Assembly (NCBI RefSeq): GCF_026571515.1
Contig: NW_026854096.1
Location: 310,001-374,000, forward strand
Source: Ruditapes philippinarum
Taxonomy: Eukaryota
Length of the DNA: 64,000 bases
Direction of reading: 5' to 3'
Part shown: one piece after another, positions 1 through 64,000 of the stretch
Numbering within the stretch: position 1 is the stretch's first letter
Layout of the letters: the number at the start of each line of letters is the position of its first letter
Program-made: the position numbers and the translations under genes
The notes under the pieces: generated by a model
The model's database searches: none
Seen by the model: the letters and a program-made list of their open reading frames with translations, nothing else
Told to the model about the DNA's origin: nothing

Positions 1-532
1 TGCTGCCTGACAAAACCAGCAGATGAACTTTAAAATGTCTCTTAAAACTTACAAAATCTTCCTACGTTGATTTAAGATTCTTCGCATAAAAACAAAAATA
101 ACCAAATCAAATAACCAATTCAAATAATGTTACCGGTATTTCTTATATACGAATGATACAAGGGAAAACGAGTTTTTTGGCGGCCCGAAAGTCTTGAGAC
201 ATAAAGTGTGTTCCTCCGAGCTTTGTGCTCTAGCTATTGAGCATATAGCCAAATTATTAGCTAGTTTTAATGTCTCACACAATCTGGAAATGAAACATTC
301 CATTTTCCTACATATCTTTAAAATGGACTGCCCCGTACTATGAATAAATATGAAGAAACTTCTGTTTATCAAATACAAAGTTTAGATTATGCTGTCAATA
401 TTTTGAAAATGTGAAATACCCTTTATATAAATGTTTAGATTTTAAAAAAATGTGATCAGGCGACCTTTTTTATCACGATGAGTTGTATCTGCAGTAGTGA
501 TAAAATCAAGGTCTAGATTACGCTGTCAATAT

Positions 533-1906
533 TGTTATGCGATGAAAATTTGCAAAATCTTTCTCAATGAAATAATCTTTGTACATTTTTTGTAATTGTC
601 ATTTTTGTATTGAAACATATTTTTCTCAAATTCTAAAAAACACATTTGGTTGCCACAGGCTAAGGTGTCGTTCATTTCTCAATTGGATGTTGAGCAATCT
701 AAAAAAATGCATATTTTGATAAGTAATCTGTTGTACAAATTCTGGTGATAAGTCTTTATTGAAATAGAAGACATACATTCCGGCTTAAGACAGCCATTCC
801 GGCTTAAAAAAGTGTTTTAGCACCTTTTTTCGGCATAAGCCGCCGGCAGTGGTTCGGGATATTTCGATATATAATTTTTGATTGGTTGTTTTTTTTGTAA
901 CGTCAATGGTTATTGGTTCAAATCTTTTTTGGTCTTTCCTTAAAAAGTGTGTCTTTCCTTAGTAAAGTCACTTTATGTTGGACTTTACATGTGTTTTATT
1001 CTTTAAAATAAAAAAAGGAAAGTACACATATTCTTCTTGATATTTTAGGTAAGAATTTTATATTTTGAATTTCTGACAGATTTTGTTAAACTTGAATTCT
1101 CAGAATGTTGTTAACATGTTCTCTCAAGATTACAGTTTGTAAATTGTAAATGTGTCTATGTTTCTGTAATAGTTTAACATTTTTATTATTTTTGTTTGTT
1201 AACGGACTCAGTGTAAATTGATAATTCAATTTCGAATCCGCTGATTTATCCTTTTCCGTGATAAGCACCTCTTTTGGCTAAACTGATATTGTAATGATGC
1301 AAGCAAAATAGATTTCATTGTAATTAAAGTTTTGAATCATTTAAGCAATAATGCAGGAACTATTTAGTACAGGTAATTGCACAATTCATTTTGAATTATT
1401 TAATTGTATTTATTTATTTTTAGCTAGTTAAATGAAACGCATTGACAACGTTATTATTTATGCTTTTGATTATCTCTTACTATCCGAAAATATGGACTGT
1501 TGATAATTTGTAGTAAAATGAAGAACATTAAATTTAGCATTATTTTTATATTTGCATTTACTTGTTAATTGTTCTTGTCATTGGATATAAAGGAAATCTA
1601 AGGTTTATGACACAAGTAGATTATACTGATCATATTTATAATTAATTGCAACATGTTTTATATTTTATGAAAACATGTTCTATGTTTAATTATGTCATTT
1701 TAACATGTTTTATATTTCATTCCATATGTTTGATGTTATCATTTTCACTTTATGTTGGACTTTACATGTGTTTTATTCTTTAAAATAAAAAAAGGAAAGT
1801 ACACATATTCTTCTTGATATTTTAGATGTCTTGGAAGAGAGTCAAAAACAGGGGCAACAACTCCTGAATTACCTAAACAATAGAAACCGTGCAACAAAGC
1901 ACAAAA
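533..1906 (+). repeat. 5' LTR of outer element (1374 bp, TGTTATGC...GCACAAAA)
   Basis: Direct repeat of 6169-7536; contains an internal 81-bp direct repeat (968-1048 and 1745-1825). Confidence 0.95.
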
Positions 1907-1956
1907 CTGGTGGGTAGGGATCTTTCCTGACCTCACAGATTAGCAAGCGAGAAGGA

Positions 1957-2964
1957 ATGGTGCTAACTACAAAACCATCTGCAGTGAACATTGTACAAAC
2001 TCGGTCTTCAAAACAGAACCAGACACAAAGTTCATTTTCTAGTTTACATCACATCCAGATTGAAGCAAACACACCATCAAGTCCCGTTACGGTAAACGCC
2101 TCTACATCAACCAGTACTGTTCCTAGTGCAGATATTGAAAATATCTCTCACTTCACCAACATGGCTGGAACCCTTCGGTTAGAACCTTTCAAGGGGGAGT
2201 GTGGTGAAGATATTGAAAAGTTTTTGAGACGTTTTGACCAGTACTGTGCCTGTATGAATTTTAGAGAGGGACAAGCTTTTGCTCAACTTGCCTGGCATTT
2301 GGATGGAATTGCTAGACTCTATATTGAAAATCAATCACCGGCTCCAACCACACTTGATGAATTAAAAGAGTTATTAGTGACAAAATATTCCAAAGAAAAA
2401 CCTGTGAGTCTGAACATTTTCAGTATGAAGCAGGAAGTTTCGGAAAATGCAGAACAATTTCTATCGCGATTAGAGGCAGAAACTTTCAAAACTAAAATAA
2501 ATGATGACTTACAAGTCCAGATCGCACTCAATGGTCTTCATCCAAGTGTAAGTTCTGCCATTTCAACTCATGGACCAAAGACATTGTCAGAAGTACGCAA
2601 TCTTGCGCGTCGCTTAACAAATGTAAGACATTCAGCACCGGTAGCTGCTGCCAATAATTCCTTTGAAGATACTGTGAACATTTTAACGGCAGCAGTTGCT
2701 CAATTAACAACTGTTATGACAAAACAACAACAACAGCCAGAACCGCCTTCTAGGAATTACAGTCCTCATCATCGCCAACCACAAACAAGACGCCAACCTC
2801 ACTTTGAGAAGGAAAGAGAAGCATGTCCACGTTGTGGAGGTAGGTGCACTTCCTATAAATATTGTAGAGCAATAGGCAAAACTTGTGACTTATGTGGTCT
2901 TAACAATCACTTCAAATCTAAATGTAAGACTGCTCGCAAAAACTATCGGGTAAATTCCAGCTAG
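1957..2964 (+). CDS. gag: Retrotransposon Gag (capsid-like region plus C-terminal double zinc knuckle)
   Basis: 335-aa ORF inside the LTRs. LEPFKGE..DIEKFLRRFDQY gag-like N-terminal domain; CPRCGGRCTSYKYC followed by CDLCGLNNHFKSKC (CX2CX4HX4C). Confidence 0.9.
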   Translation: MVLTTKPSAVNIVQTRSSKQNQTQSSFSSLHHIQIEANTPSSPVTVNASTSTSTVPSADIENISHFTNMAGTLRLEPFKGECGEDIEKFLRRFDQYCACMNFREGQAFAQLAWHLDGIARLYIENQSPAPTTLDELKELLVTKYSKEKPVSLNIFSMKQEVSENAEQFLSRLEAETFKTKINDDLQVQIALNGLHPSVSSAISTHGPKTLSEVRNLARRLTNVRHSAPVAAANNSFEDTVNILTAAVAQLTTVMTKQQQQPEPPSRNYSPHHRQPQTRRQPHFEKEREACPRCGGRCTSYKYCRAIGKTCDLCGLNNHFKSKCKTARKNYRVNSS

Positions 2965-3524
2965 GGACTCGCGCCTATCTGCAGGTGTGAGTCTATCAAA
3001 CCAGTAGATGGGCACAATGATATGAAAACAAAGAAAACCCACAATGATACAAATTTTCAAAAAACCCATAAAAACCAAAAAGATAAAGACTACTCTTCTA
3101 AAAAAGATGACCATGATTTAGGTAATAGTGCTGCCAAAAGCAACAAAAGAAAATCTTTTGTAACAAATAATTCTGATAAAACTGTAAAAGAAGCTGAAGT
3201 AAATGCCAACTTTTCTGCGGAGTTACTGAGAAATACTGTTGTTGTTTCTGTCAATCAGAGAAAAACTCCGGCCTTATGTGACACGGGTGCTAATGTCTCT
3301 TGTATAAGTAAATCATTTTTAGACAGAATTTTTCCAGATGACAAACCGCAGTATGTTTCCAATATTTTTAATTCAATCAAAGGTGTAGGTGGAACAATTC
3401 ATAGTGTTTCTGGTGCAGTGGAACTTGACATTAAATTTGGTAATCTGACATGTCCACACCATTTTTTAGTTGTGGAAGATCTTCATCATTCCTTGATTCT
3501 AGGTCATGATTTTTTGAATAAATA
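2965..3524 (+). pseudogene. pol: 5' part of pol: retropepsin aspartic protease, truncated by nested LTR insertion
   Basis: Same frame as gag and open directly after the gag TAG. ALCDTGANVSCIS catalytic DTG motif and LILGHDFL motif; interrupted at 3525 by the inner LTR. Confidence 0.9.
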
Positions 3525-6168
3525 TGTTGTGCGGCCGAAAAATGATAAAATTCTTTTACAAAAAAAAATGAATAAATATGCATGATGATTTTCTTTTAAA
3601 CACAAATATTTCAAAATATAATCATTTTCTTAAAGGTCATATTTTCAAAACTATGTGTGAAATTTCAAATATGTTAAGTTACAGGTACTTTATGTTTTAA
3701 CAATAGATGTCAAATTTATAATTATGTAACCGGAAGAATAAATGTGGCTTTTCCTCCTTGTCCAATCAATGGTGTTAAAAGTTTTATTCTATTTAAGTGA
3801 TAATGTCAATTTAGCCGTCTGTACTTAATAAGTTGTTAAACCTTATTACTGATAAAATGTCCAGGTGATGATTGTTGTTATAAATTATATGTTGCTATGC
3901 TACATTATTTTGTATTGAAACCCGATTGGTTATTTTGTTATTTAAGAAACAAAGATGTTAAAATTTTATTGGTCAGTTTAACACGAAACCATTTTTAGAA
4001 ATATTGTAAAGATAGAATAATCGAACAGTTAGATTTTGGATTTCCAATTAATAACATTGTGGCTCTCCACTAGAAATATTTGTTACTGCTTTTTAATATC
4101 TACATTGTATTTGTTAACGTCAGGATAACCTGTGTATATTTTATATATTATTAATGTTTGTGGTATTCCACTGAGAAAAGAAACAATAAATAATAAAACG
4201 GAACATTGTGTTGAGATTCAACCCACCTTCAGTAGAACTACAAAATCAGCGCATAATACTTGGTGGGAATCAGTGTCTTTCCCAACCTCTTAATTTAGCA
4301 AGCGAGACTACGAATTCAACTTCCCCAAGAAAAACAACAATGAGTTTCATAAATGGAATACCATTTAGAAGTGAAAAATCATGTGGACATAATCATTATC
4401 ACAGACAGGAGAAGTGTTGTGCGAAAATGGCAAGATGTAACAAATGCAAGAGAATTGGACATTTTGCACGAGTTTGCCGACATCAAGCAGTCAAGTCAAG
4501 TCTATCTAAACAACGGGATCAAGAACGAATGACAACTTTTATTAGACGCAAGACATCAGAATGCACATTACCATTCTACAATGAAAACGATGCTTTCTTT
4601 CAGAACAACCAAACAAACAACTCTGTAAGTCATGTTTCAAAAGCAGAACTTCAAAAGTTGAAATCTTTAACTCATTCAATGAATAAAACAATTAACGGTT
4701 TAAAATCAGAAAATGTGGCTCTCAATTTGAAAAATCAAAGACTCAAGGACTTTACCGAAAACCTGCAGAATGAGATTTCCCTCAAGAAATCAGAAATATG
4801 TCATCTTCAAGAAACATTGATACTACAAAGAAACTCGCTAGAAGAAAAATTTAGGGCTGACGCGTCAAAACTAGAAAAAATGGACAAACTCATATTAGAA
4901 TTTAAGAAAATACATGACGATTATGAAGAACTGAGACTTGAATACAATCGGAACACTTACGAAGCAATGGTGACAGAATCAATGAAAAACGACCAAATAG
5001 ATGAACTTAAAAATAAAAATGAAAGCTTGAGAAATGAGATCGCTCAGCTGACAGACAAAACGAAAGATTTATGTCGCAGAAGAGTAACTGAAAATGAAAA
5101 CCAACAACACGATCGTTATAACACATGCGAAACCGGGTTCCAACATAGGGGAGGCAATTGTCACCGCGGAAGACAGCAAGGACATAGAGGGCAATACAGC
5201 AGAAATAAACGTCATTAGGGGTGTATGGTTTACAATAAGACAGCAGTTAGGATATATATATATTATTAGTGGATGGTACTTACGCTTTTCAGCAAAATCG
5301 GTGCTTTATGTTCACAATATATTTCTGTAACTGAATGTCTTACGTAAACAGTATTTTAATGATATTTACTTTTGTTATATACATATTTTTATGCTCCATT
5401 TCACAGGAGTGAAATAGTCTTAAAGGAGGGAGAAGTGTTGTGCGGCCGAAAAATGATAAAATTCTTTTACAAAAAAAAATGAATAAATATGCATGATGAT
5501 TTTCTTTTAAACACAAATATTTCAAAATATAATCATTTTCTTAAAGGTCATATTTTCAAAACTATGTGTGAAATTTCAAATATGTTAAGTTACAGGTACT
5601 TTATGTTTTAACAATAGATGTCAAATTTATAATTATGTAACCGGAAGAATAAATGTGGCTTTTCCTCCTTGTCCAATCAATGGTGTTAAAAGTTTTATTC
5701 TATTTAAGTGATAATGTCAATTTAGCCGTCTGTACTTAATAAGTTGTTAAACCTTATTACTGATAAAATGTCCAGGTGATGATTGTTGTTATAAATTATA
5801 TGTTGCTATGCTACATTATTTTGTATTGAAACCCGATTGGTTATTTTGTTATTTAAGAAACAAAGATGTTAAAATTTTATTGGTCAGTTTAACACGAAAC
5901 CATTTTTAGAAATATTGTAAAGATAGAATAATCGAACAGTTAGATTTTGGATTTCCAATTAATAACATTGTGGCTCTCCACTAGAAATATTTGTTACTGC
6001 TTTTTAATATCTACATTGTATTTGTTAACGTCAGGATAACCTGTGTATATTTTATATATTATTAATGTTTGTGGTATTCCACTGAGAAAAGAAACAATAA
6101 ATAATAAAACGGAACATTGTGTTGAGATTCAACCCACCTTCAGTAGAACTACAAAATCAGCGCATAAT
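3525..6168 (+). mobile_element. Inner small non-autonomous LTR retroelement (~2.6 kb)
   Basis: LTRs at 3525-4258 and 5436-6168 with no differences seen. PBS-like TGGTGGG at 4261; polypurine tract AAAGGAGGGAGAAG at 5422-5435 directly before the 3' LTR; one internal ORF and no pol. Confidence 0.93.
4340..5218 (+). CDS. Zinc-knuckle plus coiled-coil protein of the inner LTR element (292 aa from first ATG)
   Basis: Open frame 4208-5218, first ATG at 4340. N-terminal CNKCKRIGHFARVC (CCHC) knuckle, long E/K/L/N-rich heptad-like region, Arg/Gly/His-rich C-terminus. Confidence 0.8.
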   Translation: MSFINGIPFRSEKSCGHNHYHRQEKCCAKMARCNKCKRIGHFARVCRHQAVKSSLSKQRDQERMTTFIRRKTSECTLPFYNENDAFFQNNQTNNSVSHVSKAELQKLKSLTHSMNKTINGLKSENVALNLKNQRLKDFTENLQNEISLKKSEICHLQETLILQRNSLEEKFRADASKLEKMDKLILEFKKIHDDYEELRLEYNRNTYEAMVTESMKNDQIDELKNKNESLRNEIAQLTDKTKDLCRRRVTENENQQHDRYNTCETGFQHRGGNCHRGRQQGHRGQYSRNKRH

Positions 6169-7536
6169 TGCGATGAAAATTTGCAAAATCTTTCTCAATG
6201 AAATAATCTTTGTACATTTTTTGTAATTGTCATTTTTGTATTGAAACATATTTTTCTCAAATTCTAAAAAACACATTTGGTTGCCACAGGCTAAGGTGTC
6301 GTTCATTTCTCAATTGGATGTTGAGCAATCTAAAAAATGCATATTTTGATAAGTAATCTGTTGTACAAATTCTGGTGATAAGTCTTTATTGAAATAGAAG
6401 ACATACATTCCGGCTTAAGACAGCCATTCCGGCTTAAAAAAGTGTTTTAGCACCTTTTTTCGGCATAAGCCGCCGGCAGTGGTTCGGGATATTTCGATAT
6501 ATAATTTTTGATTGGTTGTTTTTTTTGTAACGTCAATGGTTATTGGTTCAAATCTTTTTTGGTCTTTCCTTAAAAAGTGTGTCTTTCCTTAGTAAAGTCA
6601 CTTTATGTTGGACTTTACATGTGTTTTATTCTTTAAAATAAAAAAAGGAAAGTACACATATTCTTCTTGATATTTTAGGTAAGAATTTTATATTTTGAAT
6701 TTCGGACAAATTTTGTTAAACTTGAATTCTCAGAATGTTGTTAACATGTTCTCTCAAGATTACAGTTTGTAAATTGTAAATGTGTCTATGTTTCTGTAAT
6801 AGTTTAACATTTTTATTATTTTTGTTTGTTAACGGACTCAGTGTAAATTGATAATTCAATTTCGAATCCGCTGATTTATCCTTTTCCGTGATAAGCGCCT
6901 CTTTTGGCTAAACTGATATTGTAATGATGCAAGCAAAATAGATTTCATTGTAATTAAAGTTTTGAATCATTTAAGCAATAATGCAGGAACTATTTAGTAC
7001 AGGTAATTGCACAATTCATTTTGAATTGTTTAATTGTATGTATTTAACTTTAGCTAGTTAAATGAAACGCATTGACAACGTTATTATTTATGCTTTTGAT
7101 TATCTCTTACTATCCGAAAATATGGACTGTTGATAATTTGTAGTAAAATGAAGAACATTAAATTTAGCATTATTTTTATATTTGCATTTACTTGTTAATT
7201 GTTCTTGTCATTGGATATAAAGGAAATCTAAGGTTTATGACACAAGTAGATTATACTGATCATATTTATAATTAATTGCAACATGTTTTATATTTTATGA
7301 AAACATGTTCTATGTTTAATTATGTCATTTTAACATGTTTTATATTTCATTCCATATGTTTGATGTTATCATTTTCACTTTATGTTGGACTTTACATGTG
7401 TTTTATTCTTTAAAATAAAAAAAGGAAAGTACACATATTCTTCTTGATATTTTAGATGTCTTGGAAGAGAGTCAAAAACAGGGGCAACAACTCCTGAATT
7501 ACCTAAACAATAGAAACCGTGCAACAAAGCACAAAA
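6169..7536 (+). repeat. 3' LTR of outer element, lacking its first 5 bp
   Basis: Starts TGCGATGAAAA (equal to 538 of the 5' LTR) and directly abuts the inner 3' LTR. Confidence 0.95.
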
Positions 7537-8409
7537 ATATTTTGAAATGATAAAATACCCTGTTTATAAATTTGATCTAATTTTGAATTCATTATTTAGT
7601 AGCTTTTGCTTCTTTATTTTCCCATTTTGTTCAAGAATGATCTAAATGAGTTAATAACGGACGAAAGTAAATAAATGGATTTATATGTTGTATATAGTTG
7701 CTGCCTTGTCCGTCATTTTGGTTTTATGTGGATATGTAAACAATATGTAACATCCATACGTGGTTTTATGTGGACAAATAGAGCAATGGGATATTCACTT
7801 AAAAGTACGGACACCGACGTCCGTTCGTCCGGGCCCTTTTCCTATGGCTTAAGTTTCGACCGTCTTGTCCGTCACACCCTTATACGGAGAATAACTTGAA
7901 AAAGCATTGTTCTTTGTCAAAGGAATTTGCTTAAACCATCGATCAGGAAGAGAAAGTCCATCGTCCAAGAACCATAACTTTACCTTGCTTAGTTTTTTAA
8001 TTATCCCCCTAATTTAATTATGCGTATCCGGAGTATCACTTTTAAACTATCGATGAACTTTATTGAAACTTCACGCAGTAATTGGGACAAATTGAAGAAA
8101 GTGCAGTGACAAAGAACGACAACTTTACATTTTACTTACTTTATTTTTGAAATTTCTTCTTATATAATACTTCTCCGGATAATCACTTTAAAGTACTATA
8201 GGATATTTGATTAAAACTTCACACAGTAATACAGATCAATAAAAGAGGGCACCATAATTCTACATTGCTGAAATTCTAGATTATGTCTCTTTTATCATAC
8301 CGAAAATGTTATATAATGCTTGTCTGGAGAATAACTTCCAAACTGTCGATGACATCTCATTTTGAACAAAAATATAATTTTAAAGTTGTATAATATTATT
8401 TTTATCCAA

Positions 8410-8835
8410 TATTAGCTCACCAGAACCGAAGATTCAGAGGGGGGGGGGGGCTATTAGTATCAAAGACGGGGGGGGGGGGTCCGTATTTCCGTCGTCATGC
8501 GTCAACATTCATCTCCTCTGAAACTGCTGGGCAGATTGATTTCAAATTCGGTCTGTTGCATCATTGTGATTTTAAATTTGCTCATATAATTTCAGTTTAG
8601 GGGTCTACAGAGCTAAAAATAGATGTAAACATCATCCCCTGCTGAACTAATTGATGGATGATCACCAAACTGTGTATGTAGCATTTTTAGGCAGTCTTTT
8701 ATCAAATTTGCTCATATTAACTTGATGGCCCTTTTTAGTAAACTAAAGCTAAATGTAGAAAAGCCTTTAAACATTTCTTACAGAAATAATCGATGGATGA
8801 TCACCTAACTTTGTCTGTAGCATTCTTAGGTAGTC
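8410..8835 (+). mobile_element. Degenerate Helentron/HINE-like non-autonomous repeat (approximate limits)
   Basis: TTAGCTCACC start, CCGTCGTC motif, TCTCCTCTGAAACTGCTGG, and internally repeated GATGGATGATCACC.AACT units, resembling common mollusc interspersed repeats from memory. Confidence 0.45.
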
Positions 8836-9866
8836 TTTTTTCAGCTCAATTTTTCATTTGAAGAAAATGCCATCATATATTTGCTACAAACGTTTTAGTT
8901 TTCCACTTGCAAGAAAGAGTACATAAATTACAGGTTAGGAGAATGGTTGCACTATCCTTGTCCAAGATACTTTATTACTAATAAATAAGTAAGTAAATAA
9001 GAATCTTGTACATGTTGTGTCTCAATGGACAAATATGTTTGTGAAATATTTAGACTTATTCAATCGATGAATTTAAGATGATTATCTATTACAATCTAAC
9101 AAAAAATTTAAACATACGCTAGCGATGGGATGCCACTTTTCTAAATATCACTAACGTTAAAAGACCTTCTTCCGCTAGTCAAAAGATGCACAAAAACAGT
9201 CATATTCTAAGTATTTTATCAAAGGTTTTTCTAATTTGTATATTTATTAAGGAATATACATAAAAACAAATATGATTAAATATTTTTTTTTTCATTTCGT
9301 GCAATCTTGAATGAACAAACATGAAAAATAACGGTCTTTTCTTTTCTTGATCGTCTTTTACGGCCTTTTCCATGATAGTAAATATTCGTATAACGTTAGT
9401 CACATGTTTTTCAACAAAACTATACTGTTTGAATAAAATTAAATATATATATAATATATATATATACGAGCCACTGGCGAGCACAATGTTACAAATATAA
9501 TGTACTATAATTATATTTCATAACAAAAATACGAAACAAAAATTTTCAGTAAAGAAGAATCACGTGTATGTTATTACACTAGCTCTTAGCTTAATGTATA
9601 TGACGTAGGGTTCACTCCACGTTCACTCTTAGCTCGTTTAACGTATATGACATCACGTTCAATTATATGTCGGAAATGGTAACACATAAGTGATTATCTT
9701 TACTATATGGTACCATTCATTGATTAAAATGAATTTTGATAGTAAAATAATTCCTTAACATTCGTCATTTAGGCTGATTTTTACAAAAACAGAAATAAAA
9801 GAACTCCGGTTATATATTTATGTTTCCTATATAAAATATTTCTAATGATAGACTAGACTGTTCCAA

Positions 9867-12466
<2,600 letters not shown>

Positions 12467-13756
12467 GTTATATCGTTTGACTCTTAAAAGGAAAAACAAT
12501 TTACTAATATCATATCTATTTTTTATACACTTTTGCAGAAGGTAATAAAAATTACTTTATTAAAATTATTATTATATCGCTTTAAATTTGTCTCAAAAAA
12601 GCAACAATCAATAAGATTTCACCTTTTCTAGAATACGAATTACATATATTTATTTTACGTGTTTTGCAATAATTTATTGCACAATTCGTTTTGTTGCAAC
12701 ACCATAACCAGTAAATGTCATTAAAACGTGTCCTATGATAAAAAATATTGAAATAGAATATTTTGTCACCGTCTGTCCATATATTTCATGCATTTGCTTT
12801 TTTATTGCTTTTTTACGTAGCCAAAACAATGTATGGAGGAGCTAACGGAAACGCGCTAGTTCTCGTCTGCTTAAACAGCAGACCATCTTCACAGTTACCG
12901 TATATGATTAAGAATACCGGTACAAATTAAGAAACTGTTGAATAATAAGAAACTCTTGAATGATAAAAAAATAAGTAAATTAATAATCAAGCGAACAAAG
13001 AACTTGTCAGATCGGAGTGAATCCTGTCTGTGAATACATGAAAAAATGTCCAATGCGAAATAAAACATGTAGATCTAGCCAAAATACAGAAATGGCATGT
13101 ACAGTAATGAGATATAAAATTGAACTTGCACACATCCACCAGACGACAAAAACATTCAGCCATGTGACCTTGCATAATCAAGCGATATTCAAAGACAAAC
13201 CAATTAAAAATGAAAATCCACAGGCATGTAGTCGACTCTGCCCCGAATTATTATTACTAGTATTATAAACGTCATTAAAACGAGTTACTGATTTATCCGT
13301 GAACATTATATTTGATTAATAACATAAAATTCAAACGTAATGAAAAAGAAAAGAAATTACTTTCATTCATTCAGGTTTTTAATCACAAACATCGTCTATT
13401 ATTTTGACTACATTTTAACAGTTGGAAAATACACTTCCTGTCACATGCTCTTGATGACATTTGGGCATATTTAAGTGTCCTACGAGCATTAACTGTAATG
13501 CAATGTGATAAAAAGCAATGCGGTCACCAGATCGAAGGATAAGTAAACAACCCAGCGTTCGTAAGACAGCAAATCATTCCAAATTACTAGTGGATTCTAT
13601 AATGTTTACTCATCATTTGACAATTACTTATTTTCTGCAACAATCCCCACCCAAATAAGTTTTCTTTCTTATAATTGTATGTATCAAAACTATTTTTTTC
13701 GTCCCGTGAAATACACAACTTTAAGAATGGCGGTCGCCTACATTTCAAAGGCCAAT

Positions 13757-14023
13757 CACAGGCACGAGTATCGGACCTGGGAAGAAAAAATATGACCAGA
13801 TTGATAAATAAACATGTGTTCATCTTAAAAGTGTCAAAAAAAACCCCAAACAAATGTAAGTAACGACCTCCTTTAAAAATATACTAAAATATTCTTAACT
13901 TATAGTATATTTTTAAAGGGGGTCATTATTTACATTTTTGGGGGTGTTTTTTTATGAACACAGGTTTTTTTTTTATCAATCTGGTCATATTTTTTCTTCC
14001 CAGGTCCGATACTCGTGCCTGTG
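13757..14023. mobile_element. Palindromic MITE (267 bp) with 8-bp TSD (hAT- or P-type)
   Basis: Long TIRs CACAGGCACGAGTATCGGACCTGGGAAG...; TSD AGGCCAAT at 13749-13756 and 14024-14031. Confidence 0.92.
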
Positions 14024-15710
14024 AGGCCAATGTAATATAAACAAACATCCGCGAAACATAACGGAAATAAGCTCGGCTTGGTGTAACTTTTTCTTCTTCT
14101 AGAATTGTTTGTGTTAATTATTGAAACAAGCGATCATTTTGTTTGGTTTTTTTTGTATAAAATAGTTTAAAATAATCACGTATTGATGAGAAATACGTCT
14201 AAAATTGAGGAAAACAGATTGGATATTCAAGTTGATACCGAGGATATTTCATTTAAACTTGTATTTGGACATAAAATAGAAAGAAATTATTTTTGTGTGT
14301 GTAAGATCATCTCCTGAAAAAGAAACATATATCCTCTATTGCTTCGAATTTTTTGAAACAGAATTATTGCAAATTCTGTTTTAAAACTAGTAAAAATACA
14401 GCAAACTGATGTCATCAGAATATGGATTGCAATAAAATTATTTCAATAAAATTATTTCAAATTATTCATTGAAAAAATAACTTAATCATTAATAAGCATT
14501 AATCTTATAGTAACTACTTGTCACGAAGGCTTTGTAATTGTCCTAAAATACAACAAAATTTAAACACGTATCTGAAATAAAATATAAAAAGAAAATATGT
14601 AATGTCAGATAAGCATCATACAGCATAATGTATGCATATTCATTTAAAGAAATATATATTCATCGTCATTGAATATATAAAGAAATAACATACCTGAGAA
14701 TGAAAATTATCAACTTGCAACAAAGTGTATGTTGGCTGATATGTGGAGGTTAACAAATTGTTGAACTACTAAGTCACGTGACAATATATAGACCGACTTA
14801 CATCAAGGACATTTAAGTCAACATGAGACGGGTATATACATTTATAGCCTTAGGTTTACTTTAGGAGCTCTGAATATGGGTCAGGATCAAACAGTTGTTA
14901 TGTTTTATATTACAAGATACGATACACATTTTCAATGGCATTTTTGTCTTCGAGTTTGGCATTCATCATTTTGTTATGTTGTTGTACCAAATTTGTCAAT
15001 GGGTAATATTTAGCGGATAAATAAACCATCTTTTATACGATATTGAAAGTTAATAACCCATATTTTATAGTCATGATCGACCTTAAGGTTTTAAGGTTAC
15101 AAGGTTACCTGTCTGATAAGCGAGAGGACAATGACCAACATAACGACATGGGTGCAACAATGTCACATAGTAAGGTTATTACAAACAGAGCAGAACAGGT
15201 TTTTTTAAATAAATTTAAACAATATGTATGTCTTGTTAATACATCAAATTAAATAATACACGGGATAAGCAACTGTGTTTACACGATTCCTTAGAGAGAG
15301 AATGGACAAATCATTAAACATGTTATGATGTAATATACATGTTTTTGGCATTCCGTCCATTGCTTTCTCGTTTAGGGCACACGCATTCTTTTACTTGGGA
15401 ACCATATGCCGCTGCTTAGGAATGGCGCGATAGTGTCTCATTAAAGGCTCATCGTCATATGAACACATGTTAATTCAAAATGTCATCATTTTCGTGTTTA
15501 AATGTTGAACTCTGTTTAAGCCGGTGCTAAGGGTGTGTGGATGGTAGCTTGTATTTACTATTACCGTTCATGAACAGGTTCAATCATATAAATTCTTCAA
15601 AGTATCAGTTTTGTTATTTCAAGCGTTCTTCAGGAATTACGTTATTCTCTGTTGTAAGATGTAACATTTTATAACAATGCCATATGATAAATACAAATAG
15701 CTACAAAATA

Positions 15711-16596
15711 TGTCAAAGTTGTATATGATCTTATGTGTAGAGATTTAGAACTTAAACCAAATTCGATGTCCTGGGCTAAGTCTGTTATGATTTTGTTACA
15801 ATCCTTAGGTTTCCATGAATTATGGATTATCAGGATATTGGAGATATAAATTTATCTTATCAGTAGTAAAGCAAAGATTAACAGATATATTTATGCAAAA
15901 TTGGTATGCAACTTTAAGAGATTCACCAAGAGCAAGAGGACAATGACCAACATAACGACATGGGTGCAACAATGTTTGTGATTTTGGTTTTAAATCATAT
16001 TTGTCAATGGTTAATATTGAAAAATTTAGGAAATCTTTATCACGTTTCAGGACTTCTCCGCATAGATTGAAAGTAGAAACTGGTAGATGGCATAAACCTG
16101 AAGCAATTCCTTATAATGAAAGAAAATGTAATATTTGCTTAAAACTAGAAGATAAATTTCATGTATTATTAGAATGTCCACAGTAGAATGTTTTGAGAAA
16201 ACAGCTCATAGATAAATATTTTGGAAAAAACCAAATATACCAACATTTATTGAATTGTTAACAAATCAAAATGAAAATATTATAAGAAAATTATCAATGT
16301 TCATCTTTAAAATGTTTGAACTAAGAACAAATGTTGAATATTCGTAAATTATAGTAGCTAGGAAGGTAAATGTAATGTTACTTAATTGATATCATTATGC
16401 AAAACTTGTGCTTCATTTAAACCTTGCTGTAATATAATTATTCTGTTCGGTCTCAAATATAAAGTAAATGTTAAATATATGTTAAATATGTTTAATGACC
16501 TTGATATTATGTTTCTGTATGTATGTATGTTTGTATGTATGCTGTGTACTCATGGGTATAATACCCACATGTATTTGGAATAAAATCTTGAAATCT
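15711..16596 (+). mobile_element. 5'-truncated non-LTR retrotransposon 3' end
   Basis: Absent from duplicate copy B. Encodes SRFRTSPHRLKVETGRW..ERKCNIC..EDKFHVLLECP, the LINE ORF2 C-terminal Zn-finger region; ends AATAAAATCTTGAAATCTT. Confidence 0.85.
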
Positions 16597-16854
16597 TATA
16601 AGATATAACTGTATTTCAACACGAAACATATCAAGATAATTCAAAGTTAAGGAATTAGATGCCTACGTTAATTTGAAAGTATGTATGAGCATACTTTTAA
16701 CGTTGACATATTTTGTTCGAAATTTTTTATGCACTTAACATTTAAGTAAAAAATGGCATTCATCTTCAATATCGTTCATATCACATACTTTAAACAGATG
16801 TTCCTGTCTTTCCAACATACTGTCTTGACCATACCTGGCAGACTCAGTCCATAA

Positions 16855-16869
16855 ATAATAATAATAATG

Positions 16870-16909
<40 letters not shown>

Positions 16910-18760
16910 TAATAATGGTCTATATATACCGAGAGAACTCATTTGAACAACATATCAGTCTTCCACGAGGCCCCCCAACAAGGAACAATATACATTAAAC
17001 TTATTCAAACTATTAAAATACACAATTGTAAATGCAGGAGATTATCAATTTGTATAGATCGATGTGTGATAATATCTCAAGTATAAGGTTTTAAAACGGT
17101 TCACAGATGTAGCAGACTTGATATAATCAGGAAGGCCGTTCCAAATTCAAGATCCAGAATAAACAAAATTCTAACGAATTGGTCAGTATTTGGTCTAGGG
17201 GTATAAATTTGAAAATCAAATAAGAGTATGAACATCTGACGATAAAATGAAATTATTCAATTAATAGGAAGGCCCCTGTTTATTCATTATTTCAAACATC
17301 ATCATAGCTTTTTGAGAAACAACTCTCTTTGAAAAGGTCATGCAGCGGTATTCAGAAAGTAGCTCAGCGGGTAGAGTGTTATAATCTTTGTCTAGAATTA
17401 GATTAGATTGTCTTGCAGCTCTATTTTGGAATTAAATGAGTTTATCTTCTAGAAAAGACGTACAGTTACATTAAATTATGCAACAACAGTCAAGATGTGG
17501 TAAAATATATGCAATGTAAAACATTTTACACTATACATGCATAGATATGAATAATTTTATACGAGATAAGAAATTCAACAATGAGTTGCATTTTTTTGAA
17601 AACATTATCAATATGGCTTTGTCAAGATAAGTTGTTATTAATTGTAATACCTAAATTTTGTTCTTCAGAGCTACAAACAATTTGCTCTGTTTTGTACGAA
17701 ATACAAGGATTACGTTCATAATTATATAATTTTGCTTGTGTTTTGAGGACATGTACATGATCTTAGTTTTGTTAACATTGATAGACACGATTCAAATCAC
17801 ACCATTTGTTGGCATTTAAAAGATAATGAGTAAGAGATTCAACTACCCTGTTTAGGGATACATCAGAGGTTGAAAGGGTGGTGTCATCAGCAAAAATATC
17901 AGTTTCTATTTTTTCCATAGACAAAGGCAGGCCATTGATATAGATTGAAAACAGTATAGGACCAAACACTGAGCCCTGAGGAACTCCAGTAGTTACTGAA
18001 CTTGACTCTGAATTTTAACCAGATATGTAAGTTTGTTAGGTTCTGCAAATATCTAAATAGGTGGAAAACCAAGCACCTGATGAAGGGTCTAGGTCATACA
18101 TATTCTAAGCTTTTGAATAATAATGGAGTGATCCATATAGACAACGCTTTAAAGAGATCAAGGAAAATTGAACCAACTATTTCTTTTTTGTCAGTTGCTG
18201 TAATCCAATCATCAATAATTCTAATCAGTGCAGTTTGACATGAATTCTTTGACCTGAATCCAGACTGACGTTGGTATAGAAGTTGATATCCTCAAGGTAT
18301 TGCTTTAAATTTGAACTGACATGACGTTCAAGAATAAGTGATATCAAGGGAAGTATAGAAATTGGCTTTTAATTTCTTTTATCACTTTTAGAATCATTTT
18401 TATGTATAGAAATGACTTTGACATTTTGAACGATTAAGGAAATATATTGTTGAGAATGTTATTATTGAGTATAGTGGTAAGTATGGGAGCAATAATATGG
18501 GCCGATAACTATAAAAACCTTGCACTGAGACCATCTGACCCACATGACTTTGTAATATCTATCGATTTTAATTGGTTCAACACGTAGGTGAGCTGTATTT
18601 TAGGTATTTTGAAAGGGGGTATATGCTGAAGTTTAGATGCATTTAGTTCAAAAAGCTTAGGATTTTCATAACCAGTCTAATTAATGGCATGATGGGATTG
18701 GTGGAGATTCGCAAATTGTCTGTTGAATAAATTTGCTGTGATAAAAGGGTTGCCATCATC
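16855..18760 (-). mobile_element. Degraded CR1/L2-like LINE reverse-transcriptase fragment with (TTA)n tail
   Basis: Minus-strand GVPQGSVFGPILFSIYIN...DIFADDTT RT motifs with stops and frameshifts; (AAT)n at ~16855-16916 at its 3' end. Confidence 0.88.
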
Positions 18761-19630
18761 AAATCATGTGCATGTATACGTGTTTTCGTTATTAAAGAAA
18801 GCACACAAATTTAACTTGTTTTACATATGCATATAAGGAACAATCTGTAACTGTTTGTTTGAATTTGATATGATTGTTTTTACTTCAAATGATTTCGGAA
18901 ATTCACATTCACCGAGCAAACATTTTTACATGATATGTACCGAATTTGTACCATTTTAATTACATTGTTCTAGATCATTTTGATAAATACCTTTTTAAAA
19001 TGATATTATCTGTATTCAATAGTTTAAACCAATATTTGACAATACTTACATATTTATTAACAAATTTAATAGATAGCACCCCAGTTCACCTTTATACTGC
19101 AACATTGAATGAGCTAGTATTAGTTTACAAAACTTGAGACGAATTCTCGTTTGAGAAACCCCATATTGGAAATGCCTAAAATAAAAATAGAGCATAGAAC
19201 AGTGTAAAAGAGTTGTAGCAATAAATAAATTAACCATTGAAAAGTTTATAAGAATATCTGGTCATCAGATGTCTACTATTTCATCTTCACTTGCTGCATT
19301 TCTTGCTTGGGCGCCCTTTGATGCTTTGCATTAATGCTTTTCTTGTATTCAATTAAAACGCGTTAATTTTGGTGTTGATACTATAGGCGCATCAACTTTT
19401 CTTATTTAATAGAATATTGTATCCATGCAGATTCAATGCATATTATACTTAACTCGTTGAATAAAACAAAATAGTTGTTGCCAGAGGCTCGCATAATATA
19501 ATTTTATTCAACTTGTTCAATAAATTTAGTATTATATCTATCTTCATTCAATATCTGAAATAAGATCTCAAATATAAGGTATTTCGGACAAGCATTATAT
19601 AGGATAATGGATGCAGATGTAGACAATATT

Positions 19631-20924
19631 CACTTAAAGAAATTTATATTTAATCATCGTCATTTAATAAATAAAGAAATAACATACCTGGGAATGAAAA
19701 TTATCAACTTGCAACAAAGTGTATGATGGCTTATATGTGGAGGTTAACAAATTGTTGAACTTAGATGATATGTCACGTGACTATGTATAGACAGACTGGT
19801 ATCATTTACTGCCTACCTTAACGTGACATCAAGGACCTGTAAGTCAACTGGTCGTAATGCGGAGCAGAATGTACATTGGTTTACTTTAGGAGCTCTGAAT
19901 ATGGGACATGAATTTTGCCGCGATCTAACAGTTGTTATATTTTATATTGAAGGAAACATACACCTTTTCAATGGCATTTTGTCTTCAAAATGTTAAGAGT
20001 TTATCATTTAGTGATGTTTCATCATCATATTTGTTATGTTGTTGCACCAAATATATCAATGGGTAATATTTAGCGGATAAATAAACCATCTTTTATACGA
20101 GATTGTAAGTTAATGACCCATATTTTATAGTCATGATCGACCTTGAGGTTTTAAGGTTACAAGCTTAGGTTACCTGTCTGATAAGCGAGAGGACAATGAC
20201 CAACATAACGCAATGGGTGCAACAATGTCACATAGTAAGGTTATTACAAACAGAACAGAACAGGTTTTTTTAAATAAATTTAAACAATATGTATGTCTTG
20301 TTAATTCATCAAATTAAATAATACACGGGATAAGCAAGTGTGTTTACACGATTCCTTAGAGAGAGAATGGACAAATCATTAAACATGTTATGATGTAATA
20401 TACATGTATTTGAGTTCCGTCCATTAATTGCTTTCTCGTTTAGGGCACACGCATTCTTTTACTTGGGAAAAATATGCCGCTGCTTAGGAATGGCGCGATA
20501 GTGCCTCATTAAAGGCTCATCGTCATATGAACACATGTGAATTCAAAATGTCATCATTTTCAGACTCTGCTTAAGCTGGTGCTAGGTGTGTGTGGACGGT
20601 AGCTTGCATTTACCATTATCGTTCATGAACAGGTTCAATCAAATCAAGCCTTCAAAGTATCCGTTTTGCTGTTTCGAGCGTTCTTCAGGAATTACGCTTT
20701 TCTCTGTTGTAAGATGTAACATTTTATGACAATGCCATATGATAAATACAAATAGCTATATAAAATATAAGATATAACTGTATTTCAACACGAAACATAT
20801 CAAGATAATTTACATTTAAGTAAAAAATGATATTCATCTTTAATATCGTTCATATCACATACTTGAAACAGATGTTCCTGTTTTTCCAACATATCTTGAC
20901 CAAACCAGACAGACTCAGTCCATA

Positions 20925-20988
<64 letters not shown>

Positions 20989-23285
20989 TAGGTCTATATT
21001 TAACGAGAGAACTCATTTGAACAACATATCAGTCTTCCATGAGGCCCTCAATAAGGAACAATATAAATTAAACTTATTTAAACTATTAAAATACATAATT
21101 GTAAATGCAGGAGATTATCAATTTGTATACATCGATGTGTAATAATATCTCAAGTATAAGGTTTTAAGTCGGTTCACAGATGTAGCACATTTGATATAAT
21201 CAGGAAGGCCGTTCCAAATTAAAGATCCAAAATAAACAAAATACTTACGAATTGCATGGTCAGTATTTGCGATCTAGGGGTGTAAAGTTGAAAATCAAAT
21301 GCGGGTATGAACATATGACGATAAAATGAAATTATTCAATAAATAGGAAGGCGCCTGATTATTCATTATTTTAAACATCATAATAGCTTTTTGAAAAACA
21401 ACCCTCTGTGAAAAGGTCATTCAGCGGTGTTCAGAAAATAGCTCAGCAGATGGAGTGTCATAATCTTTGTCTAGAATTAGATTAGTCTTGCAGCTCTCTT
21501 TTGGAACTTAATGAGTTTATCTTCTAGAAAAGACGTACAGTTACATTAAATTATGCAACAACAGTCAAGATGTGGTAAAATATATGCACTGTAAAACATT
21601 TTACGTACATGCATAGATATGAATAATTTTATACGACATAATAAATGTAGCAATGAGTTGCATTTTTTTGAAAACATTATCAATATGGCTTTGCCAAGAC
21701 AAGTTGTTATTATTAATGGTAGTACCCAAATGTTTTTCTTCAGAGCTACAAACAATTTGCTCTGTTTAATACGAAAAACAAGGATTACATTCATAATTAT
21801 ATAATTTTGCTTGTGTTTGAGGAAATATACATGACCTTAGTTTTGTTAGCATTGATAGACATGCGATTCAAATCACACCATTTGTTGGCATTTAAAAGAT
21901 CATGAGTAAGAGATTCAACTGCCCTGTTAATGGATACATCAGAGGTTGAAAGGGTGGTGTCATCAGCAAAAATATCAGTTTCTATTTTTTCCATAGACAA
22001 GGGCAGGCCATTAATATAGATTGAAAACAGTATAGGACCAAACACTTAGCCCGGAGGAACTCCAGTAGTTACTGAACTTGACTCTGAATATAAACCGGAT
22101 ATGTAAGTTTGTAAGGTTCTGCAATCTAAATAGGAGGAAAACCAGCACCTGATGAAGGGTCTAGGTCATACATATTCTAAGCTTTTGAATAATAATGGAG
22201 TAATCCACATAGTCAAAGCTTTAGAGAGATCAAGGTAAATTGAACCAACTATTTCATTTTTTTCTATAGCTGTAATCCAGTCATCAATAATTCTAATCAG
22301 TGCAGTTTGACATAAATGATTTGACCTGAATCCAGACTTACTTTGGTATAGAAGCTGATTTTCTTCAAGGTATTGCTTTAAATGCGAACTGACATGACGT
22401 TCAAGAATGATTGATATCAAGGGAAATATGAACATGGGTCTCTATCACATTTAGTACCCGTTTTATGTATAGGAATGGTTTTGGTATTTTTGAACGATTA
22501 AGGAAATGTTTTGTTTAGAATGCTATTATTGAAATAAGTGGTAAGTATTGGAGCAATAATGTGGGTCGATACGACAACTTTAGAAACCTTTTTATTGGTT
22601 CAACACATATAGGTGAGCTGTATTTTAGGTATTTTGAAAGGGGTATATGCTGAAGTTTAGATGCATTTAGTTCAACAAGCTCAGGATTTTCATAACCAGT
22701 CTGATTAATGGCATGATGGGATAAGGGGAGATTCGCATATTTTCTGTTAAATAAATTAGCAGTGAAAAAAGGGTCAGTAACAGGTGCCATCATCAAATCA
22801 TAGGTATACGTGATTTCGTTATTAAAGAGAGCACATAGATATAACTTGTTTTAACATATGCATATAAGGTATTGAAACATAAACAGCAGTATCAATTAAC
22901 CATTTACTTAGGACAATCTGTAACTGTTTGTTTGAATTTGATATGATTGTTTTTACTTTAAATGTTCTCGGAAATTTCACATTTACCGAGCAAACATTTT
23001 TACATGATATGCCCAGGTTTTGTACCATTTTAATTACATTGTTCCAGATCATTTTGATAAATGATATTATCTGTATTCAATAGTTTAAACCAATATTTAA
23101 AAGTACTTACATATCTATTAACAAATATAATGGATAGCACCCAAGTTCACCTTTATACTGCAACAATGAATGAGCTAGTATTAGTTTACAAAACTTGAGA
23201 TGAATTCTCGTTTGAGAAACTCCATTTTGGATATGCCTAATTTAAAAGTAGAGCATAGAACAGTGTAAAAGAGTTGTAGCAATAA
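19631..23285 (+). repeat. Tandem segmental duplication, copy B
   Basis: Colinear with 14641-19225. Confidence 0.92.
20925..22795 (-). mobile_element. Duplicate of degraded CR1/L2-like LINE RT fragment
   Basis: Same RT motifs (ORFs 21797-22045, 22166-22435, 21546-21794); (AAT)n at ~20925-20988. Confidence 0.88.
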
Positions 23286-24524
23286 AAAAGTCACATATGT
23301 CGTATATTTTTGCCCCGCAGAGCAAAGGTACGACACATTGTCGAATTTTTGTTTTTTTTGCCTAGCGCCCCGCTGACGAAAGGCGAAAACAAAAAAATAC
23401 GAAAAAATACGTCAAAGTGATCAATTTGTCGTATTTTCGTGTTTTCTATATTTCGTCAGTAGAGCGATAAGTAGAAGCACGAAATTTCGACAAAACGATC
23501 GTGATCACTTTGTCGTATCTTGTGTTTTTCTCTGGCGCCTCGCGAAGCTGGAACAAATCAGCCGCCATAGTAACATAATATTCAAATACCTTAGTTACCT
23601 GCATTGCTGGTAACGGTTTAATTATATAAAACAAATGGAGCGGTATAAAAGCATGCCCATAATAGTTGAAAGCAATATGTCTTGTAAAAAAACCATTTAT
23701 CTCACATTTTATCGTCCCTTTTTGTCGTAAAAACAAATAAACATAAAAACGTACTACAATAAACAACAAGGGAACCGGCGGACCTCTGACTCGTTGTTTC
23801 CTGCTTTAAATAAAAACTCGTTCGCAAACTCAAATAATGTTATAAATAAGTGCATGTAATGTGTTAGGTTAGCTTGCTTGCAACTGATACAAATATATTT
23901 GTATCAGTTGCAAGCGATAAATGTTATATATATATGCGGGTATGCACTGTAGGCCTGAGTTAAAAAAAGACAGATTTAAGTAAGATATATAAATAGTTCG
24001 ACTCATTTTTTTTTAAACTATTAAAAAAGTTGAAGACAGTAAGCATATCTTACTCAAATGAAATCAATTAAAGGAAGACACAGGCAAAATTTTCATTTCT
24101 TCGTTTATTATTCTATAAATGTCCTCAAAATGAATACATTAAGTAGTCACAGGAACAATACTTTTCTCCTTATAAAGAATAAAATGTTGGTTTCCCAACT
24201 TGGGTCAGGTTACTGTAGAGCATTTAGATTTCACAATTATAGTTATTAAACACATTAAAGTATCATTGTCAAATGAATGACTAAGACTTTTTCACTCTAA
24301 CAATGTCAACAATATCTGTTATTGTATTTTTTTCTTGTTACTTGACTTGTTTTAAAACTAATCGATGACTCTGTCGGAGTCTTTATTTACCCAAATATAT
24401 AGTATTTATACAGAAATTAGTGCTAGGACTTTAAAAAATGTCATTTAAGCATGATTTGTGTAAAAAAATCAATTTAATATTTTTGTCATTCATTTGCCTC
24501 TGCCAGTATGGGGCCTATAATTAT

Positions 24525-24736
24525 ATGAGCCGCGTCACGACAAAACCAACGTTATGCGTTTGCGACCAGCATGGATCATGACCAGCCTGCGCATCCGCGC
24601 AGTCTGATCAGGATCCATGCTTTTCGCTTACCAACTATATTACAAGTAGAGAAACTGATAGCGAACAGCATTGATCCTGGTCTGGTTCCATGCTGGTCGA
24701 AAACGCATAACGTTGGTTTCGTCGTGACGCGGCTCA
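24525..24736. mobile_element. Palindromic MITE, internally deleted copy
   Basis: TIRs TGAGCCGCGTCACGACAAAACCAAC...GTTGGTTTCGTCGTGACGCGGCTCA; same family as 57251-57488. Confidence 0.88.
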
Positions 24737-25389
24737 TATATTCGTTGTGCCGACTTCTTAAGTTTCAGTAAATGACACACCGCATGTATTTAACGCTACT
24801 TGAATTGAGTCAAATTACAGTAGAGTGGAAAAATTTAATGTAGTCACAAGACTATTTAAATGACGTTACAGGTGAAATTAGATAAAATGAATTTGATCTC
24901 ATTTCATGTGACAATTTTATTTACGTACATGGATAGAGTGTTCAAACTTTCGTGAAACAGAACTAACTACAAGTTAGATCATGCTTGCTATTTATAAATG
25001 CATGACATGTTACATCAATCGTTACTATTCGGCCCTTTCCGTAGGGATTATTATGAAAAATAGCCGAGGACGTTTCAATTGCTATGGCAGATAACTAGTA
25101 TCAAGTTGCCTGTTGAAACTTGAATTATTCACGTGAGTCAAGTCCAATTATTTTAATGGCTAGGATCCCATTAAAATTCTAAAAATAAGGAAATGAAAAT
25201 GTGAGACCATGAACGCAAAACAGATTTATTTATTTTCCGGGGATTTTTACTAAAGTGAGTATATAAGAAAATACTTTCACTCGTTTACATTATAATAATT
25301 CTTTTGGCAAAATATAATCTGTTAGTTAAGATTTCAAAAATCTGAATTAACAATAAAGATACATTATTTTGTTCTTGAAATTAACTAAA

Positions 25390-26803
25390 ATGTTTGAAAA
25401 TAATACATATTCAGCTAACTGGGTGGGCCTAATCAGGTACCGGGCACACTTTGATTTGATGGCATATAGAGAAGGAGATTATTTTGACGTGTACAAGGTA
25501 TTCAACTTTCAATGAAAGATTTCATATAATGCTAAGAGATTAAAACGTTTTGTGATTTCTTATTCTTTTTTTCTCTTCTTTTTTAAGGGAAATGATAAAA
25601 TGATTGATTGATTTCTGAAAATGTAAGGGTCTGATAAATTAAGTACTTAAATTACTTCAAATATCAAGGTAATATAAATGGATTATGAGAGATGATAAAC
25701 ACTTTATATTGAATGAAACTATCTTATTTCAACTATCTTGTTTAATCTATTATCAGGGGAAGGCATTTAGCTGTAAAGATTATATTCCAAGGTCGGTAGT
25801 TGTGAAGGGTATGCGGCATTACTGTGGTGAACAAGAGGATTTTGAGATGTATAGATTTTGCAGTGAACAGAGCCGAAAAATAGCCATTCAATTCAACAAA
25901 CTTTCCACAGTATTTCCATGCAAGGTTAGTAAATATTTTTAACTTTTTATCTTTTTTTTACAAATATATGATGAAACGTCAGTTATTCTAAATATTATAC
26001 GTTTAAGTATGTGCAAAATATTTCTAACATTTTTATCGTCGTTTTTTTCTCTCAAGTATTTGGAAGACTGTAGGCTCAATTGATGTTAAAGTGTTAAATT
26101 AACAGAAACAACATATAATTATCTATATAATTTAATATATGTACTAGTAATAGATGTTTTTAAACAATGCTGATGTTTTTATACAATGGTGAACAGTAAC
26201 GGAATGACATTACATAAAAATCATAAAACCAAATAGCAAGTAAAGCATACATCTATACAGGTATATCAACATTCAAAGCATTATATTTCATACATCGGCC
26301 ATTGAATACTAAGTTTTGTTGTAAAGAAAATTTAGTGGACTCAATTTTCATTTTAGATACGTTTTGTTGTCCCTGCAGTTACACAAATCGACACAAGATC
26401 TACCGTAGCCTTCGGCAAGAAATTCAACAAAGATGAATATGTTGCCTTTGAAGAAAAGCTTGAAGGAAATTTTACCACTTTCATTGACAAAAGGGGAAAT
26501 ACGTTGGATGGAAATAAATGTTGTTTGATTTTAGAAGCATTTAGTCATTATTCTTTCGTTGTTTCGGAAGGAAATTTTGTAATTTGTGGTCTCCAAGGTG
26601 TATATAGAAAGGACAAATCAGAATTCATCCTAACCAACCCGACAATACATTCGAGAGAAGGTAAATTTGGTCCCGGAGACAAGCGAGATCCGGGAATAAG
26701 AGATGTTACACAGAATCATACTTGTAATAAGTTTTGCCAAATGTTTATGAATAAACCATCAAAGTCTGCGACAGAACTTGAAAATGAATTTGGAGAGATC
26801 TGA
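25390..26803 (+). CDS. Alpha-kinase-fold protein 1 (predicted pseudokinase), 240 aa, 3 coding exons
   Basis: Exons 25390-25497, 25757-25924 and 26357-26803 (phase-0 GT-AG introns). Motifs VVVKG, FEEKLEGNF, AFSHYSF, ICGLQGV, LTNPTIHS, HTCNKFC align with the eEF2K/MHCK/TRPM7 alpha-kinase domain. Confidence 0.9.
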
Positions 26804-28920
26804 ATGAATCAAATTCAGCTGAAGCCTTTACAAGGAGATGATTTGTTTAGACGGGCAGAGATGTTGGTATCAATCAGCGATATAGAGCATGCATCAGGCA
26901 TCGGTGGAGAAAATGTGTACACAGTTGAAAAGACTGGAAATACACGATAATTCACATGGCCTGTCTTTTAAAGAGGGACAAACGATTAGTAACAGTTGCA
27001 TTTTTTGTGTTGGTTTGGCTAACATTAAAGTGAGGAAGGCGTTTGGTGGGTTTGGATTGTTTTTGTCTCTATTTCTGGTGTGGTTGGCTGAAGAGGTGCG
27101 AGTAAAAATAAAATGGCATTATGACATTTTCGTTTAACTCAATCACATAGAAAACCTATATTTTACATATCCACAGCGAGGTCTCCCTCCACCAGTAAAT
27201 GACCTTTTAAGTGTTGATATGACTGTTACTATATCAAAACAATAAAAAGAAACACGCCCGCGGCTATTTTAGAAGGGTAACACACATTGGACCACATTTA
27301 GGAAATGCAACTGCACCTGGCTATTTCAAACAGTTGATACATTAAATACAACTGAGCCTAATTATGATGAAAGCTTGAAGAGTATTGGAACAAGTCTTGA
27401 GTCTGCTTCCTGGGGCTAAACAAGCACTAGCGTTATGTGAGGAAACAGAATCATGTCACTTTCGTGAGAAGGTCTTGTAGACACAGACTTTACACTGACA
27501 ACTGCTACACATACATATACATCAGTTGAAATACAAGCAATAGATTATTAATGATGACTTCTTCCAAAGATTTAATCTTCTTATTACTATATCTTATAGC
27601 AAAGCTTTTGTTTTACATCTATAAATAGAAATACAGTAAATAAAGTTTATGTATTATATTTTGTCAGTCCTGTCTATTTCATCATTTCCTTCTAAAATTT
27701 CGAAATGTCACATTTTTCAAATATTTTTCATTGTTCGTTTCCTTTTTCCTTCCTCATTTTATTTTAAACTCCACACTACTTAACGATTTAATAGCACGCT
27801 TTATTGATTATTCAGGATATGAAAACGAAAGTTACAATAAATAAGGAAACATAAACATTATGACAAATTTGCTTTCTTTAAATCTTTAAACCATACTGAT
27901 TACAATCATCGCTTTTTAAAATTTAACAGGTACTTGGTTTATTATTTTGTGAAATCACTGATTTGTGCAAGATTAAGCGAGGACAGGCATTGAAGGATAT
28001 TCTTTATTGTATACTCGTACAAATTTGTGTAAACCCCTATTACCACTAATCATGGTCGAAACGACGTTTATATAAAATCTGTCATCGGTATTTAAACCAT
28101 TTTGAATGGTTGAATTTTGAATTGAGTTTGCTGAAGAAAATCAGAAGAATTTTATATACAAATTTATGTGACTGAAACTATGGTCCTTTGTTTACCATGT
28201 TAATCAACACATCGACGTCATAAACTAATCTGAAATATTTTACTGTATCTTTCCGTTCATAAAATTGATATTGTCACTGTAAGTGTGTACTGATTATAAA
28301 ACTCTCTAAAGTGACAAAAGTGTATAACGAATAGCGAATGAAGTAATCACCAAGGTCAAATGACTTTAAATTATCTGCAACTTCAGCGCAAACTTAGACT
28401 GAAAAATACAAAATTCAAAGATTTTATCAAAGTTGATTTGAAGCGTCCTTAGATGGTACTTTAATAAGTTAACAAGAATGAATGAATATGCAAGGGCTTA
28501 TAAGTATATTAAAAGACATATTGTAGTAAAAAAGATAGGTGCATCATAGTAAGCATCACAAAGTAGGGATCACCAGGGCAAATAATATGTACACATGTTT
28601 TTTCCAAAGTGACTTTTATTAATTACTGGATTCAGACAGACCTACCTGATCTACCTAATCATAATTAAATTAATTGGTAAAAGAGACAGATAACCAAATA
28701 AACAAAATTATCATTGCTGTTGTGTTTATTGCTTAATTTCAAACTTGCAGTAGTTTTATAATTTCCGTCACCCGTCTTTTTCAATAATTATAAAGAAATT
28801 TTTATTCAAATAAGTTTGTGATATCAATGCTGGCTATAATGTACACATTGTTATATTAACGGACCTCCAACCGGGATTGATACATGTTATTAAACGTTAG
28901 TATCAAGACACTGGTCTAAA

Positions 28921-29258
28921 GGCCCGTCTACACCTATCCAAGTCTTGAATGCAAGCATCATATTCTCTTGTATTCTCTACTTGAATGAGTTTTAAAGAGA
29001 AATTATGTGACATTCAAGAAGATAATTCCTTGCAAGAAAGTTAGAACACGTCCTATTTTTCTACAAGTTTTTGGCTGTCAAGACACTGATAACACCGGTT
29101 TGACACAAAACATGTGCCCCGAAGGTGTGATAGTGTTGTTTTTTTTCATTATTTTCTGACTTTTTTGTTACTGATTCTGTGTTCATGACCTGTAAATTTT
29201 AGTAAATGTATAAAATATCTTGGTCAGAGGAACAGATCAATACATTGATACACAGAAG

Positions 29259-29296
<38 letters not shown>

Positions 29297-29671
29297 TGAA
29301 ACCAGTTTTTCAAGTAGTCAAAATGGATTTTAAATGATCTTGTTCATTTAGTCAATAACTTTCATCAAATAAAGAATTTGCATCAATTTATCAGCTCAAA
29401 AATATTTTTCTCACATTTTCCATTATTTTAAAAGGATGTACACATTTCAATATATACTCCATTGTTTTTAGCTAATTGCATCATTTTCCCGCCTTTTTAT
29501 TCACATATTTTACAGAAACATGATAGTATTGCAAAGACAAAGGTATAAATCCTGGGCAATCTTTATAAGACATTTCAGTAAAAATTGTGCCTGATAAAAT
29601 ATTGAAAGGGCCATTTATTTAGCTTATCTAAATGTGACATGTAAGAAACTTAAATAGGTGTAGACACGGCC
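28921..29671. mobile_element. PIF/Harbinger-like MITE
   Basis: Imperfect TIRs GGCCCGTCTACACCTAT ... ATAGGTGTAGACACGGCC; flanked by TAAA on the left and TAA on the right; internal poly-A at ~29263-29294. Confidence 0.65.
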
Positions 29672-29677
29672 TAACTA

Positions 29678-31745
29678 CGGTGGCATAGAGGTGACATTTG
29701 CAGTTTTATTTTATCTCGTGGCCACGACTTATTATCTTGAGGCCTCAAGATATTATCTCGTGGCCACGACTTATTATCTTGTGGCCACGACTTATTATCT
29801 CGTGGCCACAAGATATTAACTCGTGGCCACGACTTATTATCTTGTGGCCACGACTTATTATCTCGTGGCCACGAGTTATTATCTTGTGGCCACGACTTAT
29901 TATCTTGTGGCCACGACTTATTATCTCGTGGCCTCAAGATATTATCTCGTGGCCACGACTTATTTTCTCGTGGCCACAACTTATTATATTGTGGCCTCAA
30001 GATATTATGTCGTGGCCGCGACTTATTATCTCGTGGCCACAAGATATTAACTCGTGGCCACGACTTATTATCTTGTGGCCACGACTTATTATCTTGTGGC
30101 CACGACTTATTATCTCGTGGCCACGAGTTATTATCTTGTGGCCACGACTTATGATCTTGTGGCCACGACTTATTATCTCGTGGCCTCAAAATATTATCTC
30201 GTGGCCACGACTTATTTTCTCATGGCCACAACTTATTATATTGTGGCCTCAAGATATTATGTCGTGGCCGCGACTTATTATCTTGTGGCCTCAAGATATT
30301 ATCTCGTGGCCACGAGTTATTATCTTGTGGCAACGACTTATTATTTCGTGGCCACGACTTATAATCTTGTGGCCACGACTTATTACAGCCAATTAAAATG
30401 GACGTTTCATCTTGAATAAAAGTTAATATCACAACGACCGTATATCACACTGGCCAAAGTGTCACAAGAGCGGCGGGTCAAACGCTGCAGCGGTGAATAA
30501 GGGGGACGTTTTATAGTTGTTAGTGTACCCCTTTCTTCTGTTTTGTATGGTCAGGTGTTTCTTTCATTCATCTTTAAAGATATACTTTGCTTAAATTTGA
30601 TATTAGAAAATATTGATAATTGTTACACTGTCTCTTTGTAAACATAAAATAAACATGTTTTGACTTCACATTAGAAAAATCTTGCTCACCATTGAATATT
30701 AAAATCACAGACATTTATTTAAATCTATGATATTCTAACTTAATGCGTCTAACTTGAATAAAGAAAACAATAAACTATGTACAGGAAGCTGCATTCCCTA
30801 TAACAGGTCAAGTAATCTTTACTTAAAAAAACTGACACAACATATATTCATGGTTAACGTTTTATAATTTTGCTACTGCTACTTCTGTGCTACTGTTACT
30901 GCCAACTTCATGTTTTATAATTTTGTTACTGCTACTACTCAATGCTACTGCTTACTTCCTACCGGTGATGACCACTTATAAAAGTGAGTGTATTTTATGA
31001 AAAACTGCATCTACAGAAACTTGATCCTTAAACGTTAGGACCATAAGATAAGAATACAGAGGGCGAATTAGTGATGACAAGAGTCTACTCAGTGGACGTG
31101 TTAATGTGGTCGATACAGTTTATAGTGATATACTAGCTGATTAGCCCTTACTGAAATTCAGCACGTCTCTGGGAAAAAGCGTGAACTTAAGTGAATATAT
31201 GGTGGTGATTGACACGCACCTCCTGTGACTGCTATTGCCAGTGTGATATTAAATTTTGTTCAAGATGAAACGACTATTTTCATTGGCTAAAATAAGTCGT
31301 GGCCACAAGATAATAACTCGTGGCCACGAGAAAATAAGTCGTGGCCACAAGATAATAACTCGTGGCCACGAGATAATAAGTCGTGGCCTCAATATATTAA
31401 GTCGTGGCCACGAGATGATAAGTCGTGGCCACAAGATAATAACTCGTGGCCACGAGATAATATCTTGAGGCCACAAGATAATAAGTCGTGGCCACGAGAT
31501 AATAAGTCGTGGCCACGAGATAATATCTTGAGGCCACAAGATAATAAGTCGTGGCCACGAGATAATAAGTCGTGGCCACAAGATAATAACTCGTGGCCAC
31601 GAGATAATATATTGAGGCCACAAGATAATAAGTCGTGGCCACGAGATAATAAGTCGTGGCAACGAGATAATATCTTGAGGCCTCAAGATAATAAGTCGTG
31701 GCCACGAGATAAAATAAAACTGCAAATGTCACCTCTATGCCACCA
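29678..31745. mobile_element. Foldback-type non-autonomous DNA transposon with 21-bp tandem arrays in both inverted arms
   Basis: Termini CGGTGGCATAGAGGTGACATTTGCAG / CTGCAAATGTCACCTCTATGCCACCA flanked by TA on both sides. Arrays of TTATTATCTCGTGGCCACGAC-type units at ~29710-30385 (~32 units) and inverted at ~31290-31710 (~20 units); inner inverted segments 30387-30433 and 31242-31288. Confidence 0.9.
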
Positions 31746-34091
31746 TACTTAGTACATGACCTCTTCAAAAGAATTTTTTTAAATACGCAAAGGTAAATTA
31801 AACGAGTTTAATAGCTTTGTATTAACTTTGGCCTATTCAAAGGCCCGCTCGATTAGGTCATTGAACAATTGCAACACTGCATTCTAACTATTGCAGCAAT
31901 TCAGTATTTGGTATTTGACGTACAAAATGGCGTCTCAGATTCCTAGAGTCTTTCACGAGCCAGCATAAACAGAACCATGATACAGCAATTGATGAATTTA
32001 CTGCAACAGGAGCTGATGCTTGTAGTTCTAAAGAGCAATTACATTAAATGATATAAAGTTTGTAACCATCGCCGTACAAATTTAAATAGTCACTCTTAAT
32101 CAAACTAATTGGGATATTTTAGCAAACGGCTATATCCCAGTTATAGATATGAAATTTAAATAATTTTAACTTTGTCATGAATGAGAGATTGTAAAAGTGT
32201 ACATATGCAATTAAACAGAGTCATGTGCACAGTGTATATCCTGGTCATGACGGTGTTTATTTTCTTTATGATTTAAATGGCACAAACATAATAAACTAGC
32301 TATAAATATGTTATGGTATTACAATATAACCATAACAAGACTGTGTCATTTCGTTACATGTTTTAGAATTGCATTCTTTTCAATGAATTCTAAGCTCAGC
32401 AAATTCATACTGTCCGTTTTCTGTAGTCTCTATTATTTTGTTCTATAGAAGCAACAAATTCTTTCAATATTTTGTTCATTTTGTCGATTTTTATATATAT
32501 TCGGGATCTGAAATGTAAAACTATATTCCGATAATAAACTCTGATTGAAAAACACGTATCGTGAAACCCTTATCTCTATTTAAATGTTTTGTTCATTGAA
32601 GTAAAATGTATGACCTGGATTTACTTCTCAGTTGTATCTACAGGTAAGAAATTTATTTCTCGATTATGAAAATCATGGAAATACCCTTCTATAAATTTGA
32701 TCTAAATTTCGGAGATAAGTTCCTATTTTTAGTTTAGAGATTATGAAAATGTTGTGACCTTTTCGGTAACCAAGATATCTGATTAATCTTTTAACTGGTA
32801 ACTTTTCGATATATTTACGTGCGAGGAAATATATATTTACGCGGGAGAAAATATTCGTCATAATTAATCAAATTTTAGATAAATACATATAGATATATTA
32901 AAGGAACTCCAATCAGGTTAAATAGCCTTAAACATAACATTTGAAGTTCTTACAAGAGCCTTGACAGTTAAAAGAGGGGAGAGACGTGCAAAAGATAATT
33001 ACGAAATATACCAAGAAATAAATTGAAAAATATTTTTGCCATATTCTTGGAAAACGTTTATCATTAGAATAATTATTCTGGAAAAACGAAGTGAGCGAAT
33101 GATCTGAATTCTTTTTCCATAAGTCTTTCCATAAGATCTAAACATACATCAAATCGAACATTACTTTAGATAAAAAAAAAATCCAGTTCAATCATGTCAA
33201 AAACTCTAGCGGAGTGACGTGAGAAACCTGGTATGTACAAATGCAATAACATGCGATAAAACAGATTGTTTTTCTACCTTTACTACAAGGTTCTGTTTAT
33301 AATAACTTTATAATTACCCTGTATTTATTGCTGAACTCTACTCGTACCACTTTACAAAACATTTGATATTACGCAGTGATTTAGAAAATTTCTATCTGAA
33401 TTTCAGCTTTTAATGAGAAAACCGAGTTGACAAATTTATCATATTTACTTTTTACAACTTAAAAGAGATATTAAATTGTAATTACATTTAGAATTTATTC
33501 AGAATACAAATGATTTTAAATGTTCACTTATAGACGAAATATTTGTTACATTGGTTTGAAATTTCTTGCATGGCGACCTTTGACTTAATTAATAGGCTAC
33601 ATTGACGTCGCAGCTGACAAGGTAAAATTATATATGGAAAAAATCATTCAAAAACAGAAATAGCAAAATTGTCAATGGCGGTATTGTTTAATGTATTTTC
33701 TGTCACCAAATATTGATTGGAATGCTCTTATCACAACTTGAAAATAAATTAGAATAACCAAACGTTAATATTGCTTTTACAGTGCAGGAAGTTTAATCGC
33801 TTAATCTACATTATATCTCGGAGTTTATATGGAAACAAACACATCAAATAACATTTGTAAGATCTAAATTTACGCAAAATACTACACTCACGCCGGGAAA
33901 CCATTTCTATTAATAAGAACAGCCAAGAACCAATATAAAAACGCAGAACTAATTCGGATTCCTGGAATTTCCAAATTTGTGAGTATTTAAGATATGTTTT
34001 CTGCGTCAAAAATCACTTTGCGATTTGTTTTCATAATTTTGAGACTTCAGATTATATTATTTATCTTCAAGACTTATTAAACATTACAAAA

Positions 34092-35284
34092 ATGCTTGAA
34101 AATAGCACATATTCTGTTAAATGGCCGAAAGTTATTGGCAACACAAAGAGGTATCGAGCATCGTTCGGGCTAAAGTCGTTCATGGAAGGGGAACATTTGA
34201 TTGTTTTTAAGGTAATTCAGAAAGACAGTAGGTATTCCGTATTGGTAAGATAAACTAATGAGAGGAGTTGAAATGTATTTAAGGGGCTCAAAATATTAAA
34301 ATGGTATCAAAATTTGGAAAAAGGGGTGATAGATACGGCTGATAAAATATTAACCCTACTATCAATGTAAAACTCCAATTTATTAAAATAGCAACATTCT
34401 GCCATGTCTGGCGTGTATGAAATTTGATTTTTTTTATTTTAGGGCAAGGCGTTTAGTCATGAAGATTATATTCCGAGGCCTGTTGTTGTGAAGAGTATGA
34501 GGTACTTCTGTGGAAATAAAGATGACTTTGAGATGTATAAACTTTGCAACGAACAAACCCGAATATTGGCCATTCACTTCAACAAACTATCCGCAACTTT
34601 TTCAAGCAAAGTAAGTTCATTTACGGACTATTTTAACGAATATAAATATACATTTACATACAAATTTATTTAGAGATATAAACATTGTGTATTGTTCTGT
34701 TCAAAATAGCATTAACCGAAAAAGATTTTATGCTTATTTTTACGAAACTAATAAAAAACCAACTATTTGATGTATGTATGCCATTGAATAATAATTATTT
34801 TTGTAGAGCACTTTTCAAATTTTTTCAGAAGATGCAATCTACATTTAAGTTACGGTTTGTTGTTGCTGCTGTTACGCAAATCGACACAAGATCTACCTTA
34901 GCCTTGGGCAAGAAATTTAAGAAAGATGAATATGTCGCCTTTGAGGAAAAGCTTGAAGGAAAGTTTACAACTTTTATTGACAAGCGGGGAGAGACGTTGG
35001 ATAGAAATAAATGTTGTTTGATTTTGGAGGCATTCAGCCATTTTTCTTTTGTCGTTTCTGGAGAAAACTTTGTTATTTGTGGTCTCAAAGGCGTTTATAG
35101 AGAGGACAAATCAGACTTCATCCTAACCAACCCGACAATACATTCGAGAGAAGGTAAATTTGGTCAGAAAGACAAGCGAGACCCGGGAATAAGAGATGTT
35201 ACAAAGAACCATACTTGCAATAAGTTTTGCCAAATGTTTATGAAGAAACCATCAACATTTGACAATGGCACAAGCGAGATATGA
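34092..35284 (+). CDS. Alpha-kinase-fold protein 2 (predicted pseudokinase), ~240 aa, 3 coding exons
   Basis: Exons 34092-34211, 34443-34610 and 34850(or in-frame 34829)-35284; paralogous to 25390-26803; ICGLKGV, LTNPTIHS, HTCNKFC. Confidence 0.9.
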
Positions 35285-38200
35285 ATGAATCAAATACAGC
35301 TCAACTCTGTACAAGAAGAGGGTTTATCTAGATATTGAATGCAGCAACACCGGAAAACAAGCATCATACATCAGAGAAGAACATGGATACACTGTTGAAA
35401 ACGTTGATAAATGCTTAAAAAGCCATACTGACATACAAACAGGGACAGTCTGTAAAATAGGCATTCGTAAATGACGAATCACCTTTGTAAGATCAGTAGG
35501 TTGGAGAAGCTGGCATTAAAGTTCACATATTGTTTTGAGAGGCCGATGTCTGAATCGACAGTGGTGTTAAGTTTTGTATTTTAAGTGAAGCTAGTTGGGA
35601 GATGTGATATAGTCGTGGCTGTGAGAAAAAATAAACGAATGGACATATGGATTGACAAATGGAATATTTAATTGAAAGAGGAGTTTCAAAAGAAAAACAC
35701 GGTTTAAATAAAAAAGATATGTACCTATCAATTTTGAAATGAAATACAAAAAAATTACATTTCACATTGATATGCCATGTTGTTTGTTTTTTTTTTTAAA
35801 TATTTAATACTAAATTTTGACATGTCATATTTATTCAACTGCATTGTTAATTGTTCGTTTTTCTGCTTTTATTTTAATTCAGGAATAAAGCAAATAAAAT
35901 ACATTAGTGTGGGTTTAGTTATTGCTTCATAAGCCTTTCTACAATAAAACATAAACGAAATATATCCCTGAAATAAATGATGCCCTATTACTACAGCATA
36001 TCGTCCTAAGAGGCAGGGCTGCGTGTCATAGGAAGTCCTAAATGTACCCTAAGATCTAGGATTTATGACGACAAACTCTAGGACTAACTTAAGATCGTTT
36101 CAAGAAATATTCTCATCATTAGCAAAACTTTTAGAATTTTGTTTTATTCATTCTCCTGAGAAAAATTAAAAGATGCAATGGCATGTTCTTCAATCCGCAA
36201 AGTGTAAATGTCCATCTGAATCGCTATTGCTTTTCCAAATTTGAAGAGTCTAAACATTAGTGTCATAATTTATGACATTTTCTTTAAAACATATATTGTC
36301 TTAGTTTTGGGAAACTTCAGCATTAACTATCTAAACAATTCTATTTTTATTGATAAAGCATAGTTGGCTTTCCTATTTACTTTCAAAGAAGTGACCGAGC
36401 ATACAATGCGTCATTATACAATTACCAGATAAACCACCCATAATAAAATTATGTTGCCGAAACCGTACTATTTATAAACTCCTTTCATACTTTTAATTAT
36501 CTTTTTAGTACTATAATATTGCCTGTAACAAATCTTATCTAATGTGTTAACTCATTGATTTTAATAGATTTAGTAAATAAAAATGTCATCCAATATCACG
36601 GTCATATTTATAAAAAAAATGGTATTTAAGCGATAAAATCACCCTTATCAGTTAAATGACGGACGGCTCTGAATATTCAACGATATAGCAGCTATTAAAA
36701 TACCATATCTGTGTAGCAAAAAAAATGGTGTAACATTATTTGTTTGACATGATTTTCAAGTATACCTCGACCTAACCGTGTAATTATTGATTCAGCCTTT
36801 CCCTTTTTTAAAACCACAATTTATAAATGATGCAATCATTTTACTTTCTATACAAAAATTTGACCAAAAATAAAAATGGTTAGGTGTTTCCTTGATCAAA
36901 AATGAATAAAAGGATATGCTAAAAAAAGAAATAAAAATCATTAAAAATAACTTATTGTATCTCATAACGTTTATCACGGAACTGATCTACTGGTTCGATA
37001 TTTATGAATACTATATTTGTTTGACCAAGGATTGTCCAGTGTCTTTCCTACGGGATTCTATGGGACTTAAGTGGACCAAGATATGATGAAATCCCGTGAA
37101 ATTTATCCCAGCATAGCTCATTACTGTAGAAAGACGTAAAAATACTAGTATTCAAAAAATAGCCAAAGTGTATTACGAACATACATGAATTATTAAGTTT
37201 TCAGCAAAATTCATTACTTTTAAGCAAGCAGATGGAGATGTCAATAAAGAAAGTTGAACAACACAATATTATAAAATAATGCAACCCTATGTAATGTTTT
37301 ATTACGGGAAGACATTATTCTGAGGTGTGTTTTTTTACAAAATAGTTTTGCGATTCAACTTCATGAGTGTTGAGCTATGACGCAAGTAGTTACTAAGGAT
37401 TAAATTGAATGACTTGAACTCCGATAATAGGAATTCCAATGACATTCATTACTGCAAAAAATTTAAAACGTAGTTTGCTTTTACTTTGAATCATGTGATT
37501 TCATTACTTAAAAAAAGATACCATGAAAACTTTTCAGGTTATTTAGGGAGGTAATTACCCAGGTTCTAGTTCAGATGCGTTGTTATTCTTTTAAGGAAGA
37601 AATATCAATTATATTAGTTTTATTGACACATAAACAGTGACAGGTATATCGAAATTAAATTGAAAAGTTGATTTATTATACTTTCACATATTGGAGATTT
37701 AATCAATACACACACACCTTTGACCAATTACTGATAACATACTTAAACTGATGGGAATGAAACTTACAAATAGTGAAATATAATAGAGAATGGATCTATT
37801 TTTCCGCAAATGATTACAATCCAATGGACCATGTATATTTAAATATAATATTAAACTTTAAAGTATAGATGTTGAATTTGACATAATCTAAGTTAAATAA
37901 TAAAGTATCGGTTTCGATTGATTATGATATTTATAAAGTTAGATAATCATTTTACAATTAAATACAAAACATCCGCACGGTCAGACTCTTTATTTGAACA
38001 CTTTGTACATATAAGATCTTCAGACATGGCTATATACAGGAAGACGCTATATATCCAGACATGGTATTAATCCCAATCAACGTCATAAAGAGATAATCAA
38101 CACTATGCTTACAATTTTACAAAACATTTAACATTTCGCAGTGTTTAATTTTTTTCGCATCTGAATTCCAGCGCGATGACTGCACCCGTAAAGTGAACTC

Positions 38201-38433
38201 TTACTTGCCAAATTTATCATATTTAATTTTACAACTTTAGAGATTCATACATAACATAAAATATGTAACTTATTTAGAATACAAATGATCTAAATATACG
38301 TATAAATATACACTTGATAGACGAAACATGTGTTGTGACGGTTTTAAATTATTTGAAAATACGTAATGATGTAATGCAACTCGTAACTAATTAGGCTACA
38401 TTGACACTGCAGTTAAGGAAGTTAATATAATCA

Positions 38434-39255
38434 TTTCATTTCATTTCATTTATTGGCAAATCGGCATAATAATGCCTTTGACCATTTACACATACTAATA
38501 CACATGGTCAAGACATACAGTATACATAAAAGATACACAAATGAATACACATTTAATCTTTACATAATAAATAATCACCAAATATCAAACATTAACACAA
38601 TTTTTAACTCACAAAGGTAATAAGTCCTACGAAGCAGCATTATTTTCAAGGGTTAGACTTCTCAATTTATAAGCTTCTGTTAAAAACTTTGCATTTTTTA
38701 CAATACTAGTTCTACGTTTTGATGACATAATATTAATGAACTTTTGTACTGAAGGCCAAGCATTATTTGTAAAATATTTCTGTCGTAGGTCATAATATTT
38801 ATTACAACATAACAAAAAATGGTACTCAGATTCAACGGATTGTGATTGACAAAGTTTACATATACGATTTTGTCTTTCAATGCCAGTATATCTACCTACT
38901 TCAATTTCGAGATTATGTGCTGATATTCTAAATTTAGTGTATAGCTCTCTTTGTTTACTATTAGTCAAAATATCTAGATATTTTTCATAACAAAAATCGA
39001 CTTTAAATTGTTTATAGTATTCAAGTTTAGCTACATTACGAATCTCCATTTGCCAGTTTTGGATATATTGATCGCGTAGTCTTTGTTTCAAAATACAAAA
39101 ATAGTTACAGGAAGAGTCAAAATTTGACCATATATCACATAAACCTAGACTATCAAGTAAATTTTTAATTTTATTTGACCAAGAATTTGCGTTCTGGGAA
39201 TTACATTGCTCTCTAAAAAGTGTATACATAGGCATGTGTTGATTACTCATTATTT
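38434..39255 (-). mobile_element. 5'-truncated LINE insertion with intact ORF2 C-terminal segment
   Basis: ORF 38627-39268 with KFRISAHNLEIEVGRY..RICKLC..ESEYHFLLCC; tail AATAA(ATGAA)n; 12-bp TSD TTAATATAATCA at 38422-38433 and 39256-39267. Confidence 0.93.
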
Positions 39256-39797
39256 TTAATATAATCAATTGACAGTATTTTTTTCTGAGAAAGAAGTGTT
39301 ATAAATCAATGGCAGTAAGGTTTGCGCCAAGGATTGCTTCGAATGCTCATATTGCAACTTTAGTATAACATAGACTATTAAATTTGAAAGATTTTCTCAA
39401 GCATTGTCTTAGAAATTTCCTTTATATACAATGCAGTTGTGTCCATTAATATGAAATAAAGGAAGTTTAATCGCTATCTATAACTTAAAATGTACTTTAT
39501 GATTTTATTTATATATCCACAGTAAAGCTTTTGCTTAATGCCTATACCCATTTACATGTGTACGCCAATATTTAAACTTTTCTCAACGCGCTCTCATATA
39601 TTTGGGACACCATTTTCTATTTATAAAGACAACAATCTTCATCGCAGTATTGTTTTCGTTTCCGGCAAATTAAATATTGTGAGTATATATAAGTATATAA
39701 GGAAGTATGTTTTCATCTCTTTATGTACAACATACACTTAGCGATTTGTTTTTCCTTGTGTTTTTTATGATTAAATTTTGCAAAATTCATTGTGAAA

Positions 39798-40844
39798 ATG
39801 CTGGAAAATAGTACATATTCAGTTTATTGGCCGAAATTAAACGGCATGAAAAGGGACAAAATAACAAGGTATCGTGCATCGTTTGGACCGAAATCTTTTA
39901 TGGAAGGGGAACATTTGATTGTTTTTAAGGTAATTTTCTATACGACATTAAAGCGTTAGTTCTGAGTGCAATATTTGTAGCATCTGAGACTTAAACAAAA
40001 GTTATTGTCTGTGGCGTGTTCGCATGTTGTTTAGCTTTAATGTATAATACATATACATTTTTTTCATCATCATATTTCAATGCTGTTGACAAATAACGAC
40101 AAAGTACTAGATATTCAATTTGCAATGAAAAAAGTATATAGAAGCTTAAACAATTGTGAGTTGCAAAAGGACTAAATTTACTAGGGTTTCTGACATGATT
40201 TGACTGGAGTTAATTTTTCAAGATGTAATGTTCGATTTGATGTAAGTTTGGACCTATAACTTGTATGCAAAATTTCAGATCGTTTGTTCAATCCGTTTAT
40301 CCAGAATAATTATTCTAATTGTGAAAAAAAAACGAACCAAAATTTATAAGCGGTGCGGCGCTTTTCATTAGAATAGCACAAAAATAGGATTTTCAATTAA
40401 TTTCTGGACATATTTCTTAATTATCTTGTGCTTATCTCGAGTGCCCAAGTTGATCTATGTAAAAGCTTCAAATTTTATGTTTTATGATTTTTAACCTCAT
40501 TTGAGTTCCTTTTAAAAGGCATCAAAAAGCAAGGTTTTATATGGCTTATAAAACATAAACCATACTATCAATTTTAGATAATTTTAATTGCAAAATATGT
40601 AATGTCTGTCGTTAATGAAATCTAAATTTGAGATTAACAGGTTACAGAGTTTTATGGTTGACATCAAAAGTCATCTTATGTACAGTACATGTATTTATTT
40701 TTTTACTATGTTTTTATATATTTCGGCTCAGGATTTTAAATTGTCTGCTAATTATCTTTTTACAATTTTAGTAATGTGTTTTAAATCCTAGCTGTAAACA
40801 AGAGTGTCATTAACTGAAGATTTGACTGTGATATACATTTTTAT

Positions 40845-40919
<75 letters not shown>

Positions 40920-41309
40920 TTCGGCATAGGAAGCATATACATAGTTGACAACATAACATAGGATAAAATAATGAGCATTATTAAATACTATATCACATAC
41001 GAGAAAACTATGACATGCTCACCAACACCAATGATAACACAAAAAAGGGCAAACAAGCTCTTATTTCCATTGTGGTCCTTTGTATTAGTACTTTTAAACA
41101 TGATTATATTTAGGTCTGCCTCTCTATATCATGCCGCCAATACAAAGGACCACAATGAAAATAAGAGCTTTTTTGCCCTTTTTTGTGTTATCCTTGGGGT
41201 TGGTGAGCATGTCATAGTTTTCTCGTATGTGATATAGTATTTAATAATGCTCATTATTTTATCCTATGATATGTTGTCAACTATGTATATGCTTCCTATG
41301 CGGAAATAA

Positions 41310-41371
<62 letters not shown>

Positions 41372-42253
41372 AAATTGTCTATCATATTTCAGGGCAAGGC
41401 GTTTAGTCATGAAGATTATATTCCGAGGCCTGTTGTTGTAAAGGGTATGAGGTACTTCTGTGGAAATAAAGATGACTTTGAAATGTATAAACTTTGCAAC
41501 GAACAAAGCCGGAAAATAGCCATTCAATTCAATAAGCTGTCCACAACCTTTTCTAGCAAGGTAAATCTATATTTTACGAATTATTTCAACAAATTTCTAA
41601 TAAGTGATTGTTGTTAAAGATTAAATATTTAAGATTGATATTGTTTATTTCAAAACGTTATGCACAATTCATGCCATAGAAGCATTTCTTTAAAATGGCA
41701 ATATACATATCCATTCAAAGTTAAAAGGATTTACAATATTTTATGTACGAGAAATGCTAACATTAGACATTTAATAAAAATTATAATTGGAAATCACATA
41801 GTTTAATCTTTTAAAAATGCATGTACATTTCAGCTACGTTTTGTTGTCCCTGCTGTTACACAAATTGACACTAGATCTGGCGTAACCTTCGGCAAGAAGT
41901 TTAAGAAAGATGAATCTGTGGCCTTTGAGGAAAAACTTGAAGGAAATTTTACCACTTTTATTGACAAGAGGGGAAATACCTATTGTTTGATTTTGGAGGC
42001 ATTCAGCCACTTTTCTTTTGTCATTTCGGAAGGAAATTTTGTAATTTGTGGTCTGAAAGGTGTTTATAGAAAGGACAAATCAGAATTCATCCTAACCAAC
42101 CCGACAATACATTCGAGAGAAGGTAAATTTGGTCCGAAAGACAAGCGAGATCCGGGAATAAGAGATGTTACGGATAACCATACTTGCAATAAGTTTTGCC
42201 AAATGTTTTTAAATAAACCATCAAAAATTACCAATGGACCAGACGAGATTTGA
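39798..42253 (+). CDS. Alpha-kinase-fold protein 3 (predicted pseudokinase), 239 aa, 3 coding exons
   Basis: Exons 39798-39929, 41393-41560 and 41834-42253; GT-AG introns at the same positions as the paralogs; ICGLKGV, LTNPTIHS, HTCNKFC. Confidence 0.9.
40845..41370. mobile_element. Hairpin MITE-like element bounded by (GATA)n and (TATC)n
   Basis: ~170-bp inverted arms (~40918-41087 and ~41139-41306) around a ~50-bp loop; (GATA)n on the left and (TATC)n on the right. Confidence 0.85.
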
Positions 42254-44283
42254 ATGAATCAATTACAGCTTAAATCTTCATAGTAAGAGGTTTTATCTTA
42301 ATATGGAATGTTATTTTCCACCAGTACCCACAGGAGGGTAATCATCATACATCAGTGAAGAAGTTATGCACACTGTTGAAAAGCCTGAAAACTTCATTTT
42401 GTACATAAAATGTAGTCAAGTGCTAAAAACATCATACTGATTAATATGCACACATGGGCAGTCTTTGAAAAGAGACAAATCGCATTTAACTAATCACCTA
42501 TGTATAATCATCTTGTTGGTTTGGCTAGCGTTAAAGTTTAGACGGTGTTTAAGAGGGAGATGTCTGAGTAGACAGTGGTATTAAGTTAGATGAAGCTAGT
42601 TTGGGAGGTGAGACATAGTCGTGGCTATGAGAAAAGAGAAACGAAACAATTTCTTCATGATATTTTATTTTCTTTTTTCCAAAGGACATTGGCGGATTAT
42701 TTCAGTTGAAAAAGGTGCAGTTGTTTCAGGAGAAACACATTGTTTTCACAAATTATATACATGTACTTATCTTATCAAATAGCACACAGTATTGTTAAGC
42801 TTTATAGAGTTTGGAAAGAAATATAATGAATGAAAACTATACATTTCTCCTTAATTACTCATACCTTTTTATACCTTTATAATATAGTAATTGACCCGTT
42901 CGTTCTTCCGTGTACGAGGTCCCTAAACTTGCAAGTTGGATATATCTGAAGTTCTACCTCAATCTGACTAAAGATTGAACCTTCTTATGTTTACAGTCCG
43001 ATTGGTTCTGCTTATTACCAATGGCTTCATAATTTATTATGTAGACAAAGTACACGATATTTCTAAGTTATTTTACTGTGTCATTCAATTTTCCCAATTA
43101 TATCCTTTCTATTACTTTGAAAATAAGAGCCTGGTTTGGTTAACATATTCGTCATAAATTTGATTAATTTTTGAATATTTTTAACTTCATCAAATATTAA
43201 TGACGTGCAAACATTGTTATAAAAAACTGTCAAAATCAGTCAGTAATCGTACAAAACATGTAAATTTTTACTTAAATCTTTAATCGTTTTACATTTCGTA
43301 ATATCTACTCTAAGAACATTTTTCTCAAGTTGTTTTCCCCTTGAAATACTTTGGCTCATCTTGAGTCATTCAGCTTTTGTTATTGGCCCCCTTGACGAAC
43401 TTTATAAAGATATTCTATAATGAAATTTAAAGAAAATGACACTTCAAGTGTTACAATTAATGATCATACCGGGCTTTCAAAAGCAATATTCTGAATGTAT
43501 AAATAGCGCCTGTCTAGCCGTTTGAAATAAAGATAGAAAATAAGAAGTAGTTATTAATGACTAAGTTCATATAACTGTTTATATTTCACTTTTATGAACC
43601 GGATATTATCAACAATTATTGTAAAAGCAGCGGATATATTGAAATATAATAATTAGAAGTACACACAAATGTAATTATTTTTTAAATATACATCTTGACT
43701 TTATATACTTCTTTGATTACACAGTGCGCCCTAATTCATTCACTTGACAAATCACCCACGACAGAAATTGCTTGACAACCAAACTATTTGTTATCCCATG
43801 TTTTCAAAGTTTTATATTTAGTACAAGTTGACAAATGTTATTTAAAGTATCGAATCATTGGTTTTAGGTTATGTTTAGCAACCTAAAAATGTCATTTAAT
43901 TTTACGGCTTTAACTGCAATATTTGGTATTTCTGACAATAAATCAAAAAAGTAAAAATCATACTAGAGATATGCCGACTGAACGATCGCGAATCACTAAC
44001 CTAAATATACAATGATATCTTGTAACATTTTTTCCTATTCCAAATATGGCAATTTTCCTGTTATCACAGATGTTTATTTTAAAAAATTACGCACAAAAAG
44101 TCGGCAGTATTTTTAAAATGAGATTTTGTGCGAGGTCATGGCAATATAATATTATACCGTTCTAAAAATACATTTTTCCTATTATATTAAAAACATGGTA
44201 ATGTTCCTGTAACCCCGGAAGTTGTTTTTTTAAATTGTTTTTTGTTGTTATAAATGACGTACGAAAGTCAATGAGAATTCTAG

Positions 44284-44381
44284 TGTGTGTGCGTGTGCGT
44301 TGGTGTGTTGGTGTGTGTGTGTGTGTGTGCGTGTGTGCGTGCGTGCTTGCGTGCGTGCGTGCGTGCGTGCGTATGTGTGTG
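44284..44381. repeat. (GT)n/(GCGT)n microsatellite
   Basis: Direct inspection. Confidence 0.9.
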
Positions 44382-44499
44382 TATTCCCGTTTATCTATAC
44401 TGGCCATCGGTTGCCCATATGGCCGAGTCCTCCAGAAGATTAGTTGTAATTTCAGATTCTTGGAGGATAGTGCAATGATCCACTTCCAGAAGCTTCTCC

Positions 44500-44662
44500 T
44501 GGTTCTTTAGCGTGCCAAGTGTTTAAGCACACATACACAGGACCTCGTTTTAAAGTCTCATCCGAAAGACTGATTAGTAATTTTAGTTGGGCAGCCCGGG
44601 AATCGAATCCACAATGTCGAGATTTCAAGTCTCGAGCTCTAACCGATTGTGCTATGCAGGCT
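44500..44662 (-). mobile_element. tRNA-derived SINE
   Basis: Minus strand GCCTGCATAGCACAATCGGTTAGAGC (A-box) ... GGATTCGATTCCC (B-box) followed by non-tRNA body. Confidence 0.65.
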
Positions 44663-47600
44663 GGCAGAATTCTAGAGAGGACATGACAACGATTTATATA
44701 CAAAAAATGCACAACATGTGTTCTCTTGCTCAAATATGCATTGACTTAAGACATTTAATAATAATAATAATAATACACATATGGTTTTATGTTTATTTGC
44801 CCTGACGATTATAGAAACCGGTAAGAAATAAATTAAATTGAGAAAATCCAGTTAATTTCAGTTATTTTTTTATATATTTTTTTTCTTGTTCCGGCACTTT
44901 TTATCATTTTACACATTTATATATAAAAAGAAAAGAAAAAGGAAAAGATGGTTCAGATAATTGAGTATCTTATAAGAAACTATAAAAGCATACCAAAAAA
45001 AAAAAAAAAAAAATGAAAAAGATTTTTAGAAATAAAATAAAAGTTTTTGTATACGGACAATCTAATCGTTCGATATTTACGATGACGAAGGACTGGCTGG
45101 GATTCTGTTCATTACTGGTGCGAACATTTTGCGCATACGTAATTTGCCTCATTTTAAGCACTTGTTTTCCATTAAACTATTTTCAACAAATGTTCTACGT
45201 TTTCTTTCTGTTTAAAATCATGTGAATTGTACTTCATACTTTAAACGAGCCGTCAAGACTTTTTATCACCCAGATAAAATGCTTTGTCATTTATTTACAA
45301 AAGAAAACCAATCATGATATCTTATAAACACATAATTTCCTGTACGTATTGTTAAATTAAAACGAAACTTAAAACCACACAAATACCCACCGAGATGTTA
45401 ATAAAATAATTTAACAAACAGTCGATGGAGAATGTTCTAAATTAATGAGCACTTGTTCAAATTCTCTTTATTCATGAACAAATAAAGTTGAGAGAAATAT
45501 TTAATTAATTCACTTTAATTCACGAAGGCTGATTGAAAAGAAATAAACTTTACATAGCTGGGAGACTTATTGTTTTATTGTCCTAATCAAACACTTACAC
45601 TGCACCGTTACACTCATTCAGGCAATATTGCAGAGATACTTAGTTCTCGTTGTTTTACGTTCAACCATGATGTTATTCAAAGCCGGGACAAAGTATGTCC
45701 CGACATGAAGTGGAAAGAAATATTTTACGAATGGGAAACACCTAATAAAGCTCTTCAGTACATGATTCAAAACTAAATGATCCGTCTTTGTAAAATGATA
45801 GTTTTGCTGCCCTACTTCGCAATAAATGCAGATAACTGTATACGTGAAAATAAGTTCGTATATGACAAAATATCGTTAAAGTATAGATTATGTGTATTTT
45901 CGACTGATTTAAAGTGTGATGTTTAACCGGGGAAAATTAAAAAAAGTAATGTTTCTGAATGTCACATAATTTCATTGGAATAGTATATTAAGAGTTTCGA
46001 TTGGTTATTATAAATAATTTATTTGATAGTAAAAGGTTATTACGGTCTCTCCGCCTTTTAAATACTTTACAGCATTCTGCTATAGGAGGATAGGGAGTTT
46101 ATGACCTACGTAATTGTCAACAAGTCTAAACGAAACAATTTGATTTTGAAGTTGAAAGTATATCCCTGTGTAACAACGGCCCAGTGAAAGCCATGCTGAA
46201 ACCGAGGTAAATGACATTTGGCCACCGGTATAGAGCCGACTTTACTATATTAATAGCCATTTTTTGTATATTGGTACTAAAATTCCTATAACTTTAAATG
46301 GTCTGTAAAAACAAAGCTTGACAAAGTCATTACCTAATTGTAACAAGTGAAAGGTGTTCAGCTACAAAGGACAAATAACAGGTCCAAGTAGCTCTTATGA
46401 GCCATGTTTGTCCAGCGCCGCCATTCAAACCATCAATCGCTTTTAGAAAATTAGCATTCTTTCATACTCTACAGAGAATCGTTTTGGATAGGGTCATTTC
46501 TTTCCCTCTCTCGTTTTAAATGTTGAAATAACCTTTAGAAGTTTAGATTGTTTTGGTTAAATATCTACTTCTGAGAACCAAATTTGTTTTGTTTAAATAT
46601 ATTGATAAAACTTACTCGTGTGACAAAACAACATAAGAAAGTTGACAATTTCTTCTAAAAAAATAAAGATTTGAATAATAAAAAATTTAGAACACAATTG
46701 TTTTGATGTATAATAACTTTATTTAGATATGGAGTGAAAAAATATCATATTTTTATTTTTTCCCAATAACTATTATTTCTAAACACTTTCGACACTCGAC
46801 ATTAATAGCATATGACTAAATGCTCGATTAGAACATACACGAATAGAACGTGCATTTAATTAAATTCTGCATCTCGAATTTAACGGGCTTCATGATTTTT
46901 TATTTGAATTAAGCCTTTGCGCTGCGTACATTATGTGATTATTTAAAAGTGAAAATGATTCTAGAAATGGTTGAATCTAACAGGAGCATTGAAATAGAAA
47001 AAATGGGGGTGGGGGTATGGGATTACAGATTCTGTGTTTTTAAGTTTGAACATCGGAGATAATGGGTGATGCAACATTTGTAACGCCCCCCACCCCCACC
47101 CCCCAGCACCGACGTAAACAGTACAGGACATTATTTTACGGCTGCATTACACCAGTCCTACTATTGTGAGAAAAAAATATCATCAAATGTAAAAAGGTTC
47201 GCAAGTGCACAAATTGCAGTTAATTTTACTGTAACATTATGACATTTCGATATTTTTTCAAAAAGCGATTGAAAAAAAGAAACGCTACATTTTCAGATCA
47301 TTCTTTTTATTAATCATTATTGGTTTATCAGCAATAAATATCGAAAGTGAACAGATATGTTTTATTTGTGATATTTATGTAGTTTTAAGCTGTCGAAAAC
47401 AACAAAAATTAATGCAAAATATATATTAAGTAAGAAATCATGCACGTGCAATGTAATGCATATGACTGACGCTGATATTATATCTATCCTCGGTAATTAT
47501 AAACCGCGACAAGGAATACATATTGAGGGAAAGCACAACTGGTAAAATTATATGAAACTTAATCTTTTCCCTTTAGATATCGTTATTTGTGCATTATCTA

Positions 47601-49693
47601 ATGGTTTATTTTTGTAGTTCGAAATGGTATACATTTTTTTCCCGTATTAAAAAGATAAAAGCCCTATCATGTTAAGAATTACAATGAATATGTCAAATAT
47701 GCAAATATGCATAGCTTATCAAATAACAAAATTACCTCTTATCATTTTAATTACTTTCCTTATCCTTTTTTATTTCTATAAATATAATTTTACCTGCATA
47801 ACGAGAAAACTTCTTTCAAAAAGACATGACTTGTTGATTTAAATAGATTTTTTGTAAAACGCAGTGAAATAATTAGTTGTCATTTGTAATTTATTTTCAT
47901 AAAATCAAGAGGTTTAGAGTAATATATAAATTGACAACTGCATAAAAATAATTTTCCAGTTTTCAGAGTGATGTATATCTACTAAAACATTATATTTTCA
48001 GGTCAAGCATTTTAGTTTTTGAAACATCAAATAATAATTATTATAAAAAAATGGCATAGTGTAAAGCAAGCATATATATCCGGGCTCCTAGGCGTTGGTT
48101 ATATGGCTAAAATGCCGTTAATATATGGCCATATAACTTGTCAAAGGTTTTTTTAACCAATTTAAAGAAATAATGCAAAAATGCTGTCTGTCATTAAGAT
48201 GGAAATTTAATCATTATTTTGCATTAGTGTACATGTATATAGAAAATAAAAACGTCACTACTAAGTATTATCCAACGAAAATCGATGTTTCAAACGTGCA
48301 GTATTATAAATCATTATTTTTTCTTTTGTCGGTTGCTTATGTTTGCCTTCAGAAACAATTATTTTGATAAAAAAGATTGAAAATTTATTGCTGGGTTGTC
48401 ATATTTCATGACCGGAATGACCTGGGGTAAAATGAGACCGGATTACTTTATTCTTGAAAGAATTAAATGGTTTAATAAAAAAAGATAAGCGTTTATTTAT
48501 CTACTTCTTTCTAAAACATTAATAAAGATTTTGACTCCACAAGAAAATGTTCAAGTAATTTATCCAATTTTTAAGTACTTTGTATCTTATTTATTTCAAG
48601 GTTTATCCCTTTTTCTGTATGAAGATTGTCCAGTAATTCAATATTCAATACAACCGCAAAAAACTATTACATTATTCTATTTTAAGAACCATGAGCTGTA
48701 TGTATTTACAGATATAATATACGTATATTTCGCAAATCACTTGTGATACACTCTGGTTGCTCCTGTCCCATTTTGATAACAACTGAACAAACAAGAGGGG
48801 GGAAAAGAAGAAAGATAACACATACCATGTTATGATTTTTTTCTCTGTTAATCGCCTTTGGTACAAACAAAACTTTTATACTGTTTTTTTTCAGAATAGT
48901 TTTCCTTGAATTAACAATGGATAGGTTCAGTGTCAACGGAGGACACGTTCATTACATAAATATATTGATTTTTATGGGTTTTATTTACTTATTTATTTTT
49001 ATTTTTTGGTCGCACCAATTATGTCATGAAGTGTAATAGGTGGTCCACTCAGAGGGGAAAATATAATTTTGAAGTGAATTGAACGAACATAACTGAGATT
49101 TGATATTGTTTTTTTTATTTCTGTAAAACATACATGTACAAATCAAGAAATGAGCATATAGAAATAACAATACAGATAAAAATTAAATTATTTTTAAATT
49201 AAAGCATGTAGTTGCATGTACATATATTTGTATAGGCGGGGGATGAACGATAATGTATATATCGAACACAATATGTTGTAAATTAAATAATTGTTAAATA
49301 CATTAGGAAAAAATAGGATTTCTATTCAATGTCAAAAGGTTACATTGAATAAAAAGAAGATATTGTTTGTATACAGAAAGAACAACAACTGTACACTCAT
49401 GCTAGTTAATGTGGAGAACCGATCTCTTACTTTTGTTCAGTTATAGGGGATTGTTTTTGCTAAATATTCGAAAGCAAGGTCCCTTTCTATCGCCCCCTAC
49501 CTACCATCCAACCACTGCACCCAGACTAAAATGGATGCGACTACACTCATTGCCAAGAATGCATAGATTTACACAATATATGTACATTTGCATTTCATAT
49601 ATTCTTACTACGAGATCACGTAAGTCAATTTTAAATCTTGAGATCAAGCTCAAAACTGAGAAACATAACATTGACCGGAGATTGCAGAAGATG

Positions 49694-51875
49694 TCACGTG
49701 TTACCATCGCACGTGGTGTAAGAAGGCGGGCCAAATCTGTCCGACAATGAATATTCTGGCGGACGAACAGGTTCTCTGTCACAGTTGTGACGTTCAATGA
49801 GCGCGTGTTTCTCGTTGGTAAATACATCTTCATTGTTTACCTCACTTTGTTTAGAATTTTCATCGTTTAATTTCTTACTCCCATGAATGTTGACTGGTTT
49901 TGCAAAGCTTTGGCAAAATGCATTGCAGGTGTGGTTCACGAAAAAGGTATTAATCCCTTCGTCACGTTTGTCCTTATCGCCATAGCGACCGTCACGTGAG
50001 TGAATTGTGGGATTGCTCAGTTTGTACTCATCACCTTTTGCAATACCTTTAAGGTTACAAACCACTAAATTTCCTTCGGATTCGTGGTATGTGAAATGAC
50101 AAAAGGCGTCTAAAACATCAGGGCCATTACCGGTTGTATGTCCACTTGAATTGACAAATGTTTTGAAATCACCGTTTAGAAATTCTTCAAATAGCACAAC
50201 TTCGTCTTCCCCGAATGTTTTATCAAAACGCATGAGAATTCGCATGAATAGCATAACATATGACGTAGTGTCCATGACCACATCTATTGGTTTCATTACG
50301 TTAATCTGTAAATAAAGAGTTTTACGTTCAATTTCCACCTGACAGAAATTATAACGCCGTATATTTTTAATTTCAATTTAATATTTTATAAACAAATCAT
50401 ATTTAAATTATATTTGATCGGACGCAATTGTTAATAAGTTTGGTATTATAATCTAAGTTTGGTTTTCATTGGATAATAACAATAACAATAATAATAATAA
50501 GTAGGGATGGCAACGAGTAACCGGTTAACCGAGTACTCGATCGAACGTCCGAATATCGGTTAACAAAATTGATATTCGATTACTCGGAAAAAATGTATAA
50601 TTTCTATTTTATTTGCTATTTAGACAGTTTGGTGTATCCAATTAGTTCAGAAATTCAGAGATGTGCATATACCTTCATAAATACCTGTTAAATGCAATCA
50701 CAACTTCCTTGCATAGGTGCGAAAATGATACTATAAATTTAATGAGGCGATCAACAGTTTGACACGCGCACATGTGTCGCTTACGTCATCCGGCCTCTTA
50801 TGATATTTAGTAACCTTTAATTTTGTAACACAGCGCAGTTTGTACCCGAATCTTGTTTAAACGTAACATTTTTGAAAACAACAAAGGGCCGTATTGCTAT
50901 TATGATATAATAATTAAAGTAGTATTTAGATCATTGGAAATCGTCCGAGTAACCGAGTACTCGATCGGAAAAATGACCGAGTACTCGAGTATTGATTTTG
51001 GTATTCGTTGCCATCCTTAATAATAAGAATAATAATAATAAGAAGAAGAAGAAGTAACAACCAAAAACAAAACCCACAACCGCCAACAGAACAGCAAAAA
51101 CTTAACAGTTTTTAGGAGACGTTGTAATACATATTAAAAATCTAGTAGACCTACTTTATTGCCTTACCTTTTGTGTAAAAAATGTTCCATATTTGAATAT
51201 TTTTAATTAAATGGCCGGTTTATACGGAACCTCTTTCGTTGAGTTCTGCTGTATATTTAATTTTGTTTTGTTGAACCCATGATGCATAAATATGTCTAAC
51301 CTTTGTATCGCATGTCTTCTTTGCTAATATTTTGTTGAATGTTGCCGCCATTCTCCTTGTGACGTCACAGCGTTCTTTGTATGGTATCCAATCACTTGCT
51401 GTGCCTTCCCGATGCCGAAACGCCTTAAGAACAACCATAGTACCGTTGGTATAGTAAATCCTGTGATAAGCCATTCCCTGGGGAAAAAAACAATCGTGAA
51501 AATAGAATTAAGACTTTAAATCATTCTGTTAATACATTTAAAGTTTTAAAGAAACACATTTTTCTGAAACTCCTTTTCTATATATCATATGAATGTTTAT
51601 TGTCATAACAACATCTGTCTAATCAATATGATAATGAAAACAAAAACAAACGTAAAAAGAACACACCCACGCACATTCACACGCTTACACCTACATACAC
51701 GCAAGCACGAACGAACGCACGTACGTATTCGTGCACTCACAATCCTTAAACAGCCTACCTTAAAACCATAACATGTTTTCCCTGTCCATTCAGGGTAAAG
51801 TTCAAATGTTACCCAGTGAGTCAAGTTATGCTTCCAAGGTCTTGAAGATAGTGTCGTATTGGTCGTTCCCATCAT
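49694..51875 (-). CDS. Alpha-kinase-fold protein 4 (predicted pseudokinase with PPxY tail), ~301 aa, 3 coding exons
   Basis: Exons 51875-51759, 51477-51301 and 50305-49694, phase-0 GT-AG introns. VVLKAF, FEEFLNGDF, AFCHFTY, VCNLKGI, LSNPTIHS, HTCNAFC; tail PPEY..PPSY. Confidence 0.9.
50502..51019. mobile_element. hAT-type MITE in intron 2 of alpha-kinase gene 4
   Basis: TIRs TAGGGATGGCAACGA...TCGTTGCCATCCTTA; 8-bp TSD ATAATAAG (50494-50501, 51020-51027); subterminal CCGAGTACTCGA repeats. Confidence 0.92.
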
Positions 51876-52067
51876 GTACTTTATTATCTGTGGTAGTTTA
51901 TGTATGTTGATGTCTGGAGTAAAAAAAAATCTTAAATAAAATCAAACACATATCATAGCACTGATTAGTGATACCGGAAGTTTGTTAAAAGTTATGTCAT
52001 AAAATTGTATCTTGATATAGTATATCCCAATGTAATAATGGCGGAAAGAAATAGATTTTGCTTTGGC

Positions 52068-52328
52068 NNNNNNNNNNNNNNNNNNNNNNNNNNNNNNNNN
52101 NNNNNNNNNNNNNNNNNNNNNNNNNNNNNNNNNNNNNNNNNNNNNNNNNNNNNNNNNNNNNNNNNNNNNNNNNNNNNNNNNNNNNNNNNNNNNNNNNNNN
52201 NNNNNNNNNNNNNNNNNNNNNNNNNNNNNNNNNNNNNNNNNNNNNNNNNNNNNNNNNNNNNNNNNNNNNNNNNNNNNNNNNNNNNNNNNNNNNNNNNNNN
52301 NNNNNNNNNNNNNNNNNNNNNNNNNNNN
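52068..52328. other. Assembly gap (261 N)
   Basis: Run of N. Confidence 1.
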
Positions 52329-52934
52329 ATAAAACTATACAGACATACTTTTAAAATCCGAAAAAGTATTCTGTTTTCAAACTGAGAAATCGATAAGTAT
52401 TTTTATTTTCAAAATCCACTCACATTAAGAATATATATTTCTACTGTCACACAAAAACACACATTTCACGTAATCAAAATAACTAAAACTCTGCCTGTAT
52501 TACTTATACACCGTTGTCAAATTTTAATCTTTTTCTTTCTTACTTTAATTTTATTTTTCTCATACTAATGTACCTGAGAGGGTGCTCTACTGCAGATAAA
52601 TTTTATAATTTTTTGTACTATATACATGTAGTATGTTTATGATGTATAAATATAGACTTTATTCGAAATTTGGAAAACCACCAAATCATCGGAAAGTTTT
52701 GACATCCCGGGTCAAAGTTCAGCAATCGCAAGTTTCATGCTTACGCACGTTCACCGACTTTACAGATATTACCCCTAGAGTAATGAGAAATTTAAATAGG
52801 GTTTAAAAAGAGAATATTAATAATACGAGATAAGCAAATAGGTTATTGTTCGGAAGTAAAATATGAAATGTACCCTAGTTAAAAAACACAATGATATACA
52901 AAATATATTGATTGAACAGACTGATGGGGGGGGG

Positions 52935-53110
52935 GGTCTTTGGTCGAGAGTGGTTAAGATCGTTGCCTAAAAACGCTATCGGTTCGAATCCCCTGCTACT
53001 CACGAAACGTCGCTGGTTCTACTCAGTGACTGGTGCCTGAAATAAGTCTGAGGTTTTCCTCCACCAGTTAAGCTCGTCATATGACCATTACAATGTTTTA
53101 AAGTCTAAAA
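52935..53110 (+). mobile_element. Degenerate tRNA-derived SINE
   Basis: TGGTCGAGAGTGGTTAAG A-box and GGTTCGAATCCC B-box, followed by GAGGTTTTCCTCCACCA body. Confidence 0.6.
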
Positions 53111-56100
53111 CCCCACACCCCTTCAGCCCATCTCCCCCATTCCGAAAAAAACTGACTAATGAGTTTATATATAAAATCTACCTTCAGTATCTCGTATCCA
53201 GAAACCGTGTAATTGCCCCTGAGCAATGGTTTTCCTGGAACAATACTCTATACAATTTTTTTTTTAATACTTGTATCTAAGAATTTTACTAGTCCGACAA
53301 AGTATGAATTATTCCACTAAATTTAACAGATTTGTTTCAATCTGTTTAAAACTGTTTGCAAACTCTGAATTTCAACATTTTTATGCACATCAAAATCATG
53401 AAACAAAATATCGAGATGAATGAACAAGAAGATTCCTGGTCATAATAAACAATTTTAGAAATGTAATTTTATTCTTAGGTAAACTGTTAACTGCTTTCCT
53501 CTATATACACGTGATTATTCTCATTCTCTTAACGTTTCATGCTATTTCCAAATCCTAACATGTACTCTAATATAAAGCAAGCGTCTCGAGATGGATTGAA
53601 CTCATAACCAACCATATCGTAAAGTGTATATTTCCACGAATTTAGAGCATATTCGTTTTGGCACTGCACGTTTTATACCCCGTTTATAGTCCTCTAAAAC
53701 TTAAACAACACTAAAGTTCAGTGCAAAATTTACAGCGAGTTTCGCTTGTGATTTGGTTTTATTTTAGAATAAGGGTTTTATGAAGAAGCTAGACATACAA
53801 AAATAAAAATTTTGTTATCTTTAAGAATGCTTTCACGTAATTTATTACCTTATTAAGGGCTGTTTTTTATTACTGATAACCTAATGTTCAAATAAAGATT
53901 AAAGTATAATCCACGTGAGCGTTAACCTACATGCTCATTGACGTGTTTTTTTCTCAGAAACGAAAATAAATGTTTGATATAAACCCATATGTATATATTT
54001 TGTACAAATTCAAGGTCAGTGTTTTAGTTATAGTTTCAAAATACAACTCGTGCCCTTTGGTGACATTACGCTTCATTTAATATATTTTTATTTAACAATA
54101 TAATGAGATTATTCCTTTTATAGCTCTATATAGAACAACAAAATATCCGCAGCATTTAATTATTGTAACTGACGTAAAACAATTAATAAGCGGGAGATTC
54201 TTAATGGAATAGTTAACTGTTGTTATTGTTTTCTGGTGTTTTGTTTTTCTATAAATTGTTTAGAAGGCCACATCTAAAATTAAGATATGTTATTTGTTTT
54301 CCACGACGAAATATCTTCATGTGTTACCTTTTTTAAATAAAGATATTATTATTATTATTATTAGTGTTATTATTATTATTCCTGGAAACTAGCCGGTACT
54401 AGACAATGGGTGTAAAGTTACTTGCTCAAGGAACACTGAAAGGGTTTGAACAAGCGCGACCAGCAATCCTTAGATTAATAGTGTTATTTCGCTTTGTAAC
54501 GACAATATTGCGTGATCTCGCTTTAAAGTTACAGCTTGCTTAATATTCCTTACAAGTTGGGGAATCACCAAAAACCTGAAACACGATATTTTCAGAATCG
54601 ATGAATAATATGCGAGGTTTTCCACGAAATTGCTAAATTCCGGTTATCTCAAGTCGATAGTTTATGTTTTACAAATGACCTTGAAAATAAAAGGCATGAC
54701 CGTGTATCTGACATAATATACGTTTTTTGTGCCATTTATAATCCCGAAACTGCGCTATCTTATCACCGTCGTCGGCATTGCTGGGTTTGTTTATTTAGAG
54801 ATTTTTTAACCGTTTTTTTTTTCTCTCTTAGCGCTTTCAGGAAAATGGTAGACATTTTGACTTAAAGCTGCATGCTACCAGACGAGCCCAACAAATTCAA
54901 GAAGTCAGTTTTGTAAAAAAAATGTACCAAGATTTGAAGGAAAGTAAAAATATAGACAAATTAAGAAATAATTTACATGATTTACGAAATTAAAGATTGA
55001 TCTTGTAGTATTCATCACCACATTTCTACTGCGTGACTCAGGCATGCAGTTAGAGCTACTTTTACATAGTCTGACTTTTTTGTTATTTTTATATATTGTT
55101 TGTGTCATTTTCAAATGTATAAATAACTTTTTTTTGTTCTCTTGAAAGATATTTAACTTTTAAATACATTAAAAAACATTCATGAAAATAAGCATGAATC
55201 TGGAGGCATACTTGACTCGACTTGAAAAGCTTGAACATTATAGACTGTTAATAATATCAAAAGAAAATTTAAGTTTGCTAACTGCACCATAGGGAACATG
55301 TTACATTATCGCGCTTTAAGAAACGTAACTTCTTGTAGTATGGACATCTTGAAAATTCAATACTTAAACCAGAAAGCGTAATACTGGAACACGTTCCCTA
55401 CTGTGAACTGCTTCGAGCCTGGCCAGACTGCACAAATGTTCGGATTGGTCTGGCTCTATTCTGGTGGAAAGGCTAATCACTCTCAGAACTGATTAAAAAT
55501 TTTGTAGAAATTATCTACGGCCTTCGTGGTCAATTCCTACGCATCAAAAATCCAAACCGGTGTTAAATAGCCGATATACACCTCTCAGGCCGATGTTATT
55601 TCACAGACCTCAGCAAGAAAAAGGGATAAAAGTGATGTTTTTCCTTTAATCAAAGTAGACTGATATTTTTCATGAAGAAATCGGTTATAAATTGTATTTA
55701 TATTCTAAATAGTGAATCGATATTCTATCGATTGTTGAATATCGATGATGTATCGATATCGCGATACTTATTGACAGCAGGTTATGGGGTAAAATAAATA
55801 AAATAGTCATTGAAACATGTTCAAACATTTTGTGGTTACTTGTCATGTTGTGTCTTCCAAGTACTTTCATTTTGTTGTCTTGGTGATTTATCTCTGTTCA
55901 ACAGATTTTAGATCATTTATCTTATTCTGTCGCGTAAGGATATTTTATCTTTATGGCCTTTTTCGTAACTTTTTCGTAACGTTTTTAGTGCTTTCGTTTT
56001 ACACCATTGGTGATTTATTATTCACAATTGTTTACTGAAACCATATAACGGCTGTTTTCTCCTTTGATTTATTTCTAAACTCTAAAACTTTATATTTTAA

Positions 56101-56138
56101 AAATGCATATTTATATAACAAATGACATGAATTTTTAA

Positions 56139-56325
56139 GGGGGAGCGATGGCTTAGTGGTTAAGGTTTCTGCTCCGCAACCCAGGGATCATGGATTCGAG
56201 CCCTAACCGGACCATATTTTTTTCCAAATGACACCAGTACTGGTTGGTTCCAGGAGGCGGATTGGAAAGTGATTGATTAAGATAAGTTGCAAGAACTTGT
56301 TACGCAGTCAAGCTTAAATAAATAT
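56139..56325 (+). mobile_element. tRNA-derived SINE
   Basis: GGGAGCGATGGCTTAGTGGTTAAGG A-box, GGATTCGAGCCC B-box, non-tRNA body, A-rich end. Confidence 0.65.
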
Positions 56326-57250
56326 TTTCAAACCAATTTTAAAAAACTTAAAAAAAGAAAGAAGATTAGTATCTATATTTCTGTTGTTTATTAAAATGAC
56401 GCCAAACCATCTCAGTTGTTTAACCTATATTCAGAATATTCCTACCTAGTATATATGTGCATTGTGAATGCAAGTGACGTAAGGGGTATTTTTCATTTGA
56501 GTTATTTAAGGTACAATTTCATAATGATGACTTTATTATACTATAACTATGCTCTTTCCGTATATCTAAAATCGCACACTCTGCAAGTGCCCACCTTTAG
56601 CACCATTTGTACTGCGCTTTCAAATCAGATGTGCGATTTTCGGTTCACCTATTGAACAAGATCAAGGCAGACAGTCCTCTTTGCTGATGATTTAGATAAT
56701 TTCTATAAAATATTTTTCAAAATGAAAACCGTAGCTAAACCTTTTATTTCTACTGTTGTAATGTGTGGATTTTTTTATTTCTTAAGAATATATGATTTGA
56801 GTGTAAAATACAAATACTGCGAAAAACAGGTGTAACGTGATAAAGATTTCTCATTTTAAATTTCAAAGGCATTTTACCTTTAAAGTTTGATAAAATTATT
56901 CTTGAGTTAACTTCCGACAGTTTCATGCCAAGAGTATATATATCAACAATGATCCATACTTTTTGTCCGGTGTAGCAGGTGTGCACATGGTGATACAGGT
57001 GTGCGTGTTAACTTTACTACGTTAGATTAGTGCTTGCACTGTGCTTGCCACTTTTAAGCACAAATTCGAAATGTATTTGAAAATCATCTTGTTGCATATT
57101 TGATCAAAAAGCAAAGAAGTTTATTAACTTGTAGGGGGCGAAGTGTCAAACTGTCTGGCAGCCAGTATAAAGCTGTGTATAAAGTAGTAACAAGAGCCCA
57201 TCTGAGGCAAATTATGACAAAAAATATGCCTCCAAGATAGAGAGCAAATT

Positions 57251-57488
57251 TGAGCCGTGTCACGACAAAACCAACATAGTGGGTTTTGCGACCAGCATGA
57301 ATCCAGACCAGCCTGCGCATCCGCGCAGTCTGATCAGGATCCATGGTGTTCGCTATCAGTTTCTCTACTTGTTATAGGGTTTGTAAGCGAACAGCATGGA
57401 TCCTGATCAGACTGCGCGGATGCGCAGGCTGGTCTGGATCCATACTGGTCGCAAACGCACTATGTTGGTTTTGTCGTGACGCGGCTCA
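57251..57488. mobile_element. Palindromic MITE, fuller-length copy
   Basis: ~100-bp inverted arms TGAGCCGTGTCACGACAAAACCAACATAGTG...; same family as 24525-24736. Confidence 0.9.
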
Positions 57489-60400
57489 TTTATTGTTATA
57501 AATAGCACAAATGATGACTTTTGTTTCGCCGAATGTACAGAGTCTAATTATTTTTAAGGCAACAGATTGTTTGCATATAAAGAAGCATAGATTTGTCTAT
57601 AATAAATTGATTGCAGAGAAAATCAAACATACATGTATGCTAAATCTAAACATTATCATTGTAAGCCTTCAAACGTTTTGCTTAGAAAACAAATAATTTC
57701 GCTGGAAATTTGCTTAAAAGGGGACATAACTCTTTCAATAATATGTTGATTGCAATGAAAATCTAATTTAACCTGTCGTTTGATTTACATACATGCGTAC
57801 TCACATGTCATACACAAACACTATCGTTAAAATCCTTTGAAAGTTATCATGCGAAAGCCACCCATGTAACAATTATACATTGATTGCAGAAAAAATATGA
57901 TATTATCGTGTGTTTTGCTATAACATACTTAAATGAAAAGTATAAACACAATATTTTGAAATCGTGCGAAAACCAAATTGTCTACGGACGGACGGACAGG
58001 CGGTTGGACGTTCTCGATGAGTTATAATTTTTTTCTTTGATCCTCTTTTATCTCTAAGTAATGAACACGTGCAGCTAAAACAATGAGAGCCTTATGCTTA
58101 AAGGTTTTGAGTTGGTGTGCTCGTATCCCGGGTATGCCATACTTTCTCTGTGAATATGTAGTCGATTATATTTATAATAATAAATGTATGTAGGCTTTTT
58201 TTGCTCTCAAGATTTGGTATTTACACATTCTTTCGCGTCATTTGTTCACTATGGTTTACATACAGTACGGCACGTCCTCGTGGAGACCTAACTTTTCATT
58301 TCTTAACCGCCTAATTACTGTTTCTTTTAGTTTAAAATAACATCTTAGTTTCTTTTTCGCGTGTTGACAGCTTCTGGTTTATATGACCACTGATGAAAAA
58401 AATCGCACAAATAAATGACGTATAGTCACATGACGTTAACGTTAGTGTGTTCCTCTTTACGTTACGTGACGTATTGTTCGTCCTAAAAGGTACAAAACTA
58501 CTTTGGACTGGTAAAAGAGAAACCAAGATAATATCGTTTTTCAACAGTTTATTGGCATTTTCTTTTTCTATATCCAATGGTTATCATGAAATACCCAGCT
58601 ATGATATTGTAAATGACAAAAAATACAAACAAATATGATATGAAAATGTAGCAATAAAATATATGTTCCATAAAAATAGTACCCTTTATTTATATGTTCA
58701 TTCTTATTAAGACTTTAGAGCATGCGTTATATAAGAGCACCCTTGATTATCTGAAATTAAGCTGGTCAATAGCAAGTTACTAGAATAAAGGCTTATGAGA
58801 TAACTTCTTGATAAAGGGATGCGCAAACATTTGGCTGTAGAACACAGATTTGATAATAAATAATGCTTGCAAAAATGTCAAAAAAGTTAAACATTCAGTT
58901 AAAACAAAAGTGAAAATGTAATTTGGTTTTGTATGTTTCAAAAGCGTTACTACCGGTTTTGTTTACTCGCATGTCTATAAATATACACAAGAACACAGTA
59001 CTGAAAATTAAAATTTATAGATAAGGTACTGCGTTACGCTTTTTCCATAAAAAGACTGACAAAAAATAAGTATGATATCATATTTGTTCTACATATATAA
59101 ATGGGTTTGTGATATCTAAAAACAGATCATTCATGTGTGTGGGTTTTTTTAATCTTTCATTTAAAGAGGTTTGCTTATCGCTTATTTATACATTACCTTC
59201 AAACTTTTTATTTTCATTTCAGGTTTATGTTAACACTAAAGCTACAATATAATTTATAAAACCTTAACTATTTAACTACAAACAAAACACAACAAAAATA
59301 AATAATATTTAAATATTTTATCTATAACTAACCATAATAACTAACAGGCAACGGATATGCTAGATTCTTCACGGGGTTAATAAATACATGTAATAAATAA
59401 TAAAAAGGTCAACAGCACATGCGAATATTATAAATAATGTATATATTTAATGAACTATATATGATAAATAAAAGTAAATATTAAAATTTGCCATTTAAAA
59501 AATTAATCTAATCACTTATAAGAAGATAGAAAAAAATCACAATAATGAATTTCATAGAAGAGTTTGTTATCTATATGTATTGTACAATGAAGTTTTAACG
59601 AAGTTTTATTTGTTTCAGTAAATATTATTTTAATCACATTTTACAGTTACATTCTGTAGTACACACACTTTATCTTACGTTTTGTATTGCATGTGAATTT
59701 CATTCAAATTTGCAAGAATGAAGTTTAATTCAACATAAAATGATGCATAATTATAGTATTGCTTATTGCAAAATAATTACGGAATTAAAGTTTTTTACTG
59801 ACAATAAGCATGAATTGTAATCTAGAAACGCGAATAAAACTATGAGATCCATTATCCATTATGAGACGAATAGCAAAATAGATGGCCGAAAAAAAATCAA
59901 TACAAATAAAACTTATACTAATAACAATAAAAAATATGTTTTATATAAAATTGTTCAAGCTGTAGTTAAATTGTAATAACTTCACCATCCCTTTGTTAAC
60001 TTGATCATTTAAAGACAAAAAAACATAAAAGTAAAAAAAAAACACAAAAAAACCCCTGAAATATTGCACTTTGTCAGTAGAGGAATGTACATTTAAAGCC
60101 AGCTATGGGTATGAATATATCAAAACAGCATAGAAAATATAGTCCATGCAGTGAGCATGAGATTCGCGAGAAGGGAGATTACTCCTAATGAAAATTGTAT
60201 TAGTCTATTTTATAGCGTCATGGTTTGTTTAGAATTCTAACAAACGATAATCTTTTAAGCTAAGATTCAAAGTGCCCTTAATTTTAAAATTGGTTTAAAA
60301 ACAATTTAAAAATCTTATATCTACAAATACGGAGAGAGATAAGAAACGGACATTCGATATCGCAAATTCTCGGTCGTCACCGTTCTCTGCGATATGTCAG

Positions 60401-61189
60401 ATTTAAAAGGGATGACGCCATATTTGTAGTAACATTGTTTTACAATCGTTTTAAAAACATTATTCTCCACTTTCAAAATAGTAAAAAGATACTTATGTGA
60501 TTGAAAGATAGTAAACAAATATTCTAAATATTAATAAATGAGATAGGTATTTACTCTTTCTTCAAAATTCTCAGATTACAAAAATTACACTGATTAAAAA
60601 AGATATATTGTTTCAGAGACTTACGGCTCTCTTACAAAACGTATTCATATATATATATCAAAAACATGCTAACACTACATTCCAGGTATACCCTATTTTA
60701 GTCTTTAATTTATAAATAAAGTGAACACTAAACAATACAATAGATTAACGAAGGATATATATCTAACAAAGAAAAAAAAAACTAAAGGATTTCAATAAAA
60801 TAACGCTTGTTTTGTAATAAGGTTTTGATTTTATCACATGTAGATATAACATGATTGCTTGTAAAACTATCAGAGTAAAAATTTAATTATTTAACAATTG
60901 TAACAAAATCCAATACGTTACTAAAAAACAATTAATACTATATTTAGGAACCATGTCCATTTCGATTTTGTTGAAGTTCTAGGCACGCGCGGCGTTCCAC
61001 GTCAGACACGTGTATTTTCATTAATAATATACTAATACATTGTGTTCTGCTGGAATAGTCTAATCATGAAATTGCTTTGATCCTCTAAAATACTATTTTG
61101 TGATCGCTTAGATGCGTCAAAATTGCATTATAATACATGTAACATATATGTAAATTCGCGTACTGCTATTTTGGCGCTCAATGCTTTAG

Positions 61190-63094
61190 TCATGAAGAAC
61201 TATCCTTCATGCACGTGTCGTAAGATGGCGGACCAAATGGGTCTGATGATGTATACGCTGGTAGACGAGTTGGTCCCGGTTCATGATTATTTTGTTCCAT
61301 TGATAAGTTTGCATTTTCCGCCTCTTTTCCTTTTGTGAGAGTGTTTTCGCCAAAGCAGACGGATCGTGAACTTGGATTTTCAAAACATTCCTCAACGTGT
61401 ATATGCTCTGGTTTAACAAAAGTTGCACACATGGCATTACAAGAATGGTTTCTGAAAAAATCGATGATTCCAACATCGCGTTTGTCCTTATCACCATAGC
61501 GACCGTCACGTGAGTGAATTGTGGGATTGCTCAGCTTGTACTCGCCATCTTCCTCAATTCCTTTAAGGTTACACACTACTAATTTTTCTTCGGATGCATG
61601 ATATGTGTAATGGCAAAAAGCGTCTAACGCCTCAGAACCATTTCCGGTTGCCAGTCCATTGGTGCAGACGAATGTTTTAAAATCTCCGTCCAAGAATTGT
61701 TCAAATAAAACAACTTCGTCTTTCTCGAATTTCTTATCGAATCGCATGAAAATTCCCGTGATTCTCATCACATCTGATATGCTGTCCATAATGGCGTCTA
61801 TTGGTTTTAGTACAATTAGCTGAAATATATATCATACAATCTTGTTGTCATAGAAATGGTTTTAATATCATGTAAAGTGACGTCAGATGTGCACATTCTC
61901 ATCGCTTACTCTACATGGTTGAACATTTTGCTATATTTTCATATAAATGTAAAATTTAATAACGAAACAAATTTTCGTTTCATTTCACTCCAGATGTGGG
62001 CCAATGTCTGGTTTGTGCATGTGTGTTGTTTGTTTTTTTGTCTGTTCTTTTTTGTTGATTTGTTTAGTGATTTTTTTAAAAATTTTAAAAGTATATCTTA
62101 AAACCATTAACCATGACATTGAATTTGAAAAGCTATGTGAAGAATGTATCGGGTCAAAGTAACAAAGCTTTATCGACCTGATACGTTTAGAGCAATTAAA
62201 AAAGAAACTTGAAACCATGTCATTTAAATTTCCGTTTTTATCACAAATATCACAAACAATTCCTAGAACGAAATTAAAATCAAGTTTTATTTAAATTCCT
62301 GTAAACAGGGGAAAATGCATGATGGGTAACTAATAAATATGCACAAACACAAAAAATATAGATATTTAGTAGCCTGGATCTTTTTTTTATATATTTTAGT
62401 AGCCTGAATCTTTTTTATATATTTGAGTAGCCTGAATAATCGTTTTTATATATTTGAGTAGCCTGAATCTTTTTATTAAGTTGATAATACAGGTACCATT
62501 TTATAAATATCTCATCCAAATAGACACATATGCAAGTTTCGATACTATTAAACAATTAAACTTATCTCTCTCTTAAAATCAATACAAGACCCTTGTGAAC
62601 ATGAAAACTGGATTGCACTAAAGCATACTTTATGTTACATGTATCAAGTTTAAAATGTTTTCACATGTAAAACTCAAAAATGTTTGCGCACATATTTAAT
62701 GCGATAATCATGTGTTTTTGTTATTTTTTGTTTCATAAATTTTCATTTTTGCTCATTTATTTTTTGTTTTTTGTGTGTGTGCGTGTGTCTGTGTGTGTAC
62801 TTTCGGGTCTTCGTTCTTTTTGGGTTGTGTTTTATGAAAATAATATTGAATTTTCACTGAAAACGGTCCCTTTCACATTTTTTTCACCAAAATTACACAA
62901 AAAGAACACCTGCTTACCTTTGTATTGCAGGAAATAGTTGCTAAATGTTTGTTGAATTCAGCCGCCATTTTTCTTGCTACGTCACAGCATTCTTTGTACG
63001 GCGTCCAATCAATCGCGCTGCCTACTCGGTGTCTGAATGTCTTGACAACCACCATCGTGCCGGAGAAATAGTCCTTCTGATGATATGCCATCCC
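61190..63094 (-). CDS. Alpha-kinase-fold protein 5 (predicted pseudokinase with LPxY/PPxY tail); exons 2-3 only, exon 1 probably beyond the window
   Basis: Exons 63094-62918 and 61819-61190; paralog of gene 4; VVVKTF, AFCHYTY, VCNLKGI, LSNPTIHS, HSCNAMC; tail LPAY..PPSY. Confidence 0.88.
62360..62475. repeat. Short minisatellite (~4 copies of a ~28-33 bp unit)
   Basis: Repeated ATATTT(G/T)AGTAGCCTG(A/G)ATC unit in intron 2 of gene 5. Confidence 0.8.
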
Positions 63095-64000
63095 CTGTAA
63101 TAAAATTAAACATAACCTCATATGAAAAGTTAAGATTAGAAAATATTGATGTCTCTTTGTAAATATAAAATATATAAATAAATGTTTTGACTTCACACAA
63201 AATAGATATGTTTAGAATTCTACACATTATAGGTGGTCACAATATGAATATATATGTCATAAAAAAACGGGCAGTTTTTTTAAGAAAAGACTAACTTTAC
63301 TCGACCTGTAGTAACTAACACAGCTTCCAATACATAGTTTATTCATTCTTTTTTCCAGATAAGACATATTCAGTAAGAATTTCATAGATTTCAATAAATT
63401 TCTGTGATCAAAATATTTTATTCAAGGATGAGCATATCATTTCTTTAAACTTTATTTAGCTTGTATATCAAAAAATAGAAAGGAGAAAAACCCTTTTCAA
63501 GCGAGTTCATAGCTGTTCTCAAACAGAAATTAAAGTTTGACAAATCCTTGAAATAAATGGAAATATAACCCAGAACATCATAACGGACATGACAAGGACA
63601 AATTAGTACTTGCACTGATAAAATAAGTTTGTCATTACACAATAACACGAATTCGTCATTCGAAATTCGTAATTGCTGTATCAAGTTTGCATTGCACTGT
63701 GAAGTCTATGATATTTGTCATTGCAGTACGTCATTGTTATATGAAATTCGTAATATTGCGTTTTATGAAATTTGTAATTGCGATATCTGAAATTCTTAAT
63801 TGCTACATAATTATGACATTCGTTATGCACTATGAAATCTTTTAATGCACTATAAAATTTGTTAAACAACTGATCTTATAAACAGTGAAATACTCTACGT
63901 CGGACATGTAACCCATCATCAACAACAACAAACACTGTGTCTATTCAAATGTTATAGTCTGATTTTATTGACCTGTCAATTATGAATACATCATAGGACT

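Follow-up and report, generated by a model that had tools for sequence, protein, structure and literature searches.

Active alpha-kinases such as MHCK A, eEF2K, TRPM7, ALPK1 and the Entamoeba alpha-kinase are members of one fold family (PF02816). In MHCK A, D766 is essential and forms a phosphorylated intermediate, and R592 is important but not essential (Km threefold higher, kcat sixfold lower; PMC4876393); PDB titles call the D756A and D766A variants inactive, and both were solved with ATP. ALPK3 has been called the first alpha-pseudokinase, with a domain reported to be inactive and a scaffold role near the protein-turnover machinery (PMC9698156), and the title of a further report concerns ALPK3 signalling (PMC11358020). 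Dictyostelium vwkA is reported to be intrinsically active and to carry a vWA domain at its N terminus (PMC2827801). Outside the alpha-kinases, Tribbles proteins TRIB1-3 are reported to use a dead kinase domain to recruit substrates to a ubiquitin ligase (10.1101/313767), and LITAF/CDIP1, ARRDC1 and other alpha-arrestins, SCAMP3 and the viral late domains are described as recruiting NEDD4-family ligases and TSG101 through PPxY and P(S/T)AP motifs in a disordered segment (PMC5095921, PMC9882979, PMC8402826), with the PSAP and PPxY of LITAF reported to bind TSG101 and ITCH/NEDD4 (PMC5095921).

We describe here five genes, A to E, in a window of 64,000 nucleotides, the whole stretch of clam DNA analysed. 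They resemble active alpha-kinases in the fold, the strand-3 Lys, the hinge Glu, the N/D-loop Asp and the His-His-Cys-Cys zinc site, but differ from them by loss of the residues equivalent to MHCK A D756, D766, K722, R592 and D663, and the family differs in having no accessory folded domain and in its PY tail, with P(S/T)AP in relatives. The likeness to ALPK3 would lie in an inactive alpha-kinase domain and a scaffold role, both reported for ALPK3; however, the four variant positions of ALPK3 are G, K, Q and N and not the two Asp, whereas the clam genes have lost both Asp and keep the N/D-loop residue. ALPK3 is also one large muscle protein, whereas the clam proteins, of 240-310 aa, belong to a clustered family with late-domain motifs. 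With vwkA the clam proteins have the alpha-kinase domain in common but no vWA domain, and the automatic database name 'alpha-protein kinase vwkA-like', which derives from vwkA, is misleading.

The gene cluster and its conservation

Gene A, 25390..26803, + strand: putative alpha-pseudokinase, 240 aa; exons 25390-25497, 25757-25924, 26357-26803
Gene B, 34092..35284, + strand: putative tail-less alpha-pseudokinase, 240 aa (Pfam match); exons 34092-34211, 34443-34610, 34850-35284
Gene C, 39798..42253, + strand: putative tail-less alpha-pseudokinase, 239 aa; exons 39798-39929, 41393-41560, 41834-42253
Gene D, 49694..51875, - strand: putative alpha-pseudokinase, 301 aa, disordered tail bearing two PY motifs; exons 51875-51759, 51477-51301, 50305-49694
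Gene E, 61190..63094, - strand: 312 aa, two PY motifs; exons 2 and 3 at 63094-62918 and 61819-61190

The first-pass annotation had placed five intact genes here, A, B and C on one strand and D and E on the other, with the same phase-0 introns and no lesions, and our re-derived exon models agree. Each gene encodes 239-312 aa in three exons, its two phase-0 GT-AG introns fall at codons equivalent to those of the others, and none of the five contains a stop or frameshift. Exon 1 of gene E lies just past the window end (L001:1901-2032, window 64901-65032), and apart from it neither the 20 kb upstream of the window nor the ~29 kb downstream holds a further family gene; searching the genome with a scallop member of the family likewise gave no new locus (13 matches among 17 candidates). 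Database proteins P0216, P0001 and P0003 match the spliced models of A, D and E residue for residue, which is not independent support. An intact copy of gene D, 96% identical, on contig C11024 is probably an allele, and intact-motif alpha-kinase paralogs are present elsewhere in the same genome (C3781, C4770 and C8833).

The genes are under purifying selection and are not decaying, a conclusion supported by five unsaturated pairs, which give dN/dS of 0.17-0.28 across the domain (Fisher p 2e-3 to 2e-21), far from the value near 1 that had been named beforehand as counter-evidence; in the D/E tail it is about 0.25, with dS near saturation there. Intron 2 of gene C is spanned by four RNA reads in two runs and intron 2 of gene D is joined in an RNA contig, such that the expression asked for by the first-pass annotation is seen as spliced RNA for C and D, the two genes compared, but at low depth. 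This low depth, and the stops carried by the alpha-kinase copies on C4770 and C8833, would speak for decaying duplicates or an annotation artefact. We regard that explanation as barely credible, given that all five genes and the probable allele of D are free of lesions, and given the dN/dS values, the Mercenaria orthologs of both subfamilies and the same loss across molluscs.

Fold and catalytic residues

The PF02816 profile matches exon 3 of all five genes with 80.8-101.4 bits against a cut-off of 21.3. The predicted model of gene D (pLDDT 87.6) has the kinase fold from residue ~4 to 240 followed by a low-confidence tail, and that of gene A has a pLDDT of 92.7. Compared with known structures, the gene D model matches the Entamoeba alpha-kinase and MHCK A with Z of 21.1 and 19.7 (rmsd 2.8-3.0 A; best match over 209 aligned residues, rmsd 2.8; Foldseek E 1.7e-16), and the nearest different fold reaches Z 8.0. 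PF02816 is the sole domain found in full-length A, D and E (no vWA, arrestin or LITAF domain), and no fused partner domain was found in relatives, since 19 of the 19 long ones scanned match only PF02816. Matching ESM Atlas clusters are named alpha-kinase only, and a profile search of a large protein database gave only eight matches. The alpha-kinase fold proposed earlier thus holds by Pfam for all five genes and by model-structure comparison for gene D, and on these predictions the five proteins are well-folded members of the fold.

Gene A degenerate core, 26477..26737, + strand: TFID (26477), CGLQG (26585), LTNP (26630), DKRD (26678), HTCNKFC zinc motif (26717)
Gene D degenerate core, 49913..50161, - strand: TFVN (K722 site, 50161), CNLKG (D756/Q758, 50059), LSNP (D766, 50020), DKRD (49972), HTCNAFC zinc motif (49933); register against MHCK A chains

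The position of D756 is G in A-C and N in D-E, that of D766 is N in all five (the column being fixed by the MHCK A D766A chain 3lmi) and that of K722 is T in all five, so that these losses and the motifs first listed for them are confirmed throughout. The R592 position in the P-loop is F, L or C across the five genes; an Arg had been reported missing from four first exons, and exon 1 of gene E is also without it, although the accompanying claim that this Arg is needed for activity is not supported as stated, R592 of MHCK A being important but not essential (PMC4876393). A further loss, additional to the first-pass annotation, is that of the alpha-C acidic residue (MHCK A D663), whose position is Tyr in all five genes. 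The Gln of xDLQG is kept in A and is Lys in B-E. The strand-3 Lys (MHCK A K645) is present in all five as VVK or VLK, as are the His-His-Cys-Cys zinc ligands, which by sequence form a predicted metal site. We infer that these are catalytically disarmed alpha-kinases, with the phosphotransfer residues gone and the fold and zinc site kept.

We collected 165 rows of relatives, of which 162 remained after three multi-domain proteins were dropped, and both catalytic Asp are absent in 80 of the 162. The first-pass annotation had the canonical D/N-L-G loop replaced by DKRD; the tetrad is indeed present in all five genes, but its first D is the canonical D/N of that loop, kept in 79/79 doubly degenerate relatives with the column filled, and the tetrad itself occurs in only 9/80, which rules it out as a substitute catalytic acid or a family hallmark. 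The retained N/D-loop Asp and the strand-3 Lys (48/52 doubly degenerate proteins), together with new Lys, Asn or Tyr residues, could in principle serve an enzyme whose chemistry has changed or that keeps a weak residual activity, such as ATPase or nucleotide transfer. Pseudokinases with other chemistry are exemplified by SelO and SidJ, and MHCK A itself has unusual nucleotide chemistry (PMC4876393). We nonetheless judge a changed chemistry very unlikely, since a new active site should be invariant and the replacements among the 80 relatives vary at D756 (G 39, N 38), D766 (N 31, T 25, S 5 and others) and Q758 (K 35, Q 26, E 13), and no dead-specific invariant polar residue stood out.

Tail motifs and a possible adaptor role

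Gene D tandem PY motifs, 49718..49762, - strand: PPEY (49762-49751) and PPSY (49729-49718), motif starts 11 residues apart
Gene E tandem PY motifs, 61220..61264, - strand: LPAY (61264-61253) and PPSY (61231-61220), motif starts 11 residues apart

The PPxY and P(S/T)AP tails, missed in the first-pass annotation, are the most informative feature of the family. With tails below 30 aa dropped, leaving 77 degenerate and 54 intact ones, PPxY occurs in 47/77 degenerate versus 1/54 intact tails (3.2 in tail shuffles) and P(S/T)AP in 36/77 versus 1/54 (0.7 in shuffles), the intact set being mostly of unknown origin. The difference persists among 50%-cluster representatives (PPxY in 36/66 and P(S/T)AP in 33/66 degenerate, versus 1/53 and 1/53 intact) and among linkage clusters (20/37 and 18/37, versus 0/24), and look-alike controls are not enriched in degenerate tails (PPxF 3/64, P[^ST]AP 5/77, PA[ST]P 0/77). 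PSAP precedes PPxY in 23 tails and follows it in one, the PY-to-PY spacing is 11 residues in 15/26 pairs, and 18/77 degenerate tails have neither motif. Motif bearers among the named molluscs are clams, freshwater mussels, scallops, abalone and limpets. P(S/T)AP is absent from A-E but present in a paralog on contig C4292 of the same genome; the tandem PY motifs are all that D and E retain, and A, B and C, which have neither motif (gene A has only 21 aa after the zinc motif), are by comparison members that have apparently lost the ancestral tail. At the other terminus, a Met-Gly start is found in 18/56 degenerate and 9/27 intact proteins (MGxxxS/T in 8 and 7), and is thus not specific as a pseudokinase membrane anchor and a weak lead only.

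The reading we favor, by a little more than an even chance, is that these proteins are Tribbles-like adaptors built on the alpha-kinase fold, which would couple cargo to ubiquitin ligases and membrane sorting. The disarmed domain, with its fold and zinc site retained in sequence and model, would act as a binding module whose old substrate cleft takes up a protein cargo, and metal-free nucleotide binding at the retained Lys might tune it. Through the observed PPxY/LPxY motifs the disordered tail would recruit the WW domains of a NEDD4-family HECT ligase, and the P(S/T)AP of the ancestral tail would also bring in TSG101 of ESCRT-I; cargo would thereby be ubiquitinated and sorted at membranes. 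In this clam the tandem PY motifs of D and E would do the ligase recruitment alone, and A, B and C would most likely act as competitors or buffers that hold cargo but recruit no ligase, which is the weakest step of the proposal; as D and E have no P(S/T)AP and A-C no motif, the ESCRT link rests on relatives. Tribbles proteins have a short C-terminal ligase-binding motif, but their fold is of the conventional CAMK type and their ligase is COP1, whereas the clam genes have an alpha-kinase fold and WW/TSG101 motifs, and the resemblance is one of logic and not of kinship. With LITAF, ARRDC1 and the viral late domains, D and E have in common PPxY/LPxY in a disordered segment; however, in proteins of the LITAF/ARRDC1 type these motifs accompany a LITAF, arrestin or membrane domain, where the clam proteins have a kinase fold, and the usual pair of motifs is incomplete in D and E and missing in A-C.

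WW-plus-HECT genes are present in the clam genome on contigs C11258 (NEDD4-like), C11685 (Itch/WWP-like), C4135 and C6471. When the D tail (262-301) was modelled in complex with a single WW domain encoded by the C11258 gene, the score was 0.06 against a mark of 0.34, without controls, which is no evidence either way. We also note that PPxY binds YAP/Yorkie-type WW proteins and may be simply a signal for self-turnover, which would speak against an adaptor. Indeed, class I WW domains in general take PPxY as their ligand, WW genes that lack HECT are numerous in the genome, and YAP-type tandem WW domains tolerate a flexible linker between two PY motifs (PMC6744271), all of which would suit a scaffold that sequesters or positions non-ligase WW proteins such as Yorkie/YAP or WWOX. 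Such a scaffold is quite unlikely, because P(S/T)AP, found in nearly half of the degenerate tails, points to ESCRT-I, a partner of NEDD4 ligases and not of Hippo, and because the 2-residue PY spacing of KIBRA/MAGI ligands occurs in 0/77 tails; the 7-residue linker seen here does not fit that mode (PMC6744271), which counts for the ligase-adaptor reading.

The tail-less genes bear on a different alternative, in which the family comprises non-catalytic competitors, decoys or sensors that bind substrates or regulators of active alpha-kinases, a ligand or a pathogen product, with the tail setting the protein's own turnover or vesicle loading. A-C are selected (dN/dS 0.19-0.22), their type is expanded in Ruditapes philippinarum and Mercenaria without any tail motif, and the intact-motif paralogs in the same genome could supply the active kinases. 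Lineage-specific tandem duplication is, moreover, common among defence genes. We find this alternative unlikely, as an ordered PSAP-then-PPxY tail with fixed spacing across bivalves and gastropods exceeds the needs of a simple degron, and there is no sign of positive selection or, in the long relatives scanned, of an immune domain. Returning to the adaptor reading, its fullest form would be a mollusc class of cargo adaptors parallel to the alpha-arrestins, in which a membrane-directed, often Met-Gly-started and possibly myristoylated dead kinase uses its old active site to recognise cargo or a nucleotide-like ligand, a PSAP...PPxY...PPxY tail resembling viral late domains engages NEDD4 ligases and ESCRT for down-regulation or vesicle release, and tail-less paralogs such as A-C are antagonists; we regard this extension as doubtful.

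Inheritance across molluscs

Named members come from bivalves, gastropods and an octopus, three mollusc classes in all, and several genomes seem to carry clusters of family genes. In trees of the 98 rows with enough columns, A-E fall inside one 35-row group (SH-aLRT 97), and the replacements common to both subfamilies therefore go back to a single inheritance. The earlier argument that these replacements point to selection and not decay thus holds through the dN/dS values, the spliced RNA of C and D and the confident models, but not through two independent signals. A single clade of 67 degenerate rows is neither rejected (AU test p 0.106) nor shown, and the free tree needs three changes. Only two phylogenetically independent pairs are available for catalytic loss against PY (sign test p 1, with no power), and the tail motifs and the catalytic loss were passed on jointly, in about one event, so that the Fisher p of 1.4e-14 for their association is no evidence of co-evolution. 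On this phylogeny the cluster is one branch of an old, mollusc-wide group of putative alpha-pseudokinases.

The first-pass annotation knew of no multi-gene invertebrate alpha-pseudokinase cluster, and we found no published description of such a mollusc family in the literature searched, although tables in kinome or genome papers may list its genes; the concept, however, is not new, ALPK3 having been called the first (PMC9698156). ALPK3 is the only alpha-pseudokinase met in that literature, and here there is a multi-gene group in three mollusc classes, masked by automatic names like 'vwkA-like'. Should the adaptor reading be true, the Tribbles principle would have been invented independently on another kinase fold, and a protein of that fold would carry the same PSAP/PPxY motifs as alpha-arrestins and budding viruses. 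Mollusc kinome counts would also include many proteins that probably have no phosphorylating activity.

Gene models and their setting

The motifs that the first-pass annotation had placed at five positions were found five times by a six-frame motif scan of the window, and exon 3 of all five copies scores 80.8-101.4 bits against the Pfam Alpha_kinase (PF02816) cut-off of 21.3. The genes are intact as claimed, with introns that are all phase 0 and GT-AG, and zero stops.

Gene A, + strand: 25390-25497, 25757-25924, 26357-26803; 240 aa
Gene B, + strand: 34092-34211, 34443-34610, 34850-35284; 240 aa
Gene C, + strand: 39798-39929, 41393-41560, 41834-42253; 239 aa
Gene D, - strand: 51875-51759, 51477-51301, 50305-49694; 301 aa
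Gene E, - strand: exon 1 outside the window (L001:2032-1901), then 63094-62918, 61819-61190; 312 aa

Database proteins P0216, P0001 and P0003 (source label Ruditapes philippinarum) are identical to the A, D and E models, but apparently come from the same contig as the window and so provide no independent evidence for them. A 16 kb contig, C11024 (L006), carries an intact copy of gene D with a 96% identical protein, probably an uncollapsed allele. The window also contains the following.

538-7536: LTR retroelement remnant, 1369-base direct repeats (538-1906, 6169-7536) 99.4% identical
About 9200-11850, - strand: multi-exon flavin-containing monooxygenase gene (PF00743), the cluster's upstream neighbour
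29711-30385 (32 copies) and 31291-31712 (20 copies): two oppositely oriented arrays of a 21-base minisatellite, in the stretch that separates gene A from gene B
40842-41386, 13739-14039 and 57251-57488: palindromic MITE-like elements
16735-19228 and 20809-23289 (86% identical); 14569-15711 and 19552-20768 (82%): local duplications

Within the LTR remnant one frame is gag-like, one is of aspartyl protease type, and a third, of 342 aa (4190-5218), belongs to no family; 733 bases are duplicated exactly inside the element, and no reverse transcriptase frame was seen in it. The minisatellite arrays yield long spurious open frames, the element at 40842-41386 lies inside gene C intron 1 with arms of GATA/ATCT microsatellite, and a 223-aa frame (38627-39298) looks, by eye, like a LINE tail fragment.

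The proposal of selection rather than decay stands: by the Nei-Gojobori method, dN/dS across the domain comes to 0.216 for A/B, 0.189 for A/C, 0.186 for B/C, 0.169 for D/E, and 0.281 for gene D against its C11024 copy, with between-subfamily pairs (39-43% identical) saturated for this measure. We regard decay of these genes as extremely improbable. Genes C and D are spliced. In four runs mapped to 41380-52060, four reads in two RNA runs span gene C intron 2, and one RNA contig, of depth 19.9, runs across the gene D intron 2 junction; the exons have a raw RNA depth of about 0-4, and no joined first introns were seen in these runs. Gene D exon 3 is present in 20 of the 24 runs listed, only two of these 20 being recorded as RNA.

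Catalytic residues and fold

To set the residue register, the genes were aligned with MHCK A chains, the D766A and D663A mutants among them, and numbering was taken from mutant positions and from Phe720/Lys722 as named in the available text of PMC4876393. All five genes retain the strand-3 Lys and the His-His-Cys-Cys zinc ligands. The losses read earlier hold: D756 has become G or N, D766 is replaced by N and K722 by T, and the P-loop Arg R592, earlier noted as absent from the four visible first exons, is F, L or C in all five. The D/N-L-G loop Asp is also kept in all five, the D663 equivalent is Y throughout, and the Q758 equivalent is K in all except A. D766 is reported to be catalytically essential, D663 mutants to have about 1% kinase activity, and R592 to be important but non-essential (PMC4876393). 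The cluster proteins are predicted to be inactive. The D756A and D766A domains of MHCK A are "inactive" by PDB title and each was solved with ATP, so nucleotide binding need not vanish with these residues; that the altered sites perform a changed chemistry seems to us quite improbable.

The alpha-kinase fold itself is clear. AlphaFold2 models have pLDDT 92.7 (gene A) and mean pLDDT 87.6 (gene D, whose tail past about residue 240 is mostly poorly predicted), and the gene D model has only alpha-kinases as top matches (Foldseek E 1.7e-16), with VIA Z scores of 21.1 to an Entamoeba kinase, 19.7 to MHCK A and 8.0 to the next fold.

Contig C3781 of the clam genome carries a paralog with intact motifs, which retains all the residues listed above, both those kept and those lost in the five genes. 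This gene (L003:4350-5150) is a stand-alone alpha-kinase with every catalytic motif intact, and its close relative P0078 begins MGxxxS. A further stand-alone alpha-kinase, its motifs intact and its xDLQG split by an intron, is present in tandem on contigs C4770 and C8833 (L008-L011); some of its copies have stops or are partial.

Relatives of the cluster genes

Gene A exon 3 was searched against 1.84 billion representatives. The best 150 of 1722 matches, 14 matches for D, our own models and two paralogs from the clam genome made up an alignment of 165 proteins, from which three multi-domain proteins were left out. Among these 162 relatives (best 150 of 1722 plus additions), both catalytic Asp are lost in 80, one in 16, and both are kept in 66. 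The 80 degenerate proteins keep the zinc ligands, the Lys (48/52) and the D/N-L-G loop Asp (79/79), while their replacements vary (D756 is G in 39 and N in 38; D766 is N in 31, T in 25, others in the rest); nine have DKRD. In a 98-row tree with catalytic columns excluded, 67 of 68 degenerate rows and two intact rows form one group (SH-aLRT 88), and A-E fall inside a 35-row group of degenerate proteins (SH-aLRT 97); a single clade of degenerate rows is compatible with the AU test but not established by it (p-AU 0.106).

Thirty clusters were looked up, and all 13 that name an organism are molluscan. Named relatives come from Mercenaria, Dreissena, Sinanodonta, Potamilus, scallops, Haliotis, Patella and Octopus, with a Mactra relative among the matches for gene D. 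Neighbouring locus tags or sequence sizes suggest gene clusters also in Patella (SNE40_017457, 017460, 017463), Mercenaria (LOC123549398, 399, 400, plus the E ortholog, placed on an equally long sequence), Mizuhopecten (OWF37990, OWF37995) and Potamilus (006961, 006963).

P0111, P0091, P0017 and P0129 comprise a 3296-aa Octopus protein and a protein of 1530 aa, both with a degenerate alpha-kinase domain at the N-terminus, and two proteins that have three alpha-kinase domains with intact and degenerate motifs mixed. P0055, P0119, P0134 and P0143 have lost both Asp, keep the K-F-N-S-N motif, lack PPxY, and are possibly an independent origin of alpha-pseudokinases. P0050, P0114, P0159 and P0156 have a C-lobe insertion of more than 100 residues, with PPxY in the insertion or downstream in three.

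ALPK3, whose variant positions are G, K, Q and N, has been called the first alpha-pseudokinase (PMC9698156), and some atypical kinases in the oyster kinome are reported as alpha type, function unknown (PMC4883820). The alpha-kinase family review (PMC2827801) has no word beginning 'mollus', PMC9283884 and PMC7217437 have one incidental mention each, and the mentions of vwkA found in the literature searched are incidental. In that literature, openly available papers with supplements set aside, no account of an alpha-pseudokinase family from molluscs or other invertebrates turned up. The cluster genes have the alpha-kinase fold, yet lie outside active alpha-kinases, vwkA, ALPK3 and Tribbles; the family is real, under selection and apparently undescribed.

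Tail motifs and a candidate adaptor role

Gene D ends in PPEY-x7-PPSY and gene E in LPAY-x7-PPSY. Within 150 residues past the zinc motif, in tails of at least 30 aa, PPxY (a WW-domain ligand) occurs in 47/77 degenerate versus 1/54 intact tails, and P(S/T)AP (the TSG101/ESCRT-I motif) in 36/77 versus 1/54, the sole intact protein, P0130, nesting within the degenerate group. Tail shuffles (300) gave 3.2 and 0.7 respectively (maxima 8 and 4), and look-alike patterns are at background level. PSAP lies ahead of PPxY 23 times and behind once, successive PY motifs are spaced by 11 residues in 15 of 26 pairs, and the counts hold when only 50% representatives, or only linkage clusters, are considered. 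At the sequence level the motifs are conserved across the degenerate group, and the counts show selection on both across that group. With only two independent pairs, they do not demonstrate that motifs and catalytic loss evolved together repeatedly. Genes A-C, like their orthologs in Mercenaria, stop 17-21 residues past the zinc motif and are motif-free; since A-C nest among tailed relatives, the tail was most likely lost. The fullest late-domain layout seen in the clam genome, judged from motifs, is in a second degenerate gene, with PSAP, three PPPY motifs, SNLQG, FTGP and an MGxxxS start.

C4292 gene, - strand: L005:4180-4900 (G000:C4292 about 39170-39900); a single open frame of 444 aa, counted from its first Met

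In LITAF and CDIP1, PSAP with PPxY is reported to bring in TSG101 and ITCH/NEDD4 ligases (PMC5095921), and viral late domains have the pair in common with ARRDC1 and SCAMP3 (PMC9882979, PMC8402826). WW-plus-HECT genes are present in the clam genome. The tight KIBRA/MAGI binding mode is reported to need a two-residue linker (PMC6744271), and the seven-residue PY linker of D and E excludes it; a Yorkie-type scaffold we hold to be unlikely. The PY tails might instead serve the proteins' own turnover, with the domain a decoy or competitor, which is conceivable though doubtful. Tribbles, a dead kinase, is described as bringing substrates to a ligase (10.1101/313767). From the motif pair, the WW-plus-HECT genes, the linker and this precedent we read the family, at somewhat better than even confidence, as adaptors that would link cargo to NEDD4-family ligases and ESCRT, most likely with a working mode like that of Tribbles or an alpha-arrestin adaptor. 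We infer the partners and the cargo binding, as well as the role of A-C: the catalytically degenerate domain would bind cargo and the PPxY/LPxY tail would recruit a NEDD4-family ligase, with ESCRT joined through P(S/T)AP in relatives; on this reading D and E are PY-only members and A-C tail-less derivatives.

Follow-up and report, generated by a model that had tools for sequence, protein, structure and literature searches.

A tandem PY tail on a mollusc alpha-pseudokinase: a candidate trafficking adaptor for NEDD4-family ubiquitin ligases

Motifs of the form [LP]PxY (PY motifs) bind the WW domains of NEDD4-family ubiquitin ligases, and P[ST]AP motifs bind TSG101. Several PY motifs together with membrane tethering are needed to switch on ligases of this family. 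In the Tribbles proteins, the ligase-binding motif is located in the C-terminal tail. Their dead kinase domain (TRIB1-3) is reported to recruit substrates to COP1 (bioRxiv 10.1101/313767). Among the alpha-arrestins, ARRDC1 is described as using a PSAP motif for TSG101 and as driving microvesicle release (PMC9105457). LITAF contacts NEDD4 through a PPSY motif and carries two PPxY motifs and a P(S/T)AP motif on a flexible segment next to a domain that binds zinc and is attached to the membrane (PMC5142333, PMC5095921). The PY and P[ST]AP motifs of ARRDC1, LITAF and viral late domains are reported to act via NEDD4-family ligases and ESCRT-I (PMC9105457, PMC5142333, PMC8402826). For the alpha-kinase fold, ALPK3 has been described as lacking measurable activity and has been proposed to be a scaffold for MuRF ligases (PMC9698156, PMC12132735).

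Here, we analyzed a 64-kb stretch of the Ruditapes philippinarum genome (the window) that encodes P0002, an alpha-kinase-fold protein with a C-terminal tandem PY tail. P0002 resembles Tribbles in combining a dead-type kinase domain with a C-terminal tail that likely docks a ligase; however, Tribbles uses a conventional kinase fold and the RING ligase COP1, whereas P0002 has an alpha-kinase fold and PY motifs suited to WW-HECT ligases. With the alpha-arrestins it shares a folded domain followed by a disordered tail with [LP]PxY motifs, but the arrestin N and C domains have no counterpart in P0002, for which Pfam and fold searches returned the alpha-kinase fold only, and the PSAP that ARRDC1 itself carries is found in relatives of P0002 and not in P0002. 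The likeness to LITAF/SIMPLE and NDFIP-type proteins lies in tandem PY motifs on a flexible segment beside a zinc-binding domain, although P0002 has neither a LITAF domain nor a transmembrane segment and its motifs are C-terminal. Viral late domains are similar in their PY/P[ST]AP tails (PMC8402826). Two of the four divergent positions of ALPK3 (TRPM7 K1729 and Q1769) appear, by offset, to map to T147 and K184 of P0002; ALPK3, a muscle protein of 1907 aa, retains the predicted catalytic Asp and acts with RING ligases, whereas P0002 is a stand-alone domain of 301 aa with both Asp residues lost and a PY tail. Finally, P0002 shares the fold, zinc finger, ATP-site Lys and hinge Glu of the PF02816 members MHCK-A, eEF2K, TRPM7 and vwkA but has lost the catalytic residues that are present in the active members.

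The initial annotation of this locus had proposed a new adaptor class. As to the logic this was overstated, because pseudokinases acting as ligase adaptors are known (Tribbles with COP1, ALPK3 with MuRF), but the combination in mollusc alpha-pseudokinases was not found in print. No publication joining an alpha-kinase or alpha-pseudokinase to PPxY motifs was found in the literature searched, which covered few subscription journals. Papers on PPxY/NEDD4 pseudokinase adaptors, judged by titles or the starts of abstracts, did not treat this mollusc family, and the papers found on kinomes and inactive alpha-kinases did not treat mollusc alpha-kinases. The parts and the logic are thus known and the combination is new as far as the literature was searched; alpha-pseudokinases with PY tails, often together with PSAP, form an apparently undescribed family in molluscs.

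The window contains five alpha-kinase-domain genes, the fourth of which is the tailed P0002 gene, with three exons on the minus strand and a product of 301 aa. A homologue search with the last exon returned P0002 at 100% identity over that exon, under the NCBI name 'alpha-protein kinase vwkA-like [Ruditapes philippinarum]'. Since P0002 has no vWA or other partner domain and PF02816 is its only Pfam match, the database name reflects domain similarity only. P0002 was placed on 51875-51759, 51477-51301 and 50305-49694 with GT donors and AG acceptors. The genes are laid out as follows:

51759-51875, minus strand: coding exon 1 (aa 1-39), identical to P0002 aa 1-39, with a GT donor after it
51301-51477, minus strand: coding exon 2 (aa 40-98), an exact P0002 match with AG/GT boundaries, retaining the ATP-site Lys57 at 51424-51426
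49694-50305, minus strand: coding exon 3 (aa 99-301 and stop) with the C-lobe, linker and PY tail, from the P0002 mapping and Pfam PF02816
61190-63094, minus strand: tandem paralogue P0005, exons 2-3, with LPAY at 61253-61264 and PPSY at 61220-61231; the splice from exon 2 to exon 3 is seen in an RNA contig
25390-26803, plus strand: tail-less dead-type paralogue A, three exons, from exon mapping
34092-35284, plus strand: tail-less dead-type paralogue B, three exons, from exon mapping
39798-42253, plus strand: tail-less dead-type paralogue C, three exons, from exon mapping

A longer gene start within the open frame at 50306-50377 was ruled out, as this segment is intron with the acceptor at 50305. 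Exon 1 of P0005, the fifth gene, was not found within the 64-kb window; its LPAY and PPSY motifs have the same spacing as the motif pair of P0002. The plus-strand paralogues A-C follow the three-exon plan of P0002 but stop 17-19 residues past the zinc finger; their first two residues are Met-Phe or Met-Leu, and their helical insertion is cut short. They thus lack three features at once, namely the N-terminal Gly, the greater part of the helical insertion and the PY tail, as expected if these features work as a unit, although this represents one event only. Paralogues A-C are under purifying selection (dN 0.08-0.10 versus dS 0.30-0.40). Elsewhere in the genome, contig C11024 carries a 94% identical copy of the P0002 gene with both PY motifs kept, possibly the second haplotype or a recently duplicated gene.

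P0002 carries an alpha-kinase fold. The PF02816 profile matched at 108.8 bits (cut-off, 21.3; E value, 4.7e-31), and a structure model built on an alignment of 146 sequences reached a mean pLDDT of 86.2, mostly above 90 over the domain and below 50 for aa 248-270 (an 11-sequence alignment gave a pLDDT of 34). Compared with known structures, the fold covers residues 2-240 and matches eEF2K with a Z score of 21.4 (rmsd, 2.9; 213 aligned residues). In total, 23 alpha-kinase entries scored between 14.6 and 21.4, an Entamoeba alpha-kinase, MHCK-A, TRPM7 and ALPK1 being further matches; the next entry scored 8.2, and conventional kinase entries stayed under 7. Within this fold, three sites are informative:

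50045-50056, minus strand: degenerate catalytic loop NLKG (DxQG in intact members), with N182 aligned to the Ala of MHCK-A D756A (PDB 4zs4)
50012-50014, minus strand: Asn196 where the second catalytic Asp would stand (TDP to SNP), aligned to the Ala of MHCK-A D766A (PDB 3lmi)
49913-50098, minus strand: retained zinc-finger ligands H168, H223, C225 and C229, 98-100% conserved in dead-type members

Both MHCK-A mutants, D756A (4zs4) and D766A (3lmi), are called inactive in the titles of their PDB entries, and a review names the TRPM7 counterparts of both aspartates as key catalytic residues (PMC2827801). Further losses in P0002, with 49 intact-type relatives as the reference, are the P-loop Arg (Cys35; Arg or Lys in 95% of intact members) and the helix-C acid (Tyr72; Asp or Glu in 92%), and Lys147 is changed to Thr, Asn151 to Ser and Gln184 to Lys. 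The positions lost in P0002 vary freely across 111 dead-type members. Lys57, hinge Glu138, Asp210 and the four zinc ligands are retained, and 97% of dead-type members have Lys or Arg in the Lys57 column. Selection maintains the fold, because the domain shows a dN of 0.176 versus a dS of 1.06 between the tailed paralogues P0002 and P0005. The gene had been introduced as 'pseudokinase 4'; this name is borne out as a dead-type assignment at the sequence level (N182, K184 and N196) but no further, and P0002 is predicted to be catalytically inactive.

The translation of 49694-50338 on the minus strand ends in ...EPVRPPEYSLSDRFGPPSYTTCDGNT-stop. The tail and the linker that leads to it contain the following elements:

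49751-49762, minus strand: PY motif 1 (PPEY), with P281 in 18/19 and Y283 in 17/19 close homologues
49718-49729, minus strand: PY motif 2 (PPSY), with P291 in 19/19, P292 in 18/19 and Y294 in 18/19 close homologues
49763-49894, minus strand: variable linker, aa 236-279, predicted to be disordered (pLDDT below 50 for aa 248-270)
49850-49861: ENSK in place of the PSAP of relatives, from the alignment
49796-49813: dileucine-like EKHALI in the linker, from the sequence

The two PY motifs and their spacing had been reported correctly: the motif starts lie 11 residues apart, and 49718-49762 spans both exactly on the minus strand, which the initial annotation had left unstated. The poorly conserved linker of about 50 aa was likewise confirmed, with 50 residues from C229, the last zinc ligand, to P280 of the first motif and only 9% identity. 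Among 18 close homologues (the unrelated intact protein P0021 being excluded), mean identity to P0002 was 9% for residues 236-279, 62% for the C-lobe, 60% for the first PY motif and 82% for the second. Conservation of the motifs in orthologues had been named beforehand as a check. At least one [LP]PxY was present in 19/19 close homologues (P0002-P0020; those with names come from Ruditapes, Mercenaria, Dreissena, Mactra and Mya), and two were present in 14/19. The same pattern is seen between the tailed paralogues P0002 and P0005, for which dN was 0.765 in the linker and 0.225 in the motif block. When the 72-aa tail was shuffled 200,000 times, two [LP]PxY motifs arose in 0.0095% and one in 1.9% of the shuffles. 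A six-frame scan of the window gave 20 [LP]PxY matches, 4 of which form the tandem pairs of the P0002 gene and the paralogue at 61220-61264. P[ST]AP is absent from P0002, where ENSK is aligned, and exact PSAP occurs in 7/19 close homologues; the four nearest relatives on the tree likewise have no PSAP. Judged from this alignment, the P0002 copy has lost the motif.

Presence of the tail in transcripts was the second check named in advance. A contig assembled from one RNA run covers the tail:

49559-49927, minus strand: RNA contig that runs from the linker through both motifs and the stop into 135 nt of 3' UTR (run X2, record 1; depth, 18.5)

The tail is transcribed, because this contig covers both motifs and the stop while bins 46000-49004 of the same run were at zero depth. 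In record 7 of run X2, exons 2 and 3 of P0005 were joined exactly at the predicted splice sites. Half or more of the words of the stretch searched were found in 20 of the 24 sequencing runs listed, one of these being recorded as RNA. Raw-read depth on the tail exon was low in three 2026 runs (about 1, 0 and 2.5). Among the matches shown for an 18-kb read mapping, most of them taken by a high-copy repeat, no splice joint of the P0002 gene was seen.

The initial annotation had missed the breadth of the family, which includes both bivalves and gastropods. Among 1.84 billion representatives, a profile search gave 4326 proteins at an E value of 0.001. The best 150 of these 4326 and the earlier matches made up a set of 164 proteins, a sample biased to the clade of the query in which the closest 19 members are not independent. 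Classed by the two Asp columns and the Gln, 111 were dead-type, 49 intact-type, 1 intermediate and 3 incomplete. ALPK3 is the only alpha-pseudokinase described in the literature searched; here, 111 of the 164 sampled relatives were dead-type. PY motifs were found in 61/89 dead-type tails of at least 30 aa (shuffle mean, 7.4; maximum, 14) versus 3/41 intact-type tails (0.9 in shuffles), the latter including Biomphalaria P0103 with one PY. P[ST]AP was present in 44/89 dead-type tails (1.3 in shuffles) versus 2/41 intact-type tails. Both motifs occurred together in 36/89 dead-type tails, with PSAP upstream of the first PY in 35 of these 36 proteins, and 28/89 dead-type members had no PY despite a tail of at least 30 aa. 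Restricting the dead-type tails to 30-500 aa gave a similar picture (PY, 60/87 versus a shuffle mean of 6.6; P[ST]AP, 44/87 versus 1.1). In the same 87 tails, the control patterns [LP]PxF (10), [LP]PxW (0), reversed YxP[LP] (11) and scrambled P[ST]AP (0) were not enriched, and neither was the ALIX-type YPxL (5/87 versus 6.4 in shuffles). A dileucine-like pattern, which was widened after looking, was modestly enriched (21/87 versus 9.5). Some relatives carry 3-5 PY motifs (P0060, P0114 and P0121). Of 42 motif intervals, 16 had the fixed 11-residue spacing, and 14 of these 16 belong to the close clade. The PSAP motif of the relatives, a motif of the ESCRT-I-binding kind that had also been overlooked, points to a putative role in endosomal or vesicle trafficking.

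On a FastTree phylogeny of the domain alone (152 rows, 12 of the 164 having been left out because they were incomplete or short or had no located tail; 56/149 inner branches open), PY tails appeared in most dead-type subclades, with 14 changes of state. A phylogenetically independent comparison of dead and intact types offered only three supported pairs, with no consistent PY direction and no power. Because there are only three independent pairs, the Fisher values (1.5e-11 and 1.4e-7) are not proof that catalytic loss and tail co-evolved. When 30 members were looked up, 15 clusters had an organism name, and these were 14 molluscs and 1 acoel, the latter intact-type. Among the members looked up, all 12 named dead-type proteins were from molluscs (bivalves, gastropods and an octopus). 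The PY-tailed ones came from Sinanodonta, scallops, Pinctada, Haliotis, Patella, Aplysia, Elysia and Arion, while the Nucella member had PSAP only and the Octopus member neither PY nor PSAP. A further homologue search (7 proteins) added no named taxon outside the molluscs, and an Atlas search returned other alpha-kinase clusters only.

Two features of P0002 are candidate membrane cues:

51867-51872, minus strand: second ATG followed by Gly (M-G-T-T-N-T), a possible N-myristoylation site, from the sequence
50213-50263, minus strand: insertion with a hydrophobic-basic helix, aa 113-129 (modeled as a helix over 116-123)

The first is set against the N-myristoylation consensus, and the start-codon context rule favors A at -3 and G at +4. 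The second ATG has both and thus a better context than the first, while the database model of P0002 starts one Met before it. Met-Gly within 14 aa of the domain start was found in 33/80 dead-type and 13/24 intact-type members, and Gly2 with Ser/Thr at position 6 in 16/80 and 9/24, respectively; myristoylation of the N-terminal Gly of P0002 is uncertain. The 24-aa insertion is fixed in length and kept in 18/18 close homologues scored, and aa 114-131 show a hydrophobic moment of 0.5 without a segment of transmembrane strength. The helix at 113-129 is a candidate membrane- or partner-binding surface. No transmembrane helix was found in the 10 proteins tested (best 19-residue hydropathy, 1.29), and the absence of a hydrophobic signal or transmembrane segment suggests that P0002 is cytosolic. 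A conserved N-x-T near the N terminus was set aside as a glycosylation site, as neither a signal nor a membrane segment was seen and the site makes up the first strand in the model. The membrane cues matter because soluble PY proteins are reported to activate NEDD4-family ligases poorly unless they are membrane-tethered or clustered (PMC5892558).

The clam genome encodes candidate partners. WW exons followed by HECT exons on one strand were found on four contigs (C11258, C11685, C4135 and C6471), among 38 genomic WW matches that are spread over many contigs and for the most part have no HECT match close by. UEV family matches numbered 11. These loci make partners available in the genome; binding is a separate matter. 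From its motifs, the PY tail very likely binds WW domains, and the WW partner is probably a NEDD4-family member rather than another WW protein, so that docking of a NEDD4-type ligase is judged likely. We hypothesize that the tandem PY tail would dock the WW domains of such a ligase and help to activate it, while the dead fold would hold a partner, and that pseudokinase and partner would be ubiquitinated and sorted into the endosome/ESCRT route. Multiple PY motifs are reported to be needed for activation of WWP2 by NDFIP2 (PMC12720080). Membrane attachment may be provided by N-terminal Gly myristoylation and the helix at 113-129. The PSAP relatives would recruit ESCRT-I directly, and P0002, without PSAP, would rely on ubiquitin. 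As a whole, the reading of P0002 as a membrane-associated alpha-pseudokinase trafficking adaptor whose PY tail docks a NEDD4-family ligase is evenly poised between right and wrong; its weak step is the role as an adaptor for separate cargo, which could fall either way. In a complex prediction that asked whether the cargo might be an active kinase, the dead domain (aa 1-240) and the intact clam paralogue P0200 scored 0.00 and 0.00 with alignments unused and no controls folded, a result that speaks neither for nor against this cargo. Both PY motifs need not be used, because the second PPSY of LITAF is reported to be unable to replace the first in pull-downs (PMC5142333).

A broader version, which we regard as tentative, holds that molluscs would have turned a membrane-attached alpha-kinase into a large family of dead-kinase analogues of arrestins, in which the fold would pick the cargo, the PY tail would recruit and activate NEDD4 ligases and the ancestral PSAP would recruit ESCRT-I. 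Cargo choice would perhaps be nucleotide-gated in the retained Lys/Glu pocket, and cargo would go to lysosomes or into ARRDC1-like budded vesicles. If true, the family would represent the first class of PY/PSAP adaptors built on a kinase fold.

The dead fold has a job without the ligase tail, because the tail-less paralogues A-C are under purifying selection and 28/89 dead-type tails lack PY. The same two observations speak for a different and genuinely possible, if doubtful, explanation, namely that P0002 is cargo and not an adaptor. In this case the PY motifs, together with PSAP where relatives have it, would govern only the protein's own turnover, endosomal sorting or vesicle release, and the fold would serve, without any need for the ligase, as a scaffold, decoy or nucleotide binder. 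The five Lys residues of the P0002 tail and the dileucine-like enrichment (21/87 versus 9.5) fit this explanation, as does the report that the Y23A/Y61A mutant of LITAF mislocalizes LITAF itself (PMC5142333). However, whatever the fold binds would also reach the ligase, and the fixed 11-residue spacing suits engagement of two WW domains, which has been linked to ligase activation (PMC12720080).

It is unlikely that P0002 is a ligase regulator without substrate choice by the fold, whose PY tail would either activate a membrane NEDD4-family ligase in an NDFIP-like manner or soak it up as a competitive decoy. A tandem PY tail with likely tethering corresponds to the activation conditions stated for these ligases (PMC5892558, PMC12720080), and the relatives with 3-5 PY motifs (P0060, P0114 and P0121) would be in keeping with such a role; however, the retention of a 230-aa fold with a conserved surface insertion would be left unexplained.

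Group I WW domains share PPxY specificity, and proteins of the YAP/Yorkie, WWOX, MAGI and KIBRA types carry WW domains without being ligases. P0002 could thus be a signaling scaffold for such partners, an improbable reading. In its favor, most of the 38 genomic WW matches have no HECT nearby, but the pairing of PY with P[ST]AP in 36/89 dead-type tails is that of ARRDC1, LITAF and viral late domains.

Still less probable is that the domain is not dead and that low, non-canonical catalysis persists, with the PY tail delivering the ligase as a substrate. Lys57, Glu138, Asp210 and the zinc finger are kept, and prediction of pseudokinases from sequence alone is reported to be imperfect (PMC9698156), but both positions at which loss of Asp inactivates MHCK-A are Asn, and the P-loop Arg, the helix-C acid, Lys147, Asn151 and Gln184 are also lost. 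Chance motifs in a drifting tail can be dismissed: short proline-rich motifs are common in disordered tails and one PY arises in 1.9% of shuffles, but conservation in 19/19 close homologues, an enrichment specific to orientation and Tyr and the low dN of the motifs refute this explanation.

If the tails work as predicted for the adaptor reading, a second kinase fold would have independently taken up the Tribbles strategy, wired to NEDD4 ligases and ESCRT in a way that would resemble ARRDC1 and viral late domains. The family would then offer an entry point to receptor downregulation or vesicle release in farmed shellfish. A mussel gene called 'VwkA', a possible member of the family, is reported to be induced at low pH and to be expressed in the larval shell field (PMC9283884). 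The 'vwkA-like kinase' genes of mollusc expression studies may not be kinases.

Conserved residues of the dead-type domain, which lacks both catalytic aspartates, were mapped onto P0002, the 301-aa alpha-kinase-fold protein with the tandem PY ([LP]PxY) tail:

51852-51860, minus strand: N-x-T at the domain start (P0002 aa 6-8)
49970-49972, minus strand: Asp210

Among dead-type members, the Asn of the N-x-T was kept in 81% and the Thr in 98%, with a variable middle residue. In P0002 this motif resembles a glycosylation sequon, yet the protein has no signal segment; the conserved N-x-T is probably structural. Asp210 was retained in 100% of both dead-type (n=110) and intact-type (n=48) proteins, whereas the catalytic aspartates vary freely, and could be a metal or structural site.

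Three further dead-type paralogues in the window carry no tail:

25390-26803, plus strand: tail-less dead-type paralogue
34092-35284, plus strand: tail-less dead-type paralogue
39798-42253, plus strand: tail-less dead-type paralogue

All three have jointly lost the PY tail, the Gly at the N-terminus and the greater part of the helical insertion, but are nevertheless under purifying selection. They may possibly act as soluble competitors of the PY-tailed forms.

Elsewhere in the clam genome (G000), the following alpha-kinase loci were found:

C4292, about 38400-39800, minus strand: L008, distant dead-type alpha-kinase, single open frame
C3781, C4770 and C8833: intact-type relatives L010, L015-L017 and L022-L027

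L008, a second dead-type alpha-kinase in this genome, encodes a protein that starts with MGQQVS and carries a PSAP motif followed by three PPPY motifs, a pattern also seen in the relatives P0060, P0064 and P0086. The intact-type loci contain both DLQG and TDP, include myristoylation-type starts (MGSSIS, MGVEQS) and have a hydrophobic insertion at the corresponding position; the PY tail is absent from them. In Octopus sinensis, the dead-type domain of P0045 is followed by a low-complexity, repeat-rich tail of 3072 aa containing neither PY nor PSAP.

The remainder of the window holds another gene and an LTR-retroelement-like unit (538-7536):

9867-12556, minus strand: flavin monooxygenase-like gene with several exons (10635-11351 matches Pfam FMO-like)
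1957-2964: ORF of the unit, which we take to be gag-like, without Pfam match
2965-3585: aspartic protease frame of the unit (Pfam gag-asp_proteas)
4340-5218: further ORF of the unit, without Pfam match

The direct repeats of the unit (538-1906 and 6169-7536; 1369 bp) are 99.4% identical. The sequence that they enclose showed no 80-aa frame for a reverse transcriptase or an integrase, and the unit contains an exact internal duplication of 733 bp. Duplicated blocks at 14569-23289 (2.5 kb at 86% and 1.2 kb at 82%) carry broken reverse-transcriptase-like frames, with an ADD motif recognized by eye. A 21-bp unit forms two oppositely oriented arrays (29671-30433 and 31242-31752), from which spurious long open frames arise. 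A high-copy element with inverted ends lies at 57248-57493, with a copy at 24522-24742; this element attracts thousands-fold read depth in RNA runs.
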